Source of the DNA: a virus
Taxonomy: Duplodnaviria > Heunggongvirae > Uroviricota > Caudoviricetes
IMG/VR virus record: IMGVR_UViG_3300027808_000017
Coordinates: 1-64,000 of that record
Direction: 5' to 3' (one strand)
Length of the DNA: 64,000 bases
Part shown: one piece after another, positions 1 through 64,000 of the stretch
Layout of the letters: each line of letters begins with the position of its first letter
Position numbering within the stretch: position 1 is the stretch's first letter
Notes under the pieces: generated by a model
Seen by the model: the letters and a program-made list of their open reading frames with translations, nothing else
Told to the model about the DNA's origin: nothing
Database searches by the model: none
Program-made: the position numbers and the translations under genes

Positions 1-19
1 TACGAAAGAGCAAAACAAA

Positions 20-442
20 ATGGGACTATTTGATATATTTAAAAAGAAGCCAGTAGAACAGGTCGTAGCACCTGTTAAGGAAAAGAAACCTCGCACTCCC
101 AAAGTAAAAGAACCCATCAAGGAATTATCCGCTAAGGAAAAAGCAACCGCGGCAGGTGAACCTTATGTCAATGTATTGAGTATGGAAATTGATCCTGACA
201 ATATTAATGCAGGTGCATTTGAACTCGACTGGAACGACAAATTCATTCTTAATTTAATAAAAGCGGGTTACAAGATGCGTGACGATGATAAGGATACTGA
301 TTTAGTCGATAGGTGGTTTCAGACAGTGGCCAGAAACATTGCTTTAGAAGTATACGAGCAAGCACAAGCAGATCCAACTAACAGAGATTTACGAGAAATC
401 AAAACACGTGATTTGGGTAACGGGCGCACAGAAGTAAGTTAA
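20..442 (+). CDS. hypothetical protein, Lys/Pro-rich N-terminus
   Basis: 140-aa ORF in track; no recognisable motif. Confidence 0.45.
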   Translation: MGLFDIFKKKPVEQVVAPVKEKKPRTPKVKEPIKELSAKEKATAAGEPYVNVLSMEIDPDNINAGAFELDWNDKFILNLIKAGYKMRDDDKDTDLVDRWFQTVARNIALEVYEQAQADPTNRDLREIKTRDLGNGRTEVS

Positions 443-517
443 AGTATTATAAATTTTGGTTGACAATTAATTGATTCGGTGCTAAACTAACTACTTCTTT
501 ATAGATAGGAGTGACTC

Positions 518-1702
518 ATGGCATATTACTACAAATGGAAAAGTAATAATCAAAAACTTAAATTAGAACCCATTGACAATAAACTCAAACGTGAAAAAAA
601 TACGTTTAAAGTTAAAGATGTTGTTGGACTAACTGATGAATTAAATGATAGGTCCAACTCAGGATGGCATGAAAACATTGCACACTATATTGCAAACAAT
701 ATTTATTTTGAACTTAACAAACGTCCTAAACATGCACAAATAGAATTACGGTTATTGCTTAGTGATGAAGATATTCAGCGACTATTAGACGGCGGTCATT
801 GTGGTGATATTTCAGCACCGGGTGTATTTGATGAGCGCCGATTAAACCCTATCTTTGCAGTAAAACTTCTTAACGAAGATTATTTTCACGTTACTGATGG
901 TCAACATACACTTGCGGTAATTGCTGGCTTGGCAAGAAAAGGTAGATTAAAAATTGATGGCAATATTATTGAATCAAAAGATTGGTTAAGTGTCAAAGTT
1001 GATGTAATGTATGTAGAAAGCGATAGTCTTAGTTTTGCACGTAAACACTTTTTGTATATTAACGGTGAAGGTAAGAAACCCATAGAAGAATACGATAATC
1101 ATGCAGTGAATACATTGTGTGTTCGTTTAGATAGTGATACTGATCCTGATTCTATTAAAGCAGAGGAATTGCAATCTATCGCAGAAGAATACGGTATTAC
1201 TACATTACCTAAAAATCACCCTCAAGCAGAAGAACCCAATGCAGTAACACACATTAGTGGTATGAACAAGATGACTGCTGATGCATGGAGATTCTTGTGT
1301 GCAAATCACGAAAAATATTGGTCGAGCGAAAAAGTTGACAATGCTGAATTTGGTTTATTTGGTGGTCTATATGAACATTGCACTAAACCTAAATCAGGCA
1401 TTCGCACTGATACTAAGGCTTTTATAGAATTTGTACGTGACTTTAATGCTACTGTAAAAGAAGTTTTTGTTAATCCAAATGGATTAAAGGAAGCTACTAC
1501 TGAGGCATATAAAAAATATTCTTTACAAACAGTAAAATATGAAAAGAGTCCTGACAAAACAGTTGCATTAGCATTAATTTTAAAGATTTACAAAATGGCA
1601 GGTGGCACACATACAGTTCCGGGGATTGTAATGGCTCATGCACAAGACGGATATGATGTTACTGATTTTCTCTCAGAAGAAATTAAAGCAAAATTACCAT
1701 GA
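518..1702 (+). CDS. DGQHR-domain protein (DndB-like / ParB-like nuclease superfamily)
   Basis: 394-aa ORF; motif FHVTDGQHTLAVIAG matches the F-x-V-x-DGQH(R/T)-x-x-A core of DndB/DGQHR proteins; RBS GGAG upstream of ATG 518. Confidence 0.55.
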   Translation: MAYYYKWKSNNQKLKLEPIDNKLKREKNTFKVKDVVGLTDELNDRSNSGWHENIAHYIANNIYFELNKRPKHAQIELRLLLSDEDIQRLLDGGHCGDISAPGVFDERRLNPIFAVKLLNEDYFHVTDGQHTLAVIAGLARKGRLKIDGNIIESKDWLSVKVDVMYVESDSLSFARKHFLYINGEGKKPIEEYDNHAVNTLCVRLDSDTDPDSIKAEELQSIAEEYGITTLPKNHPQAEEPNAVTHISGMNKMTADAWRFLCANHEKYWSSEKVDNAEFGLFGGLYEHCTKPKSGIRTDTKAFIEFVRDFNATVKEVFVNPNGLKEATTEAYKKYSLQTVKYEKSPDKTVALALILKIYKMAGGTHTVPGIVMAHAQDGYDVTDFLSEEIKAKLP

Positions 1703-2121
1703 AATGGTTTTATATCATCAAGACTAGCCACAATGATACGCTAGGATTTGGAATTACTGCTCACTTATCTAAACGATTGGTTGATGGTTATTGCAATCCT
1801 AGCGCGGCAAAACAACAATTTTCAAAATTGTATTACGGAGAAAATCTGCATGTCAATCAATTAGAAAAATATATTAAACGTGTGTACAGTAGTAAACGAT
1901 TAAACTTTACTAACACACGTACCCGTAAACTTGAATGGATTGATCCAAAATATGATATTTCTATGCAAGAGTTGATTGAAGTGGTTGAGGATCGTATTGT
2001 AGGATATCCCTTACCGATTAGTCGTGTTAAGGGTAAATTCGTACCATACACACTTGATAATCCTGACGTATTTAGAACTATAACCGAAAATCCTGATTTG
2101 TTTTTAGAAGAAATCACTTGA
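1699..2121 (+). CDS. hypothetical protein
   Basis: 140-aa ORF, ATGA overlap with upstream gene. Confidence 0.45.
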   Translation: MKWFYIIKTSHNDTLGFGITAHLSKRLVDGYCNPSAAKQQFSKLYYGENLHVNQLEKYIKRVYSSKRLNFTNTRTRKLEWIDPKYDISMQELIEVVEDRIVGYPLPISRVKGKFVPYTLDNPDVFRTITENPDLFLEEIT

Positions 2122-2146
2122 CAATATTTAAATATACGTATATAAT
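2118..2146 (+). promoter_or_regulatory. sigma70-type promoter (TTGACA-17-TATAAT) immediately upstream of FEN gene
   Basis: TTGACA 2118-2123, 17-nt spacer, TATAAT 2141-2146; ATG at 2153 is only 7 nt downstream, implying a leaderless transcript. Confidence 0.5.
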
Positions 2147-2152
2147 ACACAC

Positions 2153-3163
2153 ATGACACACAAAACTTACGCACTCATTGATACCGCAAATACCTTCTTC
2201 CGTGCTAGACACGTTGCTAGTCGCAACTCTACATTAGAAGAAAAAATCGGCATGGCCCTACACTTGACACTTGCTAGTGTTAATCAAGCAGTAAGACGCT
2301 ATGGAATTGACCATGTTGTATTTTGCTTGGAGGGGAAATCGTGGAGGAAGGCAGTATACGGTCCTTACAAAAAAAATCGTGTGGTTGATGCAATGTCAGT
2401 CACTGAGGAAGAAAAAGAAGAATCGGCTATGTTTTGGGATACTTACGAAAAGTTTACCACATACATACGAGAGAAAACTAACGTCAGTGTACTCAGGCAC
2501 GAACGGGCTGAGGCTGATGATTTGATTGCCCGTTTTATCCATCTACATCCAAATGACACGCATTATATTATTAGCACTGATTCCGATTATGTTCAGCTTA
2601 TTACTGATAAAGTGTTCCAGTACAATGGAGTCGCAAATGAACTCATCACACTCTCCGGATATCTTAAAGATACGGGTAAGCCGATACTAGATAAGAAAAC
2701 TAAACAGCCTAAATTGTTAGAGGATCCACAGTACTTACTTTTTAAAAAATGTATGAGGGGAGACAGTTCCGACAACGTATTCAGTGCGTATCCGGGTGTG
2801 CGTGAAAAAGGTTCTAAGAATAAGGTTGGTTTGATTGAAGCATACGAAGATAGAATGAAGCAAGGTTTTTCGTGGAACAATCTAATGTTGCAACGCTGGC
2901 TGGACCACGAAAATGTCGAGCATCGGGTTAAAGATGACTATGAACGCAATCGTATGCTGATTGACTTAACTGCACAACCTGACGAGATTAAACAATTGGT
3001 TGATGAATCAATTCACAATGGTGTTCGTACAACTACAACATCTCAAGTTGGTATACACTTTATGAAATTTTGTAACAAATACGAATTGACTAAGCTCAGT
3101 GAACAATCAGAAACATATTCACGGTGGCTTAACAATCCCTATACAGGTGTACTCAATGGATAA
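2153..3163 (+). CDS. 5'-3' exonuclease / flap endonuclease (RNase H, T4 rnh / T5 D15-like)
   Basis: N-terminus YALIDTANTFFRA resembles FEN/PIN N-termini (LLLIDGNSLAYRAFFA-type), 336 aa, acidic clusters typical of FEN active site. Confidence 0.75.
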   Translation: MTHKTYALIDTANTFFRARHVASRNSTLEEKIGMALHLTLASVNQAVRRYGIDHVVFCLEGKSWRKAVYGPYKKNRVVDAMSVTEEEKEESAMFWDTYEKFTTYIREKTNVSVLRHERAEADDLIARFIHLHPNDTHYIISTDSDYVQLITDKVFQYNGVANELITLSGYLKDTGKPILDKKTKQPKLLEDPQYLLFKKCMRGDSSDNVFSAYPGVREKGSKNKVGLIEAYEDRMKQGFSWNNLMLQRWLDHENVEHRVKDDYERNRMLIDLTAQPDEIKQLVDESIHNGVRTTTTSQVGIHFMKFCNKYELTKLSEQSETYSRWLNNPYTGVLNG

Positions 3164-3359
3164 GAAAATTAGAATTAATTTAGCCGGCATTGATGAACTT
3201 GACGAACAAACATTGGGTATGTTGATTGACGGGCTTGTTGAACTATATCAAGAAAAATATGGATTAGATATTTTACTTGACGAACCAGACAAACCCGAGT
3301 ATGATGCAGAGAACTTGGATGTTGTAAAAGATTACTTGAAAAAATTTAGATTACAATGA
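3156..3359 (+). CDS. small highly acidic protein (possible DNA-mimic type)
   Basis: in-frame ATG 3156 (MDKKIRINL...) overlapping end of FEN gene; D/E-rich 67 aa. Confidence 0.35.
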   Translation: MDKKIRINLAGIDELDEQTLGMLIDGLVELYQEKYGLDILLDEPDKPEYDAENLDVVKDYLKKFRLQ

Positions 3360-3838
3360 ATGAGAAAATAACTTATTATAAAAAAGTGGGTCGTAGATAC
3401 AGGGCCGTGTATGAGTACGACCAAAAACTTAGTGATGCATTACCAAAAGGTACTCATCTAATACAGGTTTATCCAGGTGGAAAATTAACACGTTACAATA
3501 TAAACCCTGCACATGCACCAATGATTGCGGCTGGTCGTGTAGCAGAGGATAAGATTAGTGAGGTAATTAGAAAAGCCACTGACATGCGTCCTGCTAGTAA
3601 AGAAACAAAATTAACAGAAGAACAAATACGTTGCTGGAATGAACTAAGCAAAGCGTTTGGTGAAGATAACCACGCATTACAATGGCCCAGTGCTAGGGAA
3701 GCCTGTGAGGAAGCAGTCAAGGCAATGCAAGAGGAAGCAGAAAAACTACTAGCTGTGCCAGCAGTTAGAAAAGCCTATGAACATTTCTTGTTTGTAGCAG
3801 AATTAACCAAGGATACTAAAAATGAATCTAATAGCTAA
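3356..3838 (+). CDS. hypothetical protein
   Basis: 160-aa ORF, ATGA overlap. Confidence 0.45.
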   Translation: MNEKITYYKKVGRRYRAVYEYDQKLSDALPKGTHLIQVYPGGKLTRYNINPAHAPMIAAGRVAEDKISEVIRKATDMRPASKETKLTEEQIRCWNELSKAFGEDNHALQWPSAREACEEAVKAMQEEAEKLLAVPAVRKAYEHFLFVAELTKDTKNESNS

Positions 3839-4283
3839 ACCAATTATTAAAAATCAATATTGGGTAGTCACTGATGGTGACAAAAAAGTTGGTAATGTTA
3901 TTCAAGAGGGTAGTGAATACAAAGTTAAACTCAACAACAAAACTGAACTCTATGATAGCACCAAGGCTATTGAAAAACTTAAGCATATAGAATTTGAGAA
4001 ACTTGCAAAGGTCAAACCCAAGGACACTAGCCCGCCCTTTGCAGTCTTCCCAACAAGTAGGAATAAAATCTATAACAGCATATTAGATGTCAAGCGTAAG
4101 TTACATTTGTACACTACTACCCCAAAAAGCAAGTGTTACTATGTTGCTGGTTGGTTTGCTATCAAGACCGGTGCTGAGTATGTTGCTACTTTTTGTCCTA
4201 AATACATATTTGTTCAACGGTATAATTACAAAGGACCGTTTAACTCTGAGGTCGAAGCAAATAGTAGCATAAATACTCTATGA
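3822..4283 (+). CDS. hypothetical protein
   Basis: 153-aa ORF. Confidence 0.45.
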   Translation: MNLIAKPIIKNQYWVVTDGDKKVGNVIQEGSEYKVKLNNKTELYDSTKAIEKLKHIEFEKLAKVKPKDTSPPFAVFPTSRNKIYNSILDVKRKLHLYTTTPKSKCYYVAGWFAIKTGAEYVATFCPKYIFVQRYNYKGPFNSEVEANSSINTL

Positions 4284-4468
4284 ATCAAATAAAAAAATTT
4301 ATTGATAAAATAACGGTCATAGAAGGACGTCAAGCACGGGAAGTTGTACTTACACTCAATGATGCCAAAGAATTACGTGATGAAATTATGAAAATTCTAT
4401 TGGATAATCGTGAGTACAATAAAGAACCCGAAACTATTAAAGTAGTGATGCAGGGCGGTAAATGGTAA
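4280..4468 (+). CDS. hypothetical protein
   Basis: 62-aa ORF, ATGA overlap. Confidence 0.4.
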   Translation: MNQIKKFIDKITVIEGRQAREVVLTLNDAKELRDEIMKILLDNREYNKEPETIKVVMQGGKW

Positions 4469-4472
4469 ATTA

Positions 4473-4766
4473 ATGAGCAGAACACAACCCAAAGTTATAT
4501 TAGAAATAACAGATAAAGTCACATACAAATGTGACCAAATTGTAGAAGCTGCAGGTATATGGGCTGTGTTTTATGACGGGCAACCAATTAACTTAAAAGC
4601 ACAACATGCCTACGATAGTGAGAGTGTCCCAAAGTATAAAAAGACCAGTTTCAGTAATCCCGGTCATGCAAGAAACCTGTGTCGTAAATTAAACGCACAA
4701 TTTAAATCAGATAAATTCAGTGTCGTGTTTATGAACAACGGTACTAAAGTTTATCCTGATGACTAA
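4473..4766 (+). CDS. hypothetical protein
   Basis: 97-aa ORF. Confidence 0.45.
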   Translation: MSRTQPKVILEITDKVTYKCDQIVEAAGIWAVFYDGQPINLKAQHAYDSESVPKYKKTSFSNPGHARNLCRKLNAQFKSDKFSVVFMNNGTKVYPDD

Positions 4767-5157
4767 ACCCTCATATAAAGAAATTATTACCGAGGCAGTT
4801 GTAAATCAATTGCCAACAGGATTTGAGGTCTTGAAAGAAGATGCATTAAAGACATGGTGGTTTACTGGTCAGAGTAGTGACGTATTAAGATTAAGCGAAA
4901 CCGGTGATGTGAATTTTCGCATAGCACAAATTGAATTTTATCAATATGATTTTACACCCAAAACTGAAGATAGTTATTATCGGTACATGAGTGACTTGGG
5001 GAAGAAAATACGTTGCCCCTATTTTTTAGGTGTAAATAAAGTTGAAGGAAAGAAAAGTAAACCATACATAAGATTATATGATAGCAAGATTGCTATGATG
5101 ATTAGCTTATATGGGAACTTGGACAGTTATTTAAAATCAGTGAGGATACGAAAATGA
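4759..5157 (+). CDS. hypothetical protein
   Basis: 132-aa ORF. Confidence 0.45.
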   Translation: MTKPSYKEIITEAVVNQLPTGFEVLKEDALKTWWFTGQSSDVLRLSETGDVNFRIAQIEFYQYDFTPKTEDSYYRYMSDLGKKIRCPYFLGVNKVEGKKSKPYIRLYDSKIAMMISLYGNLDSYLKSVRIRK

Positions 5158-5330
5158 CAGAAGAAAAGAAAAGTAAGAACCCATTTGTGAATTTGGCTAA
5201 TGAAGCCAAAAAGAACAATAATGAACTTCACCCTGGATTGGGCAAAGCACCAAAGAAACAAGGACCAAAATTTAATACAAAAGGTTTTGGTGGTGCAAGT
5301 GTAATAAGACGGACAGGTCGTGGTGGATAG
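5154..5330 (+). CDS. small Lys-rich protein (58 aa, not in ORF track)
   Basis: ATG 5154 overlapping TGA of upstream gene (ATGA); MTEEKKSKNPFVNLANEAKK...; ends TAG 5328-5330. Confidence 0.35.
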   Translation: MTEEKKSKNPFVNLANEAKKNNNELHPGLGKAPKKQGPKFNTKGFGGASVIRRTGRGG

Positions 5331-5389
5331 TGTCAACGGAATCAATGCCTAAGGCGTTATATATAAATAATTTAACAAAGGAAACTAAA

Positions 5390-5584
5390 ATGAAACAACT
5401 CATCGTAATTATCATGACCACATTTGCATTAACAGCATTTGCCGCAGAACCAGCAACGGCTCCTGCGCCAGCGGCAGCACCTGCTAAAGACAGTAAAATG
5501 AAATTAGCTAAAAAGAAAGACCATAGCAAAGATAAAAAGGTTAAAAAGGACGCCACCAAAAGTCCCAGTAAACCAGCTAAGTGA
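5390..5584 (+). CDS. secreted Lys/Ala/Pro-rich protein
   Basis: start MKQLIVIIMTTFALTAFAAEP (signal peptide) with RBS AAAGGAAAC; C-terminal PAPAAAPAKD...KKVKKDATKSPSKPAK. Confidence 0.5.
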   Translation: MKQLIVIIMTTFALTAFAAEPATAPAPAAAPAKDSKMKLAKKKDHSKDKKVKKDATKSPSKPAK

Positions 5585-5777
5585 TGCTGAGGACGAGGAT
5601 GATGACGAATCATCTAGTCCAGACATAGTAGCGCATCGTGGTTATAGTCGTCCAAAGATTATTAACCATGAGTCTGATACTGATAACTTATCGGATCATG
5701 TAAAATTTAGGTTGTTTCTTGCTAGGAATTTAGCAATGAAAAAGTTTAGAGAAAAACGTAGTCAGGCATAAATATTA

Positions 5778-5812
5778 ATGCAGTTATGGGTTCTGCATAA
5801 AAACCCTTTTTA
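5778..5812 (+). terminator. rho-independent terminator-like hairpin
   Basis: ATGCAG..CTGCAT and GGGTT..AACCC stems followed by TTTTT. Confidence 0.4.
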
Positions 5813-5836
5813 AACACACTAACACAGGAGAAAATT

Positions 5837-6133
5837 ATGATTCAATCTTTCACACATGATGCCGTTGACGCGGTACAAACGGGTAAACTACAATTTGTTT
5901 CAGCTTTCGTTAAACACGAAGGTCTAGCAGAAACAATGACTAAATTTGTTGAAGCCCAAACAGAATACACCAAATCAGTATTAGATACAAACATTGATAC
6001 AATGTTGAATTTCGGTACACTTATTACAAAGAAAGACTTTGTTAAGGACCTTATCTCATCATATGGCTTTGATAAATTTGTACCCGCTATGCCGACTGCA
6101 CCTGCTAAATCTGCAAGTAAAAAGGCTAAGTAA
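5837..6133 (+). CDS. hypothetical protein with Ala/Pro/Lys-rich tail (phasin-like?)
   Basis: 98-aa ORF with RBS AGGAGAAAATT; C-terminus PAMPTAPAKSASKKAK. Confidence 0.45.
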   Translation: MIQSFTHDAVDAVQTGKLQFVSAFVKHEGLAETMTKFVEAQTEYTKSVLDTNIDTMLNFGTLITKKDFVKDLISSYGFDKFVPAMPTAPAKSASKKAK

Positions 6134-6479
6134 CTATGATGCCCTCCCTAATAGAGGTTATCAGAAACCTCTTTAAAAAATCAACCTATGGGTCTGACCT
6201 AGAAAAATATATTACTAACCGTTGTCCACAAAATTGCGGGGATGTAGAACGTTACACAATAGAATATCACAATAGAAAGGGTTCTATCCTATGAAATCCT
6301 TATGCAAATTCTATGAGTTTTTAATTATATGGGTAGAAATAATTCACGAATACCGTAAATTAAATAAGTCAAAATATTATTAATACCCAAAAGAATTGAT
6401 TGTATAGCATAACAATGTTATACTTCAATCGTGTTCACAAGGAACACAAACAGACATACACACATTAAAGGAGAAGATT

Positions 6480-6737
6480 ATGTCAAATTTACCAGAAGTA
6501 AAATTCAACAAAAACGGCTACGAGATTCGTACAGATATTTTAGACATGGCCAAGAGCATGGTCAGTGAAGAATTTCACGCCAAGTGGCACGGTTGGGAAA
6601 TGACTGCCGCACGTGATGAGAAAACCAATCAAATTGTTAGCACAGTTAAAATGCCAGAATTTCCAGGACTTGATAAGGTTCTTGAAACAGCAGAAAAGAT
6701 GTACAGTTTTGTAAATCAAGGCACTACTAAAAAGTAA
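6480..6737 (+). CDS. hypothetical protein
   Basis: 85 aa; RBS AAAGGAGAAGATT ATG. Confidence 0.5.
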   Translation: MSNLPEVKFNKNGYEIRTDILDMAKSMVSEEFHAKWHGWEMTAARDEKTNQIVSTVKMPEFPGLDKVLETAEKMYSFVNQGTTKK

Positions 6738-6756
6738 TACTTTTAGTTTCAAAAGA

Positions 6757-6782
6757 AGCTCCGCTAGTCGGGGCTTTTTTTT
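6757..6782 (+). terminator. rho-independent terminator
   Basis: GAAGCTCCG..CGGGGCTT stem followed by T9. Confidence 0.6.
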
Positions 6783-6791
6783 GCCCAAAAT

Positions 6792-6820
6792 TTGACAATA
6801 AATGGATACTCTGCTATACT
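6792..6820 (+). promoter_or_regulatory. sigma70-type early promoter (family member)
   Basis: TTGACA-17-TATACT followed by conserved UTR ...TGTATTGATTAATTAAAGGAGC. Confidence 0.6.
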
Positions 6821-6850
6821 ACGTGTATTGATTAATTAAAGGAGCTATCA

Positions 6851-7123
6851 ATGACCCAAGTTTATGATGCACTGAGCGAAAGCCAAAAACGTGACATTCG
6901 CATGTATGGCGTGACCGAAGCCGAGATGAAAGAGGCTGTAGAACAAAGTATTACTTTTCGTCATAGTGGTCCTGCTATGATGGCAGCTAGCCTGATGAGT
7001 GATTGTCAGGAAATGATTGCACATGACAACGGCGGATCGTATGATTTCATGGTTATCGAAGATGTTCGCCAAGCACTGAATCGTGCTAAGTGGATCCTCT
7101 TTGAATACTGTGACAAAAGGTAA
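6851..7123 (+). CDS. hypothetical early protein
   Basis: 90 aa, downstream of family promoter. Confidence 0.5.
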   Translation: MTQVYDALSESQKRDIRMYGVTEAEMKEAVEQSITFRHSGPAMMAASLMSDCQEMIAHDNGGSYDFMVIEDVRQALNRAKWILFEYCDKR

Positions 7124-7147
7124 TACTTAATGTTACATACCCAAAAC

Positions 7148-7176
7148 TTGACAATAAATCGGTTTGGGTATATAAT
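7148..7176 (+). promoter_or_regulatory. sigma70-type early promoter (family member)
   Basis: TTGACA-17(ATAAATCGGTTTGGGTA)-TATAAT; UTR CTTGTATTGATTGATTAAAGGAG. Confidence 0.65.
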
Positions 7177-7206
7177 ACTTGTATTGATTGATTAAAGGAG
7201 CTAGTT

Positions 7207-7443
7207 ATGAAGGTAAAACTTTTTGTTACAGGTAGTCAGAATTACATGTATTTCAAAAACAAACTTCCTACTAGGCGTTGGGATTACTGTGAAACACCCC
7301 GCAATGTGACTATTATCCCTGATCCGGTCAACGTCTATCAAGACGGTGAGTATGGTTTTGTGACAGTTTTTGGTCGTAAGATTTTTGTCAAATGTGACGG
7401 AAGTCATTGGGAAATCGTTGGTGCTGAGAAGCCCAAAACTTGA
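7207..7443 (+). CDS. hypothetical early protein
   Basis: 78 aa. Confidence 0.5.
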   Translation: MKVKLFVTGSQNYMYFKNKLPTRRWDYCETPRNVTIIPDPVNVYQDGEYGFVTVFGRKIFVKCDGSHWEIVGAEKPKT

Positions 7444-7468
7444 CAATAAATGGATTAGGGTATATAAT
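7440..7468 (+). promoter_or_regulatory. sigma70-type early promoter (family member)
   Basis: TTGACA (overlaps stop of upstream gene)-17-TATAAT; UTR AGACTCTTAGACAGTAAAGAAAAGGAAACGAA. Confidence 0.65.
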
Positions 7469-7500
7469 AGACTCTTAGACAGTAAAGAAAAGGAAACGAA

Positions 7501-7878
7501 ATGTCAAACGAATTAAAATCTTGGGAAGAAATGTCTGCACTAGAGCAGGCCCAATGTACATATTGGGATATGTACAAGGATGCTTACGGCGTTCGCCCCC
7601 GCGGTATTGACACTTCTGATTGGACCCTTAGGGATTTTGAAGCAGAGTTTGCTTCATTGGCTACTGCTATTGAACGTATGGAAACTCTACGTAAAATTGC
7701 TGAGGCAGAGACTATCGCCAAATTTGAGCAACACGTGACCAACACTATATGCATGGGTGCTCGGAATCGTGAGACCGCACTTAATTGGATCATGGATGCT
7801 AGCAACGCCAATGGTGACTGGGAGTACTTTTGTTTTATTGAAGGGTTACCTTATAGCTACTTCAGAAAAGCGGCCTAA
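7501..7878 (+). CDS. hypothetical early protein
   Basis: 125 aa. Confidence 0.5.
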   Translation: MSNELKSWEEMSALEQAQCTYWDMYKDAYGVRPRGIDTSDWTLRDFEAEFASLATAIERMETLRKIAEAETIAKFEQHVTNTICMGARNRETALNWIMDASNANGDWEYFCFIEGLPYSYFRKAA

Positions 7879-7880
7879 GG

Positions 7881-7909
7881 TTGACAATAAATAGATTTGG
7901 GTATATAAT
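7881..7909 (+). promoter_or_regulatory. sigma70-type early promoter (family member)
   Basis: TTGACA-17(ATAAATAGATTTGGGTA)-TATAAT. Confidence 0.65.
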
Positions 7910-7938
7910 ACTTGTATTGATTGATTAAAGGAGTTGAA

Positions 7939-8211
7939 ATGTCTGCACTAGTTGAATACACATTGGAACTGTACAAATCTGACAAACGTGTTACGGGCGG
8001 TAAGCGTCTTGTCACTAAAGAAGAATTTGCCCCTGTCACTAGAGCCTACATCAAGGCTGTGATTGAGTCAAAAACTAAGTTGGGTTTCATTGTTGAACCC
8101 CATGAGACTTATGTTACCAAACGCAACATGATGACCGGTAAAACATATCAGGAACGTTATGATACACCGTATTTCTGTTCACCCTCTAGCGAATCTTTTT
8201 GGAGCAATTAA
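7939..8211 (+). CDS. hypothetical early protein
   Basis: ATG 7939 after AAAGGAG; track ORF began at upstream TTG. Confidence 0.5.
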   Translation: MSALVEYTLELYKSDKRVTGGKRLVTKEEFAPVTRAYIKAVIESKTKLGFIVEPHETYVTKRNMMTGKTYQERYDTPYFCSPSSESFWSN

Positions 8212-8213
8212 TC

Positions 8214-8387
8214 ATGGCAGGTAAAGCAAAATCAATATATCTCACAGTAACCCCTAAGGGTCAATTACAAAGTGTTTTCAATAGGGTGTTCTTTGATGCT
8301 AAGTCCTACAATGAGTACATCAAGTCGGACGAATGCAAAGAAAAATATCCTGCTGACAAATTCGATATCATCAAAGAAACATATTAA
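8214..8387 (+). CDS. hypothetical small protein
   Basis: MAGKAKSIYL...; GGAG 11 nt upstream. Confidence 0.4.
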   Translation: MAGKAKSIYLTVTPKGQLQSVFNRVFFDAKSYNEYIKSDECKEKYPADKFDIIKETY

Positions 8388-8396
8388 GGAATAATC

Positions 8397-9125
8397 ATGC
8401 CTGGATTTGTAGATGTTACTGGTTGGTCTAAACAAGAAATTCAACGTCTTGGTCACGAGGATGACGATACACCTGATACAAAAACAGTATTCCGTGTTAA
8501 AAAGGAACCTAATATTAATTTCCAAGCTGATGATGTTTGGGCGGCTGCTTGTCAGGCTCAACAAGTCAATGGCAGTTATGTTAAACTCGGGGATGAAACT
8601 CAAAACACCAATCGTCAAATTATGTTTAGACTGTTGGCAGACACTACCCAAATTACCGATGAAAATCGTGTACAGGGTACAAAGGTTCGTCAATACTATC
8701 AAGCATTCACTTTCAAAATCCTTAAGGGAATTGCATTAAATGATTTTGATAACAATGCAATGCTTATCAGTAATCGCAATGTTATTACCAAACAGTATGA
8801 CGTAGCAGTCATTGCCAGCTTGCCACAAAGCTATGAACGAGGTTCTAAGCGAGCCAGTGTTACTCAACGGATTAAATTTGCTACTGGTGGTTATATCGGT
8901 CAACCCAGTGACAAAGTTACATTGACTATTGAACTATTGAAAGATGTTTATAGTCAGAAGTGGAATACAAATTATTTTACAGGTATTACAACTGATGACC
9001 AAATAGTATTTTTTGCTTATAATGGTACTGGTAAATTAGATATCGGTGATACATACACAATTCAGGGTACTGTTAAAGCGCACCGCGACAACAGTACGCA
9101 ACTAAATCGGGTAAAGTTTGTTTGA
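8397..9125 (+). CDS. hypothetical protein
   Basis: 242 aa; RBS AAGGAATAATC ATG. Confidence 0.5.
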   Translation: MPGFVDVTGWSKQEIQRLGHEDDDTPDTKTVFRVKKEPNINFQADDVWAAACQAQQVNGSYVKLGDETQNTNRQIMFRLLADTTQITDENRVQGTKVRQYYQAFTFKILKGIALNDFDNNAMLISNRNVITKQYDVAVIASLPQSYERGSKRASVTQRIKFATGGYIGQPSDKVTLTIELLKDVYSQKWNTNYFTGITTDDQIVFFAYNGTGKLDIGDTYTIQGTVKAHRDNSTQLNRVKFV

Positions 9126-9150
9126 CAATATATCCGGTTCGTAGTATACT
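9122..9150 (+). promoter_or_regulatory. sigma70-type promoter
   Basis: TTGACA-17-TATACT. Confidence 0.5.
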
Positions 9151-9182
9151 ACAATCATTCTTTCACACACAGGAGTTATACA

Positions 9183-9313
9183 TGAGTCATTTTATCGCAT
9201 TCATTCTTGGTATCGTAGTCGCAACAGTAGGCTTTACTGGTGTTGCTAAAATGCTTGACAACGGTGTCAACAAGACCAAAACAATTGTACAAGAACAAGC
9301 TAAGGAACAGTAA
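9183..9313 (+). CDS. small single-pass membrane protein
   Basis: MSHFIAFILGIVVATVGFTGV... after AGGAGTTATAC. Confidence 0.45.
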
Positions 9314-9408
9314 TGGTAATGTCTTGGCTTGCTGTACTACTGTTAGTGTTTGTGGGTGAACCTATGTTGGGATTAATTTTGGCATTTCTTATTTTGATGA
9401 TGGAGTAA
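9313..9408 (+). CDS. small hydrophobic peptide (31 aa)
   Basis: MVMSWLAVLLLVFVGEPMLGLILAFLILMME; not in ORF track. Confidence 0.3.
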   Translation: MVMSWLAVLLLVFVGEPMLGLILAFLILMME

Positions 9409-9412
9409 TAAT

Positions 9413-9559
9413 ATGAATGATGAATTGAAAGCACTAGTAATCAGTGCAGGTGCACCTAAAGACTTGCTTAATGAATTTTGGTTCAACATCTTTTGCGAGA
9501 AATTCGCTGATGTATTGTTGACGCAAGCCGAACAAGAAATGTTAGGAGCTAACAAATGA
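9413..9559 (+). CDS. small protein (48 aa)
   Basis: MNDELKALVISAGAPKDLLNEFWFNIF...; ATGA overlap with next ORF. Confidence 0.35.
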   Translation: MNDELKALVISAGAPKDLLNEFWFNIFCEKFADVLLTQAEQEMLGANK

Positions 9560-9681
9560 AAAAATATTTAAGCACAGATTTTATTATACCATTCTTGTGG
9601 TTCATCATACTGCAACCTTTGATTTTCTTCTTTACTATGTTTGTTTTTTTCTCGGCAGTGTATAATAGTATTTGGAGCTAA
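9556..9681 (+). CDS. small membrane peptide (41 aa)
   Basis: MKKYLSTDFIIPFLWFIILQPLIFFFTMFVFF... Confidence 0.35.
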   Translation: MKKYLSTDFIIPFLWFIILQPLIFFFTMFVFFSAVYNSIWS

Positions 9682-9684
9682 ACA

Positions 9685-11022
9685 ATGAGTGCAAGTTGGA
9701 TTAATAAATTAAACGAGAGCGACAGCCGCCTTCACAAAGAAGATGTGATTTTGCAGGCGCTTGAAGCAAGTGTCCTAGGCAGTCGTAATAGTCAGATTTT
9801 CTTGGGCTTTACTAACGCCTGTTATAATCCCTATGTTACATTTGGTATTCGTCAAGTGCCCGATACTGTAGGTATTGTTGACGCAGAAAATCCCTGGGAT
9901 GAATTCAATACGTTGATGTATCAACTTGGCCAGCGCAAGTTGACAGGTCATGCCGCACGTGATGCTGTACAAAATATGTCTGAACGATTTGACAGTATTG
10001 AATGGAACACATTCCTAGCACCTGTATTGCGTAGAGACTTACGTGCGGGTATCAGTGATAAGACAATCAATAAGATTTGTAAAGGTACTGAATATGAAGT
10101 ACCAATCTTTGGTTGTCAATTAGCAACTAACAGTGAAGGTCGTCCAGAGATGCAAGGTATCAAACGTCTTGAGCCTAAACTTGACGGCGTTCGTGTGTTG
10201 TTGACCGCTATCCCTGATGAAGATGGCAATATTGTCACTATTTGTTTCAGTCGCAATGGTAAACAGTTTGACAACTTTGGTCATATTGAAAATCAAGTGC
10301 GTGAGAACTTTGTAAAACTTACTCATAAAGCCGCAAGTAGTAACTTAAGCATGGGCTTTGTAATGGATGGTGAAGTGATTGGTAATACATTCCAAGAACT
10401 TATGCGACAAGCACGCCGCAAGACTGACGTACAAGCAGAGGATAGTGTGTTTAATGTATTTGACATTATACCAGTAGCAGCCTTCCGTGAGGGTCATTGG
10501 AATGCACAACTACACAAACGCATTACTATTTTAGAAGATATGCGTAGTATCATTGATGACATGCCTAATGTTGAATTGTTACCACATATCATGGTTGACT
10601 TGGATACAGCGGCAGGTAAAGATCAATTAGAACGATATGCCAAGGATCAAGTTAATGCAGGATTTGAAGGCATTATGATTAAAAATGTTGATGCGCCATA
10701 TGTTTGTAAACGTAGTACAGATTGGATGAAGTGGAAACCAGTTATTACCGTTGACTTAGAAGTTATTGGTATTGAAGAAGGTACCGGAAGAAATAAAGGA
10801 CGACTTGGAGCACTGGTTTGTGAGGGTCAAGATGACGGAAAGCACATTACTGTTAATGTTGGTAGTGGGTTCTCTGATACAGATAGAGATAGTTATTGGA
10901 ATGATAGCAATCACATCATTGGACGCACAGCCGAAATCTTATGTGATGTAGTGACACAAAATCGTGATGGTACATATAGTTTGCGCTTTCCACGATTTGT
11001 TAGATTTAGGGATGATAAATGA
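9685..11022 (+). CDS. ATP-dependent DNA ligase
   Basis: adenylation motif I (KxDG) in EPKLDGVRVLL; 445 aa; GGAG RBS. Confidence 0.85.
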   Translation: MSASWINKLNESDSRLHKEDVILQALEASVLGSRNSQIFLGFTNACYNPYVTFGIRQVPDTVGIVDAENPWDEFNTLMYQLGQRKLTGHAARDAVQNMSERFDSIEWNTFLAPVLRRDLRAGISDKTINKICKGTEYEVPIFGCQLATNSEGRPEMQGIKRLEPKLDGVRVLLTAIPDEDGNIVTICFSRNGKQFDNFGHIENQVRENFVKLTHKAASSNLSMGFVMDGEVIGNTFQELMRQARRKTDVQAEDSVFNVFDIIPVAAFREGHWNAQLHKRITILEDMRSIIDDMPNVELLPHIMVDLDTAAGKDQLERYAKDQVNAGFEGIMIKNVDAPYVCKRSTDWMKWKPVITVDLEVIGIEEGTGRNKGRLGALVCEGQDDGKHITVNVGSGFSDTDRDSYWNDSNHIIGRTAEILCDVVTQNRDGTYSLRFPRFVRFRDDK

Positions 11023-11228
11023 ACGAGCGAATTAAAGAACTTATCGAACAGGCTACTTGTTTCAAAGAAGGCCTTACTGAAGGATTATACGACATTGAAA
11101 TTTTTGACAAAGAAAAGTTTGCCGATTCGCTTGTATGGGAATGTATGAAAATCTGTGAAGATGTTATGAAAAAAGATAACTCTGCACTTGCCTGTTGGAG
11201 TGCAATCAAAGGAACATTTAGGAGTTGA
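11019..11228 (+). CDS. small protein, MNxRIKEL paralog family (copy 1)
   Basis: MNERIKELIEQATCF...; shares N-terminus with ORFs at 13466, 13774 and 62100-62303(-). Confidence 0.5.
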   Translation: MNERIKELIEQATCFKEGLTEGLYDIEIFDKEKFADSLVWECMKICEDVMKKDNSALACWSAIKGTFRS

Positions 11229-11231
11229 AGA

Positions 11232-11525
11232 ATGAATATATCTATTGCTAGTGCATCCGTAATGCCTGTACTCAATACCGCTGCCATGGCCGGTCGCAGA
11301 GTTGATAGAAATGAACAACTGGCGGATGAACACTATGATAAAATTGATGAATACTATGATGTGAAACGTAGTGATTGGCAAAAGAATCGTGCAAGTTTCC
11401 AGGATCATGAAGAGGCAAAATACATTGCAGAAATCAATGCATATCTCAGCCTCAAAAGACGAGTGGAATATGGGTTATATCAATATGGTAAATTTTTAGG
11501 CTACAACTTGGATGTATCCGTATGA
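11232..11525 (+). CDS. hypothetical protein
   Basis: 97 aa. Confidence 0.45.
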   Translation: MNISIASASVMPVLNTAAMAGRRVDRNEQLADEHYDKIDEYYDVKRSDWQKNRASFQDHEEAKYIAEINAYLSLKRRVEYGLYQYGKFLGYNLDVSV

Positions 11526-11647
11526 ACGAACCAGAAAAAGATAATGTTGCAGATTTAGTAGTTGATTATCCCATCAATGTAATACTGCCCATAGCCGGTG
11601 GTGTGTTGATATTTCTTTTGATTTTTATAGCTATTGTGGTGTCATAA
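11522..11647 (+). CDS. small membrane peptide (41 aa)
   Basis: MNEPEKDNVADLVVDYPINVILPIAGGVLIFLLIFIAIVVS; ATGA overlaps. Confidence 0.35.
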   Translation: MNEPEKDNVADLVVDYPINVILPIAGGVLIFLLIFIAIVVS

Positions 11648-11868
11648 TGAACGAATTAGAAATTGCACTGCAAGCACATGACTGGAGCCTAGATGGTTGG
11701 CGCACAAGACCTCAAGTGGATCAATTGATGAAGGGTCACCCAGATCCTGCAGAGGCCCAAGCACTGTGGCAACAGCATTGCCCTTGGAGCAACAGCAATG
11801 GCGGTTATGTTGCATGGTCAAAAAAATTCACCCAAGACAATGCCACAATGATATGGAGTTATCAATGA
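11647..11868 (+). CDS. hypothetical protein (G+C-richer)
   Basis: 73 aa. Confidence 0.45.
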   Translation: MNELEIALQAHDWSLDGWRTRPQVDQLMKGHPDPAEAQALWQQHCPWSNSNGGYVAWSKKFTQDNATMIWSYQ

Positions 11869-12158
11869 CACATAATCACAATTTATTATGTCAAATAAGG
11901 TCACTGTACAACGAACCATATCATGTTGTGAGGCCACTATTGCCCATAAGAATGCAACACGGTGCAGACATGATGGCCTGGGCTGAACACGCATTTGGTC
12001 CAGCAGGCAAAAGAATTAAGGGCATAATTGGGCAAACTGTAAAAGTTGAAGAACCTGGTCTTAGATACTATGTGGATCCCACTGCATTTTGGTTTAGAGA
12101 TAGCAAAGACCGTGATAGTTTTGTTGTACATTGGACAAAGGAGTTGAAGAATGATTAA
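11865..12158 (+). CDS. hypothetical protein
   Basis: internal Met (MTHNHNLL) of the 11697-12158 track ORF, ATGA-coupled to upstream gene. Confidence 0.4.
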   Translation: MTHNHNLLCQIRSLYNEPYHVVRPLLPIRMQHGADMMAWAEHAFGPAGKRIKGIIGQTVKVEEPGLRYYVDPTAFWFRDSKDRDSFVVHWTKELKND

Positions 12159-12327
12159 ACTTTGGTTAGCATTTATTATCCTTGCTGTTCTTATTCACTT
12201 TGGCATTAGTGCTTTAAGAAATATGAACGGTTTGGAACAATTAGCCTTGACAAAAAGTATAGGCTATAGTATACTTGTATCACTGGCAGCAGTAATGCTG
12301 ATGACAGTAATTGTTATTTTATTTTAA
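12151..12327 (+). CDS. small 2-TM membrane protein (58 aa)
   Basis: MIKLWLAFIILAVLIHFGISAL...; not in ORF track. Confidence 0.35.
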   Translation: MIKLWLAFIILAVLIHFGISALRNMNGLEQLALTKSIGYSILVSLAAVMLMTVIVILF

Positions 12328-12335
12328 GGAAAAAC

Positions 12336-13130
12336 ATGAAACGTATTTTTACTCTCTCTATTCTCGCTGCCGCAATTTTGGCAACTGGCTGTACACGTAT
12401 TGAAACCGGCGAGGTTGGTGTGCGAGTTGGATTTGACCGACAGATTCAGCCAGGTGAATTGTTGCCTGGATCATTCAATCAAACCATGATAGGTGATGTG
12501 CTTACATTCCCTATCAAGGACGTGAATGTGGTGCTGGAGAATATGACTCCTGTGGCCAAAGACAATTCAACCATGAAAGACTTTGATGCTGTGGTTGTTT
12601 ACAACATCAACCCACAACAAGTGAGTGAATTGTATGCAACCAAGAACAAGAGTTTCCACGCTGAGTTCAAAGGCGACACCTATGTGATGTACAACTACAT
12701 TGTGCAAAATGCTCGCAACGCCATCTACAAAGCCACACGTAAATATGAAGCATTAGACATGGCAGACAATCGTACTGAAATGGAAAACTATATCAAGGAT
12801 GAAATTACACGAAACCTTACTGAAGAAAAACTAGATGGCTCAATCACCATCAATCAAGTTATGGTTCGTAGTGTAATTCCTGCTGACAGTGTTGTTGAAA
12901 GTGCAAACGCCTTGGTTCGTAGCAAAAACGAATTGAAGCAAAAAGAAGTTGAAGTAAAAACTGCCGAAGCAGAAAGTCGCAGAATGGCAGCACTGGCCAA
13001 CAACTCAGGTGCTAGTATTGCGTTCATGCAAGCACAGGCTATGTTGAATATTAGTGAAGGTATCAAGAACGGTCAAGTGCAGACAATCGTTGTACCTAGC
13101 AACTTTAACGCATTGATGATGAACAAGTAA
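12336..13130 (+). CDS. SPFH/band-7 (prohibitin-like) lipoprotein
   Basis: lipobox ILATGC; TGEVGVRVGFDRQIQPGELLPG resembles SPFH domain start; C-terminal coiled coil. Confidence 0.55.
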   Translation: MKRIFTLSILAAAILATGCTRIETGEVGVRVGFDRQIQPGELLPGSFNQTMIGDVLTFPIKDVNVVLENMTPVAKDNSTMKDFDAVVVYNINPQQVSELYATKNKSFHAEFKGDTYVMYNYIVQNARNAIYKATRKYEALDMADNRTEMENYIKDEITRNLTEEKLDGSITINQVMVRSVIPADSVVESANALVRSKNELKQKEVEVKTAEAESRRMAALANNSGASIAFMQAQAMLNISEGIKNGQVQTIVVPSNFNALMMNK

Positions 13131-13274
13131 TATGTGGGCGTTGATTATTGCACTTACAATGGATGTAGCACCTTTTGAGATAAAGTTTACTCAATTGGCT
13201 GAGGTCAAAACATATCAAGAATGTAGAGACCTTTCTAAGATATTAAAAGACCGTGGCTTGAATGCACACTTGTT

Positions 13275-13469
13275 TTGTGTACAGCAACAATGAGTGGCTT
13301 AGGCATCATACAAGAAGAATCACCCCAAGCATGTCAAATGTGCGGGGTGATTGATGAATGTCGTCCTTATGGTCCTAATAACGAAGAAATTTGTTTTGAC
13401 TGTGCTATGAAGGATGAGGAAACTACTGAGCGCAAAATGACAACTTATATTTTTGGTGAACAACAATGA
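13275..13469 (+). CDS. small zinc-ribbon protein
   Basis: CQMCG...CRPYG...CFDC: two CxxC pairs. Confidence 0.45.
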   Translation: MCTATMSGLGIIQEESPQACQMCGVIDECRPYGPNNEEICFDCAMKDEETTERKMTTYIFGEQQ

Positions 13470-13777
13470 ACCAACGAATTAAAGAACTGTTAGATGAAGC
13501 CACTGTTTATGCACTGCATGAAACTAAAGATGCGGTTGACTTTTTAGATAATCCTGTAACAAAACAACAACGTGAGCGTCAATTGGAAATATTTGCTGAG
13601 GCTATTATTCGTGAATGTTGCATGGCATTACATCCTATGTTGCGTGACATGATTAGTCGTGGTCAAGGTCGTGAACTTATTCTACAACATTTTGGTATCA
13701 ATCCAAGAGAAATTACAACTTTTATGCTTGATAGAAGTATTGCACAGATGGAAAAGCAAATAGAGGTTAAAGAATGA
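13466..13777 (+). CDS. small protein, MNxRIKEL paralog family (copy 2)
   Basis: MNQRIKELLDEATVY...FAEAIIRECCMAL. Confidence 0.5.
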   Translation: MNQRIKELLDEATVYALHETKDAVDFLDNPVTKQQRERQLEIFAEAIIRECCMALHPMLRDMISRGQGRELILQHFGINPREITTFMLDRSIAQMEKQIEVKE

Positions 13778-13998
13778 ACCAGCGAATGAAAGAACTTGCT
13801 AAACAACTAGGTTACAATGTTAACTTTAAACCATCAGATGATGAAACAGATAGAGAATATCAGGTTGTTAGCAATGATTTTGCTGAAAAATTCGCTGAAT
13901 TGATTGTTCGGGATTGTGCCCTTACTGCTGGCCTAATGGAACATGGAGGCCGGAAAGGCATCGGTGCACAAATATTAGATAATTTTGGAGTTAAATAA
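13774..13998 (+). CDS. small protein, MNxRIKEL paralog family (copy 3)
   Basis: MNQRMKELAKQLGY...FAELIVRDCAL. Confidence 0.5.
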   Translation: MNQRMKELAKQLGYNVNFKPSDDETDREYQVVSNDFAEKFAELIVRDCALTAGLMEHGGRKGIGAQILDNFGVK

Positions 13999-14195
13999 TG
14001 TTTTTAACATGGGTTTTAGTAATATCAACATTCACCCCCGGTGGTGATTTAGTTAGTGAATATAAAGAAGGTCCTTTTCAATCTAAAAAAGAATGCATTG
14101 CATCAAAAAAAGAATTGAATAATCCACCTGCTTTAATGGGCTTGAAATTTAAAGGCAAGTGTGTTAGATTAAAAGTAGAAAACGAAAATGAGTAA
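13998..14195 (+). CDS. small secreted protein
   Basis: hydrophobic N-terminus MFLTWVLVISTFTPGG. Confidence 0.4.
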   Translation: MFLTWVLVISTFTPGGDLVSEYKEGPFQSKKECIASKKELNNPPALMGLKFKGKCVRLKVENENE

Positions 14196-14388
14196 CCTAG
14201 TCGGCAAGTCATACATTTTTGAAGATGGTGGCAAGATTGAAGTAATTCAAGTCAAACTAAGAGAAGATGGATTATGGGTGCATTATTTAATTTCAATGAA
14301 CTCTAGTCTACCTAGAAAACTAGTTATGAAACACGGTGAATTTATGACAAATTTTAAACATTTATTTGGAGAAGATGATGGCGTATAA
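14188..14388 (+). CDS. hypothetical protein
   Basis: 66 aa. Confidence 0.4.
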   Translation: MSNLVGKSYIFEDGGKIEVIQVKLREDGLWVHYLISMNSSLPRKLVMKHGEFMTNFKHLFGEDDGV

Positions 14389-14608
14389 AACAATTTATAC
14401 AGAAGTTGAAGTTGATGTTGACCTTTCAGAGTTTGAGACCGATGACCTACTTGACGAATTAGCAAGTCGTAGTTCACTCCCAATGGAAGAAGATTTCCAT
14501 GGTAAAGAAATACTTGAAGCCATTTATCATAAACGTAGAATGGGCCGCACTGATTATGAAAAAGAATTAGACCAATTGATTTGGAATAGTCTAGGCAAAA
14601 TGTTATAA
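14366..14608 (+). CDS. small acidic protein
   Basis: 80 aa, D/E-rich. Confidence 0.4.
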   Translation: MEKMMAYKTIYTEVEVDVDLSEFETDDLLDELASRSSLPMEEDFHGKEILEAIYHKRRMGRTDYEKELDQLIWNSLGKML

Positions 14609-14642
14609 TACATCGTGTAATCAACTATGAATAAATACTAGG

Positions 14643-16304
14643 ATGTTCTCACGAATCTTTTCACTCAGCAATGCCACTCTTTTAGTGGCATTGGCACTTA
14701 GTACTATCGCCGCTTGGTATAGTATTGTTGGTCTAACCGCTATCTTTGCAAGTGCGGTTATACCTATTATCATCATGGGCTCGGCACTTGAACTTGCAAA
14801 AATTATAACAACAGTCTGGTTGCGTAAGTATTGGGATCGTTGTACTTGGGTAATGAAAGTATATCTTGTTCCGGCTGTTATTGCACTTGCAGTATTAACA
14901 AGCATGGGTATTTTTGGTTTCTTATCTAAAGCACACTTAGACCAAGGTGTTATAGGTGGTGATAGTATTGCCCAAGTACAAATTTTAGATGAAAAAATAA
15001 AAACAGCAAAAGAAAATATAGAGTCCAATCGTAAGGCTCTTAAGCAAATGGATGAGGCTGTAGATCAAGTCATGGCACGTTCAGATTCAGAAAAAGGTGC
15101 AGATAAAGCAGTATCTGTTCGTAGAAGTCAGACAAAAGAACGAGTTAGATTACAAAATGAGATTATAGCTGAACAGACAAAAATTGCTAAACTTAACGAA
15201 GAACGAGCTCCTATTGCTTCAGAAGTACGTAAAGTTGAAGCAGAAGTTGGTCCAATCAAATACATTGCGGCATTTATTTATGGAGATAATCCAGATGCTA
15301 ATTTACTTGAACGTGCAGTACGATGGGTAATTATTTTACTTGTTATTGTATTTGACCCTCTTGCAATTATTTTAGTGATTGCGGCTAATCAGAGTAAAGA
15401 TTGGGATAAAGAAATTGAAGATGATAAAAATGCTATGGCTATCATCCCACCCAAAGAAGAAGATACGAGACCCTTTACCGAAGAAGAAATAACAGCATTA
15501 GATAAACCGGTAGAAGAAGTTGATATAGTTCCTGCACCAGAAACTGAACCAAAAGCAACTTGGGCTTTTCCATCTGACCCACAACCCGAATCAGTTGACC
15601 ATTATGTAGCAAACAAATTTACTGAATTTGATCCTAGATATTTGGTTACTAAAGTTATCACTGAAGAAGAATCTAAAGATATAGTGGCTTCTCCGGCATA
15701 CCCTGAAATGTATATCGATTATCAAATAATAGAAGATGTTATTGAAGAAGATTTACCACCTGTCACAAGTTGGGTAGAAATTCCTGAACCAGAAGTAATT
15801 GTAGCAGAGGAAGAAATCAAAGTAGACGATTCTCCTCCTTACGAAGGTATTAGAGATTTAAAAACAGGCCAATGGATACAAACAGGACCTGCAATTATTG
15901 ATCCAACAATAAAATCTACTATGGGTTTTAAAGATTTGGGCGGAGGGTATGTAGAATTTGAAGGCAAGAGAATGGCACTTCATGTTTTAAGAGATAAGCG
16001 TCCTGATTTGTTTGCTATCAGAGAAGACAATCCAAGACAAGTAAAAATTACTTTTGGATCCAAATCAGTTACTGTTGGTTTGATAGGTGATACGTTTATT
16101 CGTACCGATGCTATTCCCCATCGTGTTTTCAAAAGCAATGGTGAAAAATGGATAGAGATTAACAAGAACACAACAGCTACTTACTTAAGTAACACTAATT
16201 ACTTACAACATCTAATGGAAAAAATAGCAACTGGTGAATACGAACCCGACCTTTTAACCGAGTTGGAACAAGAGGCCATTTCAAATCATTTGAATTCAGC
16301 TTGA
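14643..16304 (+). CDS. multi-TM membrane protein with coiled coil and long acidic C-terminal domain
   Basis: 553 aa; ~3 N-terminal TM helices, coiled coil, further TM (VIILLVIVFDPLAIILVIAA), acidic tail. Confidence 0.55.
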   Translation: MFSRIFSLSNATLLVALALSTIAAWYSIVGLTAIFASAVIPIIIMGSALELAKIITTVWLRKYWDRCTWVMKVYLVPAVIALAVLTSMGIFGFLSKAHLDQGVIGGDSIAQVQILDEKIKTAKENIESNRKALKQMDEAVDQVMARSDSEKGADKAVSVRRSQTKERVRLQNEIIAEQTKIAKLNEERAPIASEVRKVEAEVGPIKYIAAFIYGDNPDANLLERAVRWVIILLVIVFDPLAIILVIAANQSKDWDKEIEDDKNAMAIIPPKEEDTRPFTEEEITALDKPVEEVDIVPAPETEPKATWAFPSDPQPESVDHYVANKFTEFDPRYLVTKVITEEESKDIVASPAYPEMYIDYQIIEDVIEEDLPPVTSWVEIPEPEVIVAEEEIKVDDSPPYEGIRDLKTGQWIQTGPAIIDPTIKSTMGFKDLGGGYVEFEGKRMALHVLRDKRPDLFAIREDNPRQVKITFGSKSVTVGLIGDTFIRTDAIPHRVFKSNGEKWIEINKNTTATYLSNTNYLQHLMEKIATGEYEPDLLTELEQEAISNHLNSA

Positions 16305-16324
16305 CCCAAAATCATCAAAAACAA

Positions 16325-16353
16325 TTGACACTAAATCATTTTGGTGCTATACT
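16325..16353 (+). promoter_or_regulatory. sigma70-type promoter
   Basis: TTGACA-17-TATACT. Confidence 0.5.
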
Positions 16354-16387
16354 ATGTTTATTGTTCAACTACACACAGAGGTTAATT

Positions 16388-17017
16388 ATGAAACTTAAAT
16401 TATCAGTACTTGTCATTGCATTGTCACTGACCGCATGTTCTAGTATGAAGACCGGTAACGGTACTAATTCTAGTGTCCCGATCGTCAATCAAAAGCTATC
16501 TACGTCATTCGTAGCTGAGGGTGTTAAGATTGAAACTAAATGTAGTTGGTCTATGTTCGGCAAAGATGAATGTCAATTAGTTGCTATTGAGGCAATTGGT
16601 ACAGCACCTACATTTGGTAACACTACGTCAAATCGTAAGAATGCACTTACCCGTGCTCAAATGGCAGCTGAACGTCAAGTAACTGAATTTTTGCAAAAAG
16701 AAGTCACCACTAGTCGTGTTCAAAACACTATTGCCAAGAACATTGAAAAGGCTTCTGACAAAGTTAAGTCAGGTAAGACTGATGATAGCGCAGTTGAATT
16801 GACTGACAAAGAGGCAAGTACTATTAATTTGCGTGAAAATCACAATGACACCCTTGTGTCATTGACTGAAAACATTCAAACATCAGCCAAAGCAATTCTC
16901 AAAGGCTTCATCAAGACTGACGAACGAGTTATTGGTGATCAGGAAGTTTCTGTGACTATGCGGTGGGACATAGACAGTGAACTGGCTCGCAATCAACTTG
17001 CTAAAGCAATGCGATGA
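16388..17017 (+). CDS. lipoprotein
   Basis: MKLKLSVLVIALSLTACSS lipobox; RBS GAGG. Confidence 0.55.
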   Translation: MKLKLSVLVIALSLTACSSMKTGNGTNSSVPIVNQKLSTSFVAEGVKIETKCSWSMFGKDECQLVAIEAIGTAPTFGNTTSNRKNALTRAQMAAERQVTEFLQKEVTTSRVQNTIAKNIEKASDKVKSGKTDDSAVELTDKEASTINLRENHNDTLVSLTENIQTSAKAILKGFIKTDERVIGDQEVSVTMRWDIDSELARNQLAKAMR

Positions 17018-18048
17018 AATACATATTGCTTGCGGTGATGCTGGCCCTAACAGCATGTGCTAGCACTACTGAGGCTGTAAGAACTTCAAGCGATAGTCCC
17101 GATGCTGGGGTCATACGTGTTCTCGGCACAGGATCAACTAAAGAAGAGGCAAAGAATAACGGCTTCACTACTGCTATCGAAATTGCTGTTGGTTCTGCAA
17201 TTCTTTCACACAAAGATGTCCGTTCCGATAAACTTATACGTGATGACATAGTGAAATACAATGCAGGTTACGTTGATAATTATAAAATCATTGACGAGAC
17301 AAAAACAAGCGGTGGTTACTCATTGTTGATGGATGTTCATGTTAAGAGCAGTCGCATACATGAACGATTATTGAGTGGGGGCGGTGACGAGAAAAATGTC
17401 AACGGTGATAAATTGGCTACTCAATATGACACATATCGTGCCCAACAAGAATCAGCCGATAAACTCATTGATGTGTTAATACAAGATTGGCCCGAAAAAG
17501 CCTTTACTATCAAACAAGGTAAACAAGAATTTAGTATTAATGAAAAACGTGTGTCTGTATTACGAATTCCAATTGAAATGAATATGAACTATAGCTATAT
17601 TATGGCATTGGATGAGTCTCTTAAAAAGATTAACCAAAAGAAAACATATTCAGATTTAAAAATTGGTATTGCAGTTAAAGCACCCGATGATTGGGTATTC
17701 GGTAGAACCAATGGATATTTCTTTGATGACATTCAACGTATAAAACAATTCCAACAAGGGTTTAATGATAACTTTTGGATTCAAGTTCATTTAAAAGATA
17801 TTAATGGTAATTTACTGTATTCTCAGTGTTTTGAACATGGAAGAAGTTTTTCATACCAAACAACTAAGGCATTTATTTTACAAGGTAATAACTCCGTAGA
17901 TTCTAACATTGAAATTGAACTAAATTCAAAACTATCCAAGACATTGCGCCAAGCATATAGTGTAGAAATGGTTCCCTCTAGAGTTTGTATCAACAAAATA
18001 TACGAAACTATACCTCTGCTAAAATGTCCCCCGCTAAACAAAAAATGA
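17014..18048 (+). CDS. lipoprotein
   Basis: MKYILLAVMLALTACAS lipobox; ATGA-coupled. Confidence 0.55.
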   Translation: MKYILLAVMLALTACASTTEAVRTSSDSPDAGVIRVLGTGSTKEEAKNNGFTTAIEIAVGSAILSHKDVRSDKLIRDDIVKYNAGYVDNYKIIDETKTSGGYSLLMDVHVKSSRIHERLLSGGGDEKNVNGDKLATQYDTYRAQQESADKLIDVLIQDWPEKAFTIKQGKQEFSINEKRVSVLRIPIEMNMNYSYIMALDESLKKINQKKTYSDLKIGIAVKAPDDWVFGRTNGYFFDDIQRIKQFQQGFNDNFWIQVHLKDINGNLLYSQCFEHGRSFSYQTTKAFILQGNNSVDSNIEIELNSKLSKTLRQAYSVEMVPSRVCINKIYETIPLLKCPPLNKK

Positions 18049-18059
18049 TAAGTAATAAT

Positions 18060-19283
18060 ATGACCGAAGAATCTAAAATAAATTATTGTCACTTTTGTGG
18101 GAACAGCAAAGAAATTGTAAAAAAACTTGTTGTTAGTGAGAAGGTTGCTATATGCAATGAGTGCGTGGAACTATGTCAGAATCTAATCAATGATGAAGTA
18201 GAGCCAGAAAATCCGATTGAACCTAATCGTGATCCGGAGGCCATCAAAGAATATCTTGATATGCACGTTGTTGGTCAAGAAGATGCTAAGATAGTTTTGA
18301 GCGTTGCTGTTGCCAATCATTATAAGCGCATCAACAATCCACCAAAAGATATTGAAATACAAAAAGGTAATGTGTTGATTGTCGGGCCTACAGGAAGTGG
18401 TAAAACATTGCTTGCTAAGACAGCCGCAAAATATCTTAAAGTGCCCTTCATTGTTGCTGATGCTACGAGTTTGACAGAAGCCGGGTATGTTGGAGATGAT
18501 GTTGAATCAATGATTAGTATGTTGATTCATGCCGCAGGTGGTGATGTAAAATTAGCCGAGCGTGGTATTATATTTGTTGATGAAATTGACAAGATTGCAC
18601 GTAAAGGTGAAAGTGCAAGTATCACCCGTGACGTATCAGGTGAAGGTGTTCAACAAGCATTGCTCAAAATGGTAGAAGGTAGTACCGTTCGTATTCCCAA
18701 AGAGGGTGGTCGTAAACATCCTGGTGGCGATATGAGTGAAATCAATACCAAAGATATATTGTTTATTGCCGGTGGCGCATTTGTTGGTCTTAAAGACATT
18801 ATTGCTAATCGTATGAATGGTACAAGTATTGGATTTAATGCTACTATCACTGACAGCAAAGTTGAAGGTGATTTGACAAAAGTCAGTCCTGATGACTTAA
18901 CCAAATATGGAATGATTCCTGAGTTCATTGGACGTTTTACTACTACAGTAAGTATCCAAGAATTGTCTAAGAAACAATTGGTTCATATTTTGACAGATGT
19001 AAAGAACAATTATATCAGTCAATACAAGTATTTGCTAAGTTTGGATAATATCAATTTATCTTTTACTAAAGAAGCCCTTGAACAAATTGCTGAGAATACA
19101 CTAACATTAAAGACCGGAGCACGTGGTTTACATACTGAGATTGAACGTGTTTTAATGTGTCATATGTTCTATACCAAGCAATACAAAGAAAATAATATAA
19201 CTATGCTAAATATAGATGTGGGTCAAATTTTAAATCCCACACCAATATATGACGAAAAAAGGAAGACAGGTACTAGTAACTGA
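18060..19283 (+). CDS. clpX: ATP-dependent Clp protease ATP-binding subunit ClpX
   Basis: N-terminal C4 zinc finger CHFCG...CNEC; Walker A GPTGSGKTLLAKT; ClpX-like length; start set at MTEESKINYCHFCG (track ORF starts further upstream). Confidence 0.85.
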   Translation: MTEESKINYCHFCGNSKEIVKKLVVSEKVAICNECVELCQNLINDEVEPENPIEPNRDPEAIKEYLDMHVVGQEDAKIVLSVAVANHYKRINNPPKDIEIQKGNVLIVGPTGSGKTLLAKTAAKYLKVPFIVADATSLTEAGYVGDDVESMISMLIHAAGGDVKLAERGIIFVDEIDKIARKGESASITRDVSGEGVQQALLKMVEGSTVRIPKEGGRKHPGGDMSEINTKDILFIAGGAFVGLKDIIANRMNGTSIGFNATITDSKVEGDLTKVSPDDLTKYGMIPEFIGRFTTTVSIQELSKKQLVHILTDVKNNYISQYKYLLSLDNINLSFTKEALEQIAENTLTLKTGARGLHTEIERVLMCHMFYTKQYKENNITMLNIDVGQILNPTPIYDEKRKTGTSN

Positions 19284-19470
19284 TGGTAATGTTGAAAAAG
19301 CATTACGTAAGTTTAAGAAAAAAATTGCAGAGCAAGGTCTACTGCAAGAAGTCCGCGACCGTCAAGAGTTCGTTAAACCCACAGTCAAACGCAAAATTGC
19401 CAAGAGCAAAGCAAAGAGTAGATGGAAGAAACATCTACGAGACCAAGAATTACCCAAAAAACTATATTAA
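19249..19470 (+). CDS. rpsU: 30S ribosomal protein S21
   Basis: VLVTDGNVEKALRKFKKKIAEQGLLQEVRDRQEFVKPTVKRK aligns with bacterial S21 ([43 protein letters not shown]); overlaps clpX 3' end. Confidence 0.75.
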   Translation: MTKKGRQVLVTDGNVEKALRKFKKKIAEQGLLQEVRDRQEFVKPTVKRKIAKSKAKSRWKKHLRDQELPKKLY

Positions 19471-19573
19471 CCTAAATAGTTGTATATATTGCACAATCAT
19501 GTAAAATATATACTGTAGTAGATGCCTAACGGGTCTATTACAACACAATCTTGCTTTAACAAAGGAGAAAATT

Positions 19574-21490
19574 ATGAGCAAAGTAATCGGTATCGACCTA
19601 GGTACCACAAATTCATGTGTAGCCGTCATTGAAAACGGAATCCCCAAAGTAATTGAAAACAGCGAAGGTGCTAGAACTACACCCTCAATCGTTGCCTATG
19701 CCAACGATGAGATTCTTGTAGGTGCTAGTGCTAAACGTCAAGCAGTTACTAATCCAAAAAATACAATCTACGCCGCAAAGCGACTGATTGGTCGTAAATT
19801 CAAAGAAGAGGCTGTACAAAAAGATATTAACTTGATGCCGTATACCATCGTTGAAAATGACAATGGTGATGCATGGGTTCAGTTAAACGATAATAAGTTA
19901 GCACCCCCGCAGATTTCAGCGGAAGTCTTACGCAAGATGAAAAAGACTGCGGAAGATTATCTAGGTCATGAAGTTACACAAGCAGTTATTACTGTTCCCG
20001 CTTATTTTAATGATAGTCAAAGACAAGCGACAAAAGATGCAGGTAAAATTGCAGGCTTGGAAGTATTGCGTATCATTAACGAACCCACAGCAGCCGCATT
20101 AGCGTATGGTGTAGATAAACAGGAAAAGCGTGACCGTAAAGTTGCTGTATATGACTTAGGTGGTGGTACCTTTGACGTATCAATCATTGAGATTGCCAAC
20201 GTTGATGGTGACACACAAGTTGAAGTATTGTCAACAAATGGCGATACATTCTTGGGTGGTGAAGACTTTGACCAACGCATCATGGACTACTTGATTAGTG
20301 AATTCAAAAAGGATTCAGGAGTCGATTTAAGTAAAGACATGCTAGCACTGCAACGACTAAAAGAAGCCGCAGAAAAGGCTAAGATTGAGTTGTCAAGTAC
20401 AGCACAAACAGATGTTAACTTACCATATGTAACAGCAGATGCTAGCGGTCCTAAGCACATGAACATTAAGTTGTCACGTAGCAAATTGGAACAGTTAGTT
20501 GATGAATTGATTCAACGCAGTATTCAACCATGTAAGACAGCTATGGCTGATGCTAAGATTTCAATAAGTGATATTGACGAGGTTATTCTTGTTGGTGGTA
20601 TGACACGTATGCCTAAAGTACAAGAAATGGTTGAATCATTTTTTGGTAAAGCACCTCGCAAGGACGTTAACCCGGATGAGGCAGTTGCCGCTGGTGCCGC
20701 TATTCAGGGTGATGTATTAGGTGGTGGACGCACAGATGTTTTATTGCTTGATGTTACTCCATTGAGTCTTGGCATTGAAACAATGGGTGGTGTGATGAGT
20801 AAGTTGATTCAAAAGAATACAACTATTCCTACTAAACAAAGTCAAACATTCAGTACAGCAGAAAACAATCAACAAGCGGTTACTATTAAAGTATTCCAAG
20901 GTGAACGTGAAATTGCACAATACAACAAGTTGCTAGGTGATTTTAACTTAGATGGAATTCCACCAGCACCAAAAGGTATGCCTCAAATCGAAGTTACATT
21001 TGATATTGATGCTAACGGCATTATGCACATCGGTGCAAAGGACAAAGGTACTGGTAAGGAAAACAAAATCACTATTAAATCAAACAGTGGTTTGAGTGAA
21101 TCAGAGATTCAAGAAATGGTTAAAGATGCTGAATTGAATGCTGAATCTGACAAGAAAGCCCGTGAATTAATTGAGGCACGTAATGGTGCAGAATCAACAT
21201 TGTATGGATTCAAACAAGACTTTAATAAGTACAGTGACAAAGTTACTGAAGAAGAAAAAACTAAAGCCGAAGAAGCAATCAAAGCAGTTGAAGAAGCAAT
21301 CAACGGGGATGACCCAACCGTTATCCAAGATAGTATTCCTAAATTATATGAGGCAATTGGTCCAATCACTAAAGCTAAAAGTGATGAAGAAGCCAAGAAA
21401 AAGGCTGAAGAGGCAACTAAGACTACAGAAGCACCAAAAGATGACAATGTAGTTGATGCAGAAGTTAAAGAGTCACCGGAGACTGTTTAA
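19574..21490 (+). CDS. dnaK: chaperone DnaK (Hsp70)
   Basis: [18 protein letters not shown]..., full-length Hsp70 (638 aa); RBS AAAGGAG. Confidence 0.9.
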
Positions 21491-21554
21491 ACTTTAGATC
21501 GGGTGCCGCATTGCGGGCCCGACAATTATTCTTGCTTTATTAAGGAGATATAAA

Positions 21555-22001
21555 ATGACAAGAGAATTAACATTAAGAGCGTTAGACATACCAACCATTC
21601 ATAGATTTGGAATAGGATTTGATTCTATGATAGATGAACTGATGCGTATGAATGCAACGCAAACTAACACCAACTACCCACCCTATAATATAGTAAAAGA
21701 ATCTGAGGATCGATTTGCTATTGAAGTAGCGGTTGCTGGGTTTAGTGAAGGTGAGGTTTCTATTGAAATAGAGAATCGTGTACTTACAATTGCCGGTAAC
21801 AAAATACATGACTTAGATAATCCTAAAGAATATCTACATCATGGGATAAGTAACCGTAATTTTATTCGTGAATTTTCTTTAGCAGAACATGTTGAAGTTA
21901 AAAGTGCTATAAATGAAAACGGGATCTTATCTATTGGACTAGAACGAATTATTCCAGAAGAGCATAAGCCCAAGAAGATTGTAATAAATTACAATAAATA
22001 A
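21555..22001 (+). CDS. small heat-shock protein (Hsp20/IbpA family)
   Basis: alpha-crystallin-like core (AVAGFSEGEVSIEIENRVLTIAG), 148 aa. Confidence 0.75.
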   Translation: MTRELTLRALDIPTIHRFGIGFDSMIDELMRMNATQTNTNYPPYNIVKESEDRFAIEVAVAGFSEGEVSIEIENRVLTIAGNKIHDLDNPKEYLHHGISNRNFIREFSLAEHVEVKSAINENGILSIGLERIIPEEHKPKKIVINYNK

Positions 22002-22024
22002 TATAATAGCATATCGTAAATACA

Positions 22025-22052
22025 AGTGTGCGGGAAACTGCACACTTTTTTG
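22025..22052 (+). terminator. rho-independent terminator
   Basis: AGTGTGC-GGGAAACT-GCACACT followed by T6. Confidence 0.6.
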
Positions 22053-22063
22053 AAAGAGAAAAA

Positions 22064-22369
22064 ATGGCACAAACAGATACGAACCTAAGCGTAAGACCTA
22101 TAGTTGATGTAAAGGAACCACCGTTGTTCAGAGTAATTTATATGAATGATGATTTAACCAGTATGGAATTTGTTATACGGAGTTTGATTGATCATTTTCA
22201 TTACACAGATGAAACCGCAGTGAATATCACAACTGGAATTCATGATTCCGGAAGTGCAGTAGTTGCAGTGTTACCATATGAAATTGCAGAACAAAAGGGT
22301 ATTGAAGTAACTATGGAAGCCAGAACTGAGGGCTATCCGTTACAAGTTAAAATTGAGGCCGAGACTTAA
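22064..22369 (+). CDS. clpS: ATP-dependent Clp protease adaptor ClpS
   Basis: PLFRVIYMNDDLTSMEFVIRSLIDHF...VAVLPYEIAEQKGIEVTMEARTEGYPLQ aligns with ClpS ([20 protein letters not shown]...); start moved to ATG 22064 after terminator. Confidence 0.65.
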   Translation: MAQTDTNLSVRPIVDVKEPPLFRVIYMNDDLTSMEFVIRSLIDHFHYTDETAVNITTGIHDSGSAVVAVLPYEIAEQKGIEVTMEARTEGYPLQVKIEAET

Positions 22370-23054
22370 ATTCTATTCGTTTAGGGTAATAAGGATTTCG
22401 GCCCGCACACGGGTTATTAAGGTAGTTGATATTGTCTAAGACAGTATCAACTATTTTTCCATGTGTGCCAAATACCCAGTGAGATACTTTGTTTTCAGTA
22501 TCATATTCTAATGCATCAGTTAGTGGTCCGGCATCATGCATATCAGGTTCTTCACCATAATATAATTTTTTAGTTGGTACAGAACTAGAAACTACCATAA
22601 TATGTTCTACTTCTGAATGGACCTGTAATCTGTGTATAGTACTGCATAGATATGAAACATCCTCATATCCAGCAACAATTAATTCTATTTCAGCCATTTT
22701 ATTTCTAGGCTTATAATTTCCATACCATCCATTAGTGGCTACGATTGCTATCTCATTTAGCACCACTACATTATCATGTAAGAATATTACATTCTTTAAT
22801 GACGCACAAATTTCTCCAATTTCTTTGATACGTTTTTCTCTAATAATTACAGTAGAGTGTTCTAACGCACCATCAATAAAAAAGACACCCTGATAGCAAT
22901 TACTCAGGGTGTCTAATACTGTTTGTAGCATTGCTAAATCATTACTGACATTACCCGCAACAATACAATATAAACTTGTAGGTTTATCTTCCCAGATAAA
23001 GGTGTCATCTACTGATAAATTCAAATCACTAATTACATCAAATCCAAGTATCAT
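22347..23054 (-). CDS. putative calcineurin-like metallophosphoesterase
   Basis: N-terminal D-x-SDLNL, later GN/GTHGK motifs; 235 aa. Confidence 0.4.
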   Translation of the reverse strand: MILGFDVISDLNLSVDDTFIWEDKPTSLYCIVAGNVSNDLAMLQTVLDTLSNCYQGVFFIDGALEHSTVIIREKRIKEIGEICASLKNVIFLHDNVVVLNEIAIVATNGWYGNYKPRNKMAEIELIVAGYEDVSYLCSTIHRLQVHSEVEHIMVVSSSVPTKKLYYGEEPDMHDAGPLTDALEYDTENKVSHWVFGTHGKIVDTVLDNINYLNNPCAGRNPYYPKRIEFKSRPQF

Positions 23055-23115
23055 GTTTTCAACAGTTAATATGGAAATAGGACTACTGCCCTATTTCGCA
23101 ATAAAGCAGTATATA

Positions 23116-23403
23116 TTACGCTTTTGGTTTAGCTTTAGTTGTTTTAGAGGCTACTTTTTTAACGGCAGCAACTGCATCTTTAACATCAACTTTGCCGTCT
23201 TCATTGACATCTAATGCTTTTTTAACACGGGTGGTAGTCTTTTTAGCAACTTCCTTAACAACCGCTACTTCAACTTTGACTTCAGCAACGGCTTCTTTGA
23301 CAACTTCTTCAACCTTAGCAATTGCTTCTGGTTCAGATTTAGCCAAATAATTCCATAATGAGTAAACAGCAATCACTGCAACGACAACGATAATAATTTC
23401 CAT
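23116..23403 (-). CDS. membrane-anchored Ala/Val/Lys-rich repeat protein
   Basis: N-terminal TM MEIIIVVVAVIAVY; internal repeats VKEAVAEVKVEV / VKDAVAAVKKVASKTTKAKPKA. Confidence 0.5.
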   Translation of the reverse strand: MEIIIVVVAVIAVYSLWNYLAKSEPEAIAKVEEVVKEAVAEVKVEVAVVKEVAKKTTTRVKKALDVNEDGKVDVKDAVAAVKKVASKTTKAKPKA

Positions 23404-23434
23404 AGTAAAATCTCCTTGAACTAATATTTATGAC

Positions 23435-23944
23435 TTGAGGTTCCAAAGCAGATTTTTTCATAAATACTGTATGTTCAAGTCCTTGTCATTGCGAGAGTTG
23501 ATGGATCTACCCTTGCCCAAAATCACCGCGCAAAAAAGACTACTATTTAGACCGGATTTAGAGGATGTGGAACATGTCTATGATTTGTTAAATGAGCATG
23601 TTTTTGATAATATTTTAGTTAAGCCTAATATTAAATTGGGCACATGCCGAGACTATTGGGGAATGTGTTATGGGGAGGACAATCCCTATAATAGCGGAAC
23701 TTATTGCAGAATCAAACTAAGTGACAAATGGTATTCTGCTCAATGGATGGTGACAATGTTATCGCATGAAATGAGTCATCAGTATCAATGGGATGTTTAC
23801 AGTCATGGTCGTAAGACTAGAGTTATGAGCCATGGACCTAGTTTCTACAGATATCAATTAAAGATGCGGGAACACAATATTTCATTGAAAACATACTATT
23901 CTACTAGACAATGGTTTAATAAACAAGATTTGTTTAAAGCGTGA
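23435..23944 (+). CDS. SprT-like zinc metallopeptidase
   Basis: HEMSHQYQW...H motif in SprT-like context; 169 aa (true start may be Met 23471). Confidence 0.55.
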   Translation: MRFQSRFFHKYCMFKSLSLRELMDLPLPKITAQKRLLFRPDLEDVEHVYDLLNEHVFDNILVKPNIKLGTCRDYWGMCYGEDNPYNSGTYCRIKLSDKWYSAQWMVTMLSHEMSHQYQWDVYSHGRKTRVMSHGPSFYRYQLKMREHNISLKTYYSTRQWFNKQDLFKA

Positions 23945-23963
23945 AAGAGATAAATACATTACT

Positions 23964-25457
23964 ATGAGAGCAATTGAATTTTTAAAAGAATCCCAAGGTG
24001 GTATATTCCGCCGTGCCCAAGAGGTTGACCAAGGTGCGGAAATCAAGTTTAAAAACGCGGAAACAAACCAAGAAATTAAACTACTGTCAGCAGAAGTATT
24101 TCCTCAAACTGGACAATACCAAACATATGAAGAATTAGACCAAGCAGTTACTGATTTTTGTACTATGTTTGAAGTTCCACCGGAGAACGTTCAGTATGCA
24201 GGTAAACCAGATAAATCACGTGCCGCAATGGTAAGTATTTGGACGGATTTAACATCAGGTGAACCAATGGCGTTTGTTAAACTTGCTACAAAACGTAGTG
24301 AAGGTGCTTCACCTATTATGCAGAGTAATGCTGATTTTAAGAATGCGTTTGGTTATGGAGATGTAGGTAAGACAGCACAACGTCAAACATTACAATTAAA
24401 ACCAAAAGACGTATTAGCATTTGATGAATGGTTAAATCCACAAGGTGTTATACGCAGTGTTACTAGCAGATTGAAAACTAGAAGTGACCTAGACGAAAAC
24501 CTGAAGCAAGGATTAGTACAGCTTGTAACTAATGTTGCCCAAGGTGTCAGTGAGCCTGTGCCGGGTATGGCACAATATTTAACAACGTTAGAAGTTGATT
24601 ACGGTGAGGTACCTGCCCCTATTGCGTTAATTACAGGTAATTTTGTAGGAGGAGACTATCTGCAAGCCGAAAAAGGATTATTAGGTCCATTAGGTTTAAA
24701 ATGGAGCGATTTATCAAAAATATTGTATCCCAAGGCCGGGGGCGAAAAGATTTATGATAGTTACATTTATATTGATGAAGAAACCAAACTTAAAGTAAGT
24801 TCAAAAGATAAAAAAGGCGGCGCAGCCGCTAGTATTACTGGATTAATTGATGAAATTAACAAAACACCAGAAAAATTTCAAAGTGTATTACTTAATAAAA
24901 AATTCGGCTCTTTACTTAATATATGTAGGACAATTGCTAGCGCACCAAATACATATCAAGGAAGTGCAAAAAAGAGTAGCAAAAGTATAAATGGCCCTTT
25001 AATTTTAGCTGTAAATACTTTTAAATTTATTGACGACAATGATGCTAGAACAATTGTAGGGTTGATGAACTCCCCAAATAATAAAATGATGCCAGAACAA
25101 GCATACAAAAAAAATGTCATTGGTCCTAATTTATGGAAGATAATTTCAGTTAAAGGTGCCAATTATAAGGACCCGGGATATAATTTAGGTTATCATGTAA
25201 TGGCATGTGTTGCAAAAAATATTGCTAATATATGTAATAGCGATCCAAATACTGATAAATTTTTTAGGTCTATTTTGGAAAGATCCAACATGGTACAAGT
25301 TAAAACTACAGTTAAAAAATCCGGTGACGGGGCGGCATTTACTAATTTTGTTGTAATGTATCCTCCGGTCTTCGATGGCAAAATGACTATGCATGCGGAT
25401 AACAATTATATGGCGACACGAAAGCCAATCGCACCATTAAGTTTCAAAATGCCTTAA
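23964..25457 (+). CDS. hypothetical protein (497 aa)
   Basis: N-terminus MRAIEFLKES resembles N-terminus of 863-aa protein at 46123. Confidence 0.5.
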   Translation: MRAIEFLKESQGGIFRRAQEVDQGAEIKFKNAETNQEIKLLSAEVFPQTGQYQTYEELDQAVTDFCTMFEVPPENVQYAGKPDKSRAAMVSIWTDLTSGEPMAFVKLATKRSEGASPIMQSNADFKNAFGYGDVGKTAQRQTLQLKPKDVLAFDEWLNPQGVIRSVTSRLKTRSDLDENLKQGLVQLVTNVAQGVSEPVPGMAQYLTTLEVDYGEVPAPIALITGNFVGGDYLQAEKGLLGPLGLKWSDLSKILYPKAGGEKIYDSYIYIDEETKLKVSSKDKKGGAAASITGLIDEINKTPEKFQSVLLNKKFGSLLNICRTIASAPNTYQGSAKKSSKSINGPLILAVNTFKFIDDNDARTIVGLMNSPNNKMMPEQAYKKNVIGPNLWKIISVKGANYKDPGYNLGYHVMACVAKNIANICNSDPNTDKFFRSILERSNMVQVKTTVKKSGDGAAFTNFVVMYPPVFDGKMTMHADNNYMATRKPIAPLSFKMP

Positions 25458-25519
25458 CCAAAACTCTTTTAATTTGTTTTACAACGTGTTATACTTGTAA
25501 AACATTTTAAAGGAAGTTT

Positions 25520-26107
25520 ATGAGTCTAGTCCCAATCGTCATTGAACAAACAAGCAAAGGTGAGCGTAGTTATGATATCTACAGCCGTCTATTGCGTGAC
25601 CGTGTAATTTTACTTGAGGGTGAAGTACATGACCAAATGGCAAATCTTATTGTTGCCCAATTGCTATTCCTAGAATCAGAGGGTGACAAGGATATTTCAA
25701 TGTATATCAATAGTCCCGGCGGTAGTGTGACAGCAGGTATGGCAATCTATGATGCTATGCAATTCGTTAAGCCTGATATTCATACAATTGTAATGGGTCA
25801 GGCATGTTCTATGGGTAGTCTACTCGCACAATCAGGTGCACCCGGTAAACGTTTTATGTTGCCCAATGCAAGGCACATGATTCATCAACCTTCAGGTGGT
25901 GCAAGAGGTCAAGCAACTGATATGCTGATTCAGGTAAATGAAATACTTGAAATGAAAAAGAACCTAACAGGAATCTACACTAAGCACAATTCAAAAGGTA
26001 AAACTTTTGATGTACTCCAAGCTGATATGGAACGTGATAATTTTATGAGTGCTCAACAAGCATTTGACTATGGACTAGTAGACGAAATAGTTACAAAGCG
26101 AGGTTAA
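25520..26107 (+). CDS. clpP: ATP-dependent Clp protease proteolytic subunit ClpP
   Basis: [27 protein letters not shown] (Ser), HQP...GQATD (His/Asp) catalytic triad context; 195 aa. Confidence 0.9.
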
Positions 26108-26109
26108 TT

Positions 26110-26850
26110 ATGGAAGAACTAATTGACCTTTCATATGCTCATCATATCCAAGATACCGTTGACATAGAAACTATATGTTCAAATGCAATTGAAGTTAATT
26201 CAATGGAACCCTATTGTTGGCCATTAGATATACCAATAGATAAAGAATTATTATTAGAAAGTTGGAACAAGCTATTTGTTTCGCTTGGTTATACTTATGA
26301 ATCTATGACCGCATTAATGCGTGAGTATTTTGTAGAAAAATATAAACAATTAGGTCACCCCAAAGATCCAATTGCATGGGATATGAATCTAACACATTAT
26401 ACCGAACTAACCGGTGATGATCGATGGAATAAGTTCAGAGGTACCGTCGAATGGATTCTAGAAGATGGCGGAGATCCTAAAAGAGCCACTGAGATGTTAT
26501 CAGAAATAAAAAATACATACTTAGAACATGTCATCAACAGTTTATTTGAGCATCATGCTAAGAATTTTAATAGAGAATTTAAAGGGCAACTTAATGTAAC
26601 TTGGGTTGGTCCTGGTCAACGATATAATCTTCACAACGATAATAATATCTATTTAAGATATCATATTCCGATCATAACAGATCCAAAAGTCTTTTGGATA
26701 TTTCAGGATGTAAATAATGTTGAACAATATTATAAAATGCACATGCCGGTTGGTGCTGTATGGATGTTAAATCCTGTACAAGTAGTACATACCGTAGTAA
26801 ACCAATGGGACCATGCAAGGGCACATTTATTATTGTCCGAGTTTAGATAA
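26110..26850 (+). CDS. putative aspartyl/asparaginyl beta-hydroxylase-like (cupin) protein
   Basis: NLHNDNN...RYHIPIITD resembles H-x-D...RxH(L/I)P(L/I) core of Asp beta-hydroxylases. Confidence 0.35.
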   Translation: MEELIDLSYAHHIQDTVDIETICSNAIEVNSMEPYCWPLDIPIDKELLLESWNKLFVSLGYTYESMTALMREYFVEKYKQLGHPKDPIAWDMNLTHYTELTGDDRWNKFRGTVEWILEDGGDPKRATEMLSEIKNTYLEHVINSLFEHHAKNFNREFKGQLNVTWVGPGQRYNLHNDNNIYLRYHIPIITDPKVFWIFQDVNNVEQYYKMHMPVGAVWMLNPVQVVHTVVNQWDHARAHLLLSEFR

Positions 26851-27531
26851 AATTAATTTAGAAAATGCTATATGAGCTTCTTGGTTAAAATGACCTAACG
26901 GCAATCGTTCATGCCCTTGATTCATACACCAAGTACTAAAATCTTCAAAGATTATTTTGCTAGTGTCAACGTGTTGAATTGAATTATAAATATCACTAAA
27001 TCCAAAAATATGAAAGTAATTTGAGGATAGATTTTTACATGTTTGGTCAACATAAAACAATGCATTTTCCACTCCGGTATCATTTATCCTTAGCATGTGT
27101 TCAATAAAATGCTTGTTAATTGGATGATGTTTTAAATTATTTTTATATTGATTTCCGCTCCACTGTATACCTAATTGAATGTAATTTGTATTGTCTCTCG
27201 CATAAAAATTTCCCTTATCAGGATAGTATAGTTCTTTTCGATGTGGTTCTGTATAAAAAAATAATACCAAACTATCAGGATGATCCGTCAGTGCTTTTGG
27301 TAAAATACGTAAACTGCGTTCATTACTCCCACCACTAAGAGCATAATTATAGCAAGGAATATTAAGGCTATCAGCTACTAACTTGGGGAAAGAAAAAGAT
27401 TTTGTTTGATTATCCATGTACTCCAAAGTAATACTACCTTTGATGTAATCGTTGACCAAATCCTCTCCCAATAATTCACATCCTGCAACATGGCTATCAC
27501 CAAATGCTAGCACCGACTTATAGTTTTTCAT
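26830..27531 (-). CDS. SGNH/GDSL-family hydrolase
   Basis: N-terminal block I motif VLAFGDSHVAG. Confidence 0.55.
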   Translation of the reverse strand: MKNYKSVLAFGDSHVAGCELLGEDLVNDYIKGSITLEYMDNQTKSFSFPKLVADSLNIPCYNYALSGGSNERSLRILPKALTDHPDSLVLFFYTEPHRKELYYPDKGNFYARDNTNYIQLGIQWSGNQYKNNLKHHPINKHFIEHMLRINDTGVENALFYVDQTCKNLSSNYFHIFGFSDIYNSIQHVDTSKIIFEDFSTWCMNQGHERLPLGHFNQEAHIAFSKLILSKLGQ

Positions 27532-27559
27532 AGTACATATTTAGTTAACAAAAATATGG

Positions 27560-27588
27560 TTGACAATAAATCACTTTGGGTATACAAT
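27560..27588 (+). promoter_or_regulatory. sigma70-type early promoter (family member)
   Basis: TTGACA-17(ATAAATCACTTTGGGTA)-TACAAT. Confidence 0.6.
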
Positions 27589-27617
27589 AGAGGCTTCTGT
27601 AGAGAAAAGGAGTTTTT

Positions 27618-27818
27618 ATGTCTTACGTTGTTTTCAAGCATAACAAAGAATACGGTCCTCGACAAGGTCTCGAGGGTCCGTTTCACTATCCCAATGGTCG
27701 TGTTCTGTATTACGATCCTAAAGCAGGTGAGTACTACGATCCTCGTACCGACTTTTACGTTGACCGTGACGAGGTCTCAGACCTGCAAAATTCTATCTTT
27801 GACATCCTGAAAGGTTAA
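27618..27818 (+). CDS. hypothetical early protein
   Basis: 66 aa; RBS AAAGGAG. Confidence 0.5.
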   Translation: MSYVVFKHNKEYGPRQGLEGPFHYPNGRVLYYDPKAGEYYDPRTDFYVDRDEVSDLQNSIFDILKG

Positions 27819-27819
27819 T

Positions 27820-28038
27820 ATGAACAGCTTATATGCTTTAGTATTCATTATGGCAGGTTCACCCCCTGCATATTTAGGTAACTATACTGGTCTGAATAGT
27901 TGTCAAAAGGCTATACGTGATATCTACAGTGGTCGCTTGAATCCAACCGGCGAATATTTGCCAGAGTTAGACAAAAGTATTAAATTGATAATGAAGAATA
28001 AAAAAGAATTTATTTGCATTCCGGTGTCAAAAGACTGA
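27820..28038 (+). CDS. hypothetical protein
   Basis: 72 aa. Confidence 0.45.
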   Translation: MNSLYALVFIMAGSPPAYLGNYTGLNSCQKAIRDIYSGRLNPTGEYLPELDKSIKLIMKNKKEFICIPVSKD

Positions 28039-28044
28039 AAACGG

Positions 28045-28073
28045 TTGACAATAAATGGCTTTGGGTATATAAT
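28045..28073 (+). promoter_or_regulatory. sigma70-type early promoter (family member)
   Basis: TTGACA-17(ATAAATGGCTTTGGGTA)-TATAAT; UTR AGAATCTTAAACAGTAAAGAAAAGGA. Confidence 0.65.
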
Positions 28074-28106
28074 AGAATCTTAAACAGTAAAGAAAAGGAC
28101 TTGCAA

Positions 28107-28379
28107 ATGCGTACACCAACTATAATTTATGGTTTGAAAAATTCTCAGAAAATTCGCATCATTTTCAAAGGTGATGGTTCTGAGAATGAAATTGGATTGT
28201 ACATGACAGTACAACAATCGGTGACAATGTTTGCTACCGCTCTCTCACGTAGCCTAGCTTGGGATGCATTATTGCAATTGTCATCTATACGTCAGGAAGC
28301 ACAAAAATATAACGAACCGATTCCAACAGGGATCGGCACTACAATTCGTGGCAAGCAAATTCAAGTTGATTTGGTCTGA
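28107..28379 (+). CDS. hypothetical early protein
   Basis: ATG 28107 (MRTPTIIYGL) after UTR/RBS; track ORF extends upstream through promoter. Confidence 0.5.
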   Translation: MRTPTIIYGLKNSQKIRIIFKGDGSENEIGLYMTVQQSVTMFATALSRSLAWDALLQLSSIRQEAQKYNEPIPTGIGTTIRGKQIQVDLV

Positions 28380-28389
28380 GGAGACAAAA

Positions 28390-28557
28390 ATGAAATTAGA
28401 AACCGCTCTTAACGTGATCCATAAAGAAGGTAAATTCTTAGGATTGACTTCCTTCGCAATGATGCAATTCATTGCAAAGAATCCCCTAGCACAACCTAAA
28501 AAGACATTAGAAGCCTTTAAGGTTGTAAAAGAAAGTGTTACAAATACTTTTGAATAA
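28390..28557 (+). CDS. hypothetical small protein (55 aa)
   Basis: MKLETALNVIHKEGKF...; RBS GAGGAGACAAAA. Confidence 0.4.
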   Translation: MKLETALNVIHKEGKFLGLTSFAMMQFIAKNPLAQPKKTLEAFKVVKESVTNTFE

Positions 28558-28562
28558 AAAGG

Positions 28563-28591
28563 TTGACGATAAATCGTTTTGGGTATATAAT
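28563..28591 (+). promoter_or_regulatory. sigma70-type early promoter (family member)
   Basis: TTGACG-17(ATAAATCGTTTTGGGTA)-TATAAT. Confidence 0.6.
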
Positions 28592-28625
28592 AGAATCTTA
28601 AACAGTAAACAACAGGAGTTAGCAA

Positions 28626-29093
28626 ATGGGTACACGTTCACTTATCGCAGTTGTTCATGGTGATAACTACAAAACAGTTTATTGTCATTGGGATGGCTAT
28701 CTGTCACACAATGGTCGTATTTTGCAAAAACACTATGATTCACCTAAAGCAAACAATCTTGTTGCAATGGGCAATATCTCTAGTCTCAAAGCTAACATTG
28801 GTAGAAAACACCCCTTCAGTGCGTTTGACATTCCCGGCATGTCTCCAAGTGCATGGGAAAATAAGTATGGCAACATGACTACATTCTATGGTCGTGACCG
28901 CGGAGACGAAGGTCAAGAGTTTGTCACACATACCAGCAAAGAATCACTAATTGAATCATTCAATGAGTCTTGGTGCGAGTTTGCATATATTATGAAAGAT
29001 GACATTTGGTATGTTATGTTTCAAGGTGATGAGAATTTTTATTTGTTGTCAGAAGAATTGGTTAAACAAAAAGATACAGTAGAGGCAGTATAA
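28626..29093 (+). CDS. hypothetical protein
   Basis: 155 aa. Confidence 0.5.
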   Translation: MGTRSLIAVVHGDNYKTVYCHWDGYLSHNGRILQKHYDSPKANNLVAMGNISSLKANIGRKHPFSAFDIPGMSPSAWENKYGNMTTFYGRDRGDEGQEFVTHTSKESLIESFNESWCEFAYIMKDDIWYVMFQGDENFYLLSEELVKQKDTVEAV

Positions 29094-29422
29094 TGGAAGC
29101 AGTTGTCGAGACTACAGTCTGGAACGATAGCAATAACGCTAATCATACCTATCTACTTGATGGCACCAAAATGATTGCGTACATTAAAGTAGGCGACACT
29201 GCTCCCTTTTATTTTAAAAACCCAATCACCATTGACAAACGTGGTCGGAAGTTTCAAGCATTGAAAGTTAATCCTTTCAAAAAGATAAAAGAAAAATCAA
29301 CAATAATTAAAGTGTCCGGTAGTAAAGGTAATATATATAGTATTGATACGGAAGACAAAACATGTACGTGTCCGGGCTATATGTATCGTGGTAGTTGTAA
29401 ACACATTACGGAGTTAGTATGA
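29093..29422 (+). CDS. SWIM-type zinc-finger protein
   Basis: C-terminal CTCPGYMYRGSCKH = CxCxnCxH SWIM signature. Confidence 0.5.
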   Translation: MEAVVETTVWNDSNNANHTYLLDGTKMIAYIKVGDTAPFYFKNPITIDKRGRKFQALKVNPFKKIKEKSTIIKVSGSKGNIYSIDTEDKTCTCPGYMYRGSCKHITELV

Positions 29423-29631
29423 ACGATTATAATACGCACATAGATCCCGAGTATCCATACTCTATTGTGATACCCGGTGACAATCTGGAAATGTCAGCAG
29501 TTAATAGCCCCACAAGTGTTTGGCTAAGAACTAAAAAGTATCCTTACATTGTAGGTGGTACTTTTGAAAGACACATTTTTAGGTTTAAAGAATACAAACA
29601 CGCTAAAGCGTTTGCGGCAAAATGGAAATAA
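29419..29631 (+). CDS. hypothetical protein
   Basis: 70 aa. Confidence 0.45.
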   Translation: MNDYNTHIDPEYPYSIVIPGDNLEMSAVNSPTSVWLRTKKYPYIVGGTFERHIFRFKEYKHAKAFAAKWK

Positions 29632-29637
29632 TTTATA

Positions 29638-30480
29638 ATGAAGATAGCAGTATGCAGTGACTTGCACTTAGAATTTGAAGACCTCATCCTCAAGAACGAA
29701 GAGGATGCAGAGGTCCTCATCCTGTCCGGCGACATTATGATTGCTGAGGACTTACACAGCCACCCTGTGAAGCATCCTATGGATCCTACTAACATTCCCA
29801 ATTTGGGTCGTAGACAAGAAGCCGCACAAAGGTTCCGTGATTTTCTTAGTCGTTGTAGTTTTCAATTCCCGCATGTAATTTACATTGCAGGCAATCACGA
29901 ATTCTATCATGGTAAGTGGGTAGCTAGTTTGAATCATCTACGTGAAGAATGTGCAAGATATCCTAATGTTTATTTCCTTGAGAATGATATCAAGGTTATC
30001 AATGAAGTGACCTTTATTGGTGCAACATTGTGGACTGACTGTAACAAGGCTGATCCATTGACTATGCATGCCTTGACTGATATGATGAATGACTTTAGAG
30101 TGATTCGTAATGATGAACTTGGATACACTAGATTGCGGCCTGCTCATATTGCAATGCGTCATAAAAAAACATTGGATTACTTCAAGCATGTTTTGGCTGA
30201 TAGAAAAGATGAGAAGTGTGTTATTGTTGGTCATCATTCACCTAGTCATTTAAGCATACATGAGATGTACAAGAATGATTACTTGATGAACGGTGGTTAT
30301 CACAGTGATTTAAGTGAATTCATTTTGGATCATCCGCAAGTTAAACTATGGACTCATGGTCATACGCACACACCTTTTGACTATGTGATTGGTGATACCC
30401 GAATCGTATGCAACCCAAGAGGGTATAAAGGACATGATGCAAGTGCCGATATTTTCAAACTTATTTTTGTAGATGTTTGA
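29638..30480 (+). CDS. calcineurin-like metallophosphoesterase
   Basis: motifs CSDLHLE, SGDI, AGNHEFY, GHHSP, HGHTHT. Confidence 0.65.
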   Translation: MKIAVCSDLHLEFEDLILKNEEDAEVLILSGDIMIAEDLHSHPVKHPMDPTNIPNLGRRQEAAQRFRDFLSRCSFQFPHVIYIAGNHEFYHGKWVASLNHLREECARYPNVYFLENDIKVINEVTFIGATLWTDCNKADPLTMHALTDMMNDFRVIRNDELGYTRLRPAHIAMRHKKTLDYFKHVLADRKDEKCVIVGHHSPSHLSIHEMYKNDYLMNGGYHSDLSEFILDHPQVKLWTHGHTHTPFDYVIGDTRIVCNPRGYKGHDASADIFKLIFVDV

Positions 30481-30498
30481 TTCACGTTAAATATTTTC

Positions 30499-31359
30499 AT
30501 GACCGAATCAACAGAATCGCAACCTGAAAAATTAGTACATTTAAAATTTATATTTAACCAGATCGGTGATCAGGTTTGTACTACAGGTTTGCCTGAAATA
30601 ATATACAAAAAAACAAATACCAAATCAGTAATCACTGATCCATTAATATGGGTATTCAAGCATAACCCATATGTTGTATTCATGACCGAAGAAGAGGCAA
30701 AGGACCTTCCTATGGCTGTAGTTCAGCCTGACACTAGGCATGAAGATCATCGACAAAAATATATGGATACTTTTGGTACGCAACTAATTTATGGACAACT
30801 TGAATTTATGTCTACTTTAATGGGTGTTCCAGGTATACATTTGCGTCATCCTAGATTGTATTTGCATGAAGATTCAGAGATAGTTCCACATAAGATTGTG
30901 GTTCACACTACTGGATCTGATAGAACACGATTGAATGAAGTAAACATCAGAACACATTTGGGTGAGGATAACGTCCGAGTAATGTCTGATGAAATAATTT
31001 CAGCTATTCTAAAGAATTATAAAAATTTCAAGATAGTACAAATAGGTGGAAAAGATGACAAACCACTAGGTGGTGATACCATAGACTTGCGTGGTAAGAT
31101 AAGTTTATGGGAAGTTGCCAAAGAGATATCTGAATCAAGTAGATTTATTGGTGTTAATTCAGGATTAATGCATATTGCTAATTGCTATCCTAGAGTTGAT
31201 AAAAGAATTTTCCTAACAGAATTTCCTAGAGAATCCTTATTGAAGTGGTATCCAGGAGATATGAGAAACCTTTTGTTTTCCTGGGCCGACGCAACCAACA
31301 TGTATTTCAACAGAACAGTTGATGATATTGGATTGACATATTCTTACACGAAGATTTAA
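30499..31359 (+). CDS. putative GT9-like (heptosyltransferase-like) glycosyltransferase
   Basis: C-terminal FIGVNSGLMHIANCY resembles GT9 LIGNDSGPMHLAAA motif. Confidence 0.35.
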   Translation: MTESTESQPEKLVHLKFIFNQIGDQVCTTGLPEIIYKKTNTKSVITDPLIWVFKHNPYVVFMTEEEAKDLPMAVVQPDTRHEDHRQKYMDTFGTQLIYGQLEFMSTLMGVPGIHLRHPRLYLHEDSEIVPHKIVVHTTGSDRTRLNEVNIRTHLGEDNVRVMSDEIISAILKNYKNFKIVQIGGKDDKPLGGDTIDLRGKISLWEVAKEISESSRFIGVNSGLMHIANCYPRVDKRIFLTEFPRESLLKWYPGDMRNLLFSWADATNMYFNRTVDDIGLTYSYTKI

Positions 31360-31396
31360 AACGGGTAAAATTTAAAAAAGAGTTTACCAAATACTA

Positions 31397-31425
31397 TTGT
31401 AATAGTCCTGTCTTTATATTATAAT
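31397..31425 (+). promoter_or_regulatory. putative sigma70 promoter
   Basis: TTGTAA-17-TATAAT. Confidence 0.35.
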
Positions 31426-31469
31426 CTGTATACGTTGTGAGAGCAACGATTTTTTAAGGAAGAAAAAAT

Positions 31470-31733
31470 ATGAACAAGCAAGTAACTAAGCAAGAACGCC
31501 TTATCGAGGCATTCAAGTCAGGCGAAAAACTGACAGCGGCACAAATCAAAGCACGTTTTGGTATTGCCAACCCAACCGCAACCGTAAGTGATTTGCGTTT
31601 GCGTAGTGGATTTGCTATCTATGCAAATCAACACACCGATACTAAAGGTCGTGTTAGCACCAAGTACCGTTTAGGTAACCCTAGCCGCGAAGTTGTTGCC
31701 GCAGGATATCGTGCATTGGCACTTATCGCCTAA
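31470..31733 (+). CDS. hypothetical small basic protein (possible DNA-binding)
   Basis: 87 aa; RBS AAGGAAGAAAAAAT. Confidence 0.5.
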   Translation: MNKQVTKQERLIEAFKSGEKLTAAQIKARFGIANPTATVSDLRLRSGFAIYANQHTDTKGRVSTKYRLGNPSREVVAAGYRALALIA

Positions 31734-31754
31734 TCTCTTTATTGAGACTACTGA

Positions 31755-31780
31755 AAAAGGGTGTTTATCACCCTTTTTTC
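31755..31780 (+). terminator. rho-independent terminator
   Basis: AAAGGGTG-TTTATC-CACCCTTTT then T-run. Confidence 0.65.
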
Positions 31781-31782
31781 AT

Positions 31783-31811
31783 TTGCACATAATTAAGTTA
31801 TGTGTTATAAT
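31783..31811 (+). promoter_or_regulatory. putative sigma70 promoter
   Basis: TTGCAC-17-TATAAT; RBS AAAGGAG follows. Confidence 0.45.
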
Positions 31812-31829
31812 ATATGAAAGGAGAATTCA

Positions 31830-32354
31830 ATGGGTTTATTTCATAAGATAATGAACAAGCTAGGTCGTTATCGCCTAATTCCAGATCGTAGAACAGGTGA
31901 AGACTATATGCATCGCTACTATCTGTTTCTTAAAGACCGTACATGGTTTCCCTTCAATTTCACATTACACAAGATTGTAAAAAGTGACGATCCAATTTTT
32001 CACGACCATCCTTGGGCTTTTATGACTATTGTTCTTAAAGGTGGTTACTGGGAACATACACCTGTCTTTAATTCTGAAGGTAAAAAGATTGCTGAGTTTC
32101 AACGTTGGCACGGTCCAGGTAGTATTATCTTTCGCCGAGCAAAAGATTTTCATTGGCTAGAACTTGACTGGATGGTTGGCCCTGCAACTACATTGTTCTT
32201 CATGGGTCCTCAAGTGCGTGACTGGGGATTTCTAATCAATAGAACTAAAACAAAAAACCAGTGGGTTCAACATGAAAATTATCTGAACAATTACCAAGAT
32301 TATCACAAGAAATACATAGAGCCAAAAACAATGGCAAGTAGAAAGAAACCATAA
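31830..32354 (+). CDS. hypothetical protein (possible cupin-like)
   Basis: 174 aa; HDHPW...WEH...H pattern. Confidence 0.4.
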   Translation: MGLFHKIMNKLGRYRLIPDRRTGEDYMHRYYLFLKDRTWFPFNFTLHKIVKSDDPIFHDHPWAFMTIVLKGGYWEHTPVFNSEGKKIAEFQRWHGPGSIIFRRAKDFHWLELDWMVGPATTLFFMGPQVRDWGFLINRTKTKNQWVQHENYLNNYQDYHKKYIEPKTMASRKKP

Positions 32355-32578
32355 TGTACATCACACTAACAAACGCCGCAGAGTCACACAAAGGAAACAA
32401 GATTGCAATTAATACAAGTTTAATTGCAACTGTACATCAATCAACAGTTAAACAAGATGACGGTATTATTGGACATGTAACTTATATTTTCTGCCCACCT
32501 CATGGTACATGGGAAGTCAGTGAATCACTTGAAGATGTAGTTAAAGAATTAAATTCTTTAGAATGGAATAAAAAATGA
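32354..32578 (+). CDS. hypothetical protein
   Basis: 74 aa. Confidence 0.45.
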   Translation: MYITLTNAAESHKGNKIAINTSLIATVHQSTVKQDDGIIGHVTYIFCPPHGTWEVSESLEDVVKELNSLEWNKK

Positions 32579-32856
32579 ATGAAGATACACGTGAAGTCTT
32601 GTTAATTCTGCAAGAAGAATGTGCAGAGGTAACTCAAGCGGTCAGTAAGTGTTTTCGTTTTGGTCCCGATCAAATGAAACCTGGTAAGGATCGCACTAAT
32701 ATTAATATGCTTGAAGAAGAAATTGGCGATCTGTTTGCTATGGTTGAGTTACTTACTGACTTAAATGTTGGTGTAACAGTTGAGGGCATTCAACAAGCCA
32801 AGATGAAGAAGTTTGAAAAATTGAAGATTTGGTCTGACTTAAAAATTAATAAATAA
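32575..32856 (+). CDS. MazG-like nucleoside triphosphate pyrophosphohydrolase
   Basis: LQEECAEV...EEEIGDLFAMV: EExxE/D metal-binding pattern of MazG/dimeric dUTPase family. Confidence 0.55.
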   Translation: MNEDTREVLLILQEECAEVTQAVSKCFRFGPDQMKPGKDRTNINMLEEEIGDLFAMVELLTDLNVGVTVEGIQQAKMKKFEKLKIWSDLKINK

Positions 32857-32860
32857 TATT

Positions 32861-33214
32861 ATGGAAATATTACTTCTTATCGTTGGTCTTGTAATTGGTT
32901 ACCTAATAGGTGAGTCCTATTGTTTGTTCAAAATGCGTCATATTATTCTGGATGTAGCTTCAAAAGAAGGCATTTATCTTGATGATGAAATAGAGTCTAA
33001 AGGCAAGGTAATAGAAGTACACAAGTTAAGAATTCAAAATATCAATGATATGTTGTATCTTTATACTGATGCAGAAGATTTCATATGTCAAGCCAAAACG
33101 TTAGAAGAATTAGCCACACTATCACAACAATATAAAAACATCAACTACGCCGCAGTGATTCATGATAACAAAGTGTTCACTTTCATCAACGGCAATGTAA
33201 CTGAAAAAGAATGA
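32861..33214 (+). CDS. membrane-anchored hypothetical protein
   Basis: N-terminal TM MEILLLIVGLVIGYLIG. Confidence 0.45.
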   Translation: MEILLLIVGLVIGYLIGESYCLFKMRHIILDVASKEGIYLDDEIESKGKVIEVHKLRIQNINDMLYLYTDAEDFICQAKTLEELATLSQQYKNINYAAVIHDNKVFTFINGNVTEKE

Positions 33215-33750
33215 AAATCAAAATTAACAAGTGGCCCAAAGGGGCAGGAGATCAAAAAGTTGATATCCAAATTGATTCATGGGATACATGGAACATGGAT
33301 GGTACCTTGGCTAAAATCATCTACCCAATGTTGATTCAACTAAAAGCTACTAAGCACGGTATACCTAACGAATTTGTAAATGATGTTGGTGGTGAAGATT
33401 ATGTTGACCAAGAAAGTTTTGACTTTTATAAAGAAACTCACAAAGAATCCTGGGATATTGCAGCAAAGCAGTGGGATGAAACACTTGATAAAATGATCTG
33501 GTCGTTTGGTCAAATTGCTTATGAAGATTATGATGATAAGTATCATCACGGCAAAGCTGAGTATGATTGGGTTGATTCTGATAAGACATATCCAAACCCA
33601 GTTACTGGTAAATTAGAACCCACATATCGAATGGTTGACAAGAACCCAGGTGAACATTGGTATGATCATGTAGGTCATCAACTGCATGAACAGCGTATAC
33701 AAGAAGGTTTTGAATTGTTCGGTAAGTATTTTCGTAATCTTTGGGACTAA
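33211..33750 (+). CDS. hypothetical protein
   Basis: 179 aa. Confidence 0.45.
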   Translation: MKIKINKWPKGAGDQKVDIQIDSWDTWNMDGTLAKIIYPMLIQLKATKHGIPNEFVNDVGGEDYVDQESFDFYKETHKESWDIAAKQWDETLDKMIWSFGQIAYEDYDDKYHHGKAEYDWVDSDKTYPNPVTGKLEPTYRMVDKNPGEHWYDHVGHQLHEQRIQEGFELFGKYFRNLWD

Positions 33751-33751
33751 C

Positions 33752-34009
33752 ATGAACGCATTTGACCATATGGTAACTATTCTATCCGCTGAGGCGTATA
33801 AAGATAATGATTTTACACCTATTAGTAAAGATGAGTATGCTAAATTTTGCAAAGAGTATATTTTTGAAAAACTAAAAGAGATACGATTTGGTACAGCCTT
33901 TCAAAAAAGATTTGGCGTAAGAGATAGAGTACTAAGTATATTTAGCGAACAGAAAGATGCCATGGATCATATTGAGAGATATTATATAGGGGAAAGTAAT
34001 GAGTGGTGA
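33752..34009 (+). CDS. hypothetical protein
   Basis: internal Met MNAFDHM of track ORF 33686-34009. Confidence 0.4.
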   Translation: MNAFDHMVTILSAEAYKDNDFTPISKDEYAKFCKEYIFEKLKEIRFGTAFQKRFGVRDRVLSIFSEQKDAMDHIERYYIGESNEW

Positions 34010-34799
34010 AATAGAAAATATACGCAAGAGAGGAATTGTAGTAGAAACCGCAGTTGATGCTAATAGGATTTTAGGTTTAATTAATAAATTAAAACCAATA
34101 CAAACTCAATATGAATTAATGCGTGTAGGTCACGACAGAGAAGGGGGCTATTTAATTCCAGATGACATTGTTGGGATAGCAACTTGTTTTTCTGCTTGTT
34201 CCTCTATAGATAGTTCAGTTGCATTTGAACAAGATTTGCATGAATCATTTGGTATTAATTCGCATCTAGTAAATTTTTCTATGGAAGAAGTACCTGGATA
34301 TATTACACCATTGTCATTCATTCCAAAATTTTTAGGTCCAACTAATAATAATACGGATATAACATTAGATTCTTGGGTCAAAGAAACAGTAGAATACGAA
34401 TATTGTGGAGTGCATCAATTAATGCTTAAATTAGATTGTGAAGGTAAGGAATATGGTGCTATTCTTTCCTCCTCTGAGGAAATTCTTAAACAATTTAGAA
34501 TTATAGTCTTAAAATTAACTGATGTTGATAAATGGGGGCATCCGTCTTTCTTTAAAATTGTCGAAGATTTTACCAACAAACTATTACAACATTTTAATGT
34601 AGTACATATTCATCCAGACAATAAAGGAATCATCAAAAATATTAATGGGATAGATTTACCAGAAACAATAGAGATTACCTTTCTTTCTAAAAAAAGATGT
34701 AAGGTATTGGGATATGTAAATTCATTGCCAGATGAATTAGATAAACCATGCAATCCGGATTTAGTTGATATAGCGTTACCTGATATTTGGTATAAGTAA
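33999..34799 (+). CDS. hypothetical protein, tandem paralog A
   Basis: shares GGYL(I/V)PDD, ESFGINSHL, DSWVK, KWGHPSFF, LLQHFxVVHxHP, LPDIWYK with next ORF. Confidence 0.5.
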   Translation: MSGEIENIRKRGIVVETAVDANRILGLINKLKPIQTQYELMRVGHDREGGYLIPDDIVGIATCFSACSSIDSSVAFEQDLHESFGINSHLVNFSMEEVPGYITPLSFIPKFLGPTNNNTDITLDSWVKETVEYEYCGVHQLMLKLDCEGKEYGAILSSSEEILKQFRIIVLKLTDVDKWGHPSFFKIVEDFTNKLLQHFNVVHIHPDNKGIIKNINGIDLPETIEITFLSKKRCKVLGYVNSLPDELDKPCNPDLVDIALPDIWYK

Positions 34800-34822
34800 A
34801 ATATAAATTATAAAGGAAAATA

Positions 34823-35587
34823 ATGCCAAACGAAACTATTGTTGAACTTGCTGTAAGTGCGGATAGGCTTGTCAATTTGATTAGTAAATTAAAGCCAGTA
34901 AAAACACAAACTGAACTAATGAGAGTTGGATCTACCCAAGATGGTGGATATTTAGTTCCGGATGATGTCGGGGGGATAATTGCATGTTTCTCTCCTGGAG
35001 TAGAACATACATCAACATTTGAATTAGATTTACTTGAATCTTTTGGAATCAATTCTCATTTAGCAGATTATTCAGTAGACGGTCCTCCTGCATATTTTAA
35101 CCCATTATCGTTTACTAAAAAATTCTTGGGCGCAATAAACAATGATGTATATATGACAATGGATTCATGGGTAAAGAGTACACCTGAATACGAATCTATT
35201 GGTGATTTTCTACTTCAAATGGATATTGAATTTGGTGAGTACAGTACATTGCTTGCAACTTCGGATGAGATTCTTAAAAGATTTAGAATTATAGTTATTG
35301 AAGTACATCACATTGACAAATGGGGACACCCCTCTTTCTTTAACATAGCAGAATCATTCTTTGATAAACTGTTACAACATTTTCATGTAGTACATGCACA
35401 TCCTAATAATTATGGCACTGTTATTAATGTTAATGGAGTAGAGTTACCGCAAACTATTGAATTTACTTTACTTGCAAAAGACAGATGTAATATATCAGGG
35501 TTTGTTGATACTTTTCCAGATGAATTAGATAGTCCGTGCTGCCCTGATAAAAATGAACTAGTGTTACCTGATATTTGGTATAAATGA
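34823..35587 (+). CDS. hypothetical protein, tandem paralog B
   Basis: collinear homolog of 33999-34799. Confidence 0.5.
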   Translation: MPNETIVELAVSADRLVNLISKLKPVKTQTELMRVGSTQDGGYLVPDDVGGIIACFSPGVEHTSTFELDLLESFGINSHLADYSVDGPPAYFNPLSFTKKFLGAINNDVYMTMDSWVKSTPEYESIGDFLLQMDIEFGEYSTLLATSDEILKRFRIIVIEVHHIDKWGHPSFFNIAESFFDKLLQHFHVVHAHPNNYGTVINVNGVELPQTIEFTLLAKDRCNISGFVDTFPDELDSPCCPDKNELVLPDIWYK

Positions 35588-36126
35588 AACAAAAATTTAT
35601 AGATTACTTCATGGATGTAGCTGAACGCACTAGTCAGTTAAGCCATGCTATACGATTGCAAGTTGGTGCTATCATTGTTAAAGATGATAGGATCATCAGC
35701 ATCGGATACAACGGTATGCCTAGTGGTTGGGACAACAATTGTGAAGATAAAGAATACATGAGTAGTGATGCCGGGGGTTGGTTAGATCCTAATGAGATTT
35801 ATGAACGATGGCCGTTTGAAGAAAAACCCAGAATTCAATGGTTTGGGGATGACTCTATAACTGTTACCAATAGATATAAACTGAAAACGAAACAAGAGGT
35901 GTTACATGCTGAAACAAATGCGATTGCAAAACTGGCTAAGTCTAACGAATCTGGTGTGGGTGCTACTTTGTTTATTACCCATTCTCCATGTTTGGACTGT
36001 GCCAAACTTATATACCAAAGTGGTATTAACAACGTTCTATACCGTAACACTTATCGTAGCGATGATGGTATAGATTTCTTAAACAAGAGTGGAGTCAATG
36101 TCACCCAACACACAGTACAAAACTGA
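35584..36126 (+). CDS. dCMP deaminase
   Basis: zinc-binding HAETNAI ... PCLDCAKLI (H-A-E / PCxxC). Confidence 0.8.
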   Translation: MKQKFIDYFMDVAERTSQLSHAIRLQVGAIIVKDDRIISIGYNGMPSGWDNNCEDKEYMSSDAGGWLDPNEIYERWPFEEKPRIQWFGDDSITVTNRYKLKTKQEVLHAETNAIAKLAKSNESGVGATLFITHSPCLDCAKLIYQSGINNVLYRNTYRSDDGIDFLNKSGVNVTQHTVQN

Positions 36127-36298
36127 AATAAACATTAAGTTTGGTCAACTAGCACCAATCATGCACTGGTGCCAAACTCAATGTAATTGTGATTGGGGTT
36201 ACAAAATGTTAGACAATGCAGGATATCATCCAGGTAAATATGAATTTTACTTTGAAGATGAGAAAGATTACGTTAACTTTATACTTTGGAAAAAATGA
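36089..36298 (+). CDS. hypothetical small Cys-containing protein
   Basis: track ORF; true start may be Met 36161 (MHWCQTQCNCDWGY). Confidence 0.35.
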   Translation: MESMSPNTQYKTEINIKFGQLAPIMHWCQTQCNCDWGYKMLDNAGYHPGKYEFYFEDEKDYVNFILWKK

Positions 36299-36546
36299 AG
36301 TACTTTACTTTTTACCGTGAATCAAATAACTTTGATGACATATTAAACGATATCAATCTTAAAAAATTGATTACTACTAAACTGCGTTGGGATAATTACC
36401 TAATGATTGGCATCAGCAAATATAAAAAAGATGCGGAAAAGATATTCAGCTATGTCACACTTAAGTATGGTGATGAGATGCGTAACCGATTGACTAAAGA
36501 CTATAGCCCTGTACCAAATGTGGATTACATCCCTATTAGAAAATAG
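36286..36546 (+). CDS. hypothetical protein
   Basis: 86 aa. Confidence 0.4.
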   Translation: MEKMKYFTFYRESNNFDDILNDINLKKLITTKLRWDNYLMIGISKYKKDAEKIFSYVTLKYGDEMRNRLTKDYSPVPNVDYIPIRK

Positions 36547-36714
36547 TCATTTGGTTACTTTGTGCAAAAAATGATCCTATACTATATAGTACTTGAACTA
36601 GAATAAACCCAGCATTCAATACACCAAACAACAAATACATAGCCGTTAATGCCATGATTAAGCTATGTAATGCTGGATTCATCAATAATTTTTTTATTTT
36701 TTGGCAAATATTTT

Positions 36715-37014
36715 TCATCGTTTACTTTGTTGTACCTTTTCTGTTGTAGTATTAGAGCAACTAACCGCATTGCTACGAAATGTTTTATATATTGTTGCCT
36801 TATTACCCTCTCTACAATGGTACTCGCATATTTGCATACCGTTATCTGTAACCGAGGTATAGGCTAAATCACATTGACTATTTATTAGTTTTGTTTTTTC
36901 TATCTTATGAGTTGATTCTGAATTTATATTTATATATAAATTCTTCGGGACAAGCGGTGCTACCACAGTAACTACGGCAGCAACACCCAATAAGAAATTA
37001 TTGAATTTTATCAC
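36715..37014 (-). CDS. secreted Cys-rich small protein
   Basis: signal peptide MIKFNNFLLGVAAVVTVVAPLV; 6 Cys. Confidence 0.45.
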   Translation of the reverse strand: MIKFNNFLLGVAAVVTVVAPLVPKNLYININSESTHKIEKTKLINSQCDLAYTSVTDNGMQICEYHCREGNKATIYKTFRSNAVSCSNTTTEKVQQSKR

Positions 37015-37126
37015 TACGTATAGTCCTTTCTTGTTTTATTTTTTAGTGCAACTATACTAGAATATTTACCCCACGTGGACAGGCAATATCTTACTAGATA
37101 TTGGTAAATTCAATTAACTGAGTATA

Positions 37127-37468
37127 TTAAATGTTATTAGGATTGCTTCCGGCATTGCCGGAACCTAATACACATGCAGTAGTATCGGTGTACTCTACTA
37201 CAGTCCAAGTTTTCTTTTCTTTGTTTACTAGTAAAGCAAGATGACTGTTGGTGTTTGACTTACCAACCCACACAGGTGTTTCTCCAAATTCTTTGGCAAA
37301 ATGCGGTATCACAAAGTCTGCATTACTACATTTTAATGGCTTTTGTAATTGGATAATTTCTTGTGCGTGGCCAGTTAAACAAACCAACAATGACAGTGCT
37401 AATAATTTTTTCATTGTATACGTCCCTAAGGCAACGGACTGCTGGAGGGTCCTGATGAATGTATACAT
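37127..37468 (-). CDS. secreted small protein (paralog 1)
   Basis: signal peptide MKKLLALSLLVCLTGHAQ; shares EFGxxxxWVG...TWTVVEY...AC with next ORF. Confidence 0.5.
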   Translation of the reverse strand: MYTFIRTLQQSVALGTYTMKKLLALSLLVCLTGHAQEIIQLQKPLKCSNADFVIPHFAKEFGETPVWVGKSNTNSHLALLVNKEKKTWTVVEYTDTTACVLGSGNAGSNPNNI

Positions 37469-37731
37469 GCAACACTAGAACTATACTGAACTACAGTAAA
37501 TGTTCCTGTAACACGATTACGCATCACTGCAATAGTTGTGGGGGTTTTAGTTAAATTGTCTTGTCCCACCCATATTTGTTCTTGACCAAATTCTCTAGCC
37601 AAGAATTCTAACATAGCTTGTGCCGGGGCACAACTTAATTGCACTTCAGCTTGGAACATGCGATTTGGTACTTGGGCGCTGGCTATAGAGCTAATTAGGC
37701 AGAATAGGAACGCCGCTATTGATTTTTGCAT
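37426..37731 (-). CDS. secreted small protein (paralog 2)
   Basis: signal peptide MQKSIAAFLFCLISSIASAQV. Confidence 0.5.
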   Translation of the reverse strand: MQKSIAAFLFCLISSIASAQVPNRMFQAEVQLSCAPAQAMLEFLAREFGQEQIWVGQDNLTKTPTTIAVMRNRVTGTFTVVQYSSSVACIHSSGPSSSPLP

Positions 37732-37781
37732 AATGGATCCTTAAAATAGTATTGAATAGTATTTATCTTCGCTGGTATTAG

Positions 37782-38564
37782 TTAATTTAACAAATCTGGT
37801 TGTTCTTTTAGGATTCTATGATACAGTGGTTGAAAACTAAACCAACCTGCAAATGCTGATCCCACGATTGAATACGATTGTTCACATGATTCCGTAGAAA
37901 TACTTTTTGGGCTATGGGTGACACCCGCAGATTCTGTCAATAACTGTACCTGACAACTTCTTTCCATGGTAATAAACCACCATGCGGCTGCGTCAACAGT
38001 ATCGCCCACAGTCAGCAAACCGTGATTTTGTAGGATTACCGCTTTGTTTGCCCCCAGTGCATTGGCTATTCTTTTACCCTCATCAAGTTCAACTGCCACA
38101 CCACCAAAGTCTTGATATACTGAATGATCATTGTAAAAAGCACAAACATCTTGTGTCAGCATGTCAAGAGGTTTACCAAATGTGCTCCATGCCCTACCGT
38201 ACATACTATGTGAATGTGCCGCTGCCATAGCATCAGGTCGGGCGTGATGAACACTGCTGTGTATTGCAAAACCTGCTGTGTTAACAGGATGATTACCTTC
38301 AATGACATTTCCTGAATGGTCTACTCTGAGCAAATTAGACACACACACCTGACTAAAATGCACTCCAAACGGATTAATCCAAAACGTGTCTAAAAATTCT
38401 GGATCCCGAGCCGTTATATGCCCCGCGACACCTTCATCAAATCCAAATTTTGAAAAAAGACGAAACGCCGCAGCCAGGCGCTGTTTGCAATGAAGTCGGT
38501 GGTCTTGGGGATTTGAAAACACCGGCGGGGTTGGTAAATCTAATGCCATTTTACGTTGATCCAT
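37782..38564 (-). CDS. class II aldolase/adducin-domain protein
   Basis: GHITARDP..., HSH, LQNHGLLTVG motifs typical of class II aldolase/adducin N-terminal domain; G+C-richer. Confidence 0.55.
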   Translation of the reverse strand: MDQRKMALDLPTPPVFSNPQDHRLHCKQRLAAAFRLFSKFGFDEGVAGHITARDPEFLDTFWINPFGVHFSQVCVSNLLRVDHSGNVIEGNHPVNTAGFAIHSSVHHARPDAMAAAHSHSMYGRAWSTFGKPLDMLTQDVCAFYNDHSVYQDFGGVAVELDEGKRIANALGANKAVILQNHGLLTVGDTVDAAAWWFITMERSCQVQLLTESAGVTHSPKSISTESCEQSYSIVGSAFAGWFSFQPLYHRILKEQPDLLN

Positions 38565-38576
38565 AATTATTTTCTT

Positions 38577-39095
38577 TTATTGTGATGGGTTTGAGAGGCA
38601 GCTTCTCTGTACTTCGTTTAACATCATATAACGTTCACGCTGTCCGTGATGAATATTATAAATCAAATCGGCAATATTCCGAGTGATACGCATGAATTCT
38701 GGATTACAATGATGTGGGAATGTTTGTACAAATGTTTTCTTTGTATAGTCCCAGTCATTATCCCGCATGATAAATGCATAATGTGTGAGTTCGTGTCCTA
38801 GGCCCCAATCTATCATCTCATAACCATAATGTTTCAGTGTTTCGGGAGAGATGATAATTTGCATATCATAGTCAGAGTTATCTAGTATAGGAAATTGAAA
38901 CATCATTCTTACTCCAGGGGGCAGCGTTTCAACGGTGATTGGTGGCATGGGTAAATCTACAGGAGCGCCCACACGCTGTTTGATAAATTTCCACTCTAGT
39001 TCAATCACTGGCCAATCTAAATCCGATAATATCGGTTGGACGTTGGCTATGGAGCTAGTTAGGCAGAATAGGAACGCCATTGCTATGTATTTCAT
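38577..39095 (-). CDS. secreted HExxH zinc metallopeptidase-like protein
   Basis: signal peptide MKYIAMAFLFCLTSSIANVQP; GLGHELTHYAF. Confidence 0.5.
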   Translation of the reverse strand: MKYIAMAFLFCLTSSIANVQPILSDLDWPVIELEWKFIKQRVGAPVDLPMPPITVETLPPGVRMMFQFPILDNSDYDMQIIISPETLKHYGYEMIDWGLGHELTHYAFIMRDNDWDYTKKTFVQTFPHHCNPEFMRITRNIADLIYNIHHGQRERYMMLNEVQRSCLSNPSQ

Positions 39096-39269
39096 AGTGG
39101 CTCCTTTTAATATAGTATTTATTTAAATTTGCTTGGCAAAGTGTCCTTAGGACCAGTTTTCTTTGCTTCATCCATCATTTTTTCTGTTGCTGGGCTAGTT
39201 CTGTGGGGTACACTGTGATGTTTTTGTGATGGGGGATATTTCGGGGGACTGTGTTTAAACCAACTCATG

Positions 39270-39521
39270 TTATTCTCCTTCTTTTTTTTCGTTTGATTTT
39301 GTTGTTCCGTATTGTATTTGTCGTTGCTTTGCTATTACCATTCTCATACATTGAGTCCTACGTTCATAACTCTTAATCTTATCACAAAATGTAGCACTAC
39401 CTGCATAACTTGCTAGACAGTAGTTTTTGTCATCCTGTACATTCATTTTGGAACAATCATTCATGTCACTGTTGACTGACACTGACACAAACAATAATGA
39501 TAATATGATAATATTTCGCAT
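39270..39521 (-). CDS. secreted Cys-rich small protein
   Basis: start at MRNIIILSLLFVSVSVNS (signal peptide); track start further upstream falls in terminator hairpin. Confidence 0.45.
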   Translation of the reverse strand: MRNIIILSLLFVSVSVNSDMNDCSKMNVQDDKNYCLASYAGSATFCDKIKSYERRTQCMRMVIAKQRQIQYGTTKSNEKKEGE

Positions 39522-39547
39522 ATAGAAAAGCCCCTTACGGGGCGATA
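39522..39547 (-). terminator. rho-independent terminator (minus strand)
   Basis: minus-strand reading: CGCCCCG-TAA-GGGGCT then TTTTCT. Confidence 0.55.
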
Positions 39548-39763
39548 TCATTCTTGCATTTTTCTCTGAATATAACTGTCAATTTTTGACTTTGCATCAT
39601 CTAACGAATTTGCATATATTTTAAAAATACCTTTATTTTTATTAATAGTTACATCGTATGGTATAATACCGTTAAAATTAAATCCTTCAGGAACTTCTAC
39701 TTCTACTTCAAATTGTCTCAGATTTTTAATTCTCTCTAACAATTTTGTCACTAATTCAGCCAT
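39548..39763 (-). CDS. hypothetical protein
   Basis: 71 aa. Confidence 0.45.
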   Translation of the reverse strand: MAELVTKLLERIKNLRQFEVEVEVPEGFNFNGIIPYDVTINKNKGIFKIYANSLDDAKSKIDSYIQRKMQE

Positions 39764-39963
39764 AAATTTCTCCTATATTTTATAGTGTACTATATCTCTT
39801 AGTTATTTATTCTAAATATTTACATGAGTAAATCTTTATTAGACGAACTACGTGAACACTTAGAGGGTATTGAAAACTATTGGCTAGCATTAGCTATAAT
39901 TATGTTATTCTCTTTATTTGCATCAGTATTAACATTATTTGGTGTGTACTTTTATACTCGTCT

Positions 39964-40299
39964 TTAATGTTTTCTAGGATGGTTTATAAACCATCTCTCT
40001 AATTCTTCCAAATTTAAATCACCATCAAAGTGTTTCTTAAATCCCTTATAGAATCTTATCTTTTCTGGATCTCCGTTGAATCGTTCCATGATTTGATCTT
40101 CTTCTAACTGCTCCCGTTGAAACTCTGGTAATATTTCTTTATAGCTGTAATATCCAAATAAAATAAAACAAGCAAGCACTGATGTTATGAAAATGAAGGC
40201 ATATATATAGTCGTGGAAAATAATTAAAATTATAGGTACTAAAAAGACACCAAGAATTGATAGCAAAATTAACGATAGTGTTTTAGTTACTGGATTCAT
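39964..40299 (-). CDS. 2-TM membrane protein
   Basis: TM helices LSLILLSILGVFLVPIILIIF and FIFITSVLACFILFGYY. Confidence 0.45.
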   Translation of the reverse strand: MNPVTKTLSLILLSILGVFLVPIILIIFHDYIYAFIFITSVLACFILFGYYSYKEILPEFQREQLEEDQIMERFNGDPEKIRFYKGFKKHFDGDLNLEELERWFINHPRKH

Positions 40300-41122
40300 T
40301 TTCTGTTTTCTTTCTCTCTTTCTCTGCTAAAAATTCTTCATATTCTTTTAATTTTTTCTGTCGTTCAAACCATTCCTGTTTCCTCAATTCGGCTAGGCGA
40401 GTTTGATATGGTTTATTTTTTATGTCATATCCCCATCTTGTTTGAGCATCATGTGCTATCCACATCATTAACCCACCTATGACTAACATTACAATAATAA
40501 CACCCACACCAAACATAAACTCAAATTGATACTTAGCCATTCTTTGTTTGCGTCTTAATGCTTGTGCCGCCTCTGCTCGCATTTGTTTTGCAACAAGAAT
40601 TTTTTGTTCAGTACCCATTTCTTTAGTCATTAAGTCTACTTCGGTGTACAATGCACCCAGTTCAGGTGGTGATTGGTAGATCATGAGTTCACGCAATTCT
40701 TTACCCATTTGTTCTAATTGCTTTTTCATTAGAACACGTTTTAATGCACGTTTAGCTAAACTATCACCACCACTATATACTTCTGTCTTACTGCGCTTTT
40801 CTTCTTCTTCAAGTACTGCTAGACATTTGAAATAGTTATCGTAGTAAGCGCCCAGACTGTCTCCAATTTCTGTATAGATATTGGTGCTTTCCTCACTACG
40901 TTTGTTTAGTTCTTTTACGCGGGTTTTTTCTTCTGCTAACTGCTTAACCGCGGCAGGTGGAACAGGTTTTCCCTCATACTTTTTATGAAACTGGTCATCT
41001 AAATCTTTTAGTACGCCCTTTACATCACCTGTCGCACTCTTAATGTCTTTATAAAGTTGGCACCCCTTCTTAACGGCTTGTACTGCGCCGTTTGCTAAGG
41101 CAAAGAGGGTAAACGGATCCAT
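40283..41122 (-). CDS. coiled-coil protein with C-proximal TM segment
   Basis: 279 aa; TM FMFGVGVIIVMLVIGGLMMWI. Confidence 0.5.
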   Translation of the reverse strand: MDPFTLFALANGAVQAVKKGCQLYKDIKSATGDVKGVLKDLDDQFHKKYEGKPVPPAAVKQLAEEKTRVKELNKRSEESTNIYTEIGDSLGAYYDNYFKCLAVLEEEEKRSKTEVYSGGDSLAKRALKRVLMKKQLEQMGKELRELMIYQSPPELGALYTEVDLMTKEMGTEQKILVAKQMRAEAAQALRRKQRMAKYQFEFMFGVGVIIVMLVIGGLMMWIAHDAQTRWGYDIKNKPYQTRLAELRKQEWFERQKKLKEYEEFLAEKERKKTENESSN

Positions 41123-41159
41123 AGCGGTCCTTTAGGTGTTAAGGCATAACCGAATCAAA

Positions 41160-41711
41160 TTAGATAGGTAACCAAAGCCAAAGTGCTTGGCTCATTAGTA
41201 TCATTGCTACACCACCTACATATAAACTTGCTGTATATAGACGATTGTTAACTGATAAGATACTTGCTGATAAAAGAACAATAGCAATTTGAAATAAGCT
41301 ACCTGCAAATGTATACCATGGACTACGTAGTTTAGCCACTGCACGTTCATCTTCTAATTTACGTGCTTTAGCCATTAACTCTTTTTTACCTTCACCAGAT
41401 TCTGGATCAGATTCGTAACGGTCAATTTTAGCCTGTAGTCGTGCAACTTTTTCCTTGTCACCTCTAGCTAAGGCATCATCACGTGCCATTTCTGCTAATG
41501 TACCCTTGATACTTTTAGCTTGATAGAAGCTCCAAGTATTGTTAGCATCAATAGTATTGTTCAATACTTTACCACTATTACTACCACCTATATAGGTATT
41601 GATAGCAAGTAGTGCCGCAAATACGACAATAACCCATCCTGCTTTATCCTTGATTAATGCCTCACGCTCTGAACGAGATAGAGGTTTTGCTTCTTGTTTT
41701 ACTTCTGCCAT
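41160..41711 (-). CDS. membrane protein
   Basis: 183 aa; TM near N-term and C-term; RBS AAGGGAG. Confidence 0.5.
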   Translation of the reverse strand: MAEVKQEAKPLSRSEREALIKDKAGWVIVVFAALLAINTYIGGSNSGKVLNNTIDANNTWSFYQAKSIKGTLAEMARDDALARGDKEKVARLQAKIDRYESDPESGEGKKELMAKARKLEDERAVAKLRSPWYTFAGSLFQIAIVLLSASILSVNNRLYTASLYVGGVAMILMSQALWLWLPI

Positions 41712-41772
41712 TTTAGTCTCCCTTATGTTATAATTATTATATTAGTATTTATTGTTTTTTTGCCCAAAATCT

Positions 41773-41802
41773 TTGACAATCATGTGCAAAGTATGATACT
41801 AT
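41773..41802 (+). promoter_or_regulatory. sigma70-type promoter with extended -10
   Basis: TTGACA, ~18-nt spacer, TGaTACTAT; ATG 41809 only ~7 nt downstream. Confidence 0.4.
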
Positions 41803-41808
41803 TATATT

Positions 41809-42336
41809 ATGAAATTAAACATGCCACATTTATACCTAGACATGGACGGTGTCCAAGCAGACTTATTCACCGAAGTAGCACATAGATGCGGAGTCAAACA
41901 TTGGGATGATATACCAGATCATGATGAAGTTTTTAACAAACTAAGTTTACAAGGCCCAGAGGTTGCCTATGAATTATTTCGTGTATTGAAACCATTATCC
42001 GGTGGACAAGTTATTGTCAACTGGCTACATGATAGCAAAATACCGTTCACTGTATTAAGTGCCCCATTACGCAATGAAGGTGATGCAAGTGTTAGGGCAA
42101 AACGTGATTGGCTAGATGAGTTTAATCCCGGAACCAGTCAAAATGCTATCTTTACTAAACGCAAATTCAAATATGCAATATCAGATGGACAACCTAATGT
42201 ACTAGTAGATGACTTTAACTATTATCTAAACAGTTGGGCAGAAGCCGGTGGTATTGCAGTCAAGCATAGTGATGCAACTACTGAACATACCATAATGCAG
42301 TTGAACAAAATCTATAAGCCTTATCTAAATAACTAA
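41809..42336 (+). CDS. 5'(3')-deoxyribonucleotidase-like HAD phosphatase
   Basis: HAD motif I LYLDMDGVQADLF near N-terminus (cf. DMDGVLAD of dNT-type nucleotidases). Confidence 0.55.
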   Translation: MKLNMPHLYLDMDGVQADLFTEVAHRCGVKHWDDIPDHDEVFNKLSLQGPEVAYELFRVLKPLSGGQVIVNWLHDSKIPFTVLSAPLRNEGDASVRAKRDWLDEFNPGTSQNAIFTKRKFKYAISDGQPNVLVDDFNYYLNSWAEAGGIAVKHSDATTEHTIMQLNKIYKPYLNN

Positions 42337-42343
42337 ATATTAG

Positions 42344-42532
42344 ATGAGCAAAAAACTGCCTGAAGGAAAGATCCAAAGTTACGAGGTCATATCTCACAAA
42401 GATGAGAATGGTGACATGTTGATGCCTATACCAAAATCTTTATTGAAAGAATTAGGTTGGAAACCCGGTGACAACATTGAATTTGGACTTGATACTAAAG
42501 GTCAGTTTATTTTAACGAGAAAAGAAGAATGA
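42344..42532 (+). CDS. SpoVT/AbrB (MazE-like) swapped-hairpin domain protein
   Basis: MLMPIPKSLLKELGWKPGDNIEFGLDTKGQFILTRKEE; homologous to N-terminus of 58775-59257(-). Confidence 0.45.
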   Translation: MSKKLPEGKIQSYEVISHKDENGDMLMPIPKSLLKELGWKPGDNIEFGLDTKGQFILTRKEE

Positions 42533-42954
42533 GTTACGTTTACACTAGTCCCGGGATGACCCCAACCGCAGTACCAACAATAACCGTTTCTACCGTTTCA
42601 CCCAACACAGTTACTTATCCTAATCAAATAAATTGGGGTACCATGTCTACCGGTGGTAATGGTAGTACTGGTACTTACACCATTGCAACTGATCCCAATC
42701 TTAAAGGTGCATCATTACAAATTAAAGGTAATGCAGAGTTTGAAGGTGATGTTACTTTTGAGGGTGACGTTGCTATTAAAGGTAAGTCAATCAAAGAGTC
42801 ACTATTAGCTATTGAGGAACGGTTAGCCATACTACACCCAAATATAGAACTAGAGAAGAAATGGAACAACTTGCGAGAACTACGTAAACAATACATGGAA
42901 CTTGAAGCCGAAATTATAGAAAAAGAGAAGATGTGGGCTATACTGAAAAAGTAG
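42529..42954 (+). CDS. hypothetical protein with Thr-rich / fibre-like N-half and coiled-coil C-half
   Basis: GNAEFEGDVTFEGDVAIKG repeats then heptad-rich tail. Confidence 0.45.
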   Translation: MSYVYTSPGMTPTAVPTITVSTVSPNTVTYPNQINWGTMSTGGNGSTGTYTIATDPNLKGASLQIKGNAEFEGDVTFEGDVAIKGKSIKESLLAIEERLAILHPNIELEKKWNNLRELRKQYMELEAEIIEKEKMWAILKK

Positions 42955-42957
42955 TAC

Positions 42958-42986
42958 TTGACAGTAATTGGGCTTTAGTCTATAAT
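42958..42986 (+). promoter_or_regulatory. sigma70-type promoter
   Basis: TTGACA-17-TATAAT. Confidence 0.55.
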
Positions 42987-43018
42987 ATGTACATGTTCAA
43001 CACTATGACTCACACATT

Positions 43019-43408
43019 ATGACTATGCATCTTGAGGGCCCATGGCTCAGTCTTGGCGGCAAACGTAAAGGCAAGGTTAAGTTCCGCAATGCTGAACAAG
43101 CAAAGAAAGCAAGAGAATTGGAAGAATCTTGGAAAGAAATGCTGAAACGCCAAGGCGTTGAAGCCGAAGAAAAGAAACGTGCTAAGGCACTTAAGGCTCC
43201 TACACTTACATATAAATTGTCTGCACCTCCAGGACGTGAGACACAAAAAATCAAAAGTCTAAGCACACCCGGTGGTTCTACTGCCGCTGTTCACAAAGTG
43301 TACACTGGTGACAAAATCATTGGTATCGCTACTATGCACAAATCAAATGCTGTGCCTGTGTTTAGCAATGAACAAGCGGTAGAAATTTCAAGGATGCGCC
43401 GTGGCTAG
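43019..43408 (+). CDS. hypothetical basic protein (G+C-richer)
   Basis: 129 aa. Confidence 0.45.
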   Translation: MTMHLEGPWLSLGGKRKGKVKFRNAEQAKKARELEESWKEMLKRQGVEAEEKKRAKALKAPTLTYKLSAPPGRETQKIKSLSTPGGSTAAVHKVYTGDKIIGIATMHKSNAVPVFSNEQAVEISRMRRG

Positions 43409-43664
43409 ATGCACCTACTACGGCGTCAAAGGCGACTATGCGTGGAAATTGGCATTGGACAATAAATTGCGCTCGACCAATATCAACCACATTCCCCGAC
43501 TCATGCGTGAAAGCGATCAAGTGTGGTATCAAGGTCCTCGTGGCGGTGTGCAGTTGGCCAAGGGTGCATACTGGAACTACTGGGCCACCTATCTGCGCCA
43601 GGATTCAGAAAAAATGAAAGAATTCATATGGATCAAGTTAAAAGCAAAGGAGTTGCGATTTTAA
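43401..43664 (+). CDS. hypothetical protein
   Basis: 87 aa. Confidence 0.45.
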   Translation: MARCTYYGVKGDYAWKLALDNKLRSTNINHIPRLMRESDQVWYQGPRGGVQLAKGAYWNYWATYLRQDSEKMKEFIWIKLKAKELRF

Positions 43665-43880
43665 ATGGCAAAAGAAGAGGGTATTAAAATGGACGGCAAG
43701 GTAGTAGATGTACTACCTAATGCCGTTTTTAAAGTAGTAATGGAAGCTGGTCCTATCATAACAGGATACATCAGCGGCCGCATGCGTAAGCATGATATTA
43801 AAATTTTATTGGGTGATACTGTTGAAGTTGAATTCAGCCCATATGATTTGACTAAAGGTCGTATAACCCGTAGACGGTAA
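43665..43880 (+). CDS. infA: translation initiation factor IF-1
   Basis: 71 aa S1-like OB fold: [63 protein letters not shown] aligns end-to-end with bacterial IF-1. Confidence 0.85.
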
Positions 43881-43923
43881 GTTGTAACAGTATTGTCACA
43901 TATATCCCAATAAATATGGGTAT

Positions 43924-44808
43924 ATGCAAAAAACTTACCGCAGTATTTTCATTAGCGATGTACACTTAGGTACAAAAGATTGTCAAGCAGGAAAATTAAA
44001 CAATTTCCTCAAGCACAATTCGTGCGATACCCTATATCTTGTGGGTGATATAATTGATGCATGGAAAATACAACAAAACAAATGGCGTTGGAAACAATCA
44101 CACACCAACGTAGTACGCAGAGTATTAGGTCATGCCAAGCGTGGCACTAAAGTAATATTCATTGCAGGCAATCACGATGAATTCTTAAGACCAATGATAC
44201 CCTATGGTTTCAGTTTTGGCTTAATAGAAATACACAATCAAATAGAGCATATAGGTGCAGACGGTAAACATTATCTTGTCACTCACGGAGACATGTTTGA
44301 TGGCCTTACAAGACTAGCACCCTGGTTATCATTCTTAGGAGACAAAGCATATGATTTCATTCTTAGCCTCAATAGCAAACTTGCTTGGATTCGTCGCCGT
44401 ATGGGTTTTGGGTACTTTAGCCTTAGCCGTTTTCTTAAGCACAGGGTCAAAAAAGCAGTAGATTTTATTTTTAAGTTTGAAGAAAACTTAGCTAAGTATT
44501 GCAAGAAGCGTGGATTTGATGGAGTGATATGCGGTCACATACATCACGCAGAAATAAAAGATATAGATGGTGTAACTTATATGAATGACGGTGATTGGGT
44601 AGAGAGTTGTACTGCGCTAGTAGAACATCATGATGGTCGTTGGGAAATAATAACTTGGACACAGGAGAGTGACAATGTGGATAATGATATTGATAGCAGT
44701 ACACGTGAACAACCCACAGGATCAACCAGGAAGAATAGAACTGACATTCAACGACCAAAAGAGTTGCGAACAAGCGTTGTTGACAATGAAGTACGAATTA
44801 AAATTTAA
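43924..44808 (+). CDS. LpxH-family metallophosphoesterase
   Basis: ISDVHLG, GDIIDAW, AGNHDEF, THGD, CGHIHH, DGDW - same motif order as LpxH; acidic C-terminal extension. Confidence 0.55.
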   Translation: MQKTYRSIFISDVHLGTKDCQAGKLNNFLKHNSCDTLYLVGDIIDAWKIQQNKWRWKQSHTNVVRRVLGHAKRGTKVIFIAGNHDEFLRPMIPYGFSFGLIEIHNQIEHIGADGKHYLVTHGDMFDGLTRLAPWLSFLGDKAYDFILSLNSKLAWIRRRMGFGYFSLSRFLKHRVKKAVDFIFKFEENLAKYCKKRGFDGVICGHIHHAEIKDIDGVTYMNDGDWVESCTALVEHHDGRWEIITWTQESDNVDNDIDSSTREQPTGSTRKNRTDIQRPKELRTSVVDNEVRIKI

Positions 44809-44829
44809 GAGTTTTAAGGTAGAAGGAAA

Positions 44830-45549
44830 ATGTCAGAAACAATACTAAGTGAAAAAATTACAATCGTTGTGCCATGTAAGAATGAAGAAAATTACATCGC
44901 ACATCTACTGATGCATCTACGCAATCAACTGATAGGTAGTACCAAAATCATTATTGCAGATTGTTCTACTGACAATACCCGTGAAGTTATTCAAGCAACA
45001 AAGGGTAGATTAAATGTAGAAATCATTGACGGTGGACCTGTTAGCATTGCAAAGAATCGTGGTGCTAAATTAGTAACTACTCCCTACATTCTATTCATTG
45101 ACGCTGATGTTCGTTTCTTTAAAGAGACAGTTATCCGTGATTCAGTCAATGAGATGGAGTCAAAGAACTTAGATTTAATCGGACTAAACATCAAATGCTA
45201 TGACCATGACAAACGTACTAGTATTGGATTTGCTGTTTTCAACGGAATCAACCGTATATTAAAACACTTTAGTCCATTTGCTGTGGGTGCTTTCATGCTA
45301 ACACGCAGAGATAGATTTGAAGAATTCGGGGGATTCCCTGAAAAGATGTCAACATCCGAAGACTATTTCCTATCCAGAAAGTACAGCCCCAAAAAGTTTA
45401 GAATTATTAAACATCATTTTGGTCAAGATAGTCGCAGATTTAAGAAGATGGGTTATTTTGGAATGGCTACATATCTTGTTAAGAACTTTGTTAACCGAAA
45501 CAATAAGAAATACTGGGATAGTTTAGACTCATCTAAGTATTGGAGCTAA
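44830..45549 (+). CDS. family 2 glycosyltransferase
   Basis: ITIVVPCKNEENYI N-terminus, DAD (DxD) motif, 239 aa. Confidence 0.65.
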   Translation: MSETILSEKITIVVPCKNEENYIAHLLMHLRNQLIGSTKIIIADCSTDNTREVIQATKGRLNVEIIDGGPVSIAKNRGAKLVTTPYILFIDADVRFFKETVIRDSVNEMESKNLDLIGLNIKCYDHDKRTSIGFAVFNGINRILKHFSPFAVGAFMLTRRDRFEEFGGFPEKMSTSEDYFLSRKYSPKKFRIIKHHFGQDSRRFKKMGYFGMATYLVKNFVNRNNKKYWDSLDSSKYWS

Positions 45550-45574
45550 TGTAAGTTGCGATAAATACTCTACT

Positions 45575-46126
45575 ATGTACGATATTGTAGAGAAAATCAG
45601 TGAATCCAGAACAAAAAAATTAGAGATAGTCAAGCTATCCTATGACCTTTCCGACCTCAATCCAGTATTAAGCAAAAAGACAATGGATTATCACTATGGG
45701 GATTTAGCCCATGGATATGCATCCCGATACAACAAGGGTGAGGGTGACAAAGATTTCAATTATGCGGGTGCTTTCCTGCACAACATTTATTTTCCGCAGT
45801 TTCGCAAAATACAAGAAGATAACACTCCTAACGGTCCTGTACTAGGAATCATTAAGCGTAAGTACGATTGGTGGAGAGATTTTAAAGAACAATTCAAACA
45901 AGAAGCCATGAAGATACAGGGTAGTGGTTGGATTTATATGAGTTATACAGGTGAGATAAAGACTATTGTTAACCACGAGGTTCGTGAAGATATTCTTATT
46001 CTAGTTGACTGGTGGGAACATGCTTGGGCCTTAGACTATCAAGCAGATAAAAAAGGTTACTTAGAAAACATTTGGAAGATAATGAACTGGAGTCACATCA
46101 ATACCCGCTGGGGGAAGAATTTATGA
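45575..46126 (+). CDS. Fe/Mn superoxide dismutase homolog
   Basis: SKKTMDYHYGDLAHGY ~ QTMEIHHTKHHQTY; GSGWIYM ~ GSGWAWL; DWWEHAWALDYQ...IWKIMNW ~ DVWEHAYYLKFQ...FWNVVNW. Confidence 0.6.
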   Translation: MYDIVEKISESRTKKLEIVKLSYDLSDLNPVLSKKTMDYHYGDLAHGYASRYNKGEGDKDFNYAGAFLHNIYFPQFRKIQEDNTPNGPVLGIIKRKYDWWRDFKEQFKQEAMKIQGSGWIYMSYTGEIKTIVNHEVREDILILVDWWEHAWALDYQADKKGYLENIWKIMNWSHINTRWGKNL

Positions 46127-48663
46127 GAGCCACTGAATTTATAACTGAATCTAAAACTGTAGAGTACGAAGGCTTAACACTAAAAATAAGTAAACAAGGT
46201 CATGAGTTAATAGTCAATGCCCTTGATGATTGGGGTAATAAAGTATTAGGCCATGTAAGATTCAACATAGGTGATGGTAAAGAATTAGACCCACAAGACC
46301 TTAAAGTTGATGATAAGTATCAAGGTCAAGGCATCGCTAAAGTCATGTATGATTATGTTAAAAGTCTTGGCTATACGATTGCTAGAAGTTATGACCAAAC
46401 TGATGCCGGTGCAGGCTTTTGGAACAAGCATCGCGGAGAAGATGTTCGTATTTGGGAAGCCCGAGCCGGTGGAAAACTGAATAGAAAATACGATTCGGCC
46501 CGTCGAGAAGTTAAAAGCATTTTGAACAGCCCATACATAAACTTAAAAGAGTGGGGTCTGAGCATGACTATGTTGCCCAAACTAGGTATTAATCCTGGCA
46601 AGGGCATCAGCGAGGATACTCCCAAGGGCATTTACTTTTATCCATTAGCGTATGTCAATGATTGGGTCAATGGTTCTGAGGAGTTACCATGGGGTAATGA
46701 TTTCCCATACATACAAGTGTTTCAATACGATACTAGTCATCGAATGACACCGGACACAAAAGTTGATCCTGAGAGATTAAAGGCAACACTGCGTCAATAT
46801 TGTCCTGAAGAAGTTATCAATCAATTAATAGAAGAAGGCACATACAACAATGATCCTTATTGGTTTATTTATAATTGCCTAATTCAAGTAAGCAAGAATG
46901 ATGAATCTACTATTATTCGTTGGAATAAAATATTAAGAGACTTGGGCTTTACTAGTGTTTATGACTATGGCAAGGGCTGGATAGCACACAACGAACCAGA
47001 GCAAGGTATTATCTTAGATCCAAGAATCATCAAGCAGGTTCAAACTTTTAACAACTACACACGTAAGCAAGGTGTAGCGGAGGGCAAGGTCAAACTCTAC
47101 ACAGATCCTGGCTATTTTGGGGCAGAAGTAGATGACACAGGGTTTGATGGCCTACCAGTAGTCAACATACCCACTAATCAACTTGTGGGATTTGAACCAG
47201 ATTCAAAGATGAATCAACCAAAAAGCCGAGCCAATGTTGAAAAAATAGTAGCAGGATTGAAACAAGGTGACAAGTTGCCACCATTGTTGGTTCGCAAATA
47301 TAAAAATGGATATCAAGTATTAGATGGTCATCATAGATTCTGGGCCTATAAATTGTCGGGTACAAAATCTATTCCATCACGAATTGTACCTGATAAAGAT
47401 ATAGAAGAAATCAGTAAACAAGGTGTGGTAGAAAGTGTCAATGACTATCTATGGCACGGGTCTAGGTATAGAAATGAGGTACTAGTACCGCGTCAGGCTA
47501 ATGATACCGGTGGTAAAGAAGAAAGTAATAAAAATGCTATATATGCTACTCCTAGTGCAAAAGTTGCTATAGCAATGGGGCTAACTACTCCTGGATCAGA
47601 TACCGGAATGTTTCCAAACGATCCACAAATGGTACTATTCAAAGGCGGTATTAGAAAAGGTGAAATGGTTTACTTGCACAAGGTACCTAAAGATTTATTC
47701 ATAAAACACAACAGCAGAGAATGGTATAGTAAACCCGATGTAAAAGAAATTACACCTATAGAAGTAGTAACAGTTCCTGTAGACAAATGGTTAAGTTTGA
47801 TTAGAACTGCTACCCCTAAAGATTTAGAATTACAGAAAAAAAACATGAAGAAGCAAGGTGTGGCGGAAGGCTTAGATGATAATAGAGTTAGTTTCAAGGT
47901 ACAAAAAGGTAAAAACAAATTTGCAACTACTTTAAGTGTTGGTGGCGACCCAGTAGGAGTATACCAATATGATGCTGATACAGGTCGTAGCATAGCCGAG
48001 ATTTATCCAGAATTCAAAGGCAAAGGATTAGGTAAATTATTGGTTTTACATGCTATCTATACCGCGGCTAATTTGGGATTAGATTTCCAAGAAGATGAAT
48101 CAAGAACCTCAGAGTATGATAATGTATTAGATAGTTTGAGTAGTAACGGTTATATTGTAGATGACGATGGATATTGGTATGTAACCGGTCAAGGTGAACA
48201 ATATCTACAACAATCATTAAAACAAGGTGTGGCGGAAGGTGATGACAAATTAAAAGATCCAATAGCAAATGCAATATTAGATTTCTATCAACATGCCGGA
48301 CATATTAGCAAAGACCCAATTGATAACTATGTTGGTACTGCAAAAGAATTGCTAAGTCAGGTCAGTGATCCTACAGTCAAATCAAAGATACTAGATATTT
48401 TCAAACAAGCAAAACAAAGCCCATATGTTCAAGGTGGAGTTGTTACAACTATTGGTGCATTACTTGCCGGTGGAGTATTAAGTTCAGCACAGAAAATGGG
48501 ATTGAGTCCAGCGCAAACTAACTTAGTGTTACAAGCGATACTAAATACAGTTATACCTACTGTGGTGTCCAGGATCAATGGAAAGAGTTGGAGTGACACA
48601 GTTAAGTACACACTAGCAAGTGCAGGCATTGGTACTGGCATTGCTGGTATGATGGAGGAATAA
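46123..48663 (+). CDS. large multidomain protein: GNAT-like / ParB-like nuclease domain / second GNAT-like, with KQGVAEG linker repeats and hydrophobic C-terminus
   Basis: GNAT motif A-like YQGQGIAKVMYDYV and KGKGLGKLLVLHAIY; ParB/Srx motif GYQVLDGHHRFWAYKL; start at MRATEFITES (GGGGGAAG RBS). Confidence 0.5.
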   Translation: MRATEFITESKTVEYEGLTLKISKQGHELIVNALDDWGNKVLGHVRFNIGDGKELDPQDLKVDDKYQGQGIAKVMYDYVKSLGYTIARSYDQTDAGAGFWNKHRGEDVRIWEARAGGKLNRKYDSARREVKSILNSPYINLKEWGLSMTMLPKLGINPGKGISEDTPKGIYFYPLAYVNDWVNGSEELPWGNDFPYIQVFQYDTSHRMTPDTKVDPERLKATLRQYCPEEVINQLIEEGTYNNDPYWFIYNCLIQVSKNDESTIIRWNKILRDLGFTSVYDYGKGWIAHNEPEQGIILDPRIIKQVQTFNNYTRKQGVAEGKVKLYTDPGYFGAEVDDTGFDGLPVVNIPTNQLVGFEPDSKMNQPKSRANVEKIVAGLKQGDKLPPLLVRKYKNGYQVLDGHHRFWAYKLSGTKSIPSRIVPDKDIEEISKQGVVESVNDYLWHGSRYRNEVLVPRQANDTGGKEESNKNAIYATPSAKVAIAMGLTTPGSDTGMFPNDPQMVLFKGGIRKGEMVYLHKVPKDLFIKHNSREWYSKPDVKEITPIEVVTVPVDKWLSLIRTATPKDLELQKKNMKKQGVAEGLDDNRVSFKVQKGKNKFATTLSVGGDPVGVYQYDADTGRSIAEIYPEFKGKGLGKLLVLHAIYTAANLGLDFQEDESRTSEYDNVLDSLSSNGYIVDDDGYWYVTGQGEQYLQQSLKQGVAEGDDKLKDPIANAILDFYQHAGHISKDPIDNYVGTAKELLSQVSDPTVKSKILDIFKQAKQSPYVQGGVVTTIGALLAGGVLSSAQKMGLSPAQTNLVLQAILNTVIPTVVSRINGKSWSDTVKYTLASAGIGTGIAGMMEE
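47065..48240 (+). repeat. three copies of a ~20-nt intragenic direct repeat encoding KQGVAEG
   Basis: AAGCAAGGTGTAGCGGAGGGC at 47065-47085, AAGCAAGGTGTGGCGGAAGG at 47851-47870, AACAAGGTGTGGCGGAAGGT at 48221-48240. Confidence 0.7.
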
Positions 48664-48986
48664 TGGCATATTCAGAAAAAGTAATTGACCAAATAGTAAA
48701 AGAACACAATGTTGTGTTGTTTATGAAGGGGACCGCACAATTTCCCATGTGTGGATTTTCGGGCAAAGCTATACAACTGCTGAATGAATGCGATTCAGAC
48801 TTTGATGTATTCACTGTAAATGTGCTTGATGATAATGACATTCGACAAAGTATCAAAGAATACAGTAATTGGCCGACCATTCCTCAATTGTATGTCAATG
48901 GTGAGTTCATCGGCGGATCTGACATCTTGATCGAAATGCACGAATCAGGTGAATTACAACAATTATTAAAAAACAAGGAGTCATAA
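48663..48986 (+). CDS. monothiol glutaredoxin (Grx4/GrxD type)
   Basis: FMKGTAQFPMCGFSGKA: CGFS active site; 107 aa. Confidence 0.8.
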   Translation: MAYSEKVIDQIVKEHNVVLFMKGTAQFPMCGFSGKAIQLLNECDSDFDVFTVNVLDDNDIRQSIKEYSNWPTIPQLYVNGEFIGGSDILIEMHESGELQQLLKNKES

Positions 48987-48989
48987 TTT

Positions 48990-49018
48990 ATGGCATATTC
49001 AGAAAAAGTAATTGACCA
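48990..49018 (+). repeat. 29-bp exact direct repeat of the first 29 nt of the grx CDS (copy at 48663-48691)
   Basis: ATGGCATATTCAGAAAAAGTAATTGACCA present at both positions; second copy opens a 16-codon remnant ORF. Confidence 0.85.
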
Positions 49019-49078
49019 CTACGCAGTTATGATAGAATAATAATGCACACAACCGGGTGCACCTAGATAAATACTTGT

Positions 49079-49675
49079 ATGAAAAACAAATATGGTCTAA
49101 GTAAGGTGTGCTTTTTTTGTGAATCTAGTTTTATAACTAAACCTAGATTTATAGATTACTGTTCACAAAAATGTAAAAATCCTCTTAACAGGGGAGAATA
49201 TGATCCCTGGAATAAAGGTATCAAACTTACAGATGAACAAAAAGCAAAACAAAATACAGACGGGCTCAAAAAAGGATGGGGATGGAACAAGGGCGGAACT
49301 AATGAAGCGGCACGCCAGCGTATGCTAGTCAATAATCCAAATAAAGATGGAAGGTTAAACAATCTTAGACCAAAAAATCCAATTACAGAACCCCTTAAAA
49401 TATATCGTAGTAAGGTTAGGTACCATACATATAGAACTCTTAAAGAAATGAGAGCAAACGGTGAGTGGGTTCCAAAAACTGGTAAGTATAAAGACAGTTG
49501 GCAAATTGACCATATTATTCCACACAAACAAGGTTTTGAATTAAGAATAGATCCTTCAGTACTTGGTGGAAAAAAGAATATACAATTTATTAAAGGCGAA
49601 GAAAACAGAAAAAAATGGGATAGTTATCAACCCATTGAAATAGTAGAGTCTATTACAGGAGGTAATTATGTATAG
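49079..49675 (+). CDS. putative HNH endonuclease
   Basis: N-terminal Cys cluster CFFC...C..C; WQIDHIIPHKQG...N...N consistent with HNH core. Confidence 0.45.
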   Translation: MKNKYGLSKVCFFCESSFITKPRFIDYCSQKCKNPLNRGEYDPWNKGIKLTDEQKAKQNTDGLKKGWGWNKGGTNEAARQRMLVNNPNKDGRLNNLRPKNPITEPLKIYRSKVRYHTYRTLKEMRANGEWVPKTGKYKDSWQIDHIIPHKQGFELRIDPSVLGGKKNIQFIKGEENRKKWDSYQPIEIVESITGGNYV

Positions 49676-50051
49676 TGCAAAAGTGTTAGATCATTATGAG
49701 AACCCTAGGAACGCAGGAAGTTTTTCCAAAGATGAAGAAAATATAGGTACGGGATTAGTAGGAGCCCCGGCGTGTGGTGACCTAATGAAACTACAAATAA
49801 GAGTAGAGAATGGCATTATTACAGATGCACGTTTTAAAACGTATGGATGTGGATCGGCAATTGCAAGTAGTTCTCTAGTCACAGAGTGGGTTAAAGGCAA
49901 GACATTAGACGAGGCAGCAACTATTAAAAATTCAGAAATTGCTGAGGAACTTGCATTACCCCCAGTTAAGATACATTGTAGTATCTTAGCAGAAGATGCT
50001 ATCAAAGCCGCAGTAGAAGATTATAAAAAGAAACATGATATCATTATCTGA
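49668..50051 (+). CDS. iscU: Fe-S cluster assembly scaffold IscU
   Basis: YENPRNAGSF, GAPACGD, YGCGSAIASS, LPPVKIHCS (three conserved Cys + LPPVK). Confidence 0.85.
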   Translation: MYSAKVLDHYENPRNAGSFSKDEENIGTGLVGAPACGDLMKLQIRVENGIITDARFKTYGCGSAIASSSLVTEWVKGKTLDEAATIKNSEIAEELALPPVKIHCSILAEDAIKAAVEDYKKKHDIII

Positions 50052-50358
50052 CAAAGCAAAAACAAAAATAGAAACTCTATTAAAGAGTTCTCAACATGTT
50101 GGGATTCGTATAGGGGTGAAAACAACTGGTTGTAGTGGATTAGCATATGTATTAGAATATGTAAAAGAATATGTTAGTGATCCTACTACTATCAATTACG
50201 CTCAACCTAACTTTTGTGTATTAGTAGATAAAAAGCATAATGTATATTTAGAAGGTCTTACGATGGATTATGTCCGTAATGGACTAAATGAGGGGTTTGA
50301 GTTTAGCAACCCGAATGAACGTGACCGCTGTGGATGCGGAGAAAGTTTTAGAGTATGA
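50035..50358 (+). CDS. A-type Fe-S carrier (IscA/HesB family)
   Basis: GCSGLAY ... CGCGESF C-terminal signature. Confidence 0.7.
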
Positions 50359-50678
50359 TAACAATTACAGAATCAGCAAGTATCAAAATAGCAGATATTA
50401 TTGCGGAAGAAAACAACCCTGACTTAAAGTTACGTATGTTTGTCCAGGGCGGGGGATGCTCAGGATTCAGCTATGGATTTACGTTAGAGGAGATAAAAAA
50501 TGAAGATGACTTTGAATTTGAAGCTGGTGCCACAAGTGTCCTGGTCGATGCAATGTCGGCTCAATATCTTCAAGGGGCTGAGGTTGATTACGTAGAAGAC
50601 TTAATGGGGGCAGAATTCAAGATAAAGAACCCCACAGCTACTAGTACTTGCGGATGCGGGAGTTCCTTTTCGGTTTAA
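50355..50678 (+). CDS. A-type Fe-S carrier (IscA/ErpA family)
   Basis: [21 protein letters not shown] ... CGCGSSFSV. Confidence 0.8.
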
Positions 50679-50702
50679 GATAAATACTAGACAAGGATTA
50701 TC

Positions 50703-52751
50703 ATGGCAATTTTAGGACAAGCAAACATATTAGTAGGAGTAGAAAATCAAGCTACTGGTAGTGATAGCATCTACACCGCATTCAATAAAGTAGTTGACAA
50801 CTTTGACACGTTATTCACCTATTCCAGCCCGTTCAATACATTTAATAGTGGTAACGGGATCACAGCAACCCCATTTAGTAGCAACGGATCAGTATTCTTT
50901 GAAAACACAGGAGTAACTAGTTTAATTGCCGGTACTGGAATCACTATATCATCTCAAACAGGAGAAATTGTTATTTCTTCTGCCGGTGGGGAGGGAATGT
51001 CAGGTGTCACTAGTGTTGGAATATCAAGTATTTCGTTAGATGTAAGTGATTCTCCTATCGTCAGTTCAGGATTAATTAGAGTAGAATTACCTACAATTGA
51101 AACAGGCCTTGGATTTGAACCGGGTGACTATATTACACCCGCACTTACCGTAGATGCATACGGTCGTATTACTAGTATTTCTAATACCTCTACGTCAGGT
51201 ACAGTAACCAGCATAGCACTAGATACAGTTGGTGATGGCATTGGCATAACCGGAGGTCCGATAACAGATAATGGAACGATTGTTATTACTAACACAGGCG
51301 TTACCAGAATAAATGCAGGAAATGGAATTGAATTAAGTGGTAGTACCGGAAACGTGACTATCAATTCTACACTTAGAGGTGTTGGTGTTGTTAGTAGAGT
51401 AGATGTTGATAGTACTACACTGACAGTACTGAACAGTCCAATAACATCATCAGGAACAATTACAGTTGATATTCCAGATGACATCTCGTTAGCTGGAAAT
51501 CTTATTGCAAATACTATCACTAGCAACTCCACAGCAACAATTACAGGTAATATTACTGTGGGTAATATTACCTCTACTGGTACAATTACTTCATTAGGTG
51601 GAAATATTTTATTAGGAGCTAATCTAGTAATTACTACCTTAAGTGGCACGGGCGGACCATCTAATATTCTTACTATTGGGTTTACTACTCAACCAAGAAT
51701 ACCGTTTGTACCAGGTGCTATCATTACCATTACCGGAACAACACCAACTACTTACAATGGATCTTACACAGTAATCACAGGTACTACAAGTGCAGTAACT
51801 GTGACTAGTTCAGTATCAACAGCAGTAGTTACAAAAGGTAGAATCATTGGTGGAGGTGATATAATTAGTAATGGATTTGTTACGGTATCTGCTAACATTA
51901 CTAGTGCAAACGTGATAGCTACTACAGCATTGCAGGCACCCAAAGTTAATATTACAGGTAATGTATCATCCTCTGCATGGGGTACAAGTGGAATAGGTTT
52001 AGTTGTGTCAGCAAATACATATACTGATGCCTCTACTGCAGGTTCAGGCACAGTCGCAAGTGCTTCAATCAACGTGATAAATATACCAACTATTACAGCA
52101 AGTAATCTTGCAGTAACCGTCACTAAAGCATCGTCATTATATATTGCAGGTGCACCTGCTGCCGGTGCTAATATTACATTAACCAATTCATATGCATTGC
52201 AAGTGGCTGCTGGGCCTGTACAGATTGATACATCTACTGCCGCAACATCAGCCACGACCGGCGCACTAAGAGTTGCCGGTGGTGTAGGTATCAGTGGTGC
52301 TTTATATGCAGGAGGCGGAATAGCTAGTGCAAACACTACATCCGGTTCTCTAGTGGTTACCGGTGGACTAGGTGTTAGTGGTGATACATATCACGGTGGT
52401 AGTGTCCTTATTTCAGGAACAGGCGGGCTAGGGTACGGAACTGGATCTGGTGGAACAGTTACGCAAGCTACAAGCCGAACAACCGGTGTAACTATTAATA
52501 AAACAAACGGTGCTATTGTTCTTATTTCCGGAGCAGGTTCTACCGGGTGGCAATCATTCACTGTGACTAATAGTACAGTGGTAGCTACTGATGTAGTTCA
52601 TGTTTCTCAAAAATCAGGTACGGATCTTTATCAAATATTTGTTACTGCTATAGCAGCCGGTAGCTTTCGAATAACATATGCAACTACTGCAGGCTCAACT
52701 ACTGAGCAACCGGTATTTAATTTCGCTGTCGTAAAAGCAGTAACAGCATAA
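50703..52751 (+). CDS. tail-fibre-like structural protein (Thr/Gly/Ser/Ile-rich repeats)
   Basis: 682 aa; repeated NTGVT(S/R)(L/I)xAGxGIxxSxxTGxVxI units. Confidence 0.5.
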   Translation: MAILGQANILVGVENQATGSDSIYTAFNKVVDNFDTLFTYSSPFNTFNSGNGITATPFSSNGSVFFENTGVTSLIAGTGITISSQTGEIVISSAGGEGMSGVTSVGISSISLDVSDSPIVSSGLIRVELPTIETGLGFEPGDYITPALTVDAYGRITSISNTSTSGTVTSIALDTVGDGIGITGGPITDNGTIVITNTGVTRINAGNGIELSGSTGNVTINSTLRGVGVVSRVDVDSTTLTVLNSPITSSGTITVDIPDDISLAGNLIANTITSNSTATITGNITVGNITSTGTITSLGGNILLGANLVITTLSGTGGPSNILTIGFTTQPRIPFVPGAIITITGTTPTTYNGSYTVITGTTSAVTVTSSVSTAVVTKGRIIGGGDIISNGFVTVSANITSANVIATTALQAPKVNITGNVSSSAWGTSGIGLVVSANTYTDASTAGSGTVASASINVINIPTITASNLAVTVTKASSLYIAGAPAAGANITLTNSYALQVAAGPVQIDTSTAATSATTGALRVAGGVGISGALYAGGGIASANTTSGSLVVTGGLGVSGDTYHGGSVLISGTGGLGYGTGSGGTVTQATSRTTGVTINKTNGAIVLISGAGSTGWQSFTVTNSTVVATDVVHVSQKSGTDLYQIFVTAIAAGSFRITYATTAGSTTEQPVFNFAVVKAVTA

Positions 52752-52778
52752 AAAAAGCCCCTTAAGGGGCTTTTTTGT
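52752..52778. terminator. bidirectional rho-independent terminator between convergent genes
   Basis: AAAAAAAGCCCCTT-AA-GGGGCTTTTTTG. Confidence 0.75.
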
Positions 52779-53011
52779 TATATAAAATTCTTTATATCTA
52801 GCTTGGATAGCATGTGGTCTGTGTATTTTGAATGACACATTGTAATGATATCTTCATAGGGCCATTCTAAATAAAACGGACATCCGGTTCGCCACTTGCT
52901 ATTTGTTCTAAAATAAGCCAACTCATACAAGTCTGCTTTATTTGAAGGATCAAACTTACGGCGCTTAAGTGATATCTCACTTAATGTTGTCCAATTATCG
53001 TATGCTGGCAT
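52778..53011 (-). CDS. hypothetical protein
   Basis: 77 aa. Confidence 0.45.
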   Translation of the reverse strand: MPAYDNWTTLSEISLKRRKFDPSNKADLYELAYFRTNSKWRTGCPFYLEWPYEDIITMCHSKYTDHMLSKLDIKNFI

Positions 53012-53014
53012 TTA

Positions 53015-53203
53015 TCAATCACGTTCCATTTTGCTGGCTTCTACTATGACTGCATTTACTTCTTCCAAAGTAGGGCACATAATCTTAGCAGATTTCCAAT
53101 CATCATCATGGTCACGACCGGACACTTCAACCATGTAGCCGTTATCATAAAAATAAACAGTTACACTGTCACCGGCTTTTTTCAATTTATCACTTAATTT
53201 CAT
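53015..53203 (-). CDS. hypothetical protein
   Basis: 62 aa. Confidence 0.4.
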   Translation of the reverse strand: MKLSDKLKKAGDSVTVYFYDNGYMVEVSGRDHDDDWKSAKIMCPTLEEVNAVIVEASKMERD

Positions 53204-53230
53204 TTTGTTTCCTTATTGTAAATGGGTATA

Positions 53231-53254
53231 GGCGCCGTAGCGCCTTTTGTTATT
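53231..53254 (+). terminator. hairpin + T-run (plus-strand orientation) immediately 3' of a minus-strand gene
   Basis: GGCGC-CGTA-GCGCC TTTTGTTATT. Confidence 0.3.
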
Positions 53255-53636
53255 AAACGGTTGCGACACCGACTTCTGCCAACAGTTGTTCAGCAGACAC
53301 TTCTTTCTTACCACGAGCCTTGATGTTAGCAAGACTAGGCTTTGCGGCTTTAGTAGTACGCACTTTAACAGTGCCCTTGCTTGCCTCTTTAACACGATCA
53401 GCCAATGCATCACTGATTGTTGCTTGATCACCAGCAGATTGGAAATCTGCATGAGCGGTCAAATAATTGAGTGCCTCAACCTTAGTCATCTCAGAGGGCA
53501 ACTCAATCAGGTCGATACGTGTAGCACCGCCCTTAGAGAATTGTTTGACACGGCGAACCATGTCATCTGTAAAACGGACCTTAGCGTTACCGTTGTGAAT
53601 TGTAATACCTGCAACTTTAAAAGTTTGATTAGCCAT
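53253..53636 (-). CDS. hypothetical protein (128 aa)
   Basis: start at MANQTFKV after AAAGGAATACAA; track ORF starts further upstream. Confidence 0.45.
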   Translation of the reverse strand: MANQTFKVAGITIHNGNAKVRFTDDMVRRVKQFSKGGATRIDLIELPSEMTKVEALNYLTAHADFQSAGDQATISDALADRVKEASKGTVKVRTTKAAKPSLANIKARGKKEVSAEQLLAEVGVATV

Positions 53637-53750
53637 TTGTATTCCTTTAAAAAATATAGCTAGTTGAAAAAATATGCTTTTCAGCACAGTTATAATGATA
53701 ACACAAAGGGTTATTAATGTCAACCATTTGTGTTACCAAAATCTTTTTAA

Positions 53751-54161
53751 TTAACCCACAATGTAGGGCTTGTTCCATTTGCCGATGTGTACTTCAACAT
53801 ACCAACCTACGTTAAAATAGTCGGATTGGATATCGCTCTTGTCCCAATTACCATCGTTCATTGCTTCCATTACTTCGGTCAAGAATGCCTTAGCATCACC
53901 GTCATAGTGTTCATGGAACCAGTAAGGATTGATAGAATCGTAAGCATTTGTGTTAGGCTTGAAACCTTGTGCAACCTGATAAAAATTATTACCGCACACA
54001 CGATTAGAGTTTGCGATAAAGTCAATTTTACCTGACTTTAAGGTCAATGACAATGTAGAATGATGACGGACACTCAGTGAACCCTTGATACCATACTTGT
54101 TAAGAATGGATTTAACTTTAGGGGCGATTTCTGATTTACGTTCCTGAGACATATAAGCCAT
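53751..54161 (-). CDS. hypothetical early protein
   Basis: 136 aa downstream of family promoter. Confidence 0.5.
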   Translation of the reverse strand: MAYMSQERKSEIAPKVKSILNKYGIKGSLSVRHHSTLSLTLKSGKIDFIANSNRVCGNNFYQVAQGFKPNTNAYDSINPYWFHEHYDGDAKAFLTEVMEAMNDGNWDKSDIQSDYFNVGWYVEVHIGKWNKPYIVG

Positions 54162-54194
54162 TTGTTACTCCTTGTTTCGACTGTTTAAGATTCT

Positions 54195-54223
54195 ATTATA
54201 TACCCAAATCCATTTACTGTCAA
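54195..54223 (-). promoter_or_regulatory. sigma70-type early promoter (family member, minus strand)
   Basis: revcomp TTGACAGTAAATGGATTTGGGTA TATAAT + UTR AGAATCTTAAACAG. Confidence 0.65.
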
Positions 54224-54228
54224 CCGTT

Positions 54229-54360
54229 TTACTGTTCCATCGGATCATTAAGAATATATTCGGAAATATATTCTACTACAAAAGTTTTACCTTTGTGCAA
54301 TTTGAGATATTCACCTAGGGACTCTGCACTGCGAAAAATATAACTGTTAATGCGAAACAT
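54229..54360 (-). CDS. small early protein (43 aa, not in ORF track)
   Basis: MFRINSYIFRSAESLGEYLKLHKGKTFVVEYISEYILNDPMEQ after UTR ...TTGATTGATTAAAGGAGTGTAT. Confidence 0.4.
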   Translation of the reverse strand: MFRINSYIFRSAESLGEYLKLHKGKTFVVEYISEYILNDPMEQ

Positions 54361-54380
54361 ATACACTCCTTTAATCAATC

Positions 54381-54409
54381 AATAAAAGTATTATATACCC
54401 GAATCCATT
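54381..54409 (-). promoter_or_regulatory. sigma70-type early promoter (family member, minus strand)
   Basis: revcomp TTGACA-ATAAATGGATTCGGGTA-TATAAT. Confidence 0.65.
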
Positions 54410-54573
54410 TATTGTCAAATTTTGGCTAATTTCTTTTTAGTGTGTCAGAGTTCTAGGCCTATATCAGAATCGGTCCTAGAGCACCTGACACACAAATGAA
54501 TACTCAAGTATTCATTTTTATTAAGAAGTTATATATAAAAAAACCCTACAAGGTTAATACTTTACTTTTAGTT

Positions 54574-55641
54574 TCAAAAAGCATCGTACATGCGGTACAT
54601 GGTCTTTTCAACTCTTGTCAGTACAACAGTGGTACCGTTGTCTTTGAAAGTGAATTCACCTTTACGACCATCAACGTGAATCAATGCATCAGGCTTGAAG
54701 GTCTTCCAAATGTACTCACTATCCTTATCCTCAGGGTCACTGTCAAATTCAACTTCAACACCTTTTGGTTGCAGGGGATTACCTTGAAACTTGCCATCAC
54801 GGTTACCACTTTTAACTTCTTTACCGTTGTGTACAATTTTCAGTGTGTACTCGGTACCGTTATCAAACTCAGGTTTAGCGTTAAGCATTTCTAGCGCCTC
54901 TTGCGGAGATTCGTTATAGCGGTTCATTTCTTCAACAATTGACTTCAACATATCAAAATTGAATTCAGCAAACAAGCTACCAATATTTACCATGCTATCA
55001 ACATTTTTGAGGCTTGCATCCTTAAGATTGTCATAACAGTATTCACGGATGAATGGCTCATCCAATCCTTTGAAGTCTAGCATGTAGTAGATACGACCTG
55101 GACGATTACGCATGTGTGAATCAACACGCCACTTATCGTTACAGGTAATCATAAACAATTTCTTAGTTGGAAAGACACCATCCAACAATGTTAGAATTGA
55201 TTCTTGTTGGTCTTTATCATACGTCTTTTCAAACTCATCAAATAGAATAGCACAAGGCTGTTCAATGTTTTGAATGAATGTATTAAACTTATCACCGCAC
55301 CAAGGCTGATTGATAACGATTGTAGGGATTCCTTGCTTAGCCAATTGAATAGCAACATTCTTAGTAAGCAATGTTTTACCACTACCTTTTTCACCAGTCA
55401 TCATTACACCGGTTGCGTTATCACGATCCATAAAGGTACGGATAATCTTGTCAGTGTTCTTAAGACAATTTCCGTAGATTTTACCTGGAATAGCAAAGCC
55501 ATCAATATGTTCTAGGTACAACTCACCTGACATTTCATTAATTTTAACAACATAATTACCTGCAGGCAACATACGATGAATGTCCATTGCCTCATCACTG
55601 GCTACACGGTAGGTATTACCAGTCTTCAAAAAATAACTCAT
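54574..55641 (-). CDS. classic-clade AAA+ ATPase
   Basis: Walker A GEKGSGKTLL, Walker B ILFDEFE, sensor-2-like NRPGRIYY; 355 aa; RBS AAAGGA. Confidence 0.65.
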   Translation of the reverse strand: MSYFLKTGNTYRVASDEAMDIHRMLPAGNYVVKINEMSGELYLEHIDGFAIPGKIYGNCLKNTDKIIRTFMDRDNATGVMMTGEKGSGKTLLTKNVAIQLAKQGIPTIVINQPWCGDKFNTFIQNIEQPCAILFDEFEKTYDKDQQESILTLLDGVFPTKKLFMITCNDKWRVDSHMRNRPGRIYYMLDFKGLDEPFIREYCYDNLKDASLKNVDSMVNIGSLFAEFNFDMLKSIVEEMNRYNESPQEALEMLNAKPEFDNGTEYTLKIVHNGKEVKSGNRDGKFQGNPLQPKGVEVEFDSDPEDKDSEYIWKTFKPDALIHVDGRKGEFTFKDNGTTVVLTRVEKTMYRMYDAF

Positions 55642-55799
55642 TTCAATCCTTTAAAAAAAATTGTTCTATATTTGTTAACACTGACATTGTATTCAATACA
55701 AAACATACTCCGGCTGCATACCAGGAAAAAGAATATTTTTCAGAATCAATAATCCACTTAGCCGCCCAAATTGCAAATATTAGGTTAAGTATTATCATA

Positions 55800-55973
55800 T
55801 TATGAATTCAGTGTAGCAAATGGACTCATATCTTCTTCATTCGGTTCTATCTGCTCAAGTGTATCATACACCCACACGATAGGGATATCAAGAATTTTGG
55901 CAATTGTCGCAGGATGAACACCATCCTCGATCATCATTTCAATATCCAGCATTACATTAGTCATTTTGCTCAT
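55800..55973 (-). CDS. small acidic protein (57 aa, not in ORF track)
   Basis: MSKMTNVMLDIEMMIEDGVHPATIAKILDIPIVWVYDTLEQIEPNEEDMSPFATLNS. Confidence 0.35.
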   Translation of the reverse strand: MSKMTNVMLDIEMMIEDGVHPATIAKILDIPIVWVYDTLEQIEPNEEDMSPFATLNS

Positions 55974-56136
55974 TTTCTAACTCCTCAAGTCTATACTCTG
56001 CTAATTCATCAATCATGGTATCAATTAACACAAGGTGATCTTGTACAAAATTCATATCACCCAATGTATCAATCATTAGTTCTTTGGCTTCTTCTAATCT
56101 TTCGATTGCCAATTTCATTTTTTCTGCATTAGTCAT
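55957..56136 (-). CDS. small acidic coiled-coil protein (59 aa, not in ORF track)
   Basis: MTNAEKMKLAIERLEEAKELMIDTLGDMNFVQDHLVLIDTMIDELAEYRLEELENEQND. Confidence 0.35.
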   Translation of the reverse strand: MTNAEKMKLAIERLEEAKELMIDTLGDMNFVQDHLVLIDTMIDELAEYRLEELENEQND

Positions 56137-56348
56137 TTTGAATTACTCACTGTAGTTTTAAACAAAAATCCAAACAACACCGTAATGCCCCACGCCTGCA
56201 GCCAGGACACTTCACTAACCCCTGCAACGGCTCCAACCAAGCAACCATTCCAAAGCATGTACACCGGCCAACTTAGTAAGAAACTAAGTAACAATAGTCC
56301 TGCAATAGCAATGACAATTGCCCCAATCATAACAGCAATTTTTTCCAT
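56133..56348 (-). CDS. small 2-TM membrane protein
   Basis: MEKIAVMIGAIVIAIAGLLLLSFLLSW... Confidence 0.45.
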   Translation of the reverse strand: MEKIAVMIGAIVIAIAGLLLLSFLLSWPVYMLWNGCLVGAVAGVSEVSWLQAWGITVLFGFLFKTTVSNSK

Positions 56349-56353
56349 GATTA

Positions 56354-56626
56354 TTACTCCGAAAATTCGTACATGTATTGAGCAACGCTAGGATCCAACT
56401 TGATGAGGTCTTTAGCGGCACCAGTCAATGCACGATAACGGGCTTGCACTTGACTACGGGGCAGTTCGCCGTCACAGGAAAGATTCTCAGGGCTCAGTGC
56501 GGCATCAATACTTTGTGCAACACGTTTGCGACCCTCAGCCGTTTTAACTTCGTAGACCACAACGTTACCACTGAACAATGAATTCCAGCTGTTTTGCTGG
56601 GAGATGTATGCGTTAAGTGCTTTCAT
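56354..56626 (-). CDS. hypothetical early protein
   Basis: 90 aa. Confidence 0.5.
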   Translation of the reverse strand: MKALNAYISQQNSWNSLFSGNVVVYEVKTAEGRKRVAQSIDAALSPENLSCDGELPRSQVQARYRALTGAAKDLIKLDPSVAQYMYEFSE

Positions 56627-56659
56627 TTTTGATTCCTTTAATCAACTGTTTAAGATTAT

Positions 56660-56688
56660 ATTATATACCCGAATTGATTTATTGTCAA
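56660..56688 (-). promoter_or_regulatory. sigma70-type early promoter (family member, minus strand)
   Basis: revcomp TTGACAATAAATCAATTCGGGTA TATAAT. Confidence 0.65.
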
Positions 56689-56951
56689 GCCTGGTATGTA
56701 AAATAACTACGGATTTTGCTTTGGCGATTGGTGTGACTTTCGTTGAATTTTACTTCATAGCCTCGCTCACGGAGAGCAGTCATCAACACTGACAAGTCAC
56801 AGTCCTCTTCCAGGAATGCATTCTCACCCTTTTGATAACTGTATGTAGAGATTTTGTCGGCGATACCAAGTGACACCAACTTGGACTTTGCAATACGTGC
56901 CCAAGCATGACCAGGATCTGCAAAAACTTTGATGGAGATTTTTTTAGTCAT
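56685..56951 (-). CDS. hypothetical protein
   Basis: 88 aa; 3' end overlaps -35 of downstream promoter. Confidence 0.45.
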   Translation of the reverse strand: MTKKISIKVFADPGHAWARIAKSKLVSLGIADKISTYSYQKGENAFLEEDCDLSVLMTALRERGYEVKFNESHTNRQSKIRSYFTYQA

Positions 56952-56960
56952 GTTTGTTCC

Positions 56961-57203
56961 TTAGATGTAAAAACATTCACCACGCTTGTCGGCACCGATA
57001 GCATCATAGACACATTCACGAACCATAGTGTCCATTGCCTCACCGAACATGTCAGGATTAGAATCGGCCAAGTCACGCAATGCCTTGAAAGTCTGTTTCC
57101 ATGACAGATTTTGACTTTTGGCAGTTGTCACAATACCGTGAACAGCCATGTTACCTTCATCAGAGTACATAGCATAAGTGATATCAAGTGTGATTTTAGT
57201 CAT
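56961..57203 (-). CDS. hypothetical early protein
   Basis: 80 aa. Confidence 0.5.
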   Translation of the reverse strand: MTKITLDITYAMYSDEGNMAVHGIVTTAKSQNLSWKQTFKALRDLADSNPDMFGEAMDTMVRECVYDAIGADKRGECFYI

Positions 57204-57235
57204 TTCGTTTCCTTTTCTTTACTGTCTAAGATTCT

Positions 57236-57264
57236 ATTATATACCCAAAGCCATTTATTGTCAA
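57236..57264 (-). promoter_or_regulatory. sigma70-type early promoter (family member, minus strand)
   Basis: promoter+UTR (to ATG 57203) nearly identical over ~60 nt to the + strand copy at 7440-7503. Confidence 0.7.
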
Positions 57265-57281
57265 CTTTGGGTATGTTGTTT

Positions 57282-57584
57282 TTAAGCAACTTCCAACATG
57301 CTAGCTGGGACTCTCCAGGTCGTGCCAATCAAGCTACTTGACTTTTGCTCACTCACCAGGATGTACTTTTGATTTACTTTTTTCACAGTACCGGTCACAA
57401 TCATACCATTGCGACTATTTTTGAATTTGACAACAGTACCAACGTTCATGGCACGTTTGTTCTGCTTTGCAATGCTAGCACGGGCAAACTTGATGGCATC
57501 ACCAATGCTATTCAGTTCATCATTGGTAAAGTTACCGAACATGATAGCAGAATTAACTTGCTGAATTGCTGAGAATTTTTCCAT
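57282..57584 (-). CDS. hypothetical early protein
   Basis: start at MEKFSAIQQ after AAAGGAAAGACAA; track start is a TTG upstream. Confidence 0.5.
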   Translation of the reverse strand: MEKFSAIQQVNSAIMFGNFTNDELNSIGDAIKFARASIAKQNKRAMNVGTVVKFKNSRNGMIVTGTVKKVNQKYILVSEQKSSSLIGTTWRVPASMLEVA

Positions 57585-57619
57585 TTGTCTTTCCTTTGAG
57601 TTAATCAATCAATACACGT

Positions 57620-57648
57620 AGTATATCAAACTTTGGATTTATTGTCAA
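57620..57648 (-). promoter_or_regulatory. sigma70-type early promoter embedded in 3' end of upstream small ORF
   Basis: revcomp TTGACAATAAATCCAAAGTTTGA TATACT. Confidence 0.55.
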
Positions 57649-57763
57649 CCAAAACTTGGTCTGTGACAATGATTCCACCGTAAGCATTTTGATAAGTTTC
57701 CGCAACTGCACGGATGAAGAAAGTGAGTACTTTACCGTTACCTGCAATCAAAGTGAATTTCAT
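57626..57763 (-). CDS. small early protein (45 aa, not in ORF track)
   Basis: MKFTLIAGNGKVLTFFIRAVAETYQNAYGGIIVTDQVLVDNKSKV; last codons encode the next promoter's -35. Confidence 0.4.
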   Translation of the reverse strand: MKFTLIAGNGKVLTFFIRAVAETYQNAYGGIIVTDQVLVDNKSKV

Positions 57764-57789
57764 ATCGATTCCTTACTGTTGATACAAGT

Positions 57790-57818
57790 ATTATATACCC
57801 GAAATGATTTACTGTCAA
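57790..57818 (-). promoter_or_regulatory. sigma70-type early promoter (family member, minus strand)
   Basis: revcomp TTGACAGTAAATCATTTCGGGTA TATAAT. Confidence 0.65.
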
Positions 57819-57839
57819 CTGAAAAATGAATACTTTATG

Positions 57840-58073
57840 TTACTCTTTGGTAGTATAGTTTCTAGCAGATATCCCGCACTTTTCGCCGTACATGCGTGAT
57901 TGTTCACAGGTCTTCAAATAACTGGTCCTAGAGCGGCCTAGTACGTAATCGGGGGTTGGTTCTGTCAAAGAATCTGGATGTGTGCAAGTATGCTCATAAT
58001 CATTTCGTATTACTTTGTTAAGTAACGGGATTTGACTGATAAACTTACAATCCTTACAAAGCAGGACTTCCAT
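57840..58073 (-). CDS. small Cys/His-containing protein (possible zinc-binding)
   Basis: MEVLLCKDCKF...HTCTH...C; ATG one nt after stop of upstream basic ORF. Confidence 0.4.
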   Translation of the reverse strand: MEVLLCKDCKFISQIPLLNKVIRNDYEHTCTHPDSLTEPTPDYVLGRSRTSYLKTCEQSRMYGEKCGISARNYTTKE

Positions 58074-58074
58074 G

Positions 58075-58227
58075 TTAGTACTCACTCTTTTTATGTTTTG
58101 GTGTGCGGCGATATGCAATTTTGCTTTGCACAACCTTGGGTTTGAACGGTGTATTTTCTTGAAACAATACACGATGGGCCCTGTGTTTGGGCTGTTCAAT
58201 TTTGAAAGATAAGAGTTCTTTTTTCAT
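58075..58227 (-). CDS. small highly basic protein (50 aa)
   Basis: MKKELLSFKIEQPKHRAHRVLFQENTPFKPKVVQSKIAYRRTPKHKKSEY; ATG 7 nt from -10. Confidence 0.4.
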   Translation of the reverse strand: MKKELLSFKIEQPKHRAHRVLFQENTPFKPKVVQSKIAYRRTPKHKKSEY

Positions 58228-58234
58228 AGCCTTT

Positions 58235-58263
58235 AGTATAGCAGAACCCTTATTTATTGTCAA
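58235..58263 (-). promoter_or_regulatory. sigma70-type promoter (minus strand)
   Basis: revcomp TTGACAATAAATAAGGGTTCTGC TATACT. Confidence 0.5.
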
Positions 58264-58508
58264 CCAGAGCGGCCTGTACTGTAGTGTGTACCTTTTGGTC
58301 CTTTTGAAACAAAAGTTCTACCATATAATTCACCCTGATATTCATCACTATTAGTAGAGTATTTCAGTACCACTTTGATACTTTTATTCAGGCTAATGCT
58401 TAACAGTACTTGAGGTTTGAATTCAAGTACATCGGCCGTTACCGTTTGTCCATTGTCTACACACTTGACCTGTGCAGTTTCATCATACCGAATCATCTTA
58501 GACTCCAA
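58260..58508 (-). CDS. hypothetical protein
   Basis: 82 aa. Confidence 0.45.
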   Translation of the reverse strand: MESKMIRYDETAQVKCVDNGQTVTADVLEFKPQVLLSISLNKSIKVVLKYSTNSDEYQGELYGRTFVSKGPKGTHYSTGRSG

Positions 58509-58791
58509 GAGTAACGTTTATTTGTTTGATAGATTTGGTAGTGAAACTACGCCACTCTTTAATGTCTGTATCAAACACCCGCATTGTAGTTTCTGATTGT
58601 TTCCTAGGTGTTGCACCTTCTTTGATTTCAATTTTAGGAACAACGTCAGGATTGGTTGTGCAATTCATTACACGTTCAGTACCATCCTTTTTAGTGAAGG
58701 TAACTGTAACTGTATCAGTACCCAACATACCACGCAACCAAGATTCAAACTTAGTCCAGTCTTCTTCTTTCCAATCAATTGTCGGATTCAT
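58498..58791 (-). CDS. hypothetical protein
   Basis: 97 aa. Confidence 0.45.
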   Translation of the reverse strand: MNPTIDWKEEDWTKFESWLRGMLGTDTVTVTFTKKDGTERVMNCTTNPDVVPKIEIKEGATPRKQSETTMRVFDTDIKEWRSFTTKSIKQINVTLGV

Positions 58792-59257
58792 CTTCTTGTT
58801 CTTCCCAGGTTGTAAAAAAGTTTTTAATTTTTAATTCTTCATCCCAAGAACTACAATAATCATTATCTACATCACACAATGTCAATGCTTCCTCTTTAGA
58901 CACAATACGATGACTAACAATCTGTTCACCAATATGTTCTTGGCTAAACTCTTTTGCCTCGTTCATTGTAACAGTATCTAATGCCCAATCAGTTTTGTTC
59001 TTCCCGTACTTATCAATACCAACAGGAACTTCAACCATATAACGTTCACGGAATGTACTGACACATTCAACAAGAACCCATTGTGTATCTTTCTTTTCTT
59101 TCTTAGTCAAGGTAAAACTCCCGTCTTTGTGTGTTTTAAATTTAAGTGTATCACCGATCTCCCAACCTAATTCATCACAAAATCCCTCCGGGAACGGAAG
59201 AATCAAGTCACCTGTATCAGGATCTTCTTGTAGGTATACTGTGTGTTTCTTTGACAT
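58775..59257 (-). CDS. protein with N-terminal SpoVT/AbrB-like domain
   Basis: DLILPFPEGFCDELGWEIGDTLKFKTHKDGSFTLTKKE homologous to ORF 42344-42532. Confidence 0.45.
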   Translation of the reverse strand: MSKKHTVYLQEDPDTGDLILPFPEGFCDELGWEIGDTLKFKTHKDGSFTLTKKEKKDTQWVLVECVSTFRERYMVEVPVGIDKYGKNKTDWALDTVTMNEAKEFSQEHIGEQIVSHRIVSKEEALTLCDVDNDYCSSWDEELKIKNFFTTWEEQEDESDN

Positions 59258-59266
59258 TTTTTTTCC

Positions 59267-59554
59267 TTATGTTAACATGCGAATTAAACCAATTGAATCT
59301 ATCGTTGTGAGCAAGAGGTAGTTCCCAAGCATACCAAACGATCGGCGAGTATAACTAGCCCAAGCGTACATAGCACACCCTGTAATCCAAACAGGATAAA
59401 GTGCCAGTAAAGGTGGATTTGGAACTGTTGCAGCCATTGTGATAGCACACCCAATGCTAATACCCCAAGCAACAACTTCAACACAGAATCTAAATTTGTT
59501 AGTTTTGTAATCACTTTTTATCCAATCAAAGGTATCATGTAAAAAATTAGTCAT
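59267..59554 (-). CDS. 3-TM membrane protein
   Basis: 95 aa hydrophobic. Confidence 0.45.
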   Translation of the reverse strand: MTNFLHDTFDWIKSDYKTNKFRFCVEVVAWGISIGCAITMAATVPNPPLLALYPVWITGCAMYAWASYTRRSFGMLGNYLLLTTIDSIGLIRMLT

Positions 59555-60146
59555 GTGTTTTTATTACTTCAAGTAATACTTTCTCAACCATTTTGTTAAG
59601 TGTAATATCATGTTTATGTGCTTCCATGCACAATTGTAACATAACATCATCTTCCAATTCAATAGGAACTTGAACACGCTTGTCAAAATCTTCACCATAA
59701 AAGATTGCTTTTGCTTTTTCTAAAAAGTCTTCCTCAGTTTCAAGATCAATCCATTTAACATCATCCCAAGCCTTGCGCCATTTAACATTGCGTGACTTAG
59801 CCTCAGATATCATGGCATCTTTATATTCAGGATTCAACCAACGATAAGGTTCCATCTCTTTATCTTCTTTGCCCCATCCACTGGTTTTAATACTTACATC
59901 GGCTTCATAGATTTCCTGTGTCTCAGTACTGTAAAGCACAGACACATGAGCAAACTCACTTTCATAATTTAAAAACCTTGCGTTTGGATAACAGTTCCAT
60001 CCATACTCACTACCTTCAGTAATACGGTGATTTGTTAGTTCATTTATTTGACTTAAGTGCATTTTCTTGTCCTTTGTAGTGTTCAATAATAGGTTCGATG
60101 TTGTTATTGTATATCTGTTCCATTGTTTTGTAAAGCAGTTTGGCAT
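59547..60146 (-). CDS. hypothetical protein with C-terminal ribbon-helix-helix-like segment
   Basis: RVQVPIELEDDVMLQLCMEAHKHDITLNKMVEKVLLEVIK (beta-alpha-alpha pattern); true start may be internal Met MHLSQ. Confidence 0.4.
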   Translation of the reverse strand: MPNCFTKQWNRYTITTSNLLLNTTKDKKMHLSQINELTNHRITEGSEYGWNCYPNARFLNYESEFAHVSVLYSTETQEIYEADVSIKTSGWGKEDKEMEPYRWLNPEYKDAMISEAKSRNVKWRKAWDDVKWIDLETEEDFLEKAKAIFYGEDFDKRVQVPIELEDDVMLQLCMEAHKHDITLNKMVEKVLLEVIKTHD

Positions 60147-60279
60147 CCTGCTCAGTCATACCTGCTGTCCAATTTGGTTCGCCATCTTCTTTACGCAACC
60201 CATAATCATGCCTATATGTATAACACATGTCAGTGATAATTTGTTCTTTATCTTTCATATAATTTTTTACACTCCACAA
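60040..60279 (-). CDS. hypothetical protein
   Basis: 79 aa. Confidence 0.4.
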   Translation of the reverse strand: MWSVKNYMKDKEQIITDMCYTYRHDYGLRKEDGEPNWTAGMTEQDAKLLYKTMEQIYNNNIEPIIEHYKGQENALKSNK

Positions 60280-60475
60280 TTACAAAAGTGGGATAGTTTT
60301 CTTTCATTGATAAAACAGTCGGGCAATGAAATTCAACTACAATAGTTTCACTATCATAGTAGTCATTGGTTATCAACCCCCAAACAAATCGTCCAATAAA
60401 TATTACACCCAATAATACAACGATAGGCAATATCAAACTACTTGCTCTGTTGGGTCCTGGAAAACTATACATCAT
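60248..60475 (-). CDS. small membrane protein
   Basis: TM ILPIVVLLGVIFIGRFVWGLI. Confidence 0.4.
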   Translation of the reverse strand: MMYSFPGPNRASSLILPIVVLLGVIFIGRFVWGLITNDYYDSETIVVEFHCPTVLSMKENYPTFVIVECKKLYER

Positions 60476-60484
60476 GTATCCTTG

Positions 60485-60763
60485 TCAACATTCAATCCAG
60501 CAATTGTTTGCATAATCCCAATGTCTATTATCATATAAAGAAAACATGATTTCATAACCAAACAAACCTAACTCAAGTTTAATACCTGCATGGTCACCTT
60601 TTCTACGCCAATCAAATTTAAAATGAAATAGATTTTCACAGTCTTGAAATACTTCAAATTCAAAATATTTGTGTTTGAAGGGCGTACCACAAACATAATT
60701 AAAAATATGATTGAATGACGTACTAGTGAAGGGGTAATCAATTGAAAAGTTTAGTTTAATCAT
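60485..60763 (-). CDS. hypothetical protein
   Basis: 92 aa. Confidence 0.45.
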   Translation of the reverse strand: MIKLNFSIDYPFTSTSFNHIFNYVCGTPFKHKYFEFEVFQDCENLFHFKFDWRRKGDHAGIKLELGLFGYEIMFSLYDNRHWDYANNCWIEC

Positions 60764-60802
60764 ATTATGATGATAACATGAAACCTAATTAAAGTCAATT
60801 AT

Positions 60803-61015
60803 TTAGGTTAACATGTTGTTGATAAGTTTTAGGGCACTTTGTACTACTGATACATCTACGTGCATTCTTTGGGCAATTTCATGCACATTCAGATTTCTTT
60901 CAACCATTTCTTTCACTTGCAACATTACGTCATGGGACATGTTAAACTCCTTAGGGGGTATATATAACGCCTCAGGATCCAGTTCCGTTGACATTAAATT
61001 TTCAACATTGCCCAC
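60803..61015 (-). CDS. small putative HTH DNA-binding protein
   Basis: C-terminal LNVHEIAQRMHVDVSVVQSAL helix-turn-helix-like. Confidence 0.4.
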   Translation of the reverse strand: MGNVENLMSTELDPEALYIPPKEFNMSHDVMLQVKEMVERNLNVHEIAQRMHVDVSVVQSALKLINNMLT

Positions 61016-61329
61016 ATTGCTGTCTTTTCCAAATCAGTTTGAAAGTTTGGGTATACCTCATCCAATCTTGATTTAGGAATATTCACATATCCTTTATTTT
61101 CTTTTTTGCGAAACATATCTTCTGCTTCCCAAATTGATGCACTAAACATCTTTGTCTGTAATTTGGCACCACGCCGGCCCCAAAATGATAGGTATTCATT
61201 GTATGCAGGTTTATAGTTTGGAAAAGGATGAAATTTAAGATGTGAGGCCTCATGTTCACGCAACAGAATGATGCCCCAGACTTTATCAGAAGTGCCTTCA
61301 CGACACCAACCAATATATGCGTAGTTCAT
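60994..61329 (-). CDS. WGR-domain protein
   Basis: DKVWGIILL...SFWGRRGAKLQTKMFSASIWEAEDMFRKKENKGY matches WGR domain pattern (W..., WGRxG, KxxKGY). Confidence 0.5.
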   Translation of the reverse strand: MNYAYIGWCREGTSDKVWGIILLREHEASHLKFHPFPNYKPAYNEYLSFWGRRGAKLQTKMFSASIWEAEDMFRKKENKGYVNIPKSRLDEVYPNFQTDLEKTAMWAMLKI

Positions 61330-61604
61330 TCTTCAATTTCCTCTACAGGTTTATCAGGGATATTTTCTGTATCATTATCTTGTGCAAACACAAAGCCCAT
61401 ATCTAACATTGTGTCCATTTCAGCAGGTGTACAGTGAGCACGAAACACAAACAGTCGGCAAGTAAGATTGTCCTTGCTATAGTAGATCCTATAACTCACA
61501 CGTTCCACATTCAATGCTTTAGCAAGGTCGTCTAAAGAAAAACTTTCGGGCCAGTCATCATCAACGCTATTACGTATCTTTTCAAAATAAAAATCTTGCA
61601 TCAT
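61326..61604 (-). CDS. hypothetical protein
   Basis: start at MMQDFYF after GAAGGA RBS; avoids overlap with upstream ORF. Confidence 0.45.
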   Translation of the reverse strand: MMQDFYFEKIRNSVDDDWPESFSLDDLAKALNVERVSYRIYYSKDNLTCRLFVFRAHCTPAEMDTMLDMGFVFAQDNDTENIPDKPVEEIEE

Positions 61605-61614
61605 TTTAATTCCT

Positions 61615-61872
61615 TCAGCTAAAAACAAATATCCAGGCATTGATAATAAACCAAACTGTTGCACAAGACATAATAACAATCAATGCATCCAGTGCAATGA
61701 TTTCGGGTCCAGGGGGCTTAGGTCCAAATTCTTTTAACCAAGAATTTTGGTCAACCTTTTTAACTTCTGCTGTACCTAAATGCAAATCAACGGGTTTCAT
61801 TACCGTAAACTCATTCATTATTTCATCGGTCATTTCCGGCAAGTCATCAAAGTCATCAAGTGGTTTATTCAT
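61615..61872 (-). CDS. hypothetical protein with C-terminal TM
   Basis: 85 aa. Confidence 0.45.
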   Translation of the reverse strand: MNKPLDDFDDLPEMTDEIMNEFTVMKPVDLHLGTAEVKKVDQNSWLKEFGPKPPGPEIIALDALIVIMSCATVWFIINAWIFVFS

Positions 61873-61875
61873 ATT

Positions 61876-62103
61876 TTATCTCCATGCATTAACTAAACCA
61901 ATTACACAAGTAACGATTGCTACCATGTTCACTACTAGTTGCGGGCGATTCTTAACACGAATAGTCCACGCCATAAATGCTAATGTGCCTAATGTAAATG
62001 CCACAATGTTGTAGGGATAAACACTAGGTCCAATTGCATTGCACACGTGTCCTGCAATAATGAATACTGCACCAGCCCATTGTAAGATATCGTTTACTTT
62101 CAT
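61876..62103 (-). CDS. 2-TM membrane protein
   Basis: 75 aa. Confidence 0.45.
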   Translation of the reverse strand: MKVNDILQWAGAVFIIAGHVCNAIGPSVYPYNIVAFTLGTLAFMAWTIRVKNRPQLVVNMVAIVTCVIGLVNAWR

Positions 62104-62303
62104 TCTTCAACTCCGAAAACTCTGAAATGTTTTCCAATAATTACACAGCCTCTAAATTCACCATTATCCGCTAGAATCTTGATACATTCCATCACAATCA
62201 ACTCGGCAAACTTTTGACATTCTGGCATGTCCCAGTGTCCAATGCCAAACATATCCGTTGTGTATCCAGCCTGTTCAGCAAGTTCTCGAATTCGTTCGTT
62301 CAT
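62100..62303 (-). CDS. small protein, MNxRIKEL paralog family (copy 4)
   Basis: MNERIRELAEQAGYTTD...FAELIVMECIKIL. Confidence 0.5.
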   Translation of the reverse strand: MNERIRELAEQAGYTTDMFGIGHWDMPECQKFAELIVMECIKILADNGEFRGCVIIGKHFRVFGVEE

Positions 62304-62641
62304 TACTTTACTCCAAATGTGTTCAATGCTGGTTGCAGTGTGTTAATCAATTCAGTCTCGCGGGCATGAGCAGGACGCTTGCCTCTCACAATCTCCACGA
62401 CACCAAATACAAATCGCTCGGCACCTTGTTCACGCAAGGCACGTGACAAACCCCAATCTTTGTTCTCAGTCATAGCACGTTGCATGTGTTTTTGCATACG
62501 ACGGCGTAATGTGCGAAATACATTACCCTTGAATGAAACAGCAGTCAGACCAATGTAATACTCAAGTGTTACAGTGTCTTGAATGTAGTAGATGACTTGA
62601 TTGCGGTCTGTTCTACGTTTGCGGTTGATTTTCGAGTTCAT
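62303..62641 (-). CDS. putative GIY-YIG nuclease
   Basis: VIYYIQDTVTLEYYIGLT...RTLRRRMQKH...ARETELINTLQPALN fits GIY-x10-YIG...R...H...E...N spacing. Confidence 0.45.
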   Translation of the reverse strand: MNSKINRKRRTDRNQVIYYIQDTVTLEYYIGLTAVSFKGNVFRTLRRRMQKHMQRAMTENKDWGLSRALREQGAERFVFGVVEIVRGKRPAHARETELINTLQPALNTFGVK

Positions 62642-62647
62642 GTAAGT

Positions 62648-62676
62648 ATTATATACCCAATGTGATTTATTGTCAA
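62648..62676 (-). promoter_or_regulatory. sigma70-type early promoter (family member, minus strand); leaderless
   Basis: revcomp TTGACAATAAATCACATTGGGTA TATAAT then ACTTAC ATG. Confidence 0.6.
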
Positions 62677-62699
62677 CTATTGAGTATACTACTTTCAGT

Positions 62700-62927
62700 T
62701 TACTTTACAAACCCAGCAAACATTTCAATGTCATACCAAGCTACTGCTTTAGTATTCATTTCATAAACAAGCACAGGGAATGCTTGAGTATTAACTTTAT
62801 CAAAGTTAACAAGTTTCTCAAAATTAGATTGACACAGTTCTTCATCAGACTGGTCCTCAAAAGTCACAAATGCTTTGTTAGTGTTCACAAACTCATCAAT
62901 GTTGTAAGACATAATAGGCCCTTTCAA
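62700..62927 (-). CDS. hypothetical early protein
   Basis: 75 aa; RBS AAAGGG. Confidence 0.5.
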   Translation of the reverse strand: MKGPIMSYNIDEFVNTNKAFVTFEDQSDEELCQSNFEKLVNFDKVNTQAFPVLVYEMNTKAVAWYDIEMFAGFVK

Positions 62928-62942
62928 ATGTTTAAGATGCTA

Positions 62943-62971
62943 TTGTATACCCAATTTGATTTATTGTCAAC
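62943..62971 (-). promoter_or_regulatory. sigma70-type early promoter (family member, minus strand)
   Basis: revcomp TTGACAATAAATCAAATTGGGTA TACAAT. Confidence 0.6.
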
Positions 62972-63407
62972 TTGTTGTTGTAAGGATATCCAAAGCCTGT
63001 TGTAATACTTTTGACTGACGATGTTGTACATCCAACTCCCATGGTAGGTTGGTGTATTCTTCATGTGTCATTTCTTCAGGTGGTTTATTTGTATAGGGTA
63101 TGCCATGCCAATAACACATGCCATTAGGTTTAATCTTAAGCATACCTAAATACTTTTGACTAACATGTATCAGTTCATGTACAAGAATTTTTAGTTGTGA
63201 TTCTAGTGATAGGTTGATGTTCAATCCAATACGATTGACTCGGTTGATATCAATACCACCATAGACATTCTCCTCTAAGGGGCACAAGCATACCTCTACA
63301 GTGTCCGGCAACTCTATGATTTGAGATACTGCAATGGCTAACGAGGTCAATAAAGCCTCGTTATCTTTTTCATAGTTATTATTTTTATAGTAAAACTTAA
63401 CTTCCAT
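62967..63407 (-). CDS. HExxH-motif protein (putative zinc metallopeptidase-like)
   Basis: LVHELIHVSQKY; 146 aa. Confidence 0.4.
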   Translation of the reverse strand: MEVKFYYKNNNYEKDNEALLTSLAIAVSQIIELPDTVEVCLCPLEENVYGGIDINRVNRIGLNINLSLESQLKILVHELIHVSQKYLGMLKIKPNGMCYWHGIPYTNKPPEEMTHEEYTNLPWELDVQHRQSKVLQQALDILTTTS

Positions 63408-64000
63408 TATGCATTATGAATTTTGTCCATTGCCTTTTTAACTATCTTCTCACGTTCTTGTTTAGTTCTAGCACCTAGCACTGTTATATTATATAATTGG
63501 TTATTTGTACTTACAAGCATTGTGATACAGAATCCTGCCGCATTTGTAAACCCTGTCTTTATCGTAACTATTCCTTCTTTTCCAAAATAATGACTAGTTG
63601 GATTACTAATAATTGATTTGTTCCTTGGTTGTTTGATTCGCTTTTTAGATTTTTTACTCTTTTTAGATTTATTAGGTACCGCTGATTTAGTAACCACTCT
63701 TTGTGTTTGTGCGGCTTGTTGTACAATAGGAAAATTACTAACTGCTTTAACTAGCATTACAATATCATTAACAGTACTGTAATTCATAGCACTCAATCCA
63801 GTGGGTTCGACAAATCCGGTATGCATCATTCCAAGTTCTTTTGAATGAGTATTCATTTGACGAATAAAATGTGGTTGTCCACCGGGATAATTTTGCGATA
63901 AAGTAACTGCGGCTAAATTATCACTGCTTACTAATGACATGTTAACTAGTTCTTGTCTTGTCAGAATCATGCCCTTCCTTAGTTTAGTGTGATTGATTTT
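63407..64000 (-). CDS. D-alanyl-D-alanine carboxypeptidase (peptidase S11/PBP5-like), 5'-truncated by window edge
   Basis: SxN motif VSSDN, KTG motif IKTGFTNAAGFC; frame open to window end so SxxK motif presumably lies beyond 64000. Confidence 0.6.
   Translation of the reverse strand, partial: KINHTKLRKGMILTRQELVNMSLVSSDNLAAVTLSQNYPGGQPHFIRQMNTHSKELGMMHTGFVEPTGLSAMNYSTVNDIVMLVKAVSNFPIVQQAAQTQRVVTKSAVPNKSKKSKKSKKRIKQPRNKSIISNPTSHYFGKEGIVTIKTGFTNAAGFCITMLVSTNNQLYNITVLGARTKQEREKIVKKAMDKIHNA

Follow-up and report, generated by a model that had tools for sequence, protein, structure and literature searches.

The ParB-fold gene at 518..1702 of the window (the whole 64,000-nucleotide stretch of viral DNA that was analyzed) is strictly paired with a small gene encoding a GIY-YIG-type partner, and this pairing is the main new result of the analysis. 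In 30 of 30 loci, counted from both anchors, a partner-type gene of 120-150 amino acids with GIY-YIG/T5orf172-like character lay directly 3' of a member of the 518..1702 gene family. The partner was directly downstream in all 27 loci anchored on the ParB-fold gene, and a gene of the ParB-fold family was directly upstream in the three loci anchored on the partner.

The ParB-fold protein and its motifs

The gene at 518..1702 (+ strand) begins with ATG and is preceded by a Shine-Dalgarno-like element, TAGGAGTG, read from the sequence at 508..513 (+), 5 nt before the start codon at 518. It encodes a 394 amino acid ParB/Srx-fold protein, a divergent member of the ParB/sulfiredoxin fold that carries DndB-like motifs. 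Residues 1-30 are basic and of low confidence, residues ~70-185 form the ParB-like core and residues ~190-394 an all-helical domain. The core is structurally similar to solved ParB/Srx proteins, and KorB, Noc and ParB are among the matches. The family was counted once as 60 clusters and once as 85 representatives at 50% identity, and its known members all come from phages or metagenomes.

The DGQHR domain has been defined by three motifs, namely a QR pair, DGQH-x and FxxxN (PMC4619093). The sequence-only reading had recognized a DGQHR-like core in this open reading frame and called it near-textbook; the gene is present, the motif is conserved in its family and all three elements are there, but the pentapeptide reads DGQHT and not DGQHR. 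It lies at residues 127-131 (896..910, +) within FHVTDGQHTLAVIAG, which spans residues 123-137 (nt 884-928), and is the equivalent of DGQHR and of ParB box II (GERR) with the final Arg changed to Thr. The QR pair, Q87-R88 (776..781, +), would be the equivalent of ParB box I, a register backed by an hhalign comparison with the other ParB-like module of the window that is weak (E=0.012) and places the register correctly. The FxxxN motif, F178-L-Y-I-N182 (1049..1063, +), is followed by G-x-G-K-K.

Among 54 divergent members of the family, Q87 was found in 53, R88 in all 54, H130 in 52, N182 in 53 and F178 in 42. The counts across the pentapeptide were D 42, G 42, Q 42, H 52 and T 43 of 54, and Arg occupied the fifth position in 2 of 54. 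The subclade of the window keeps four of the five DGQHR positions, while other subclades have EGQQ[ST] or DTQHG in place of DGQHT. A regular expression combining the three motifs matched 32 of the 4,683 ORFs of at least 80 amino acids in all sequence examined, every match being an ortholog of the 518..1702 gene; the motif is not a chance occurrence.

Searches with the single protein sequence found no match in Pfam, NCBIfam or PADLOC (E<=10), and the PHROG 'ParB-like' profile gave an unusable E=0.16. The sequence-only reading had itself named the failure of DGQHR and ParB profiles as evidence against it, and no significant match to such a profile was found in these four collections. This included the DGQHR/DndB HMMs (PF14072, TIGR03187/TIGR03233) and ParB_N (PF02195), the arginines of the box II GxRR being absent from the G-Q-H-T of this protein. 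Across the 54 family members, Pfam DndB (PF14072) was touched by one (E=0.15) and DUF6551 weakly by seven (best E=0.002). Close and deep alignments of the family, run as profiles against PDB sequences, yielded noise only, and close relatives dominated a deep-alignment search of a large database, with no bridge to annotated families among the matches listed. Megablast and tblastn searches of 50,697 GenBank phages, using the protein of the window and three divergent family members, gave no match, and no cultured phage carrying the family was found in them. A pattern scan of GTDB genomes, of a reach that covers close relatives, likewise found none. The cyanophage protein Syn1_149 (392 amino acids), a lead from BFVD, was rejected as a relative: the hhalign probability was 0.2%, and the BFVD TM score of 0.25 is fold-level at best.

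The partner gene and its coupling

The partner gene (1699..2121, +) encodes a 140 amino acid protein, a putative member of the GIY-YIG superfamily (MUG113/T5orf172-like). Its start codon and the stop codon of the ParB-fold gene share an ATGA overlap at 1699..1702 (+), indicative of translational coupling; in other lineages the junction is ATGA, GTGA, TAATG or an overlap of ~20-32 nt. The cassette was intact in 30 of 30 copies, and no degraded copies were seen. The match to Pfam MUG113 (25.6 bits) is above the gathering score of 22.3, while those to GIY-YIG (E=1.7e-3) and T5orf172 (E=6.9e-3) are both below their gathering scores. Of 34 family members, 13 matched MUG113, 13 GIY-YIG and 10 T5orf172. 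The AF2 model (pLDDT 88.8) has a beta-beta-alpha-beta-alpha core; a profile search against solved structures found no GIY-YIG structure. The evidence for the GIY-YIG assignment consists of weak profile matches and a predicted topology. In the 34-member alignment G18, R26, Y31, G47, L55, E56, E79 and W80 are invariant and Y5, F17, I52 and K60 nearly so; the catalytic-type residues among these are presumably the counterparts of R27/E75 of I-TevI.

T5orf172 domains have been described as active nucleases and homing endonucleases located beside replication genes, with a presence that varies (PMC10448857, PMC8263062). The domain was originally annotated as DNA-binding (PMC4619093), and the partner might therefore not be catalytic. 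The ParB-fold protein could then be a non-enzymatic DNA-binding clamp, a transcriptional regulator or a centromere-binding protein, with the partner as its DNA-binding co-factor. The fold and the structural matches are in keeping with such a role, KorB being a repressor, as is DndB; the loss of the box II Arg could mean lost catalysis, and an Alp7A-like actin gene is present in the window (40283-41122). DndB has been described as an ATP-dependent repressor (PMC4507180; PMC10853773). Nevertheless, no HTH or ParB C-terminal dimerization domain was detected in the protein, no ParA-type gene adjoins it, and the partner keeps the GIY-YIG catalytic-type R26, E56 and E79 in 34 of 34 members and Y5 in nearly all. 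The accessory, exchangeable distribution described below is also atypical for a regulator of core genes, and we consider this explanation unlikely.

Genomic slot and distribution

The 1.6 kb cassette lies between two backbone genes. Upstream is c3 (20..442, +), a conserved gene encoding 140 amino acids that adjoins FEN where the cassette is absent. Downstream is FEN itself (2153..3163, +), a 5'-3' exonuclease/flap endonuclease (RNase H-like; Pfam 5_3_exonuc_N E=1.3e-17) that is a backbone gene outside the cassette and shares 46-49% identity with its counterparts in the jumbo phages PA5oct, XbC2 and GAP32. A sigma-70-like promoter, TTGACA-17-TAAACT with TG before the -10 element, is predicted upstream of the cassette at 460..488 (+; 10 of 12 consensus matches). 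A second predicted promoter of perfect sigma-70 consensus, TTGACA-17-TATAAT (2118..2146, +), overlaps the partner stop codon, precedes FEN and marks the downstream edge of the cassette. The window holds 12 perfect consensus sigma-70 promoters, and the label of early region given to the locus would be consistent with promoters of this type.

The slot between c3 and FEN was occupied by the cassette in 20 loci. It lacked the cassette in 11 of 11 more distant relatives that have both flanking genes, and without the cassette it was either empty or held an SGNH-hydrolase-like gene. Neither cassette gene was present at the FEN loci of PA5oct and GAP32. The cassette was also found away from FEN in at least three other genomic contexts (L001/L026, L007/L008 and L024). 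Its presence follows one subclade (FEN at least 69% identical), so that part of the distribution could reflect one ancient acquisition that was then inherited vertically. Among loci of similar backbone (FEN 69-78% identical), those with a close cassette had 76-91% identity in the ParB-fold protein and 82-85% in the partner, while others in the same FEN range carried a distant cassette with identities of 40-43% and 33-46%, respectively. The two genes therefore co-vary, and their divergence is out of step with that of the flanking genes. Gene overlap and co-variation are the observations that suggest a physical interaction of the two proteins. The cassette is dispensable and seems exchangeable.

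The gene order UvdE - c3 - ParB-fold gene - GIY-YIG partner - FEN ... ATP ligase, with a family-B DNA polymerase upstream, could be read as placing the pair within the replication module as a repair or recombination factor, for example a Holliday-junction/flap-type or damage-specific nuclease acting with UvdE, FEN and ligase. All copies are intact, some are more conserved than their flanks, and in UvrC the incision domain is of the GIY-YIG type. For the T5orf172-type Uri endonucleases of jumbo phages, a role in recombination or akin to that of a resolvase has been proposed (Iyer et al. 2021; PMC7824862). However, UvdE, c3 and FEN are retained in relatives without the cassette, the contexts listed above separate the cassette from FEN, and the two deep 'alleles' found at the same site share ~40% identity, an uncommon pattern for a housekeeping repair gene; we give a repair function little credence.

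The cassette shows a homing-type presence/absence polymorphism at a fixed site near essential genes. It departs from a homing endonuclease gene in consisting of two genes, in having a nuclease that lacks a DNA-binding domain and in its 30 intact copies; decayed copies are common among classical homing endonuclease genes.

DNA modification genes

The sequence-only reading had seen hints of a DNA-modification or anti-restriction function. On this view the ParB-fold protein would be a DndB/DpdB-like accessory of phosphorothioation or 7-deazaguanine modification, such as an ATPase aiding a DpdA-type transglycosylase, and would protect against restriction. The DndB-type motif set on a ParB fold fits this, and 5-8 kb upstream the same genome has genes for FolE, PTPS (QueD-like) and a QueE-like radical-SAM protein. 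The last of these is a homologue of the 'QueE-like' gp162 of PA5oct (32% identity, E=3e-33). PA5oct is the nearest cultured relative by FEN and was reported with a deazaguanine system (PMC7824862). An N6_N4 methyltransferase gene was also found near the cassette in two loci (L004 and L007).

Several observations speak against this interpretation. In addition to the failure of the DndB/DGQHR profiles, none of the expected partner genes (dndCDE, queC, dpdA/tgt) was found in the ~100 kb made up of the 64-kb window and ~38 kb upstream (the same or a close genome), a span to be set against a whole genome that is probably >300 kb. FolE, PTPS and the radical-SAM gene are backbone genes, interleaved with sugar-metabolism genes and kept in 11 of 11 relatives that lack the ParB-fold gene, and thus are independent of it. 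Conversely, the cassette occurs in L001 and L026 type contexts without these three genes. Variable ORFs adjoining the ParB-fold gene upstream were tried as DpdA/TGT candidates: no solved relatives were found for c16 and c111, which are not TGT-like, and c114 is ABC-ATPase-like. Upstream ORFs of locus L045, tried as QueC/TGT, were instead PolB, ManC-like, Bax1-I, aldolase and GDSL.

Other genes of the window had been cited in the same connection. The dCMP deaminase was confirmed at 35584..36126 and lies 34 kb from the ParB-fold gene. No MazG was found by Pfam among the ORFs scanned, nor by BLAST with the MazG-like protein of a related contig. The second ParB-like module, in an 863 amino acid protein (46072/46123..48663), has sub-threshold support: Pfam ParB_N gave E=3.6e-5 and 24.2 bits against a gathering score of 26.3, and comparison with ParB/Spo0J of the PDB gave E ~0.006. 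The family HMM did not detect this GNAT/ParB_N protein as a paralogue of the 518..1702 product.

What stands of the modification interpretation is the DGQHR-type motif set; the profiles and the dnd/dpd genes did not bear it out, and it had overlooked the partner. The sole invariant neighbor of the ParB-fold gene belongs to a nuclease family, and an obligate, coupled GIY-YIG partner together with accessory behavior favors a nuclease module over a modification factor. We regard a role in DNA modification as improbable, the least probable of the functions considered here. For annotation purposes, the gene should not be taken as evidence of phosphorothioate or deazaguanine modification of the DNA.

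Proposed function of the cassette

We propose, with about even confidence, that the cassette encodes an accessory DNA endonuclease of two subunits, gated by NTP and comparable to split GmrS/GmrD. A second functional parallel would be the T5orf172 homing or exclusion nucleases, which take their specificity from an attached DNA-binding module. The ParB-fold protein would be the large subunit of this two-gene nuclease cassette of uncultured jumbo myoviruses, with a ParB/Srx (ParB-CTPase-type) nucleotide-binding core followed by the C-terminal helical domain. The pocket would be lined by QR (box I-like), DGQH-T (box II-like) and FxxxN-G-x-G-K-K (box III-like). This subunit may bind NTP and DNA and act as the targeting or switch subunit, while the 140 amino acid partner, lacking a DNA-binding domain of its own, would act as the endonuclease subunit and supply the catalysis, with the ParB-like protein recruiting or licensing it. 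The box II Arg contacts nucleotide phosphates in ParB and Srx, and its replacement by Thr, Ser or Gly in this family leaves NTP binding uncertain. In experiments, CTP, ATP or GTP was bound by divergent ParB-fold proteins of phages and by a DndB-like protein (bioRxiv 10.1101/2025.10.10.680097).

A dispensable and apparently exchangeable cassette suggests a role in genome conflict rather than in core replication or DNA modification. The role is most likely to be inter-phage or anti-satellite exclusion, attack on host or competitor DNA, or homing-like self-propagation. It is tempting to speculate further, and here we are distinctly more tentative, that the cassette represents an undescribed class of split, NTP-gated endonuclease in which an Arg-less DGQH[T/S] ParB-fold clamp or switch licenses and targets a minimal, free-standing GIY-YIG nuclease, a GIY-YIG-based analogue of GmrSD that jumbo phages would turn, as a selfish element or a mobile weapon, on rival phages, on satellites or on the DNA of the host.

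ParB-fold proteins are now seen to serve as versatile NTP switches in many settings other than chromosome segregation, and systems that join a ParB-like protein to a nuclease (GmrSD, SspE, BrxU) matter in phage-host conflict. If the proposal is correct, the pair would bring a new nuclease family into that design and show the design on the phage's side as well, and a minimal GIY-YIG domain could gain its specificity from a separate subunit. The cassette is carried by abundant uncultured jumbo phages of marine and freshwater environments. Its large protein is a natural variant of the pocket without the phosphate-binding arginine and would be useful for studying NTP specificity in the ParB fold.

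Comparison with known systems

The ParB/Noc/KorB CTPase clamps and the phage ParB_N-DUF6551 proteins have an N-terminal fold in common with the ParB-fold protein, and CTP or ATP binding has been shown experimentally for the phage ParB-DUF6551 proteins. The present protein differs in that it gives no ParB_N HMM match, lacks the GERR arginines and an HTH/centromere-binding domain, and comes with neither ParA nor parS-like repeats. The DndB/DGQHR proteins (PF14072, TIGR03187), including DpdB, are alike in their ParB/Srx-type core, in the order of the QR, DGQH-x and FxxxN motifs, in a length of ~350-400 amino acids and in a helical C-terminal region. Nevertheless, their HMMs do not detect the present family, in which the final Arg of the motif is Thr in 43 of 54 members and Ser or Gly in other subclades, and whose obligate partner is GIY-YIG instead of DndCDE or DpdA, with no dnd or dpd genes nearby.

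The small partner belongs to the same GIY-YIG subgroup as the T5orf172-family homing endonucleases and the nucleases derived from them (ICP1 HEGs, Odn), and like these the cassette is inserted beside replication genes, present in some related phages and missing from others. In the known T5orf172 homing endonucleases, DNA-binding domains (CapR-type zinc fingers, RepA-N) are fused to the nuclease, whereas the nuclease domain of the cassette stands alone and has a separate ParB-fold protein as its companion. A DUF262 (GmrS) HMM match combined with a His-Me finger DUF1524 partner was not found in the cassette. The resemblance to the type IV restriction enzymes GmrS/GmrD (GmrSD, DUF262+DUF1524), SspE and BrxU lies in a ParB-like NTPase-type domain with QR, DGQ(Q/H)x and FxxxN motifs that is coupled to a nuclease. 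The DGQQR of GmrS is close to the EGQQ[ST] of one subclade of the present family, and GmrS and GmrD, like the two genes described here, can be encoded by separate, adjacent genes.

A ParB-fold protein family found in metagenomic sequences

The sequence-only reading had placed a gene at 518-1702 and singled out the stretch FHVTDGQHTLAVIAG, and both were confirmed: the ORF (518..1702 (+)) is genuine, opens with ATG and encodes 394 amino acids, with FHVTDGQHTLAVIAG as residues 123-137 (nt 884-928). The protein is not an orphan. Its family comprises 60 clusters in a collection of 5.8 billion proteins, and when 1.84 billion representatives were scanned exhaustively with HMMER, 85 family representatives at 50% identity were returned, nearly all of 370-460 aa. 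All members are metagenomic, from marine (Tara) and other sources, on contigs of up to 333 kb, and no member has a Pfam label. No homologs were detectable by BLAST in GenBank phages, and at close-relative sensitivity none was found among 185,579 reference prokaryotic genomes.

The same reading had assigned the protein to the DGQHR/ParB (DndB-like) type, an identity that holds for fold and motifs and is wrong or unsupported for family membership. Searches of Pfam, NCBIfam (including the TIGR DGQHR and DndB models) and PADLOC gave no match at E<=10, and the sole PHROGs match was 'ParB-like partition protein' (E=0.16). When 54 divergent family members were scanned singly, one touched Pfam DndB (E=0.15) and seven touched DUF6551 (best E=0.002); family profiles found no solved structure by sequence. 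Judged by sequence profiles, the protein is thus a member of neither the DGQHR/DndB nor the ParB families, which is the profile outcome that the sequence-only reading had itself named as refuting.

The AlphaFold2 model (26 homologs; pLDDT 76.3, pTM 0.64) has a well-defined core at about residues 70-185 and a helical C-terminal half. Foldseek ranks 1-27 against the PDB consisted solely of ParB, Noc, PadC, Srx, SerK and the ParB/Srx-fold entry 1vk1, with weak E-values, and BFVD gave full-length matches to proteins of phages that bear the names 'ParB/Sulfiredoxin' and 'Sulfur modification protein'. Only Q87, R88, H130 and N182 are invariant or nearly so in a 54-member alignment, and they are distributed over three blocks, DEDIQR, TDGQHT and F-x-x-I-N-G-x-G-K-K. 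The DGQHR domain is defined by a triad of QR, DGQHR and FxxxN (PMC4619093), and the same triad is present here, although the fifth DGQHR residue is Thr in 43 of the 54 members and Arg in just two; other subclades have EGQQ[ST] or DTQHG in place of DGQHT. A regular expression for this motif constellation matched 32 of the 4,683 ORFs of the sequence examined, all 32 of them orthologs of the ParB-fold gene; the constellation is specific.

Alignment with the other ParB-like module of the window was weak (hhalign, E=0.012) and set DGQHT opposite DGHHR and DIQR opposite NQPKSR. From established structural knowledge of the ParB/Srx fold, this would fit an equivalence of DGQHT and DIQR to ParB boxes II and I, and the motif residues would line a putative NTP pocket. 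The other module, a sub-threshold ParB_N match at about residues 356-456 with the motif LDGHHR, lies in an 863-aa protein (46072..48663 (+), ATG 46123) that has an N-terminal GNAT acetyltransferase domain, about 400 further residues without annotation, and PDB sequence matches to ParB/Spo0J only. A GNAT-ParB fusion was recently reported to bind GTP specifically.

Strict pairing with a GIY-YIG-type gene

The start codon of a second gene (1699..2121 (+), 140 aa) lies inside the stop codon of the first, in an ATGA at 1699-1702. Its product exceeds the Pfam gathering threshold for MUG113, a model of the GIY-YIG clan, and matches GIY-YIG and T5orf172 weakly; MUG113, GIY-YIG and T5orf172 were matched by 13, 13 and 10, respectively, of 34 diverse members of its family (>347 clusters). 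The invariant positions are G18, R26, Y31, G47, E56 and E79-W80; Y5 and F17 are close to invariant. The confident structure model (pLDDT 88.8, pTM 0.85) has a beta-beta-alpha-beta-alpha core. T5orf172 is described as a GIY-YIG subfamily (PMC10448857).

This partner lies directly 3' of the ParB-fold gene in 27 of 27 non-redundant loci anchored on the latter, with ATGA, GTGA or TAATG junctions or overlaps of ~20-23 nt, and the pairing is kept down to ~25% identity of the ParB-fold protein. Reciprocally, in all three loci anchored on divergent partners a ParB-fold family gene (E 1e-64 to 1e-111) abuts upstream. Since pairing was seen in 30 of 30 loci, tested from both sides, the two genes behave as one unit, here called the cassette. 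It is carried by no cultured phage, and no description of a conserved ParB-like/GIY-YIG two-gene architecture was found in the literature searched.

A sigma-70-like promoter (460-488) and, directly before the ParB-fold gene, an AGGAG RBS precede the cassette, while a perfect TTGACA-17-TATAAT promoter (2118-2146), with the partner stop codon inside it, serves the flap endonuclease gene FEN (2153..3163 (+)). A scan found no terminator-like sites at the cassette boundaries; its single match (1100-1121) is internal to the ParB-fold gene and no more than chance would give. The window holds 12 perfect TTGACA-N17-TATAAT promoters, where chance alone would give 0.14, at 2118, 7148, 7440, 7881, 28045 and 42958 (+) and at 54195, 54390, 56660, 57236, 57790 and 62648 (-). 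Ten share the 29-nt consensus TTGACAATAAATGGATTTGGGTATATAAT. The orientation of the twelve switches along with gene strand, and they look like very strong promoters of host type that form a family specific to the phage. They are consistent with host-RNAP transcription, early or middle, in line with the early region proposed from sequence alone.

A variable slot in a jumbo-phage backbone

The backbone upstream, read from contigs that come from this genome or one almost identical to it, runs family-B DNA polymerase, a 399-aa core protein, Bax1-I, FolE, cytidylyltransferase, PTPS, radical-SAM, GT1, epimerase, UvdE, the 140-aa gene c3 (20..442 (+)), the cassette and FEN, with an ATP ligase farther downstream. 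The window FEN is 46-49% identical to those of the jumbo myoviruses PA5oct, XbC2 and GAP32, and the cassette is absent from the FEN locus of both PA5oct and GAP32. The 399-aa protein (L045 9338-10537; cut copy L010 1-517) has no Pfam match and shows at least about 68-70% identity in the best 80 of 596 matching IMG/VR contigs, which reach 524 kb. Its gene, part of the core and highly conserved, can serve as a marker for a very large uncultured jumbo-phage clade.

In 11 of the 80 loci anchored on this protein both c3 and FEN were in range, and none of these more distant relatives (FEN 54-60% identical) has the cassette. In five c3 adjoins FEN (-10 to +85 nt), and in six the slot holds a 238-247-aa SGNH/GDSL-hydrolase-like gene (e.g. 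L079 19512-20228; L105 17142-17885). Because the slot contains the cassette in the window's subclade and is empty or SGNH/GDSL-like in relatives, it is a variable insertion site. Other cassette contexts are the L001/L026 type (333-kb contigs), the L007/L008/L120 type beside an N6_N4 methyltransferase, and L024.

Cassette divergence is discordant with that of the flanks. Relative to the window genome, close cassette loci (L015-L022) have identities of 72-78% for FEN, 63-67% for c3, 64-72% for UvdE, 76-91% for the ParB-fold protein and 82-85% for the partner; in distant loci (L004, L023-L025, L028-L034) the figures are 69-74%, 60-66%, 64-68%, 40-43% and 33-46%. The two cassette proteins co-vary. 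The cassette may have been exchanged or replaced as a whole, or its genes may have co-evolved rapidly in particular lineages.

A role in conflict or a selfish one is favoured by the accessory distribution. The UvdE-type UV-damage endonuclease gene (L010 8497-9516, shortly before the window begins) lies two genes 5' of the ParB-fold gene and is conserved in the subclade (13 related loci). A repair or recombination role of the cassette with UvdE, FEN and ligase, of the kind proposed for jumbo-phage T5orf172 proteins (PMC7824862), is a less likely alternative.

Lineage-specific extra ORFs occur at or near the upstream cassette edge (L020 462-1517; L004 8664-9944; L018 8691-9923), namely one for a 351-aa protein resembling ABC ATPases, which separates UvdE from c3, and two for unrelated 410-426-aa proteins, neither with detectable relatives, between c3 and the ParB-fold gene. 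These may be further cassette components or independent insertions.

DNA modification and other phage functions

A DNA-modification role, suggested from sequence alone, is wrong or unsupported: no dndCDE, queC or dpdA/tgt was found among essentially all window ORFs >=110 aa or in the upstream 38 kb, a scope of ~100 kb of a genome probably >300 kb. Variable 335-426-aa ORFs at times just upstream of the ParB-fold gene were considered as TGT and rejected as not TGT-like. There are, however, FolE, PTPS and radical-SAM genes 5-8 kb upstream, and the last of these encodes a homolog of the 'QueE-like' gp162 of PA5oct (32% identity, E=3e-33), a phage reported to have a deazaguanine system (PMC7824862). 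Because these genes also occur in relatives without the cassette, lie amid sugar-metabolism genes and are missing from other cassette contexts, the deazaguanine lead concerns the phage and not the ParB-fold protein.

The FolE, cytidylyltransferase-like, PTPS (QueD-like) and radical-SAM genes (L010 1716-5638; L045 12624-17991) are shared throughout this clade of jumbo phages. Genes for aldolase, GDSL, GT1 and epimerase are interspersed among them, and no QueC or TGT/DpdA is in view. They may represent a deazapurine or pterin/sugar pathway that is incomplete or non-canonical.

A proteostasis set unusually rich for a phage (17985..26107) comprises five genes, ClpX (17985-19283), full-length Hsp70/DnaK (19574-21490; 864 bits), Hsp20 (21555-22001), a SprT-like protease (23435-23944) and ClpP (25520-26107), with ClpS and ribosomal protein S21 additionally in related contigs. 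Also present are an Fe/Mn superoxide dismutase (45575..46126), an IscU/NifU-type Fe-S scaffold protein (49668..50051; E=1e-52), an SPFH/Band-7 protein (12336..13130 (+)) and a D-Ala-D-Ala carboxypeptidase (Peptidase_S11) fragment-like ORF (63407..63970 (-)). A 279-aa protein (40283..41122 (-)), adjoined by DUF4337 (41160-41711), weakly matches an Alp7A-like actin C-terminal domain (E=6e-5) and possibly forms actin-like filaments.

A putative two-subunit nuclease

The best-supported reading of the cassette is a two-subunit nuclease, each mechanistic step of which we infer: the ParB-fold protein would bind NTP and DNA and serve for targeting or as a switch, and the naked GIY-YIG partner would be the catalytic subunit. 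Binding of CTP, ATP or GTP has been shown for a DndB-like protein as well as for divergent ParB-fold proteins of phages (bioRxiv 10.1101/2025.10.10.680097). Nucleotide binding here is uncertain because the box-II arginine is lost; one speculation is that the G-x-G-K-K conserved behind N182 makes up for the loss. That this protein acts purely as a ParB-like regulator is a less likely alternative.

On this reading the cassette would resemble a split GmrS/GmrD, a ParB-like module plus a nuclease (PMC4619093), and those T5orf172 nucleases to which an attached module that binds DNA lends specificity (PMC10448857, PMC8263062). It would be a new variation on a known design, the ParB-like module joined to a nuclease.

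Follow-up and report, generated by a model that had tools for sequence, protein, structure and literature searches.

Near-consensus sigma70-type promoter motifs in the window

The window analysed here, i.e., the whole 64,000-nt stretch of DNA from an uncultivated, large, freshwater phage, is arranged in gene blocks that run on the + strand at 1-36.9 kb, the - strand at 37.1-41.7 kb, the + strand at 41.8-52.75 kb and the - strand at 52.8-64 kb. A preliminary description had reported at least 20 near-consensus sigma70-type promoter copies on both strands, all with a 17-nt spacer. Indeed, all 20 listed sites exist (18 at the coordinates given; 54409 should read 54418, and 62971 should read 62970), and the 17-nt spacer was borne out in every copy. 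Defining a near-consensus site as at most one mismatch to TTGACA-N17-TATAAT over the 12 hexamer positions with the 17-nt spacer, we counted 22 sites in the window versus 1.6 +/- 1.3 (maximum 6) in the 100 dinucleotide shuffles that set the chance level, and two of them, at 53723 (-) and 12247 (+), were additional to the earlier list. The exact pattern occurs 12 times (0.03 expected) and the extended core TTGACAnTAAATnnnnTnGGGTATAyAAT 13 times (0 expected); the other spacers tried (14-20 nt, without 17) gave 0-4 sites per length. All 22 sites follow the direction of the local gene block, and the + cassettes (6.8-9.2 and 27.5-28.6 kb) face the - cassettes (53.7-63.0 kb), so that the two cassette regions, previously taken as divergent, are in fact convergent. 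The sites and their surroundings are as follows, A and B denoting the leader classes described below.

2118..2155, + strand: P2118, TTGACA-N17-TATAAT without ATAAAT or GGGTA; 336-aa 5'-3' exonuclease/RNase H gene (gene calls)
6753..6782, + strand: intrinsic-terminator-like hairpin, AGCTCCGCTAGTCGGGGCT then T8, read from the sequence
6792..6853, + strand: cassette P6792, TGn-TATACT class, class A leader; 90-aa ORF (6851-7123)
7138..7209, + strand: cassette P7148, GGGTA-TATAAT class, class A leader; 78-aa ORF
7440..7503, + strand: cassette P7440, class B leader; 125-aa ORF (phrog_21968, no assigned function)
7881..7941, + strand: cassette P7881, class A leader; 90-aa ORF
9122..9184, + strand: P9122, TATACT with neither GGGTA nor TGn; 43-aa ORF
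12247..12338, + strand: weak candidate P12247, TATACT; SPFH/Band-7 gene (264 aa) 60 nt downstream
16325..16390, + strand: P16325, TGC-TATACT, extended -10; 209-aa putative lipoprotein
27560..27620, + strand: cassette P27560, GGGTA-TACAAT; 66-aa ORF
28045..28109, + strand: cassette P28045, class B leader; 90-aa ORF
28563..28628, + strand: cassette P28563, TTGACG, class B leader; 155-aa ORF (phrog_1987, no assigned function)
42958..43021, + strand: atypical copy P42958, perfect hexamers, spacer GTAATTGGGCTTTAGTC
53634..53723, - strand: composite element P53723, TTGACA-N17-TGT-TATCAT, extended -10
54159..54223, - strand: cassette P54223, class B leader; 136-aa ORF (phrog_10415, no assigned function)
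54358..54418, - strand: cassette P54418, class A leader; 43-aa ORF
56624..56688, - strand: cassette P56688, leader with class B start and class A end; 90-aa ORF
57201..57274, - strand: cassette P57264, class B leader; 80-aa ORF
57582..57648, - strand: cassette P57648, TGA-TATACT, extended -10, class A leader; 100-aa ORF
57761..57818, - strand: cassette P57818, leader with class A start and class B end; 45-aa ORF
58225..58263, - strand: P58263, TGC-TATACT; 50-aa ORF
62639..62676, - strand: P62676, GGGTA-TATAAT; 112-aa ORF (62641-62303)
62910..62970, - strand: cassette P62970, GGGTA-TACAAT, class B-like leader; 70-aa ORF

The view that each copy drives a short ORF applies to most sites (43-155 aa) but not to P2118, P12247 and P16325 (336, 264 and 209 aa), the last being followed by the ClpX and DnaK genes, and at P9122 the 43-aa ORF and further small ORFs lead into a DNA ligase gene. 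At P42958, a 9-aa ORF from +1 is followed by a 129-aa ORF at 43019 without a ribosome-binding site. P12247, which relatives do not conserve, may match by chance, and the case for counting it or P42958 in the family is poor. The hairpin at 6753..6782 (fold energy -12.9 kcal/mol, z only -1.0) heads the 6.8-9.2 kb cassette array and adjoins P6792 on its 5' side. At P2118, P7440, P9122 (ORF 8397-9125), P56688, P58263 and P62970 (ORF 62967-63407), the TGA within the -35 also terminates the upstream ORF. Note that the preliminary description had missed the continuation of the repeat through the leader to the ATG, the subset with the ATG at +1 and the gene-shuffling junctions.

Anatomy and subclasses of the cassettes

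The repeat unit is a cassette of 55-76 nt, longer than the promoter alone, with the order -35, conserved spacer (ATAAAT....TTTGGGTA), -10, short leader, ribosome-binding site and ATG, and it includes an A/T-rich discriminator. The leader (23-28 nt) is unstructured (fold z >= 0), ends in AAAGGAG or AAAGGA and falls into two mosaic classes, A and B, with chimeras at P56688 and P57818. An ATG with a ribosome-binding site lies 26-35 nt past the -10 in the window, and the -10-to-ATG distance peaks at 29-34 nt among 503 family promoters. Copies are 80-98% identical, on both strands and at many scattered places; as examples, P7440 matches an inverted copy at 57196-57271 with 91% identity over 76 nt (I1), and P28045 one at 57210-57265 with 98% identity over 56 nt (I5). 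The T at -18 agrees with the known preference of sigma70 R451 (PMC3130263).

The conserved GGGTA proposed to precede the -10 was found at 13 of the 20 listed sites; elsewhere, a second subclass with TATACT or TATCAT carries an extended -10 (TGn) in its place. In the family set, GGGTA precedes 189/361 TATAAT promoters and none of the TATACT/TATCAT ones, with the reservation that the loci were fetched via the promoter pattern itself, which inflates family-wide GGGTA-TATAAT counts and over-represents cassette-rich regions. TGn lies directly before the -10 in 37/61 TATACT and 10/11 TATCAT promoters, and its association with weaker -10 hexamers points to compensation inside the promoter. Some cassettes can also fold around the -35: at P7148, the 5' arm TACCCAAA pairs with TTTGGGTA, placing the -35 inside a stem-loop (-10 kcal/mol, z -2.6), and at P57264 a 10-bp stem (ATACCCAAAG/CTTTGGGTAT) surrounds it (-14.5 kcal/mol, z -4.2). 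However, CCC occurs upstream of 13% of GGGTA promoters versus 16% of promoters without GGG, and since GGGTA is kept with or without a complementary upstream arm, it is not mainly a stem component.

In a third subclass, the ATG falls exactly at the predicted start site and the mRNA is predicted to have no leader. The ATG is the 7th nt past the -10 in 50 of the 503 promoters (adjacent offsets, 1-2 each), and the 7th and 8th positions together represent 59 distinct proteins in 15 families; this sharp peak at the predicted +1 supports the start-site position. Within the window, the subclass comprises P2118 and P62676 (7th nt) and P58263 (8th nt). The TATAAT-N6-ATG spacing of P2118 is retained in 8/11 orthologues, and homology of its product to the PA5oct RNase H runs from residue 4 onward; the spacing of P58263 is retained in 8 orthologues (family of 10 members), and the P62676 family has 20 members of identical layout.

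Conservation in related phages

The exact extended pattern was found in at least 120 IMG/VR stretches, and ~1 Mb of pattern-holding loci contained 494 near-consensus promoters. The cassette-bearing contigs belong to one clade of large, uncultivated phages; a DnaK search returned solely phage-like metagenome contigs, with close homologues on contigs of up to 361 kb. In orthologous promoters outside the set used to fetch loci, conservation was 0.89-1.00 for the -35 and 0.82-0.94 for the -10, versus 0.34-0.56 for the upstream flank and 0.65-0.75 for the ORF, i.e., the hexamers are better conserved in relatives than the genes they serve. Conservation of P9122 is confined to close relatives. Moreover, the promoter and leader classes of orthologous ORFs differ between relatives: both are swapped at P6792, where -35 conservation is 1.00, and orthologues of P57648 have GGGTA-TATAAT promoters in place of TGA-TATACT.

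Gene shuffling at the cassettes

Of 455 homology endpoints, 82 fall no more than 5 nt to either side of the first -35 base, and their density at this 5' boundary of the promoter reaches 7.45 per nt against a background of ~0.15 (~50-fold), a peak whose sharpness is exaggerated, as BLAST alignments traverse the conserved island and stop at its edge. A protein-level neighbour test on 88 promoter-edge starts, which corrects this edge effect in part only, found the same upstream neighbour in 24/88 and nothing homologous in 29/88, the upstream gene being located elsewhere in the window in 35/88, although some of the latter matches could stem from other cassettes inside the 450-nt flank. Thus, the upstream neighbour differs in 73% of promoter-edge homology breaks.

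Individual loci illustrate such changes. One relative (L009) strings together cassettes from 56.6 (-), 28.1 (+) and 54.2 (-) kb of the window, and in two others (L001 and L002), which wholly lack cassette P54418, the 27.5-29.1 kb (+) cassettes are collinear with the (-) genes that run from 60.8 to 53.3 kb. In L066, ~175 nt stand in place of window positions 7201-7881, and in L077 the upstream flank of P54418 is joined to the downstream gene of P62676, with the switch at the promoter. Judging from these alignments, the cassettes are junctions of small-gene swapping among related phages.

Probable portable cassettes and competing explanations

Motif enrichment, fixed geometry, co-orientation with genes and hexamer conservation together indicate a sigma70-type promoter family, whose activity and transcription start position we infer from the sequence. 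We consider it likely that the repeats are portable expression cassettes, combining host sigma70-type promoters, probably early, with recombination joints. In the best reading, the promoters would serve the main sigma factor of the host, and cassette transcription would probably be early: unmodified host polymerase would bind the cassettes as soon as phage DNA enters the cell, and the small genes without assigned function would be transcribed singly or few together in a putative early programme, TGn standing in for the conserved GGGTA at the weaker -10 forms TATACT and TATCAT. Since copies of such similarity occur on both strands at many places, the cassettes would double as homology patches at which genes could enter or drop out, replace one another, change orientation or acquire a different promoter, and a gene landing there would bring along or gain a ready promoter, a ribosome-binding site and an upstream stop codon.

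Junctions could accumulate at promoters through selection for expression-preserving rearrangements and not through recombination there. The repeats would then be strong promoters only, alike through selection and descent, and breakpoints would coincide with them since rearrangements elsewhere break or silence genes. The clear purifying selection on the hexamers, the piling up of BLAST endpoints at the edge of any conserved island and the neighbour retained at 24 of the 88 starts all agree with this, but we regard it as unlikely. Indeed, spacer and leader positions are conserved though sigma70 recognition does not need them, copies 50 kb apart on opposite strands and before unrelated ORFs share 91-98% identity over 56-76 nt, the leaders have a mosaic or chimeric make-up, orthologous ORFs bear different promoter and leader classes, L077 changes between two window contexts at the promoter itself, and RB49 PeSLs of the same design recombine into mini-circles experimentally (PMC2839356). 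Recombination within the repeats, rather than mere selection of junctions there, would be the reading we prefer. Another possibility is that conservation outside the hexamers, namely of ATAAAT behind the -35, TTTGGGTA ahead of the -10 and the initial 12-15 transcribed bases, reflects an operator. A factor encoded or injected by the phage would act there to boost the promoters, or to shut all of them off together as the early phase ends, and would make the family a true regulon with its own regulator. GGGTA, ATAAAT and the leader start are kept across diverged phages with no known sigma70 contact that needs them, GGGTA is retained whatever the upstream arm, and in T4 subsets of early promoters are tuned by phage factors, Alt and Mod among them (PMC2988021). 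We nevertheless find such an operator rather improbable: no regulator was found, the elements are non-palindromic, the TGn subclass has identical leaders yet no GGGTA, GGGTA/TGn switching at orthologous positions fits interchangeable polymerase-contact elements better, and sigma70 R451 contacts already explain the T at -18 and the TTT tract (PMC3130263). The GGGTA and ATAAAT spacer elements presumably have some role within the cassettes.

Being dispersed over both strands and coinciding with rearrangement junctions, the repeats might, finally, be mobile-element ends, packaging or replication sites, or site-specific recombinase targets that happen to resemble the sigma70 consensus. This seems very improbable, as perfect matches to both hexamers come with a spacing of exactly 17 nt and no other, the repeats always point with the genes, they keep a fixed distance from the ribosome-binding site and ATG, the ATG peaks sharply at the predicted +1 and TGn compensates weaker -10 hexamers. 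In addition, no terminal inverted repeats or target duplications were found at the repeats, a scan of the 40 larger ORFs revealed neither an integrase nor a transposase, and an Rfam comparison of the repeat gave no family match.

Likeness to known phage systems

Elements of this type have been described before in T4-type phages. In the PeSL of RB49 (PMC2839356), as in our cassettes, a -35 and a -10 flank a conserved spacer and are followed by a conserved leader, a ribosome-binding site and the ATG. Our cassettes would act in the manner of the PeSLs of RB49 and phi1, although most lack a stem-loop. Unlike T4 early promoters, which carry a consensus UP element, the cassettes have none of that kind, and 5' of -40 their information content is close to zero. 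PA5oct relies on host polymerase and has small early genes behind TTGAC/TATAATA promoters (PMC7318152). Capture of host RNA polymerase for small genes without assigned function would be the natural reading, with parallels in T4, RB49 and PA5oct (PMC2988021, PMC2839356, PMC7318152). The layout of P53723 resembles the PeSL promoter-terminator: at about +1, a small hairpin and T-run precede a 58-nt leader and a 127-aa ORF. In 13 orthologues its -35 is conserved at 0.99 and its -10 at 0.91, and the hairpin, which varies among relatives, shows compensatory changes in 3/5 predicted pairs.

Predicted promoter family and repeated unit

Within the window, the exact sequence TTGACA-N17-TATAAT occurs at 12 sites (0.03 expected), and 22 sites with a 17-nt spacer appear once a single mismatch in the twelve hexamer positions is tolerated, compared with 1.6 +/- 1.3 sites (maximum 6) in 100 dinucleotide-preserving shuffles, so that the motif is clearly enriched over shuffled sequence. 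A longer core, TTGACAnTAAATnnnnTnGGGTATAyAAT, was found 13 times against 0 expected. All 20 promoter copies listed in a preliminary description of this DNA are present; 18 of their coordinates stand, two minus-strand positions move (54409 to 54418 and 62971 to 62970), and two sites had been overlooked, namely 53723 (-) and the weak 12247 (+). The 17-nt spacer reported for every copy holds at all 22 sites, and the other spacers from 14 to 20 nt returned 0-4 sites each at the same mismatch level, which is background. The GGGTA described directly 5' of the -10 is a feature of 13 sites, the remaining ones lacking it. The orientation of 22/22 sites is that of the surrounding gene block. However, the plus- and minus-strand cassette regions converge, and the 'divergent' layout proposed for the early regions is therefore wrong. 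Hexamers, spacer, enrichment, gene orientation and conservation in relatives all fit a sigma70-type promoter family; a regulon of predicted promoters served by the host polymerase is supported, and early timing of cassette transcription is plausible.

Conservation among the aligned sites runs on past the -10, and the repeated unit covers 55-76 nt, from a few bases 5' of the -35 to the start codon, with copies 80-98% identical. The unit forms a cassette (near-consensus promoter, short leader, ribosome-binding site and ATG), in which the ATG lies 26-35 nt past the -10; in a leaderless subset it stands at the predicted +1. Two leader classes were recognized, class A (ACTTGTATTGATTGATTAAAGGAG) and class B (AGAATCTTAAACAGTAAAGAAAAGGA), as well as chimeric leaders, since the copy P56688 (copies are named by their -35 coordinate) has a class B start and a class A end and P57818 the reverse. 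The leaders are predicted to be unstructured (fold z >= 0), and structured leaders were rejected on this ground. Near-identical copies lie on opposite strands ~30-50 kb apart and precede unrelated ORFs, as in the pairs 7433-7508 and 57196-57271 (91% identity over 76 nt) and 28044-28099 and 57210-57265 (98% over 56 nt). The ORFs behind core copies encode 43-155 aa, and of the ten compared, five have matches solely to function-unknown PHROG families, whereas the other five have no match. The region 5' of the cassettes is usually coding sequence; at six sites (P2118, P7440, P9122, P56688, P58263 and P62970) the upstream ORF uses the TGA within TTGACA as its stop codon, and genes are therefore packed tightly against the cassettes. 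Known RNA families and tRNAs were looked for and none was detected, the cassette has no blastn match among 50,697 phage records, and a literature search for GGGTATATAAT returned only eukaryotic minimal-promoter reporter constructs.

Promoter sub-classes and stem-loops

Over 503 unique family promoters, pooled from the window and related loci, the sequence directly 5' of the -10 varies with the -10 hexamer itself.

Elements upstream of the -10 by hexamer (503 unique family promoters)
TATAAT (n = 361): GGGTA upstream in 189, TGn upstream in 47
TATACT (n = 61): GGGTA upstream in 0, TGn upstream in 37
TATCAT (n = 11): GGGTA upstream in 0, TGn upstream in 10

Five window sites belong to the TGn class (P6792, P16325, P57648, P58263 and P53723). 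In real sigma70 promoters, an extended -10 makes up for a weaker hexamer. GGGTA is itself ruled out as an extended -10, since it reads G-15 T-14 and not T-15 G-14. The TTT tract of the cassette spacer places a T at -18, a base which sigma70 prefers through residue R451 (PMC3130263). No UP-element consensus was found, the information content upstream of -40 being about zero.

Could GGGTA be the 3' arm of a stem-loop? In a minority of copies, an arm immediately 5' of the -35 does pair with the TTTGGGTA element, and the arms vary in a compensatory way (CCCGAAT/ATTCGGG, CCAAAAT/ATTTTGG and CCCAATAC/GTATTGGG), with stems of at least 10 nt at 13 among 495 promoters against ~2 by permutation. The stem around the -35 reaches -14.5 kcal/mol at P57264 (z -4.2) and -10 kcal/mol at P7148 (z -2.6). 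Nevertheless, CCC stands upstream of 13% of the GGGTA promoters and of 16% of promoters without GGG, and consequently the stem does not explain the conservation of GGGTA; as a general explanation it is ruled out, covarying stems being confined to a minority. In the window, a stem-loop in or next to the promoter was found only at P7148, P57264, P53723 and P6792, the last having a terminator-like hairpin with T8 directly on its 5' side, and it is absent from ~18 of the 22 copies. One of these four is a promoter type of its own:

53634-53723, minus strand: P53723, a distinct conserved promoter type with a TGT-TATCAT extended -10, a hairpin with a T-run at about +1 and a 58-nt leader

Its hairpin is small and shows compensatory variants in relatives (e.g., CTGTGCTG-ATGG-CAGCACAG-TTTTT in the related locus L116); it may block transcription that reads in from upstream cassettes yet let the transcripts of its own promoter pass. 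T4-type late promoters are ruled out for the window, in which their motif TATAAATA is not enriched (4 occurrences, 8 expected).

Conservation in relatives and gene shuffling at the cassettes

The extended pattern occurs in at least 120 IMG/VR stretches, many of which share 65-93% nucleotide identity with homologous parts of the window; one (L100) is identical to window 62112-64000. In about 1 Mb of related loci, 494 near-consensus promoters were counted, and these share the spacer and leader features of the window copies. Because these loci had been fetched by the extended pattern itself, conservation was scored solely at window promoters outside that pattern, five in number.

Orthologue identity at five promoters outside the fetch pattern
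-35 hexamer: 0.89-1.00
-10 hexamer: 0.82-0.94
60 nt upstream: 0.34-0.56
ORF: 0.65-0.75

P9122 is conserved in close relatives only, and P12247 showed no conservation in relatives. A scan of genome collections returned the cassette on two MAG contigs only. The exact extended pattern lies on JAEZXR010000107.1 (128,580 nt), binned as a 'Bacillota' MAG, and on CAIUKZ010000432.1, binned as a Lake Erken 'Bacteroidales' MAG; both are probably mis-binned phage contigs.

When the window was compared with the related loci, 82 of 455 homology endpoints fell within +/-5 nt of the first base of the -35, and the endpoint density at this edge was 7.45 per nt against a background of ~0.15 per nt. Since the sharpness of this peak is in part an alignment effect, the upstream neighbours were checked in the relatives at the protein level: among 88 promoter-edge starts, the neighbour was the same as in the window in 24, was homologous to a gene elsewhere in the window in 35, and had no homologue in the window in 29.

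Individual loci illustrate these rearrangements. As an example, L009 joins in series cassettes that lie in the window at 56.6 (-), 28.1 (+) and 54.2 kb (-), and L001 and L002, which miss the P54418 cassette, have the cassettes of 27.5-29.1 kb (+) in one row with the genes of 60.8 to 53.3 kb (-). In L066, ~175 nt stand in place of window 7201-7881 (ORF78, P7440 and ORF125), the replacement being bordered by a leader and, at its other edge, by the next -35, and in L077 the change from the upstream flank of P54418 to the gene that follows P62676 takes place at the promoter. In addition, promoter and leader class differ between phages for orthologous ORFs. Gene order is kept in several loci for the homologues of 14.7-15.4, 18.0-19.6, 21.5-22.5 and 25.5-26.1 kb. 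As read from these sequence comparisons, the cassettes are joints of gene shuffling, and the stem-loop is dispensable for this role.

A more elaborate reading takes the cassettes for attachment sites of an integron-like exchange of gene cassettes, with a dedicated phage factor and with leaderless translation as a second routine mode. Here, the spacer elements ATAAAT and TTTGGGTA and the first transcribed bases would be recognized by that factor, which would act as a recombination helper or as a family-wide regulator; the cassettes would then be more than passive patches of homology and would form the exchange system of a widespread clade of large freshwater phages. We consider this reading improbable.

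As joints of gene shuffling, the cassettes recall promoter-leader units described previously in a few cultured T4-type phages, and the design extends to a phage clade that is large, uncultivated and widespread in the environment. This spread, the dispensability of the stem-loop, the alternation of GGGTA and TGn and a recurrent, putatively leaderless design are what our analysis would add. Moreover, the cassette may serve as a practical marker when start codons and arrays of early genes are annotated on phage contigs from metagenomes, and the two interchangeable elements beside the -10 (GGGTA with TATAAT and TGn with TATACT), together with the conserved leaders, offer a natural set of promoter variants that are predicted to be strong.

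Predicted leaderless genes

Three window copies have their ATG at the expected +1, the 7th nt after the -10, or one nt past it, and lack a ribosome-binding site; their mRNAs are therefore predicted to be leaderless:

2141-2155, plus strand: P2118, ATG exactly at the 7th nt after the -10, heading the 336-aa RNase H gene
62639-62653, minus strand: P62676, ATG exactly at the 7th nt after the -10, heading a 112-aa ORF
58225-58240, minus strand: P58263, ATG at the 8th nt after the -10

Homology of the P2118 RNase H with the enzyme of phage PA5oct begins at residue 4, and the TATAAT-N6-ATG spacing is kept in 8 of 11 P2118 orthologues. P42958, at which an ATG at +1 opens just a 9-aa ORF, is ruled out as a leaderless promoter. 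Among the 503 family promoters, 50 have an ATG at the 7th nt after the -10, with 1-2 at each neighbouring offset, and this sharp peak gives the best available, if indirect, in-silico evidence that transcripts start where a sigma70 promoter predicts. When the 7th and 8th nt are pooled, 59 distinct proteins (at least 40 aa) in 15 families are obtained, from L100 and many other loci. RNase H is one of these families, and proteins judged from their N-terminal motifs to be DNA methyltransferase-like, deaminase-like and phosphoesterase-like would be others.

In phage lambda, the cI mRNA made from PRM has its AUG at the 5' end, 7 nt after the -10, without a ribosome-binding site. The predicted transcripts of the leaderless class share this AUG-first layout without a ribosome-binding site, a likeness of sequence geometry. 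However, lambda cI is an isolated case, whereas here the arrangement recurs across at least 15 gene families of one phage clade. The recurrence of an ATG at +1 suggests that leaderless translation may be routine in this clade, which would be unusual beside strong ribosome-binding sites.

Comparison with known phage systems

The closest described system is the promoter-early stem-loop (PeSL) cassettes of the T4-type coliphages RB49 and phi1 (Arbiol et al. 2010, PMC2839356), with related sets in the pairs nt-1/KVP40 and PST/T4 (Comeau et al. 2014, PMC4122927). A PeSL is defined by its second half, the stem-loop, and recombination between the PeSLs of RB49 forms excised mini-circles (PMC2839356). 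The RB49 sequence displays an A-rich tract, TTGACA, a spacer with a GGGG...CCCC hairpin, TATAAT, the leader ACACCCATACCGAAACGAA, AGGAGAATCAAA and ATG. As in the window, PeSLs exist in many perfect or near-perfect TTGACA-N17-TATAAT copies, with a leader conserved through the ribosome-binding site to the ATG (checked in the RB49 sequence); they stand before small, functionally uncharacterized genes in variable regions, at places where related phages differ by insertions, deletions and replacements. PeSL subclasses are echoed by the stem-bearing minority (P7148, P57264, P53723 and P6792). In contrast, the RB49 spacer (GGGGnnnnnnnCCCC) and leader (ACACCCATACCGAAACGAA) have no similarity to those of the cassette, ~18 of the 22 window copies are without a stem-loop, and the window family includes a leaderless subclass. 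PeSLs also follow an A/T-rich tract, whereas the window cassettes usually adjoin coding sequence. The carriers of PeSLs are T4-type; the source phage has T4-like ligase, RNase H and dCMP deaminase genes and is not a recognized member of the Straboviridae. Sharing architecture and genomic behaviour with PeSLs, the cassette works like one; with unrelated sequences and a stem-loop that is mostly missing, it does not count as a homologue or as a full member of the family.

The T4 early promoters combine UP, -35, TGn and -10 elements into 'uber' promoters (Hinton 2010, PMC2988021), which are thought to beat host promoters right after infection (PMC2988021). The likeness lies in a large family of very strong host-polymerase promoters, predicted as such here, with a consensus beyond the two hexamers. 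However, the T4 -35 is not TTGACA (TTTACW for the PST/T4 pair; PMC4122927), and T4 joins UP and TGn in one promoter, whereas here TGn goes mainly with a sub-optimal -10 and no UP consensus exists. The window also revealed no Alt-like ADP-ribosyltransferase.

PA5oct, a Pseudomonas jumbo phage, is the closest cultured relative by RNase H (48.8% aa). For transcription it relies on the host polymerase, and 32 promoters bearing TTGAC and TATAATA boxes lie close to its mapped transcript starts; such promoters precede small early genes, and the early transcripts arise in arrays of very small genes (Lood et al. 2020, PMC7318152). These promoters are not known to have a shuffling role, and the first 50 kb of PA5oct, its early region, gave 7 loose matches and lack the extended cassette, which rules out the same cassette for this stretch.

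Source phage and gene content

The window has a GC content of ~37% and contains neither tRNA genes nor structural genes; megablast of 6 kb of it against the 50,697 phage records gave no match. It encodes an ATP-dependent DNA ligase, a 5'-3' exonuclease/RNase H, a dCMP deaminase and a class II aldolase, the first three being T4-like. The best cultured matches of the RNase H are the jumbo phages PA5oct and XbC2 (47-49% aa), and those of a 553-aa protein are Pelagibacter phage Mosig and XacN1-like jumbo phages. A proteostasis gene set lies at 12336-26107 (+):

12336-13130, plus strand: SPFH/Band-7 protein
17985-19283, plus strand: ClpX-like ATPase
19574-21490, plus strand: full-length DnaK/Hsp70 (864 bits)
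25520-26107, plus strand: ClpP

Many metagenome contigs of phage size, the longest 361 kb, carry DnaK homologues with 82-100% identity, and the best 120 DnaK matches are all metagenome contigs of phage-like size. Taken with the cultured matches, these contigs indicate that the source is an uncultivated large freshwater phage, probably a jumbo phage. DnaK was rejected as a basis for assigning the host, the cellular-looking matches reaching only 59-71% identity; the top one is a proteobacterial-type DnaK, which gives a weak hint to the host. Moraphages are large aquatic phages with a DnaK that clusters with Flavobacteriaceae and with predicted Bacteroidota hosts (PMC12619734), and because of these two traits they were not adopted as the source clade.

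Other genes were noted in and around the window:

46072-48663, plus strand: 863-aa protein with an N-terminal GNAT acetyltransferase domain and a ParB N-terminal domain (tblastn against deposited phage genomes, no match)
23435-23944, plus strand: ORF with a SprT-like metalloprotease domain
38577-39095, minus strand: second SprT-like ORF (weak match, E = 0.006)

On L121 and L122, contigs identical to the window, positions 1700-5640 (~5-9 kb upstream of the window's left end) encode GTP cyclohydrolase I and a PTPS/QueD-like protein, with a faint radical-SAM match; a nucleotidyltransferase, a glycosyltransferase, an epimerase and UvdE stand beside them. This gene content suggests 7-deazaguanine synthesis, and possibly a modified phage DNA. 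Finally, repeats other than promoters were observed:

33999-35587, plus strand: two paralogues in tandem, 266 and 254 aa long, which are 68% identical over 300 nt
11005-11057, 13452-13504 and 13760-13812, plus strand: three small genes with the common start ATGAAC.AGCGAAT.AAAGAACT
37672-37748 and 39036-39112: two minus-strand genes with a common 77-nt start region

Follow-up and report, generated by a model that had tools for sequence, protein, structure and literature searches.

A subset of genes in the phage DNA analysed here is probably transcribed from promoters that start at, or within 0–3 nt of, the A of the ATG start codon, which would yield leaderless or near-leaderless mRNAs. Leaderless gene expression is of a known kind; what is new is its well-conserved setting, in a giant phage and hundreds of metagenomic relatives. 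The analysed stretch, designated as the window, comprises 64,000 nt and corresponds to positions 1–64,000 of the Caudoviricetes record IMGVR_UViG_3300027808_000017. The sigma-70-type set would include at least the genes for FEN, a GIY-YIG protein, a 50-aa basic protein, a nucleotidase and a 92-aa protein, and a second set behind a T4-late-like motif probably adds ~7 further genes. The initial annotation had noted apparent leaderless mRNAs from perfect promoters at the FEN gene and others. This reading is now well supported by indirect, sequence-based evidence, namely the promoter geometry, the lack of an SD, the invariable use of ATG and the conservation of these features in diverged relatives.

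The phage belongs to an uncultured clade with genomes of roughly 350 kb, which is apparently lytic-type. No close cultured relative was found at the DNA level in the phage collection. Neither Rfam families nor tRNA genes were found when the window was scanned for them, and family-library scans covered ~20 of its proteins. An SD is used by 89 of the 134 predicted genes in the window (about two thirds).

The 5'-terminal AUG of leaderless mRNAs is recognised with fMet-tRNA and IF2, and the translation mode proposed here is based on this. Ribosomes would recognise the 5'-terminal AUG of the phage mRNAs in this way, without SD pairing or S1. The same AUG inside a read-through transcript would lack an SD, so that efficient translation would be expected only from transcripts of the adjacent promoter, and this promoter would dictate when the protein is made. 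A stretch of ~35 nt holds the upstream stop codon as well as the promoter and the start codon. Translation of leaderless mRNAs is weak in gammaproteobacterial model systems.

The sigma-70-type promoters and the genes that they abut are as follows.

2118–2146, + strand: FEN promoter, sigma-70-type consensus; TTGACA 2118–2123, 17-nt spacer, TATAAT 2141–2146, 12/12 match
2153–3163, + strand: FEN / 5'-3' exonuclease gene, 336 aa; ATG 6 nt past the −10, no SD
62648–62676, − strand: GIY-YIG promoter, consensus; TTGACA 62676–62671, 17-nt spacer, TATAAT 62653–62648, 12/12 match
62303–62641, − strand: GIY-YIG-domain gene, 112 aa; spacer acttac, ATG 6 nt past the −10, no SD
58235–58263, − strand: promoter of the 50-aa ORF; TTGACA 58263–58258, 17-nt spacer, TG-extended TATACT 58240–58235, 11/12 match
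58075–58227, − strand: basic 50-aa ORF, with a weak DUF7230 / phrog_6310 match; ATG 7 nt (aaaggct) past the −10
41773–41802, + strand: nucleotidase promoter; TTGACA 41773–41778, 18-nt spacer, TG-extended TACTAT 41797–41802
41809–42336, + strand: 5'-deoxynucleotidase-like gene, 175 aa; spacer tatatt, ATG 6 nt past the −10
60770–60798, − strand: promoter of the 92-aa ORF; TTGACT, 17-nt spacer, TG-extended TATCAT, 10/12 match with the TG
60485–60763, − strand: 92-aa ORF; ATG 6 nt past the −10, a fifth leaderless candidate that was absent from the initial annotation

The 12/12 and 11/12 matches among these sites belong to a promoter family that is strongly enriched in the window: TTGACA-N17-TATAAT with at most one mismatch occurs 22 times, compared with 1.46 expected. 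Long-ORF ATGs at offsets of 6–7 from the 23 strong promoters were seen at least three times, against 0.2 expected (P ~0.001, for the window only). The distances from the −10 to the start codon in the window are bimodal, being either 6–8 nt (5 genes, no SD) or 26–38 nt (~20 genes, all of which carry AAGGA/AAGGAG), and none lies between 9 and 17 nt. The same division was found in a survey of 439 distinct promoter contexts from 473 related loci, where 118 contexts had a distance of 6, 7 or 9 nt, 9 a distance of 10–22 nt and 212 a distance of 29–34 nt; many of these loci are closely akin to each other, so that fewer independent events stand behind this and the other counts of distinct upstream sequences than the numbers suggest.

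The short-spacing class has further constant features. The start codon is ATG, with a pyrimidine at −1 and A at +4, in all 119 distinct upstream sequences, and the spacing holds while spacer bases and flanks vary. Non-AUG starts function poorly at the 5' end in E. coli. A control gene with the same kind of promoter, p129, has leaders of 22–34 nt and often starts with TTG. No SD of at least 4 nt at a usable distance was found in the 20 nt upstream of the short-spacing ATGs, a stretch that is the promoter itself. Sigma-70 transcription starts are modal at position 7 past the −10, with a purine preferred at +1 and a pyrimidine at −1 (PMC5730371). In the window, the A of the ATG is the seventh base past the −10 (the eighth for the 50-aa ORF) and would coincide with or closely adjoin the predicted +1.

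For FEN, the initial annotation placed the end of the −10 TATAAT at 2146 and the ATG at 2153 without an SD, and all of these coordinates are correct. The spacer is acacac, and the A of the ATG, as the seventh base past the −10, is the predicted +1. The TGA stop of the upstream ORF (2119–2121) sits within the −35 hexamer, and the homology to a 99.3%-identical relative starts at 2116, just before the promoter. An internal Met as the true start, which the initial annotation had raised as one of two outcomes that would overturn its reading, is excluded. The frame is closed by a TAA at 2129, 24 nt before the ATG, and no other start codon lies between them, so that 2153 is the sole possible start; in addition, the alignment to Pfam 5_3_exonuc_N begins at residue 7, and the N-termini of FEN relatives carry in-frame indels past the ATG and never between the −10 and the ATG. 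The arrangement of −10, 6 nt and ATG is kept in 30 of 49 distinct upstream sequences of FEN relatives. The remaining 19 have a leader of ~30 nt, likewise without an SD, indicating that translation of FEN can do without an SD even on a leadered mRNA. Unstructured and CA-rich 5' ends favour leaderless translation (PMC9031893). The predicted 5' end of the FEN mRNA, AUGACACACAAAAC, is CA-rich, and its first 50 nt are unstructured, with an MFE of 0.0 (99th–100th percentile of 134 gene starts, depending on the measure). The nearest homologues of the protein are those of PA5oct (49% identical) and Rak2-like phages (45–47%).

The initial annotation also reported the same geometry at the GIY-YIG, 50-aa ORF and nucleotidase sites. 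This recurrence is real: each has a promoter 6–7 nt before the ATG and no SD. Among GIY-YIG relatives, all 42 distinct upstream sequences have the 6-nt distance. Public gene callers pick the same start (62641), and an internal start is excluded here as well, given that variation from codon 2 onwards falls mainly on third positions (across codons 2–15 of the relatives, 3, 2 and 11 variable columns at codon positions 1, 2 and 3, respectively) and that an alternative start, sought in the same codons, is not present. The 5' end of this mRNA has an MFE of −0.7 kcal/mol (80th–95th percentile of the 134 gene starts, depending on the measure).

In the relatives of the 50-aa ORF, the distance from the −10 to the ATG is 6, 7 or 9 nt in 49 of 49 distinct upstream sequences, and the 9-nt spacing of many of them implies a leader of ~3 nt rather than zero. 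At −1, 47 of the 49 have T and the other 2 have C. An SD was sought in the listed upstream sequences of these relatives and none was found; the AAGG in the spacer of the window's own copy is separated from the ATG by only 3 nt, and relatives do not conserve it. The evidence that ATG 41809 is the true start of the nucleotidase gene is less firm. Its promoter is the weakest of the four sites, and a second in-frame ATG follows 12 nt downstream at 41821 (codon 5). Two related lineages (L242 and L253) have the same promoter structure as the window. Other nucleotidase lineages have TTGGCT, a 17-nt spacer, TATAAT, 6 nt and an ATG that opens an in-frame N-terminal extension, or alternatively ATAAATA followed by ATGATG. 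The 5'-end structure of the nucleotidase mRNA is average among the 134 gene starts. Against the use of leaderless mRNAs at these two genes stand the structured 5' end of the 50-aa ORF mRNA (−7.5 kcal/mol for the first 50 nt) and the weakness of the nucleotidase promoter.

For the added 92-aa candidate, the arrangement of −10, 6 nt and ATG is retained in 4 of 6 related lineages. A further perfect promoter abuts a very short reading frame.

42993–43022, + strand: mini-ORF of 9 codons, MFNTMTHTL; 6 nt past a perfect promoter at 42958–42986

The TGA of this mini-ORF overlaps the ATG (43019) of a 129-aa gene without an SD, the first gene of an operon that contains IF-1. Promoter and mini-ORF are conserved together in two relatives (L162 and L163), and more distant relatives have a normal leader with an SD at this site.

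The second putative set of promoter-abutting genes is marked by (A/T)TAAATA, which stands 4–7 nt before seven SD-less ATGs in the window. Its members include the following.

49067–49675, + strand: 198-aa gene; ATAAATA 49067–49073, 5 nt, ATG 49079, no SD
43910–44808, + strand: metallophosphoesterase gene; ATAAATA, 7 nt, ATG 43924, no SD
14631–16304, + strand: 553-aa ORF; ATAAATACT, ATG 14643 5 nt past ATAAATA, no SD
23950–25457, + strand: 497-aa gene; ATAAATA, 7 nt, ATG 23964, no SD
45561–46126, + strand: 183-aa ORF; ATAAATACT, ATG 45575 7 nt past ATAAATA, no SD
4269–4468, + strand: 62-aa ORF; ATAAATACT, ATG 4280 4 nt past ATAAATA

The string ATAAATACT occurs 9 times in the window, compared with 1.6 expected, each time upstream of a gene. 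Motifs of this type lie either 4–7 nt before an ATG without an SD or 16–34 nt before an ATG with one, and the core conserved in relatives is (A/T/C)TAAATA. Judged from sequence conservation, the 198-aa gene is the member with the best support in this candidate class: TAAATA, 5 nt and ATG are invariant in ~36 distinct upstream sequences of its family, with amino acid identities of 51–100%. The metallophosphoesterase gene of two relatives (L163 and L243) likewise has ATAAATA, then 7 nt or 4 nt, then ATG. The start codon of the 62-aa ORF (ATG 4280) overlaps the upstream stop codon (ATGA). T4-type late promoters have TATAAATA at −10, and the TAAATA motif, which resembles them, is a putative promoter by analogy with T4 and from its positions. 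We also considered TAAATA or the −10 as an AT-rich ribosome-binding signal and rejected this reading, as the same motifs occur 16–38 nt before SD-bearing genes too.

These observations have to be weighed against translation mainly from longer polycistronic transcripts, by SD-independent initiation, reinitiation or 70S scanning from an upstream stop 31–58 nt away. The main role of the ATG-adjacent promoter would then be to drive downstream genes, with compaction alone accounting for where it lies. The upstream genes are co-directional, and no terminator-like site was found between them and the short-spacing promoters, so that read-through is plausible. Some 20 further genes of the window that lack an SD start on an ATG that overlaps the upstream stop codon (ATGA), which indicates that start–stop coupling is common in this phage, and the SD-less ~30-nt leaders of FEN homologues fit this reading as well, as does the report that IF1, a factor that the phage encodes, is strongly stimulatory for 70S scanning (PMC9031893). 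However, 70S scanning as described there uses an SD at the downstream site, and compaction leaves unexplained why the distance stays fixed at 6 nt (6–9 nt) while the flanks and the coding N-terminus gain and lose bases, why distances of 10–22 nt are nearly absent, and why the −1 pyrimidine and the ATG are constant. We therefore regard polycistronic translation as an unlikely account of these genes and prefer initiation at a 5'-terminal AUG.

The initial annotation further stated that the phage encodes its own S21 and IF-1. Homologues of both are present.

19249–19470, + strand: S21 homologue, 73 aa; overlaps the 3' end of a ClpX-like gene, no SD
43665–43880, + strand: IF-1 homologue, 71 aa, 56% identical to E. 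coli InfA; in the operon of the 42958 promoter

IF-1 is widespread in the phage clade. The best 'bacterial' matches of S21 (56–61%) are small MAG contigs that are probably mis-binned phage DNA, and the rest (at most 50%) are scattered over many phyla; inference of the host from these matches was dropped on both counts. TTGACA/TATAAT promoters together with strong SDs are a poor fit to Bacteroidetes hosts. Kinship with the Bacteroidetes S21 phages of Chen et al. (PMC9723584) was rejected because promoters and SDs of this kind are found here; moreover, S21 stands among structural genes in those phages, whereas it lies between ClpX-like and DnaK-like genes in the window.

The link between leaderless initiation and these two proteins, which the initial annotation considered plausible, is not supported by the present results. 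In this reading, the phage S21 and/or IF-1 might remodel host ribosomes in a way that specifically favours its own leaderless mRNAs. Both genes are in the phage, IF-1 throughout the clade, and the IF-1 operon itself starts with the promoter-abutting mini-ORF. Leaderless translation in vitro is enhanced by both IF1 and IF2 (PMC9031893), and a precedent is found in the Thermus phage phiYS40, which has leaderless middle and late mRNAs and whose infection shifts the IF2/IF3 balance (PMC3594737). On the other hand, E. coli ribosomes without bS21/uS2 favour the leaderless lambda cI mRNA (PMC10491246), and IF1 has a stimulatory effect on all three modes of initiation, leaderless, canonical and 70S-scanning (PMC9031893), so that the presence of IF-1 does not discriminate. 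As about two thirds of the window genes use SDs, the phage S21 could equally serve SD-led initiation. Such specific remodelling thus appears improbable.

A broader version is comparably doubtful: the clade might run two initiation regimes, one SD-led and one at 5'-terminal AUGs, with the phage IF-1, and perhaps S21, shifting ribosomes between them. The latter regime would be served by both host-type and T4-late-like promoters, and IF-1 might, for example, boost 70S-type initiation on 5'-terminal AUGs together with reinitiation at ATGA overlaps. If true, this would be the first phage known to match an initiation factor of its own to a dedicated set of leaderless genes.

Least credible is chance juxtaposition or an annotation artefact, with unused promoter-like strings or internal true starts: AT-rich DNA is rich in weak promoter-like matches (23 vs 14.7 expected in 1–4000) and the nucleotidase site is weak with a second ATG, but the 12/12 and 11/12 matches within an enriched family of 22, the window-only chance estimate of ~0.001, the conservation in hundreds of relatives and the exclusion of internal starts for FEN and GIY-YIG leave this reading extremely improbable.

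Discussions of leaderless translation mostly concern Actinobacteria, Deinococcus-Thermus, archaea, mitochondria and a small number of temperate-phage repressors. In phage T4, genes e, soc, I-TevI and 49 are translated only from late-promoter transcripts, because a hairpin hides the SD in the long transcript. The logic proposed here is similar, in that the read-through transcript would be untranslatable and the transcript of the gene's own promoter translatable; unlike those of T4, the genes here lack an SD altogether, and what would make their transcripts translatable is that the AUG is 5'-terminal.

A close phage parallel for the sigma-70-type set is lambda cI transcribed from PRM, the classic leaderless mRNA of E. 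coli, likewise a phage gene transcribed by sigma-70 RNA polymerase with its AUG as the first base of the transcript, as is predicted here. The two cases also share the lack of an SD, A at +4 and an A/C-rich stretch after the AUG (lambda AUGAGCACAAAA, PMC10491246; FEN AUGACACACAAAAC). In lambda, one such gene serves low-level repressor maintenance in lysogens from a weak, activator-dependent promoter, whereas the giant phage studied here, apparently a lytic one, has several candidate genes behind promoters of consensus strength, and a second promoter class shows the same geometry.

The Thermus phages phiYS40 and P23-45 resemble this phage in being large lytic phages with a leaderless transcript class, predicted in our case (PMC3594737). 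For phiYS40, an initiation-factor shift (IF2 up, IF3 down) that favours leaderless middle and late transcripts has been proposed, in a host lineage in which leaderless genes are widely used (PMC12340547). Most middle and late genes of phiYS40 are leaderless and host IF2/IF3 are altered, whereas here only ~10% of the genes are leaderless candidates, the others having strong SDs, and the candidate factors are the phage-encoded IF-1 and S21. No leaderless transcript was found by dRNA-seq of the jumbo Pseudomonas phage phiKZ (PMC8244752). PA5oct, a phage of the same kind, uses the host RNA polymerase and TTGAC/TATAATA promoters (PMC7318152). We considered it as a transcript-mapped model and rejected it, as an ordinary leader precedes its FEN gene and its genome contains, within the first 50 kb, few consensus promoters, none of which abuts a gene start.

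Leaderless genes of Deinococcus-Thermus and Actinobacteria share with those predicted here a −10 that stands a few bp before the start codon and the lack of a ribosome-binding site (PMC12340547, PMC3160421, PMC4007540). In those bacteria, the −35 is weak or dispensable and 20–60% of the genes are leaderless; in contrast, the phage has the full TTGACA-17-TATAAT and a conserved, presumably leaderless minority beside SD-led genes with the same promoter family. A large lytic-type phage clade thereby offers an internal control, in which this minority can be compared with strong-SD genes behind the same promoters. The contrast bears on the possible benefits of a 5'-terminal AUG, such as promoter-locked timing, control of nuclease dosage and insensitivity to 5'-leader control, and the purpose of S21 and IF-1 in giant phages becomes approachable by setting leaderless phage mRNAs against SD-led ones. 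Starts that abut a promoter should be allowed for in gene calling and promoter prediction on metagenomic phages.

The window contains 22 sequences that match TTGACA-N17-TATAAT with at most one mismatch, where shuffles predict 1.46, and most of these copies share the extended form TTGACAATAAATnnnnTTnGGGTATATAAT. These promoters are one family with a bimodal distance to the start codon. About 20 of them precede a leader of 26–38 nt in which a strong Shine-Dalgarno (SD) sequence, AAGGA or AAGGAG, stands ahead of the ATG, while five reach an ATG after just 6–8 nt without an SD; no window gene has a distance of 9–17 nt between the -10 element and the ATG. For the window alone, the chance of finding at least three long-ORF ATGs at offsets 6–7 behind 23 promoters is P ~0.001. 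The initial annotation had described this geometry at four genes, and reading the sites bore out all four. They are listed here with the 92-aa ORF and a sixth short-distance case.

Short-distance promoter–ATG junctions in the window
ATG 2153, + strand, FEN (5'-3' exonuclease): TTGACA 2118–2123, 17-nt spacer, TATAAT 2141–2146, acacac, ATG; sequence reading, consensus scanner 12/12
ATG 62641, - strand, GIY-YIG gene: TTGACA-17-TATAAT-acttac-ATG; consensus scanner 12/12
ATG 58227, - strand, basic 50-aa ORF: TTGACA-17-TATACT-aaaggct-ATG; scanner 11/12 with TG extension
ATG 41809, + strand, nucleotidase: TTGACA, 18 nt, TG-extended TACTAT 41797–41802, tatatt, ATG; sequence reading
ATG 60763, - strand, 92-aa ORF: TTGACT-17-TATCAT-cataat-ATG
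Perfect promoter 42958, 6 nt, then a 9-codon mini-ORF (42993–43022)

No close relative of the window was found among sequenced phages; related contigs in IMG/VR number in the hundreds, and several measure 340–365 kb. Counted as distinct upstream sequences, the distance is 6 nt in 42 of 42 members of the GIY-YIG family, with ten different 6-nt spacers and with flanks and -35/-10 spacer that vary too. It is 6, 7 or 9 nt in 49/49 for the 50-aa ORF family (an SD in none of the listed upstream sequences) and 6 nt in four of six lineages for the 92-aa ORF. In the FEN family, 30 of 49 sequences have TA[TC]A[AC]T and, 6 nt on, the ATG; the number of residues ahead of a conserved 'LID' ranges from 4 to 7. 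This varying N-terminal length indicates that indels are tolerated right after the ATG but not in the stretch that separates it from the -10 element. A control with the same promoter type, the 129-aa gene heading the IF-1 operon (p129, 43019–43408), shows distances of 22–34 nt, normally an SD and often a TTG start, the exception being a 6-nt distance in 1 of 52 promoter-bearing upstream sequences. All short-spacing sequences have a pyrimidine at -1, an A at +4 and an ATG start. Among 439 distinct strong-promoter contexts pooled from 473 related loci, the distance is 6 nt in 80, 7 nt in 26, 9 nt in 12 and 29–34 nt in 212, proportions that are biased because the loci were picked around the genes under study; the 10–22 nt zone, which holds just 9, is free of that bias. 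Further short-spacing families were seen in the flanks of related loci.

The geometry would be misleading if the true starts were internal Met codons, a possibility raised in the initial annotation that is ruled out for the two clearest genes. The FEN frame is closed by a TAA at 2129, no ATG, GTG or TTG occurs between 2129 and 2153, and the exonuclease domain alignment begins at residue 7. Across the first 15 codons of 34 distinct GIY-YIG sequences, 3 columns vary at first codon positions, 2 at second and 11 at third, none of the 34 offers an alternative in-frame start, and public pipelines call the identical 112-aa product. The nucleotidase has a weaker promoter than the other three genes first described and an additional ATG 12 nt further downstream, so that this codon-5 ATG may be the start in the window's own lineage; other lineages have longer in-frame N-terminal extensions, which likewise start 6 nt past the -10 element.

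Sigma-70 RNA polymerase starts modally at the 7th base past the -10 element and prefers a purine there and a pyrimidine immediately before; starts >1 bp before or >2 bp after that site are rare (PMC5730371). A 6-nt spacer therefore makes the A of the ATG the predicted +1, and spacers of 7 and 9 nt would start on the A or leave a leader of 1–3 nt. Because of this placement, the clade shows the standard signature of leaderless genes, namely a -10 element adjoining the ORF, AUG as the sole start codon and absence of a ribosome-binding site (PMC12340547, PMC3160421). We consider it probable, judging from sequence, that the short-distance genes are leaderless or near-leaderless.

Secondary features agree with this reading for FEN and the GIY-YIG gene, the two best cases. 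Leaderless translation is favoured when the 5' end is unstructured and the sequence downstream is CA-rich (PMC9031893), and in the lambda cI complex an A at +4 stacks on A1493 (PMC10491246). The FEN mRNA begins AUGACACACAAAAC, and its first 50 nt have no predicted structure (99th–100th percentile of 134 gene starts); the GIY-YIG 5' end lies at the 80th–95th percentile for low structure, depending on the measure. The 50-aa ORF does not share this low structure. The picture for FEN is complicated by 19 upstream sequences with leaders of ~30 nt, 17 of which also have no SD-like tetramer, so FEN is SD-independent clade-wide in either arrangement.

SD-less FEN leaders of ~30 nt occur in the relatives whose FEN gene does not abut its promoter (L007, L011, L030, L037-L041, L045, L052-L057, L060-L062, L064, L068, L071, L077, L080). 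There, an inverted repeat often flanks the -10 hexamer on both sides, e.g., GAGTAACATGTG-TATAATAA-CACATGTTACTC; its arms change between lineages with complementarity kept. The former 'gacacATG' junction is often discernible, as if insertion of a ~24-nt cassette had pushed the ATG away from the -10 element. In L002, a relative 99.3% identical downstream, similarity to the window stops right at the FEN promoter's -35 element (2116), which makes this promoter a junction of mosaic segments; over 443–2117 of the window L002 has unrelated DNA in place of a 394-aa ORF (518–1702) and a GIY-YIG/T5orf172-like ORF (1699–2121), probably a homing endonuclease.

A second motif, ATAAATACT, occurs 9 times in the window versus 1.6 expected. 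Together with ATAAATA variants, it stands either 16–34 nt upstream of an SD-bearing gene or 4–7 nt ahead of an SD-less ATG (4280, 14643, 23471, 23964, 43924, 45575 and 49079). In the family of the 198-aa ORF at 49079, all ~36 distinct upstream sequences (51–100% protein identity) read (A/T/C)TAAATA, 5 nt, ATGAAA, and none has an SD. In sequence it is similar to the late promoter of T4, TATAAATA, from which transcripts begin ~6 bases past the motif; if this analogy holds, the abutting genes would be leaderless genes of a later temporal class. An AT-rich ribosome-binding signal is disfavoured as an explanation of the TAAATA motif or the -10 element, as both also lie far upstream of SD-bearing genes. 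A GC-rich, partly palindromic element (GGTGCACC, GGGTGCGCC or GGGCGCACC; 49040–49066), ~4–6 nt upstream of the TAAATA at 49079, is kept in nearly all relatives (L464-L522) and may supply this class of promoters with an activator or -35-like element. The ORF at 45575–46126 overlaps an 863-aa ORF (46072–48663) that unusually fuses an N-terminal GNAT acetyltransferase domain and a ParB N-terminal domain; predicted gene boundaries are provisional there.

Two conserved sequence families make up the 26–38-nt leaders of the early-type promoters: type A, acttgtATTGATTGATTAAAGGAG (6821–6850, 7177–7206, 7910–7938 and 54360–54389), and type B, agaatcTTAAACAGTAAAGAAAAGGA (7469–7500, 28074–28106, 28592–28625, 57204–57235, 56627–56659 and 54162–54194). 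Promoter and leader thus look like repeated cassettes, which a translational regulator could target or which could be modules for recombination, as are the promoter–stem-loop cassettes of T4-type phages. Leaderless genes would evade any control acting via these leaders. In the window and nine relatives (L162, L163, L167, L168, L171, L178, L198, L232 and L238), p129 has lost the SD of most relatives and has instead a short upstream ORF of 5 codons whose TGA overlaps the main ATG (CTATG-N12-ATGAC). This frame reaches back, in the window and the two relatives nearest to it, to an ATG 6 nt past the -10 element (9 codons); the arrangement may be a naturally occurring leaderless device for bicistronic coupling.

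Genes upstream of the short-distance promoters share their orientation, and no terminator-like site was found between, so read-through transcripts would be expected to span the short-distance genes; in two cases (FEN and the 50-aa ORF) the TTGACA hexamer itself contains the TGA that ends the upstream ORF. On a read-through transcript the AUG would be internal and without an SD, and only transcripts initiated from the adjoining promoter would carry it 5'-terminally, which would tie translation to that promoter's active period. T4 attains an equivalent outcome with SDs masked by hairpins in long transcripts, whereas the genes considered here, proposed to serve the same end, have no SD. Three of the five early-type genes (FEN, the GIY-YIG gene and the nucleotidase) code for enzymes that act on nucleic acids or nucleotides, which makes it plausible that their products are tightly timed or kept at low dosage.

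The phage does encode homologues of S21 (19249–19470) and IF-1 (43665–43880, 56% identical to E. coli InfA), as the initial annotation stated in linking both to leaderless initiation. None of the present analyses ties either one to the leaderless genes, and a specific role there seems unlikely to us. A simple S21 link is disfavoured by published E. coli data, in which ribosomes without uS2 and bS21 are the population favouring lambda cI leaderless mRNA (PMC10491246). IF1, together with IF2, stimulates leaderless translation in vitro, IF3 being inhibitory, and IF1 also acts in canonical initiation and strongly stimulates 70S scanning (PMC9031893). An SD is present in 89 of the 134 predicted genes, and ~20 of the 45 SD-less genes overlap the upstream stop by 1, 4 or 8 nt, mostly as ATGA; from these overlaps, termination–reinitiation coupling appears to be a third common start mode. 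Phage S21 could thus serve SD-led initiation and phage IF-1 reinitiation. The idea still deserves attention given phiYS40, in which middle and late mRNAs are leaderless and the IF2/IF3 balance is shifted (PMC3594737).

The S21 gene has no SD and overlaps by 35 nt the 3' end of a ClpX-like ATPase gene (18024–19283), the first of a host-like protein-homeostasis and translation cluster (18024–21490) that includes a full-length DnaK/Hsp70 (19574–21490; Pfam E = 5e-260). The top 'bacterial' S21 matches (56–61% identity) are contigs of 5–11 kb, L402 and L403, binned into Polynucleobacter and Chitinophagales MAGs of a single study; they are probably mis-binned phage fragments and hence a weak host hint at best.

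Leaderless phage genes are already known from lambda cI, Thermus phages and phages of hosts with widespread leaderless genes, so the present case is a further example of a known phenomenon. In the jumbo phage phiKZ, dRNA-seq found no leaderless transcripts (PMC8244752). Judged by FEN similarity, the closest relative in culture is PA5oct; its FEN gene differs in having an ordinary leader, and the short-distance geometry was not found in the first 50 kb of the genome. The leaderless class predicted here is well supported by comparison of sequences, and what is unusual is its persistence as a conserved minority beside SD-led genes that use the same promoters.
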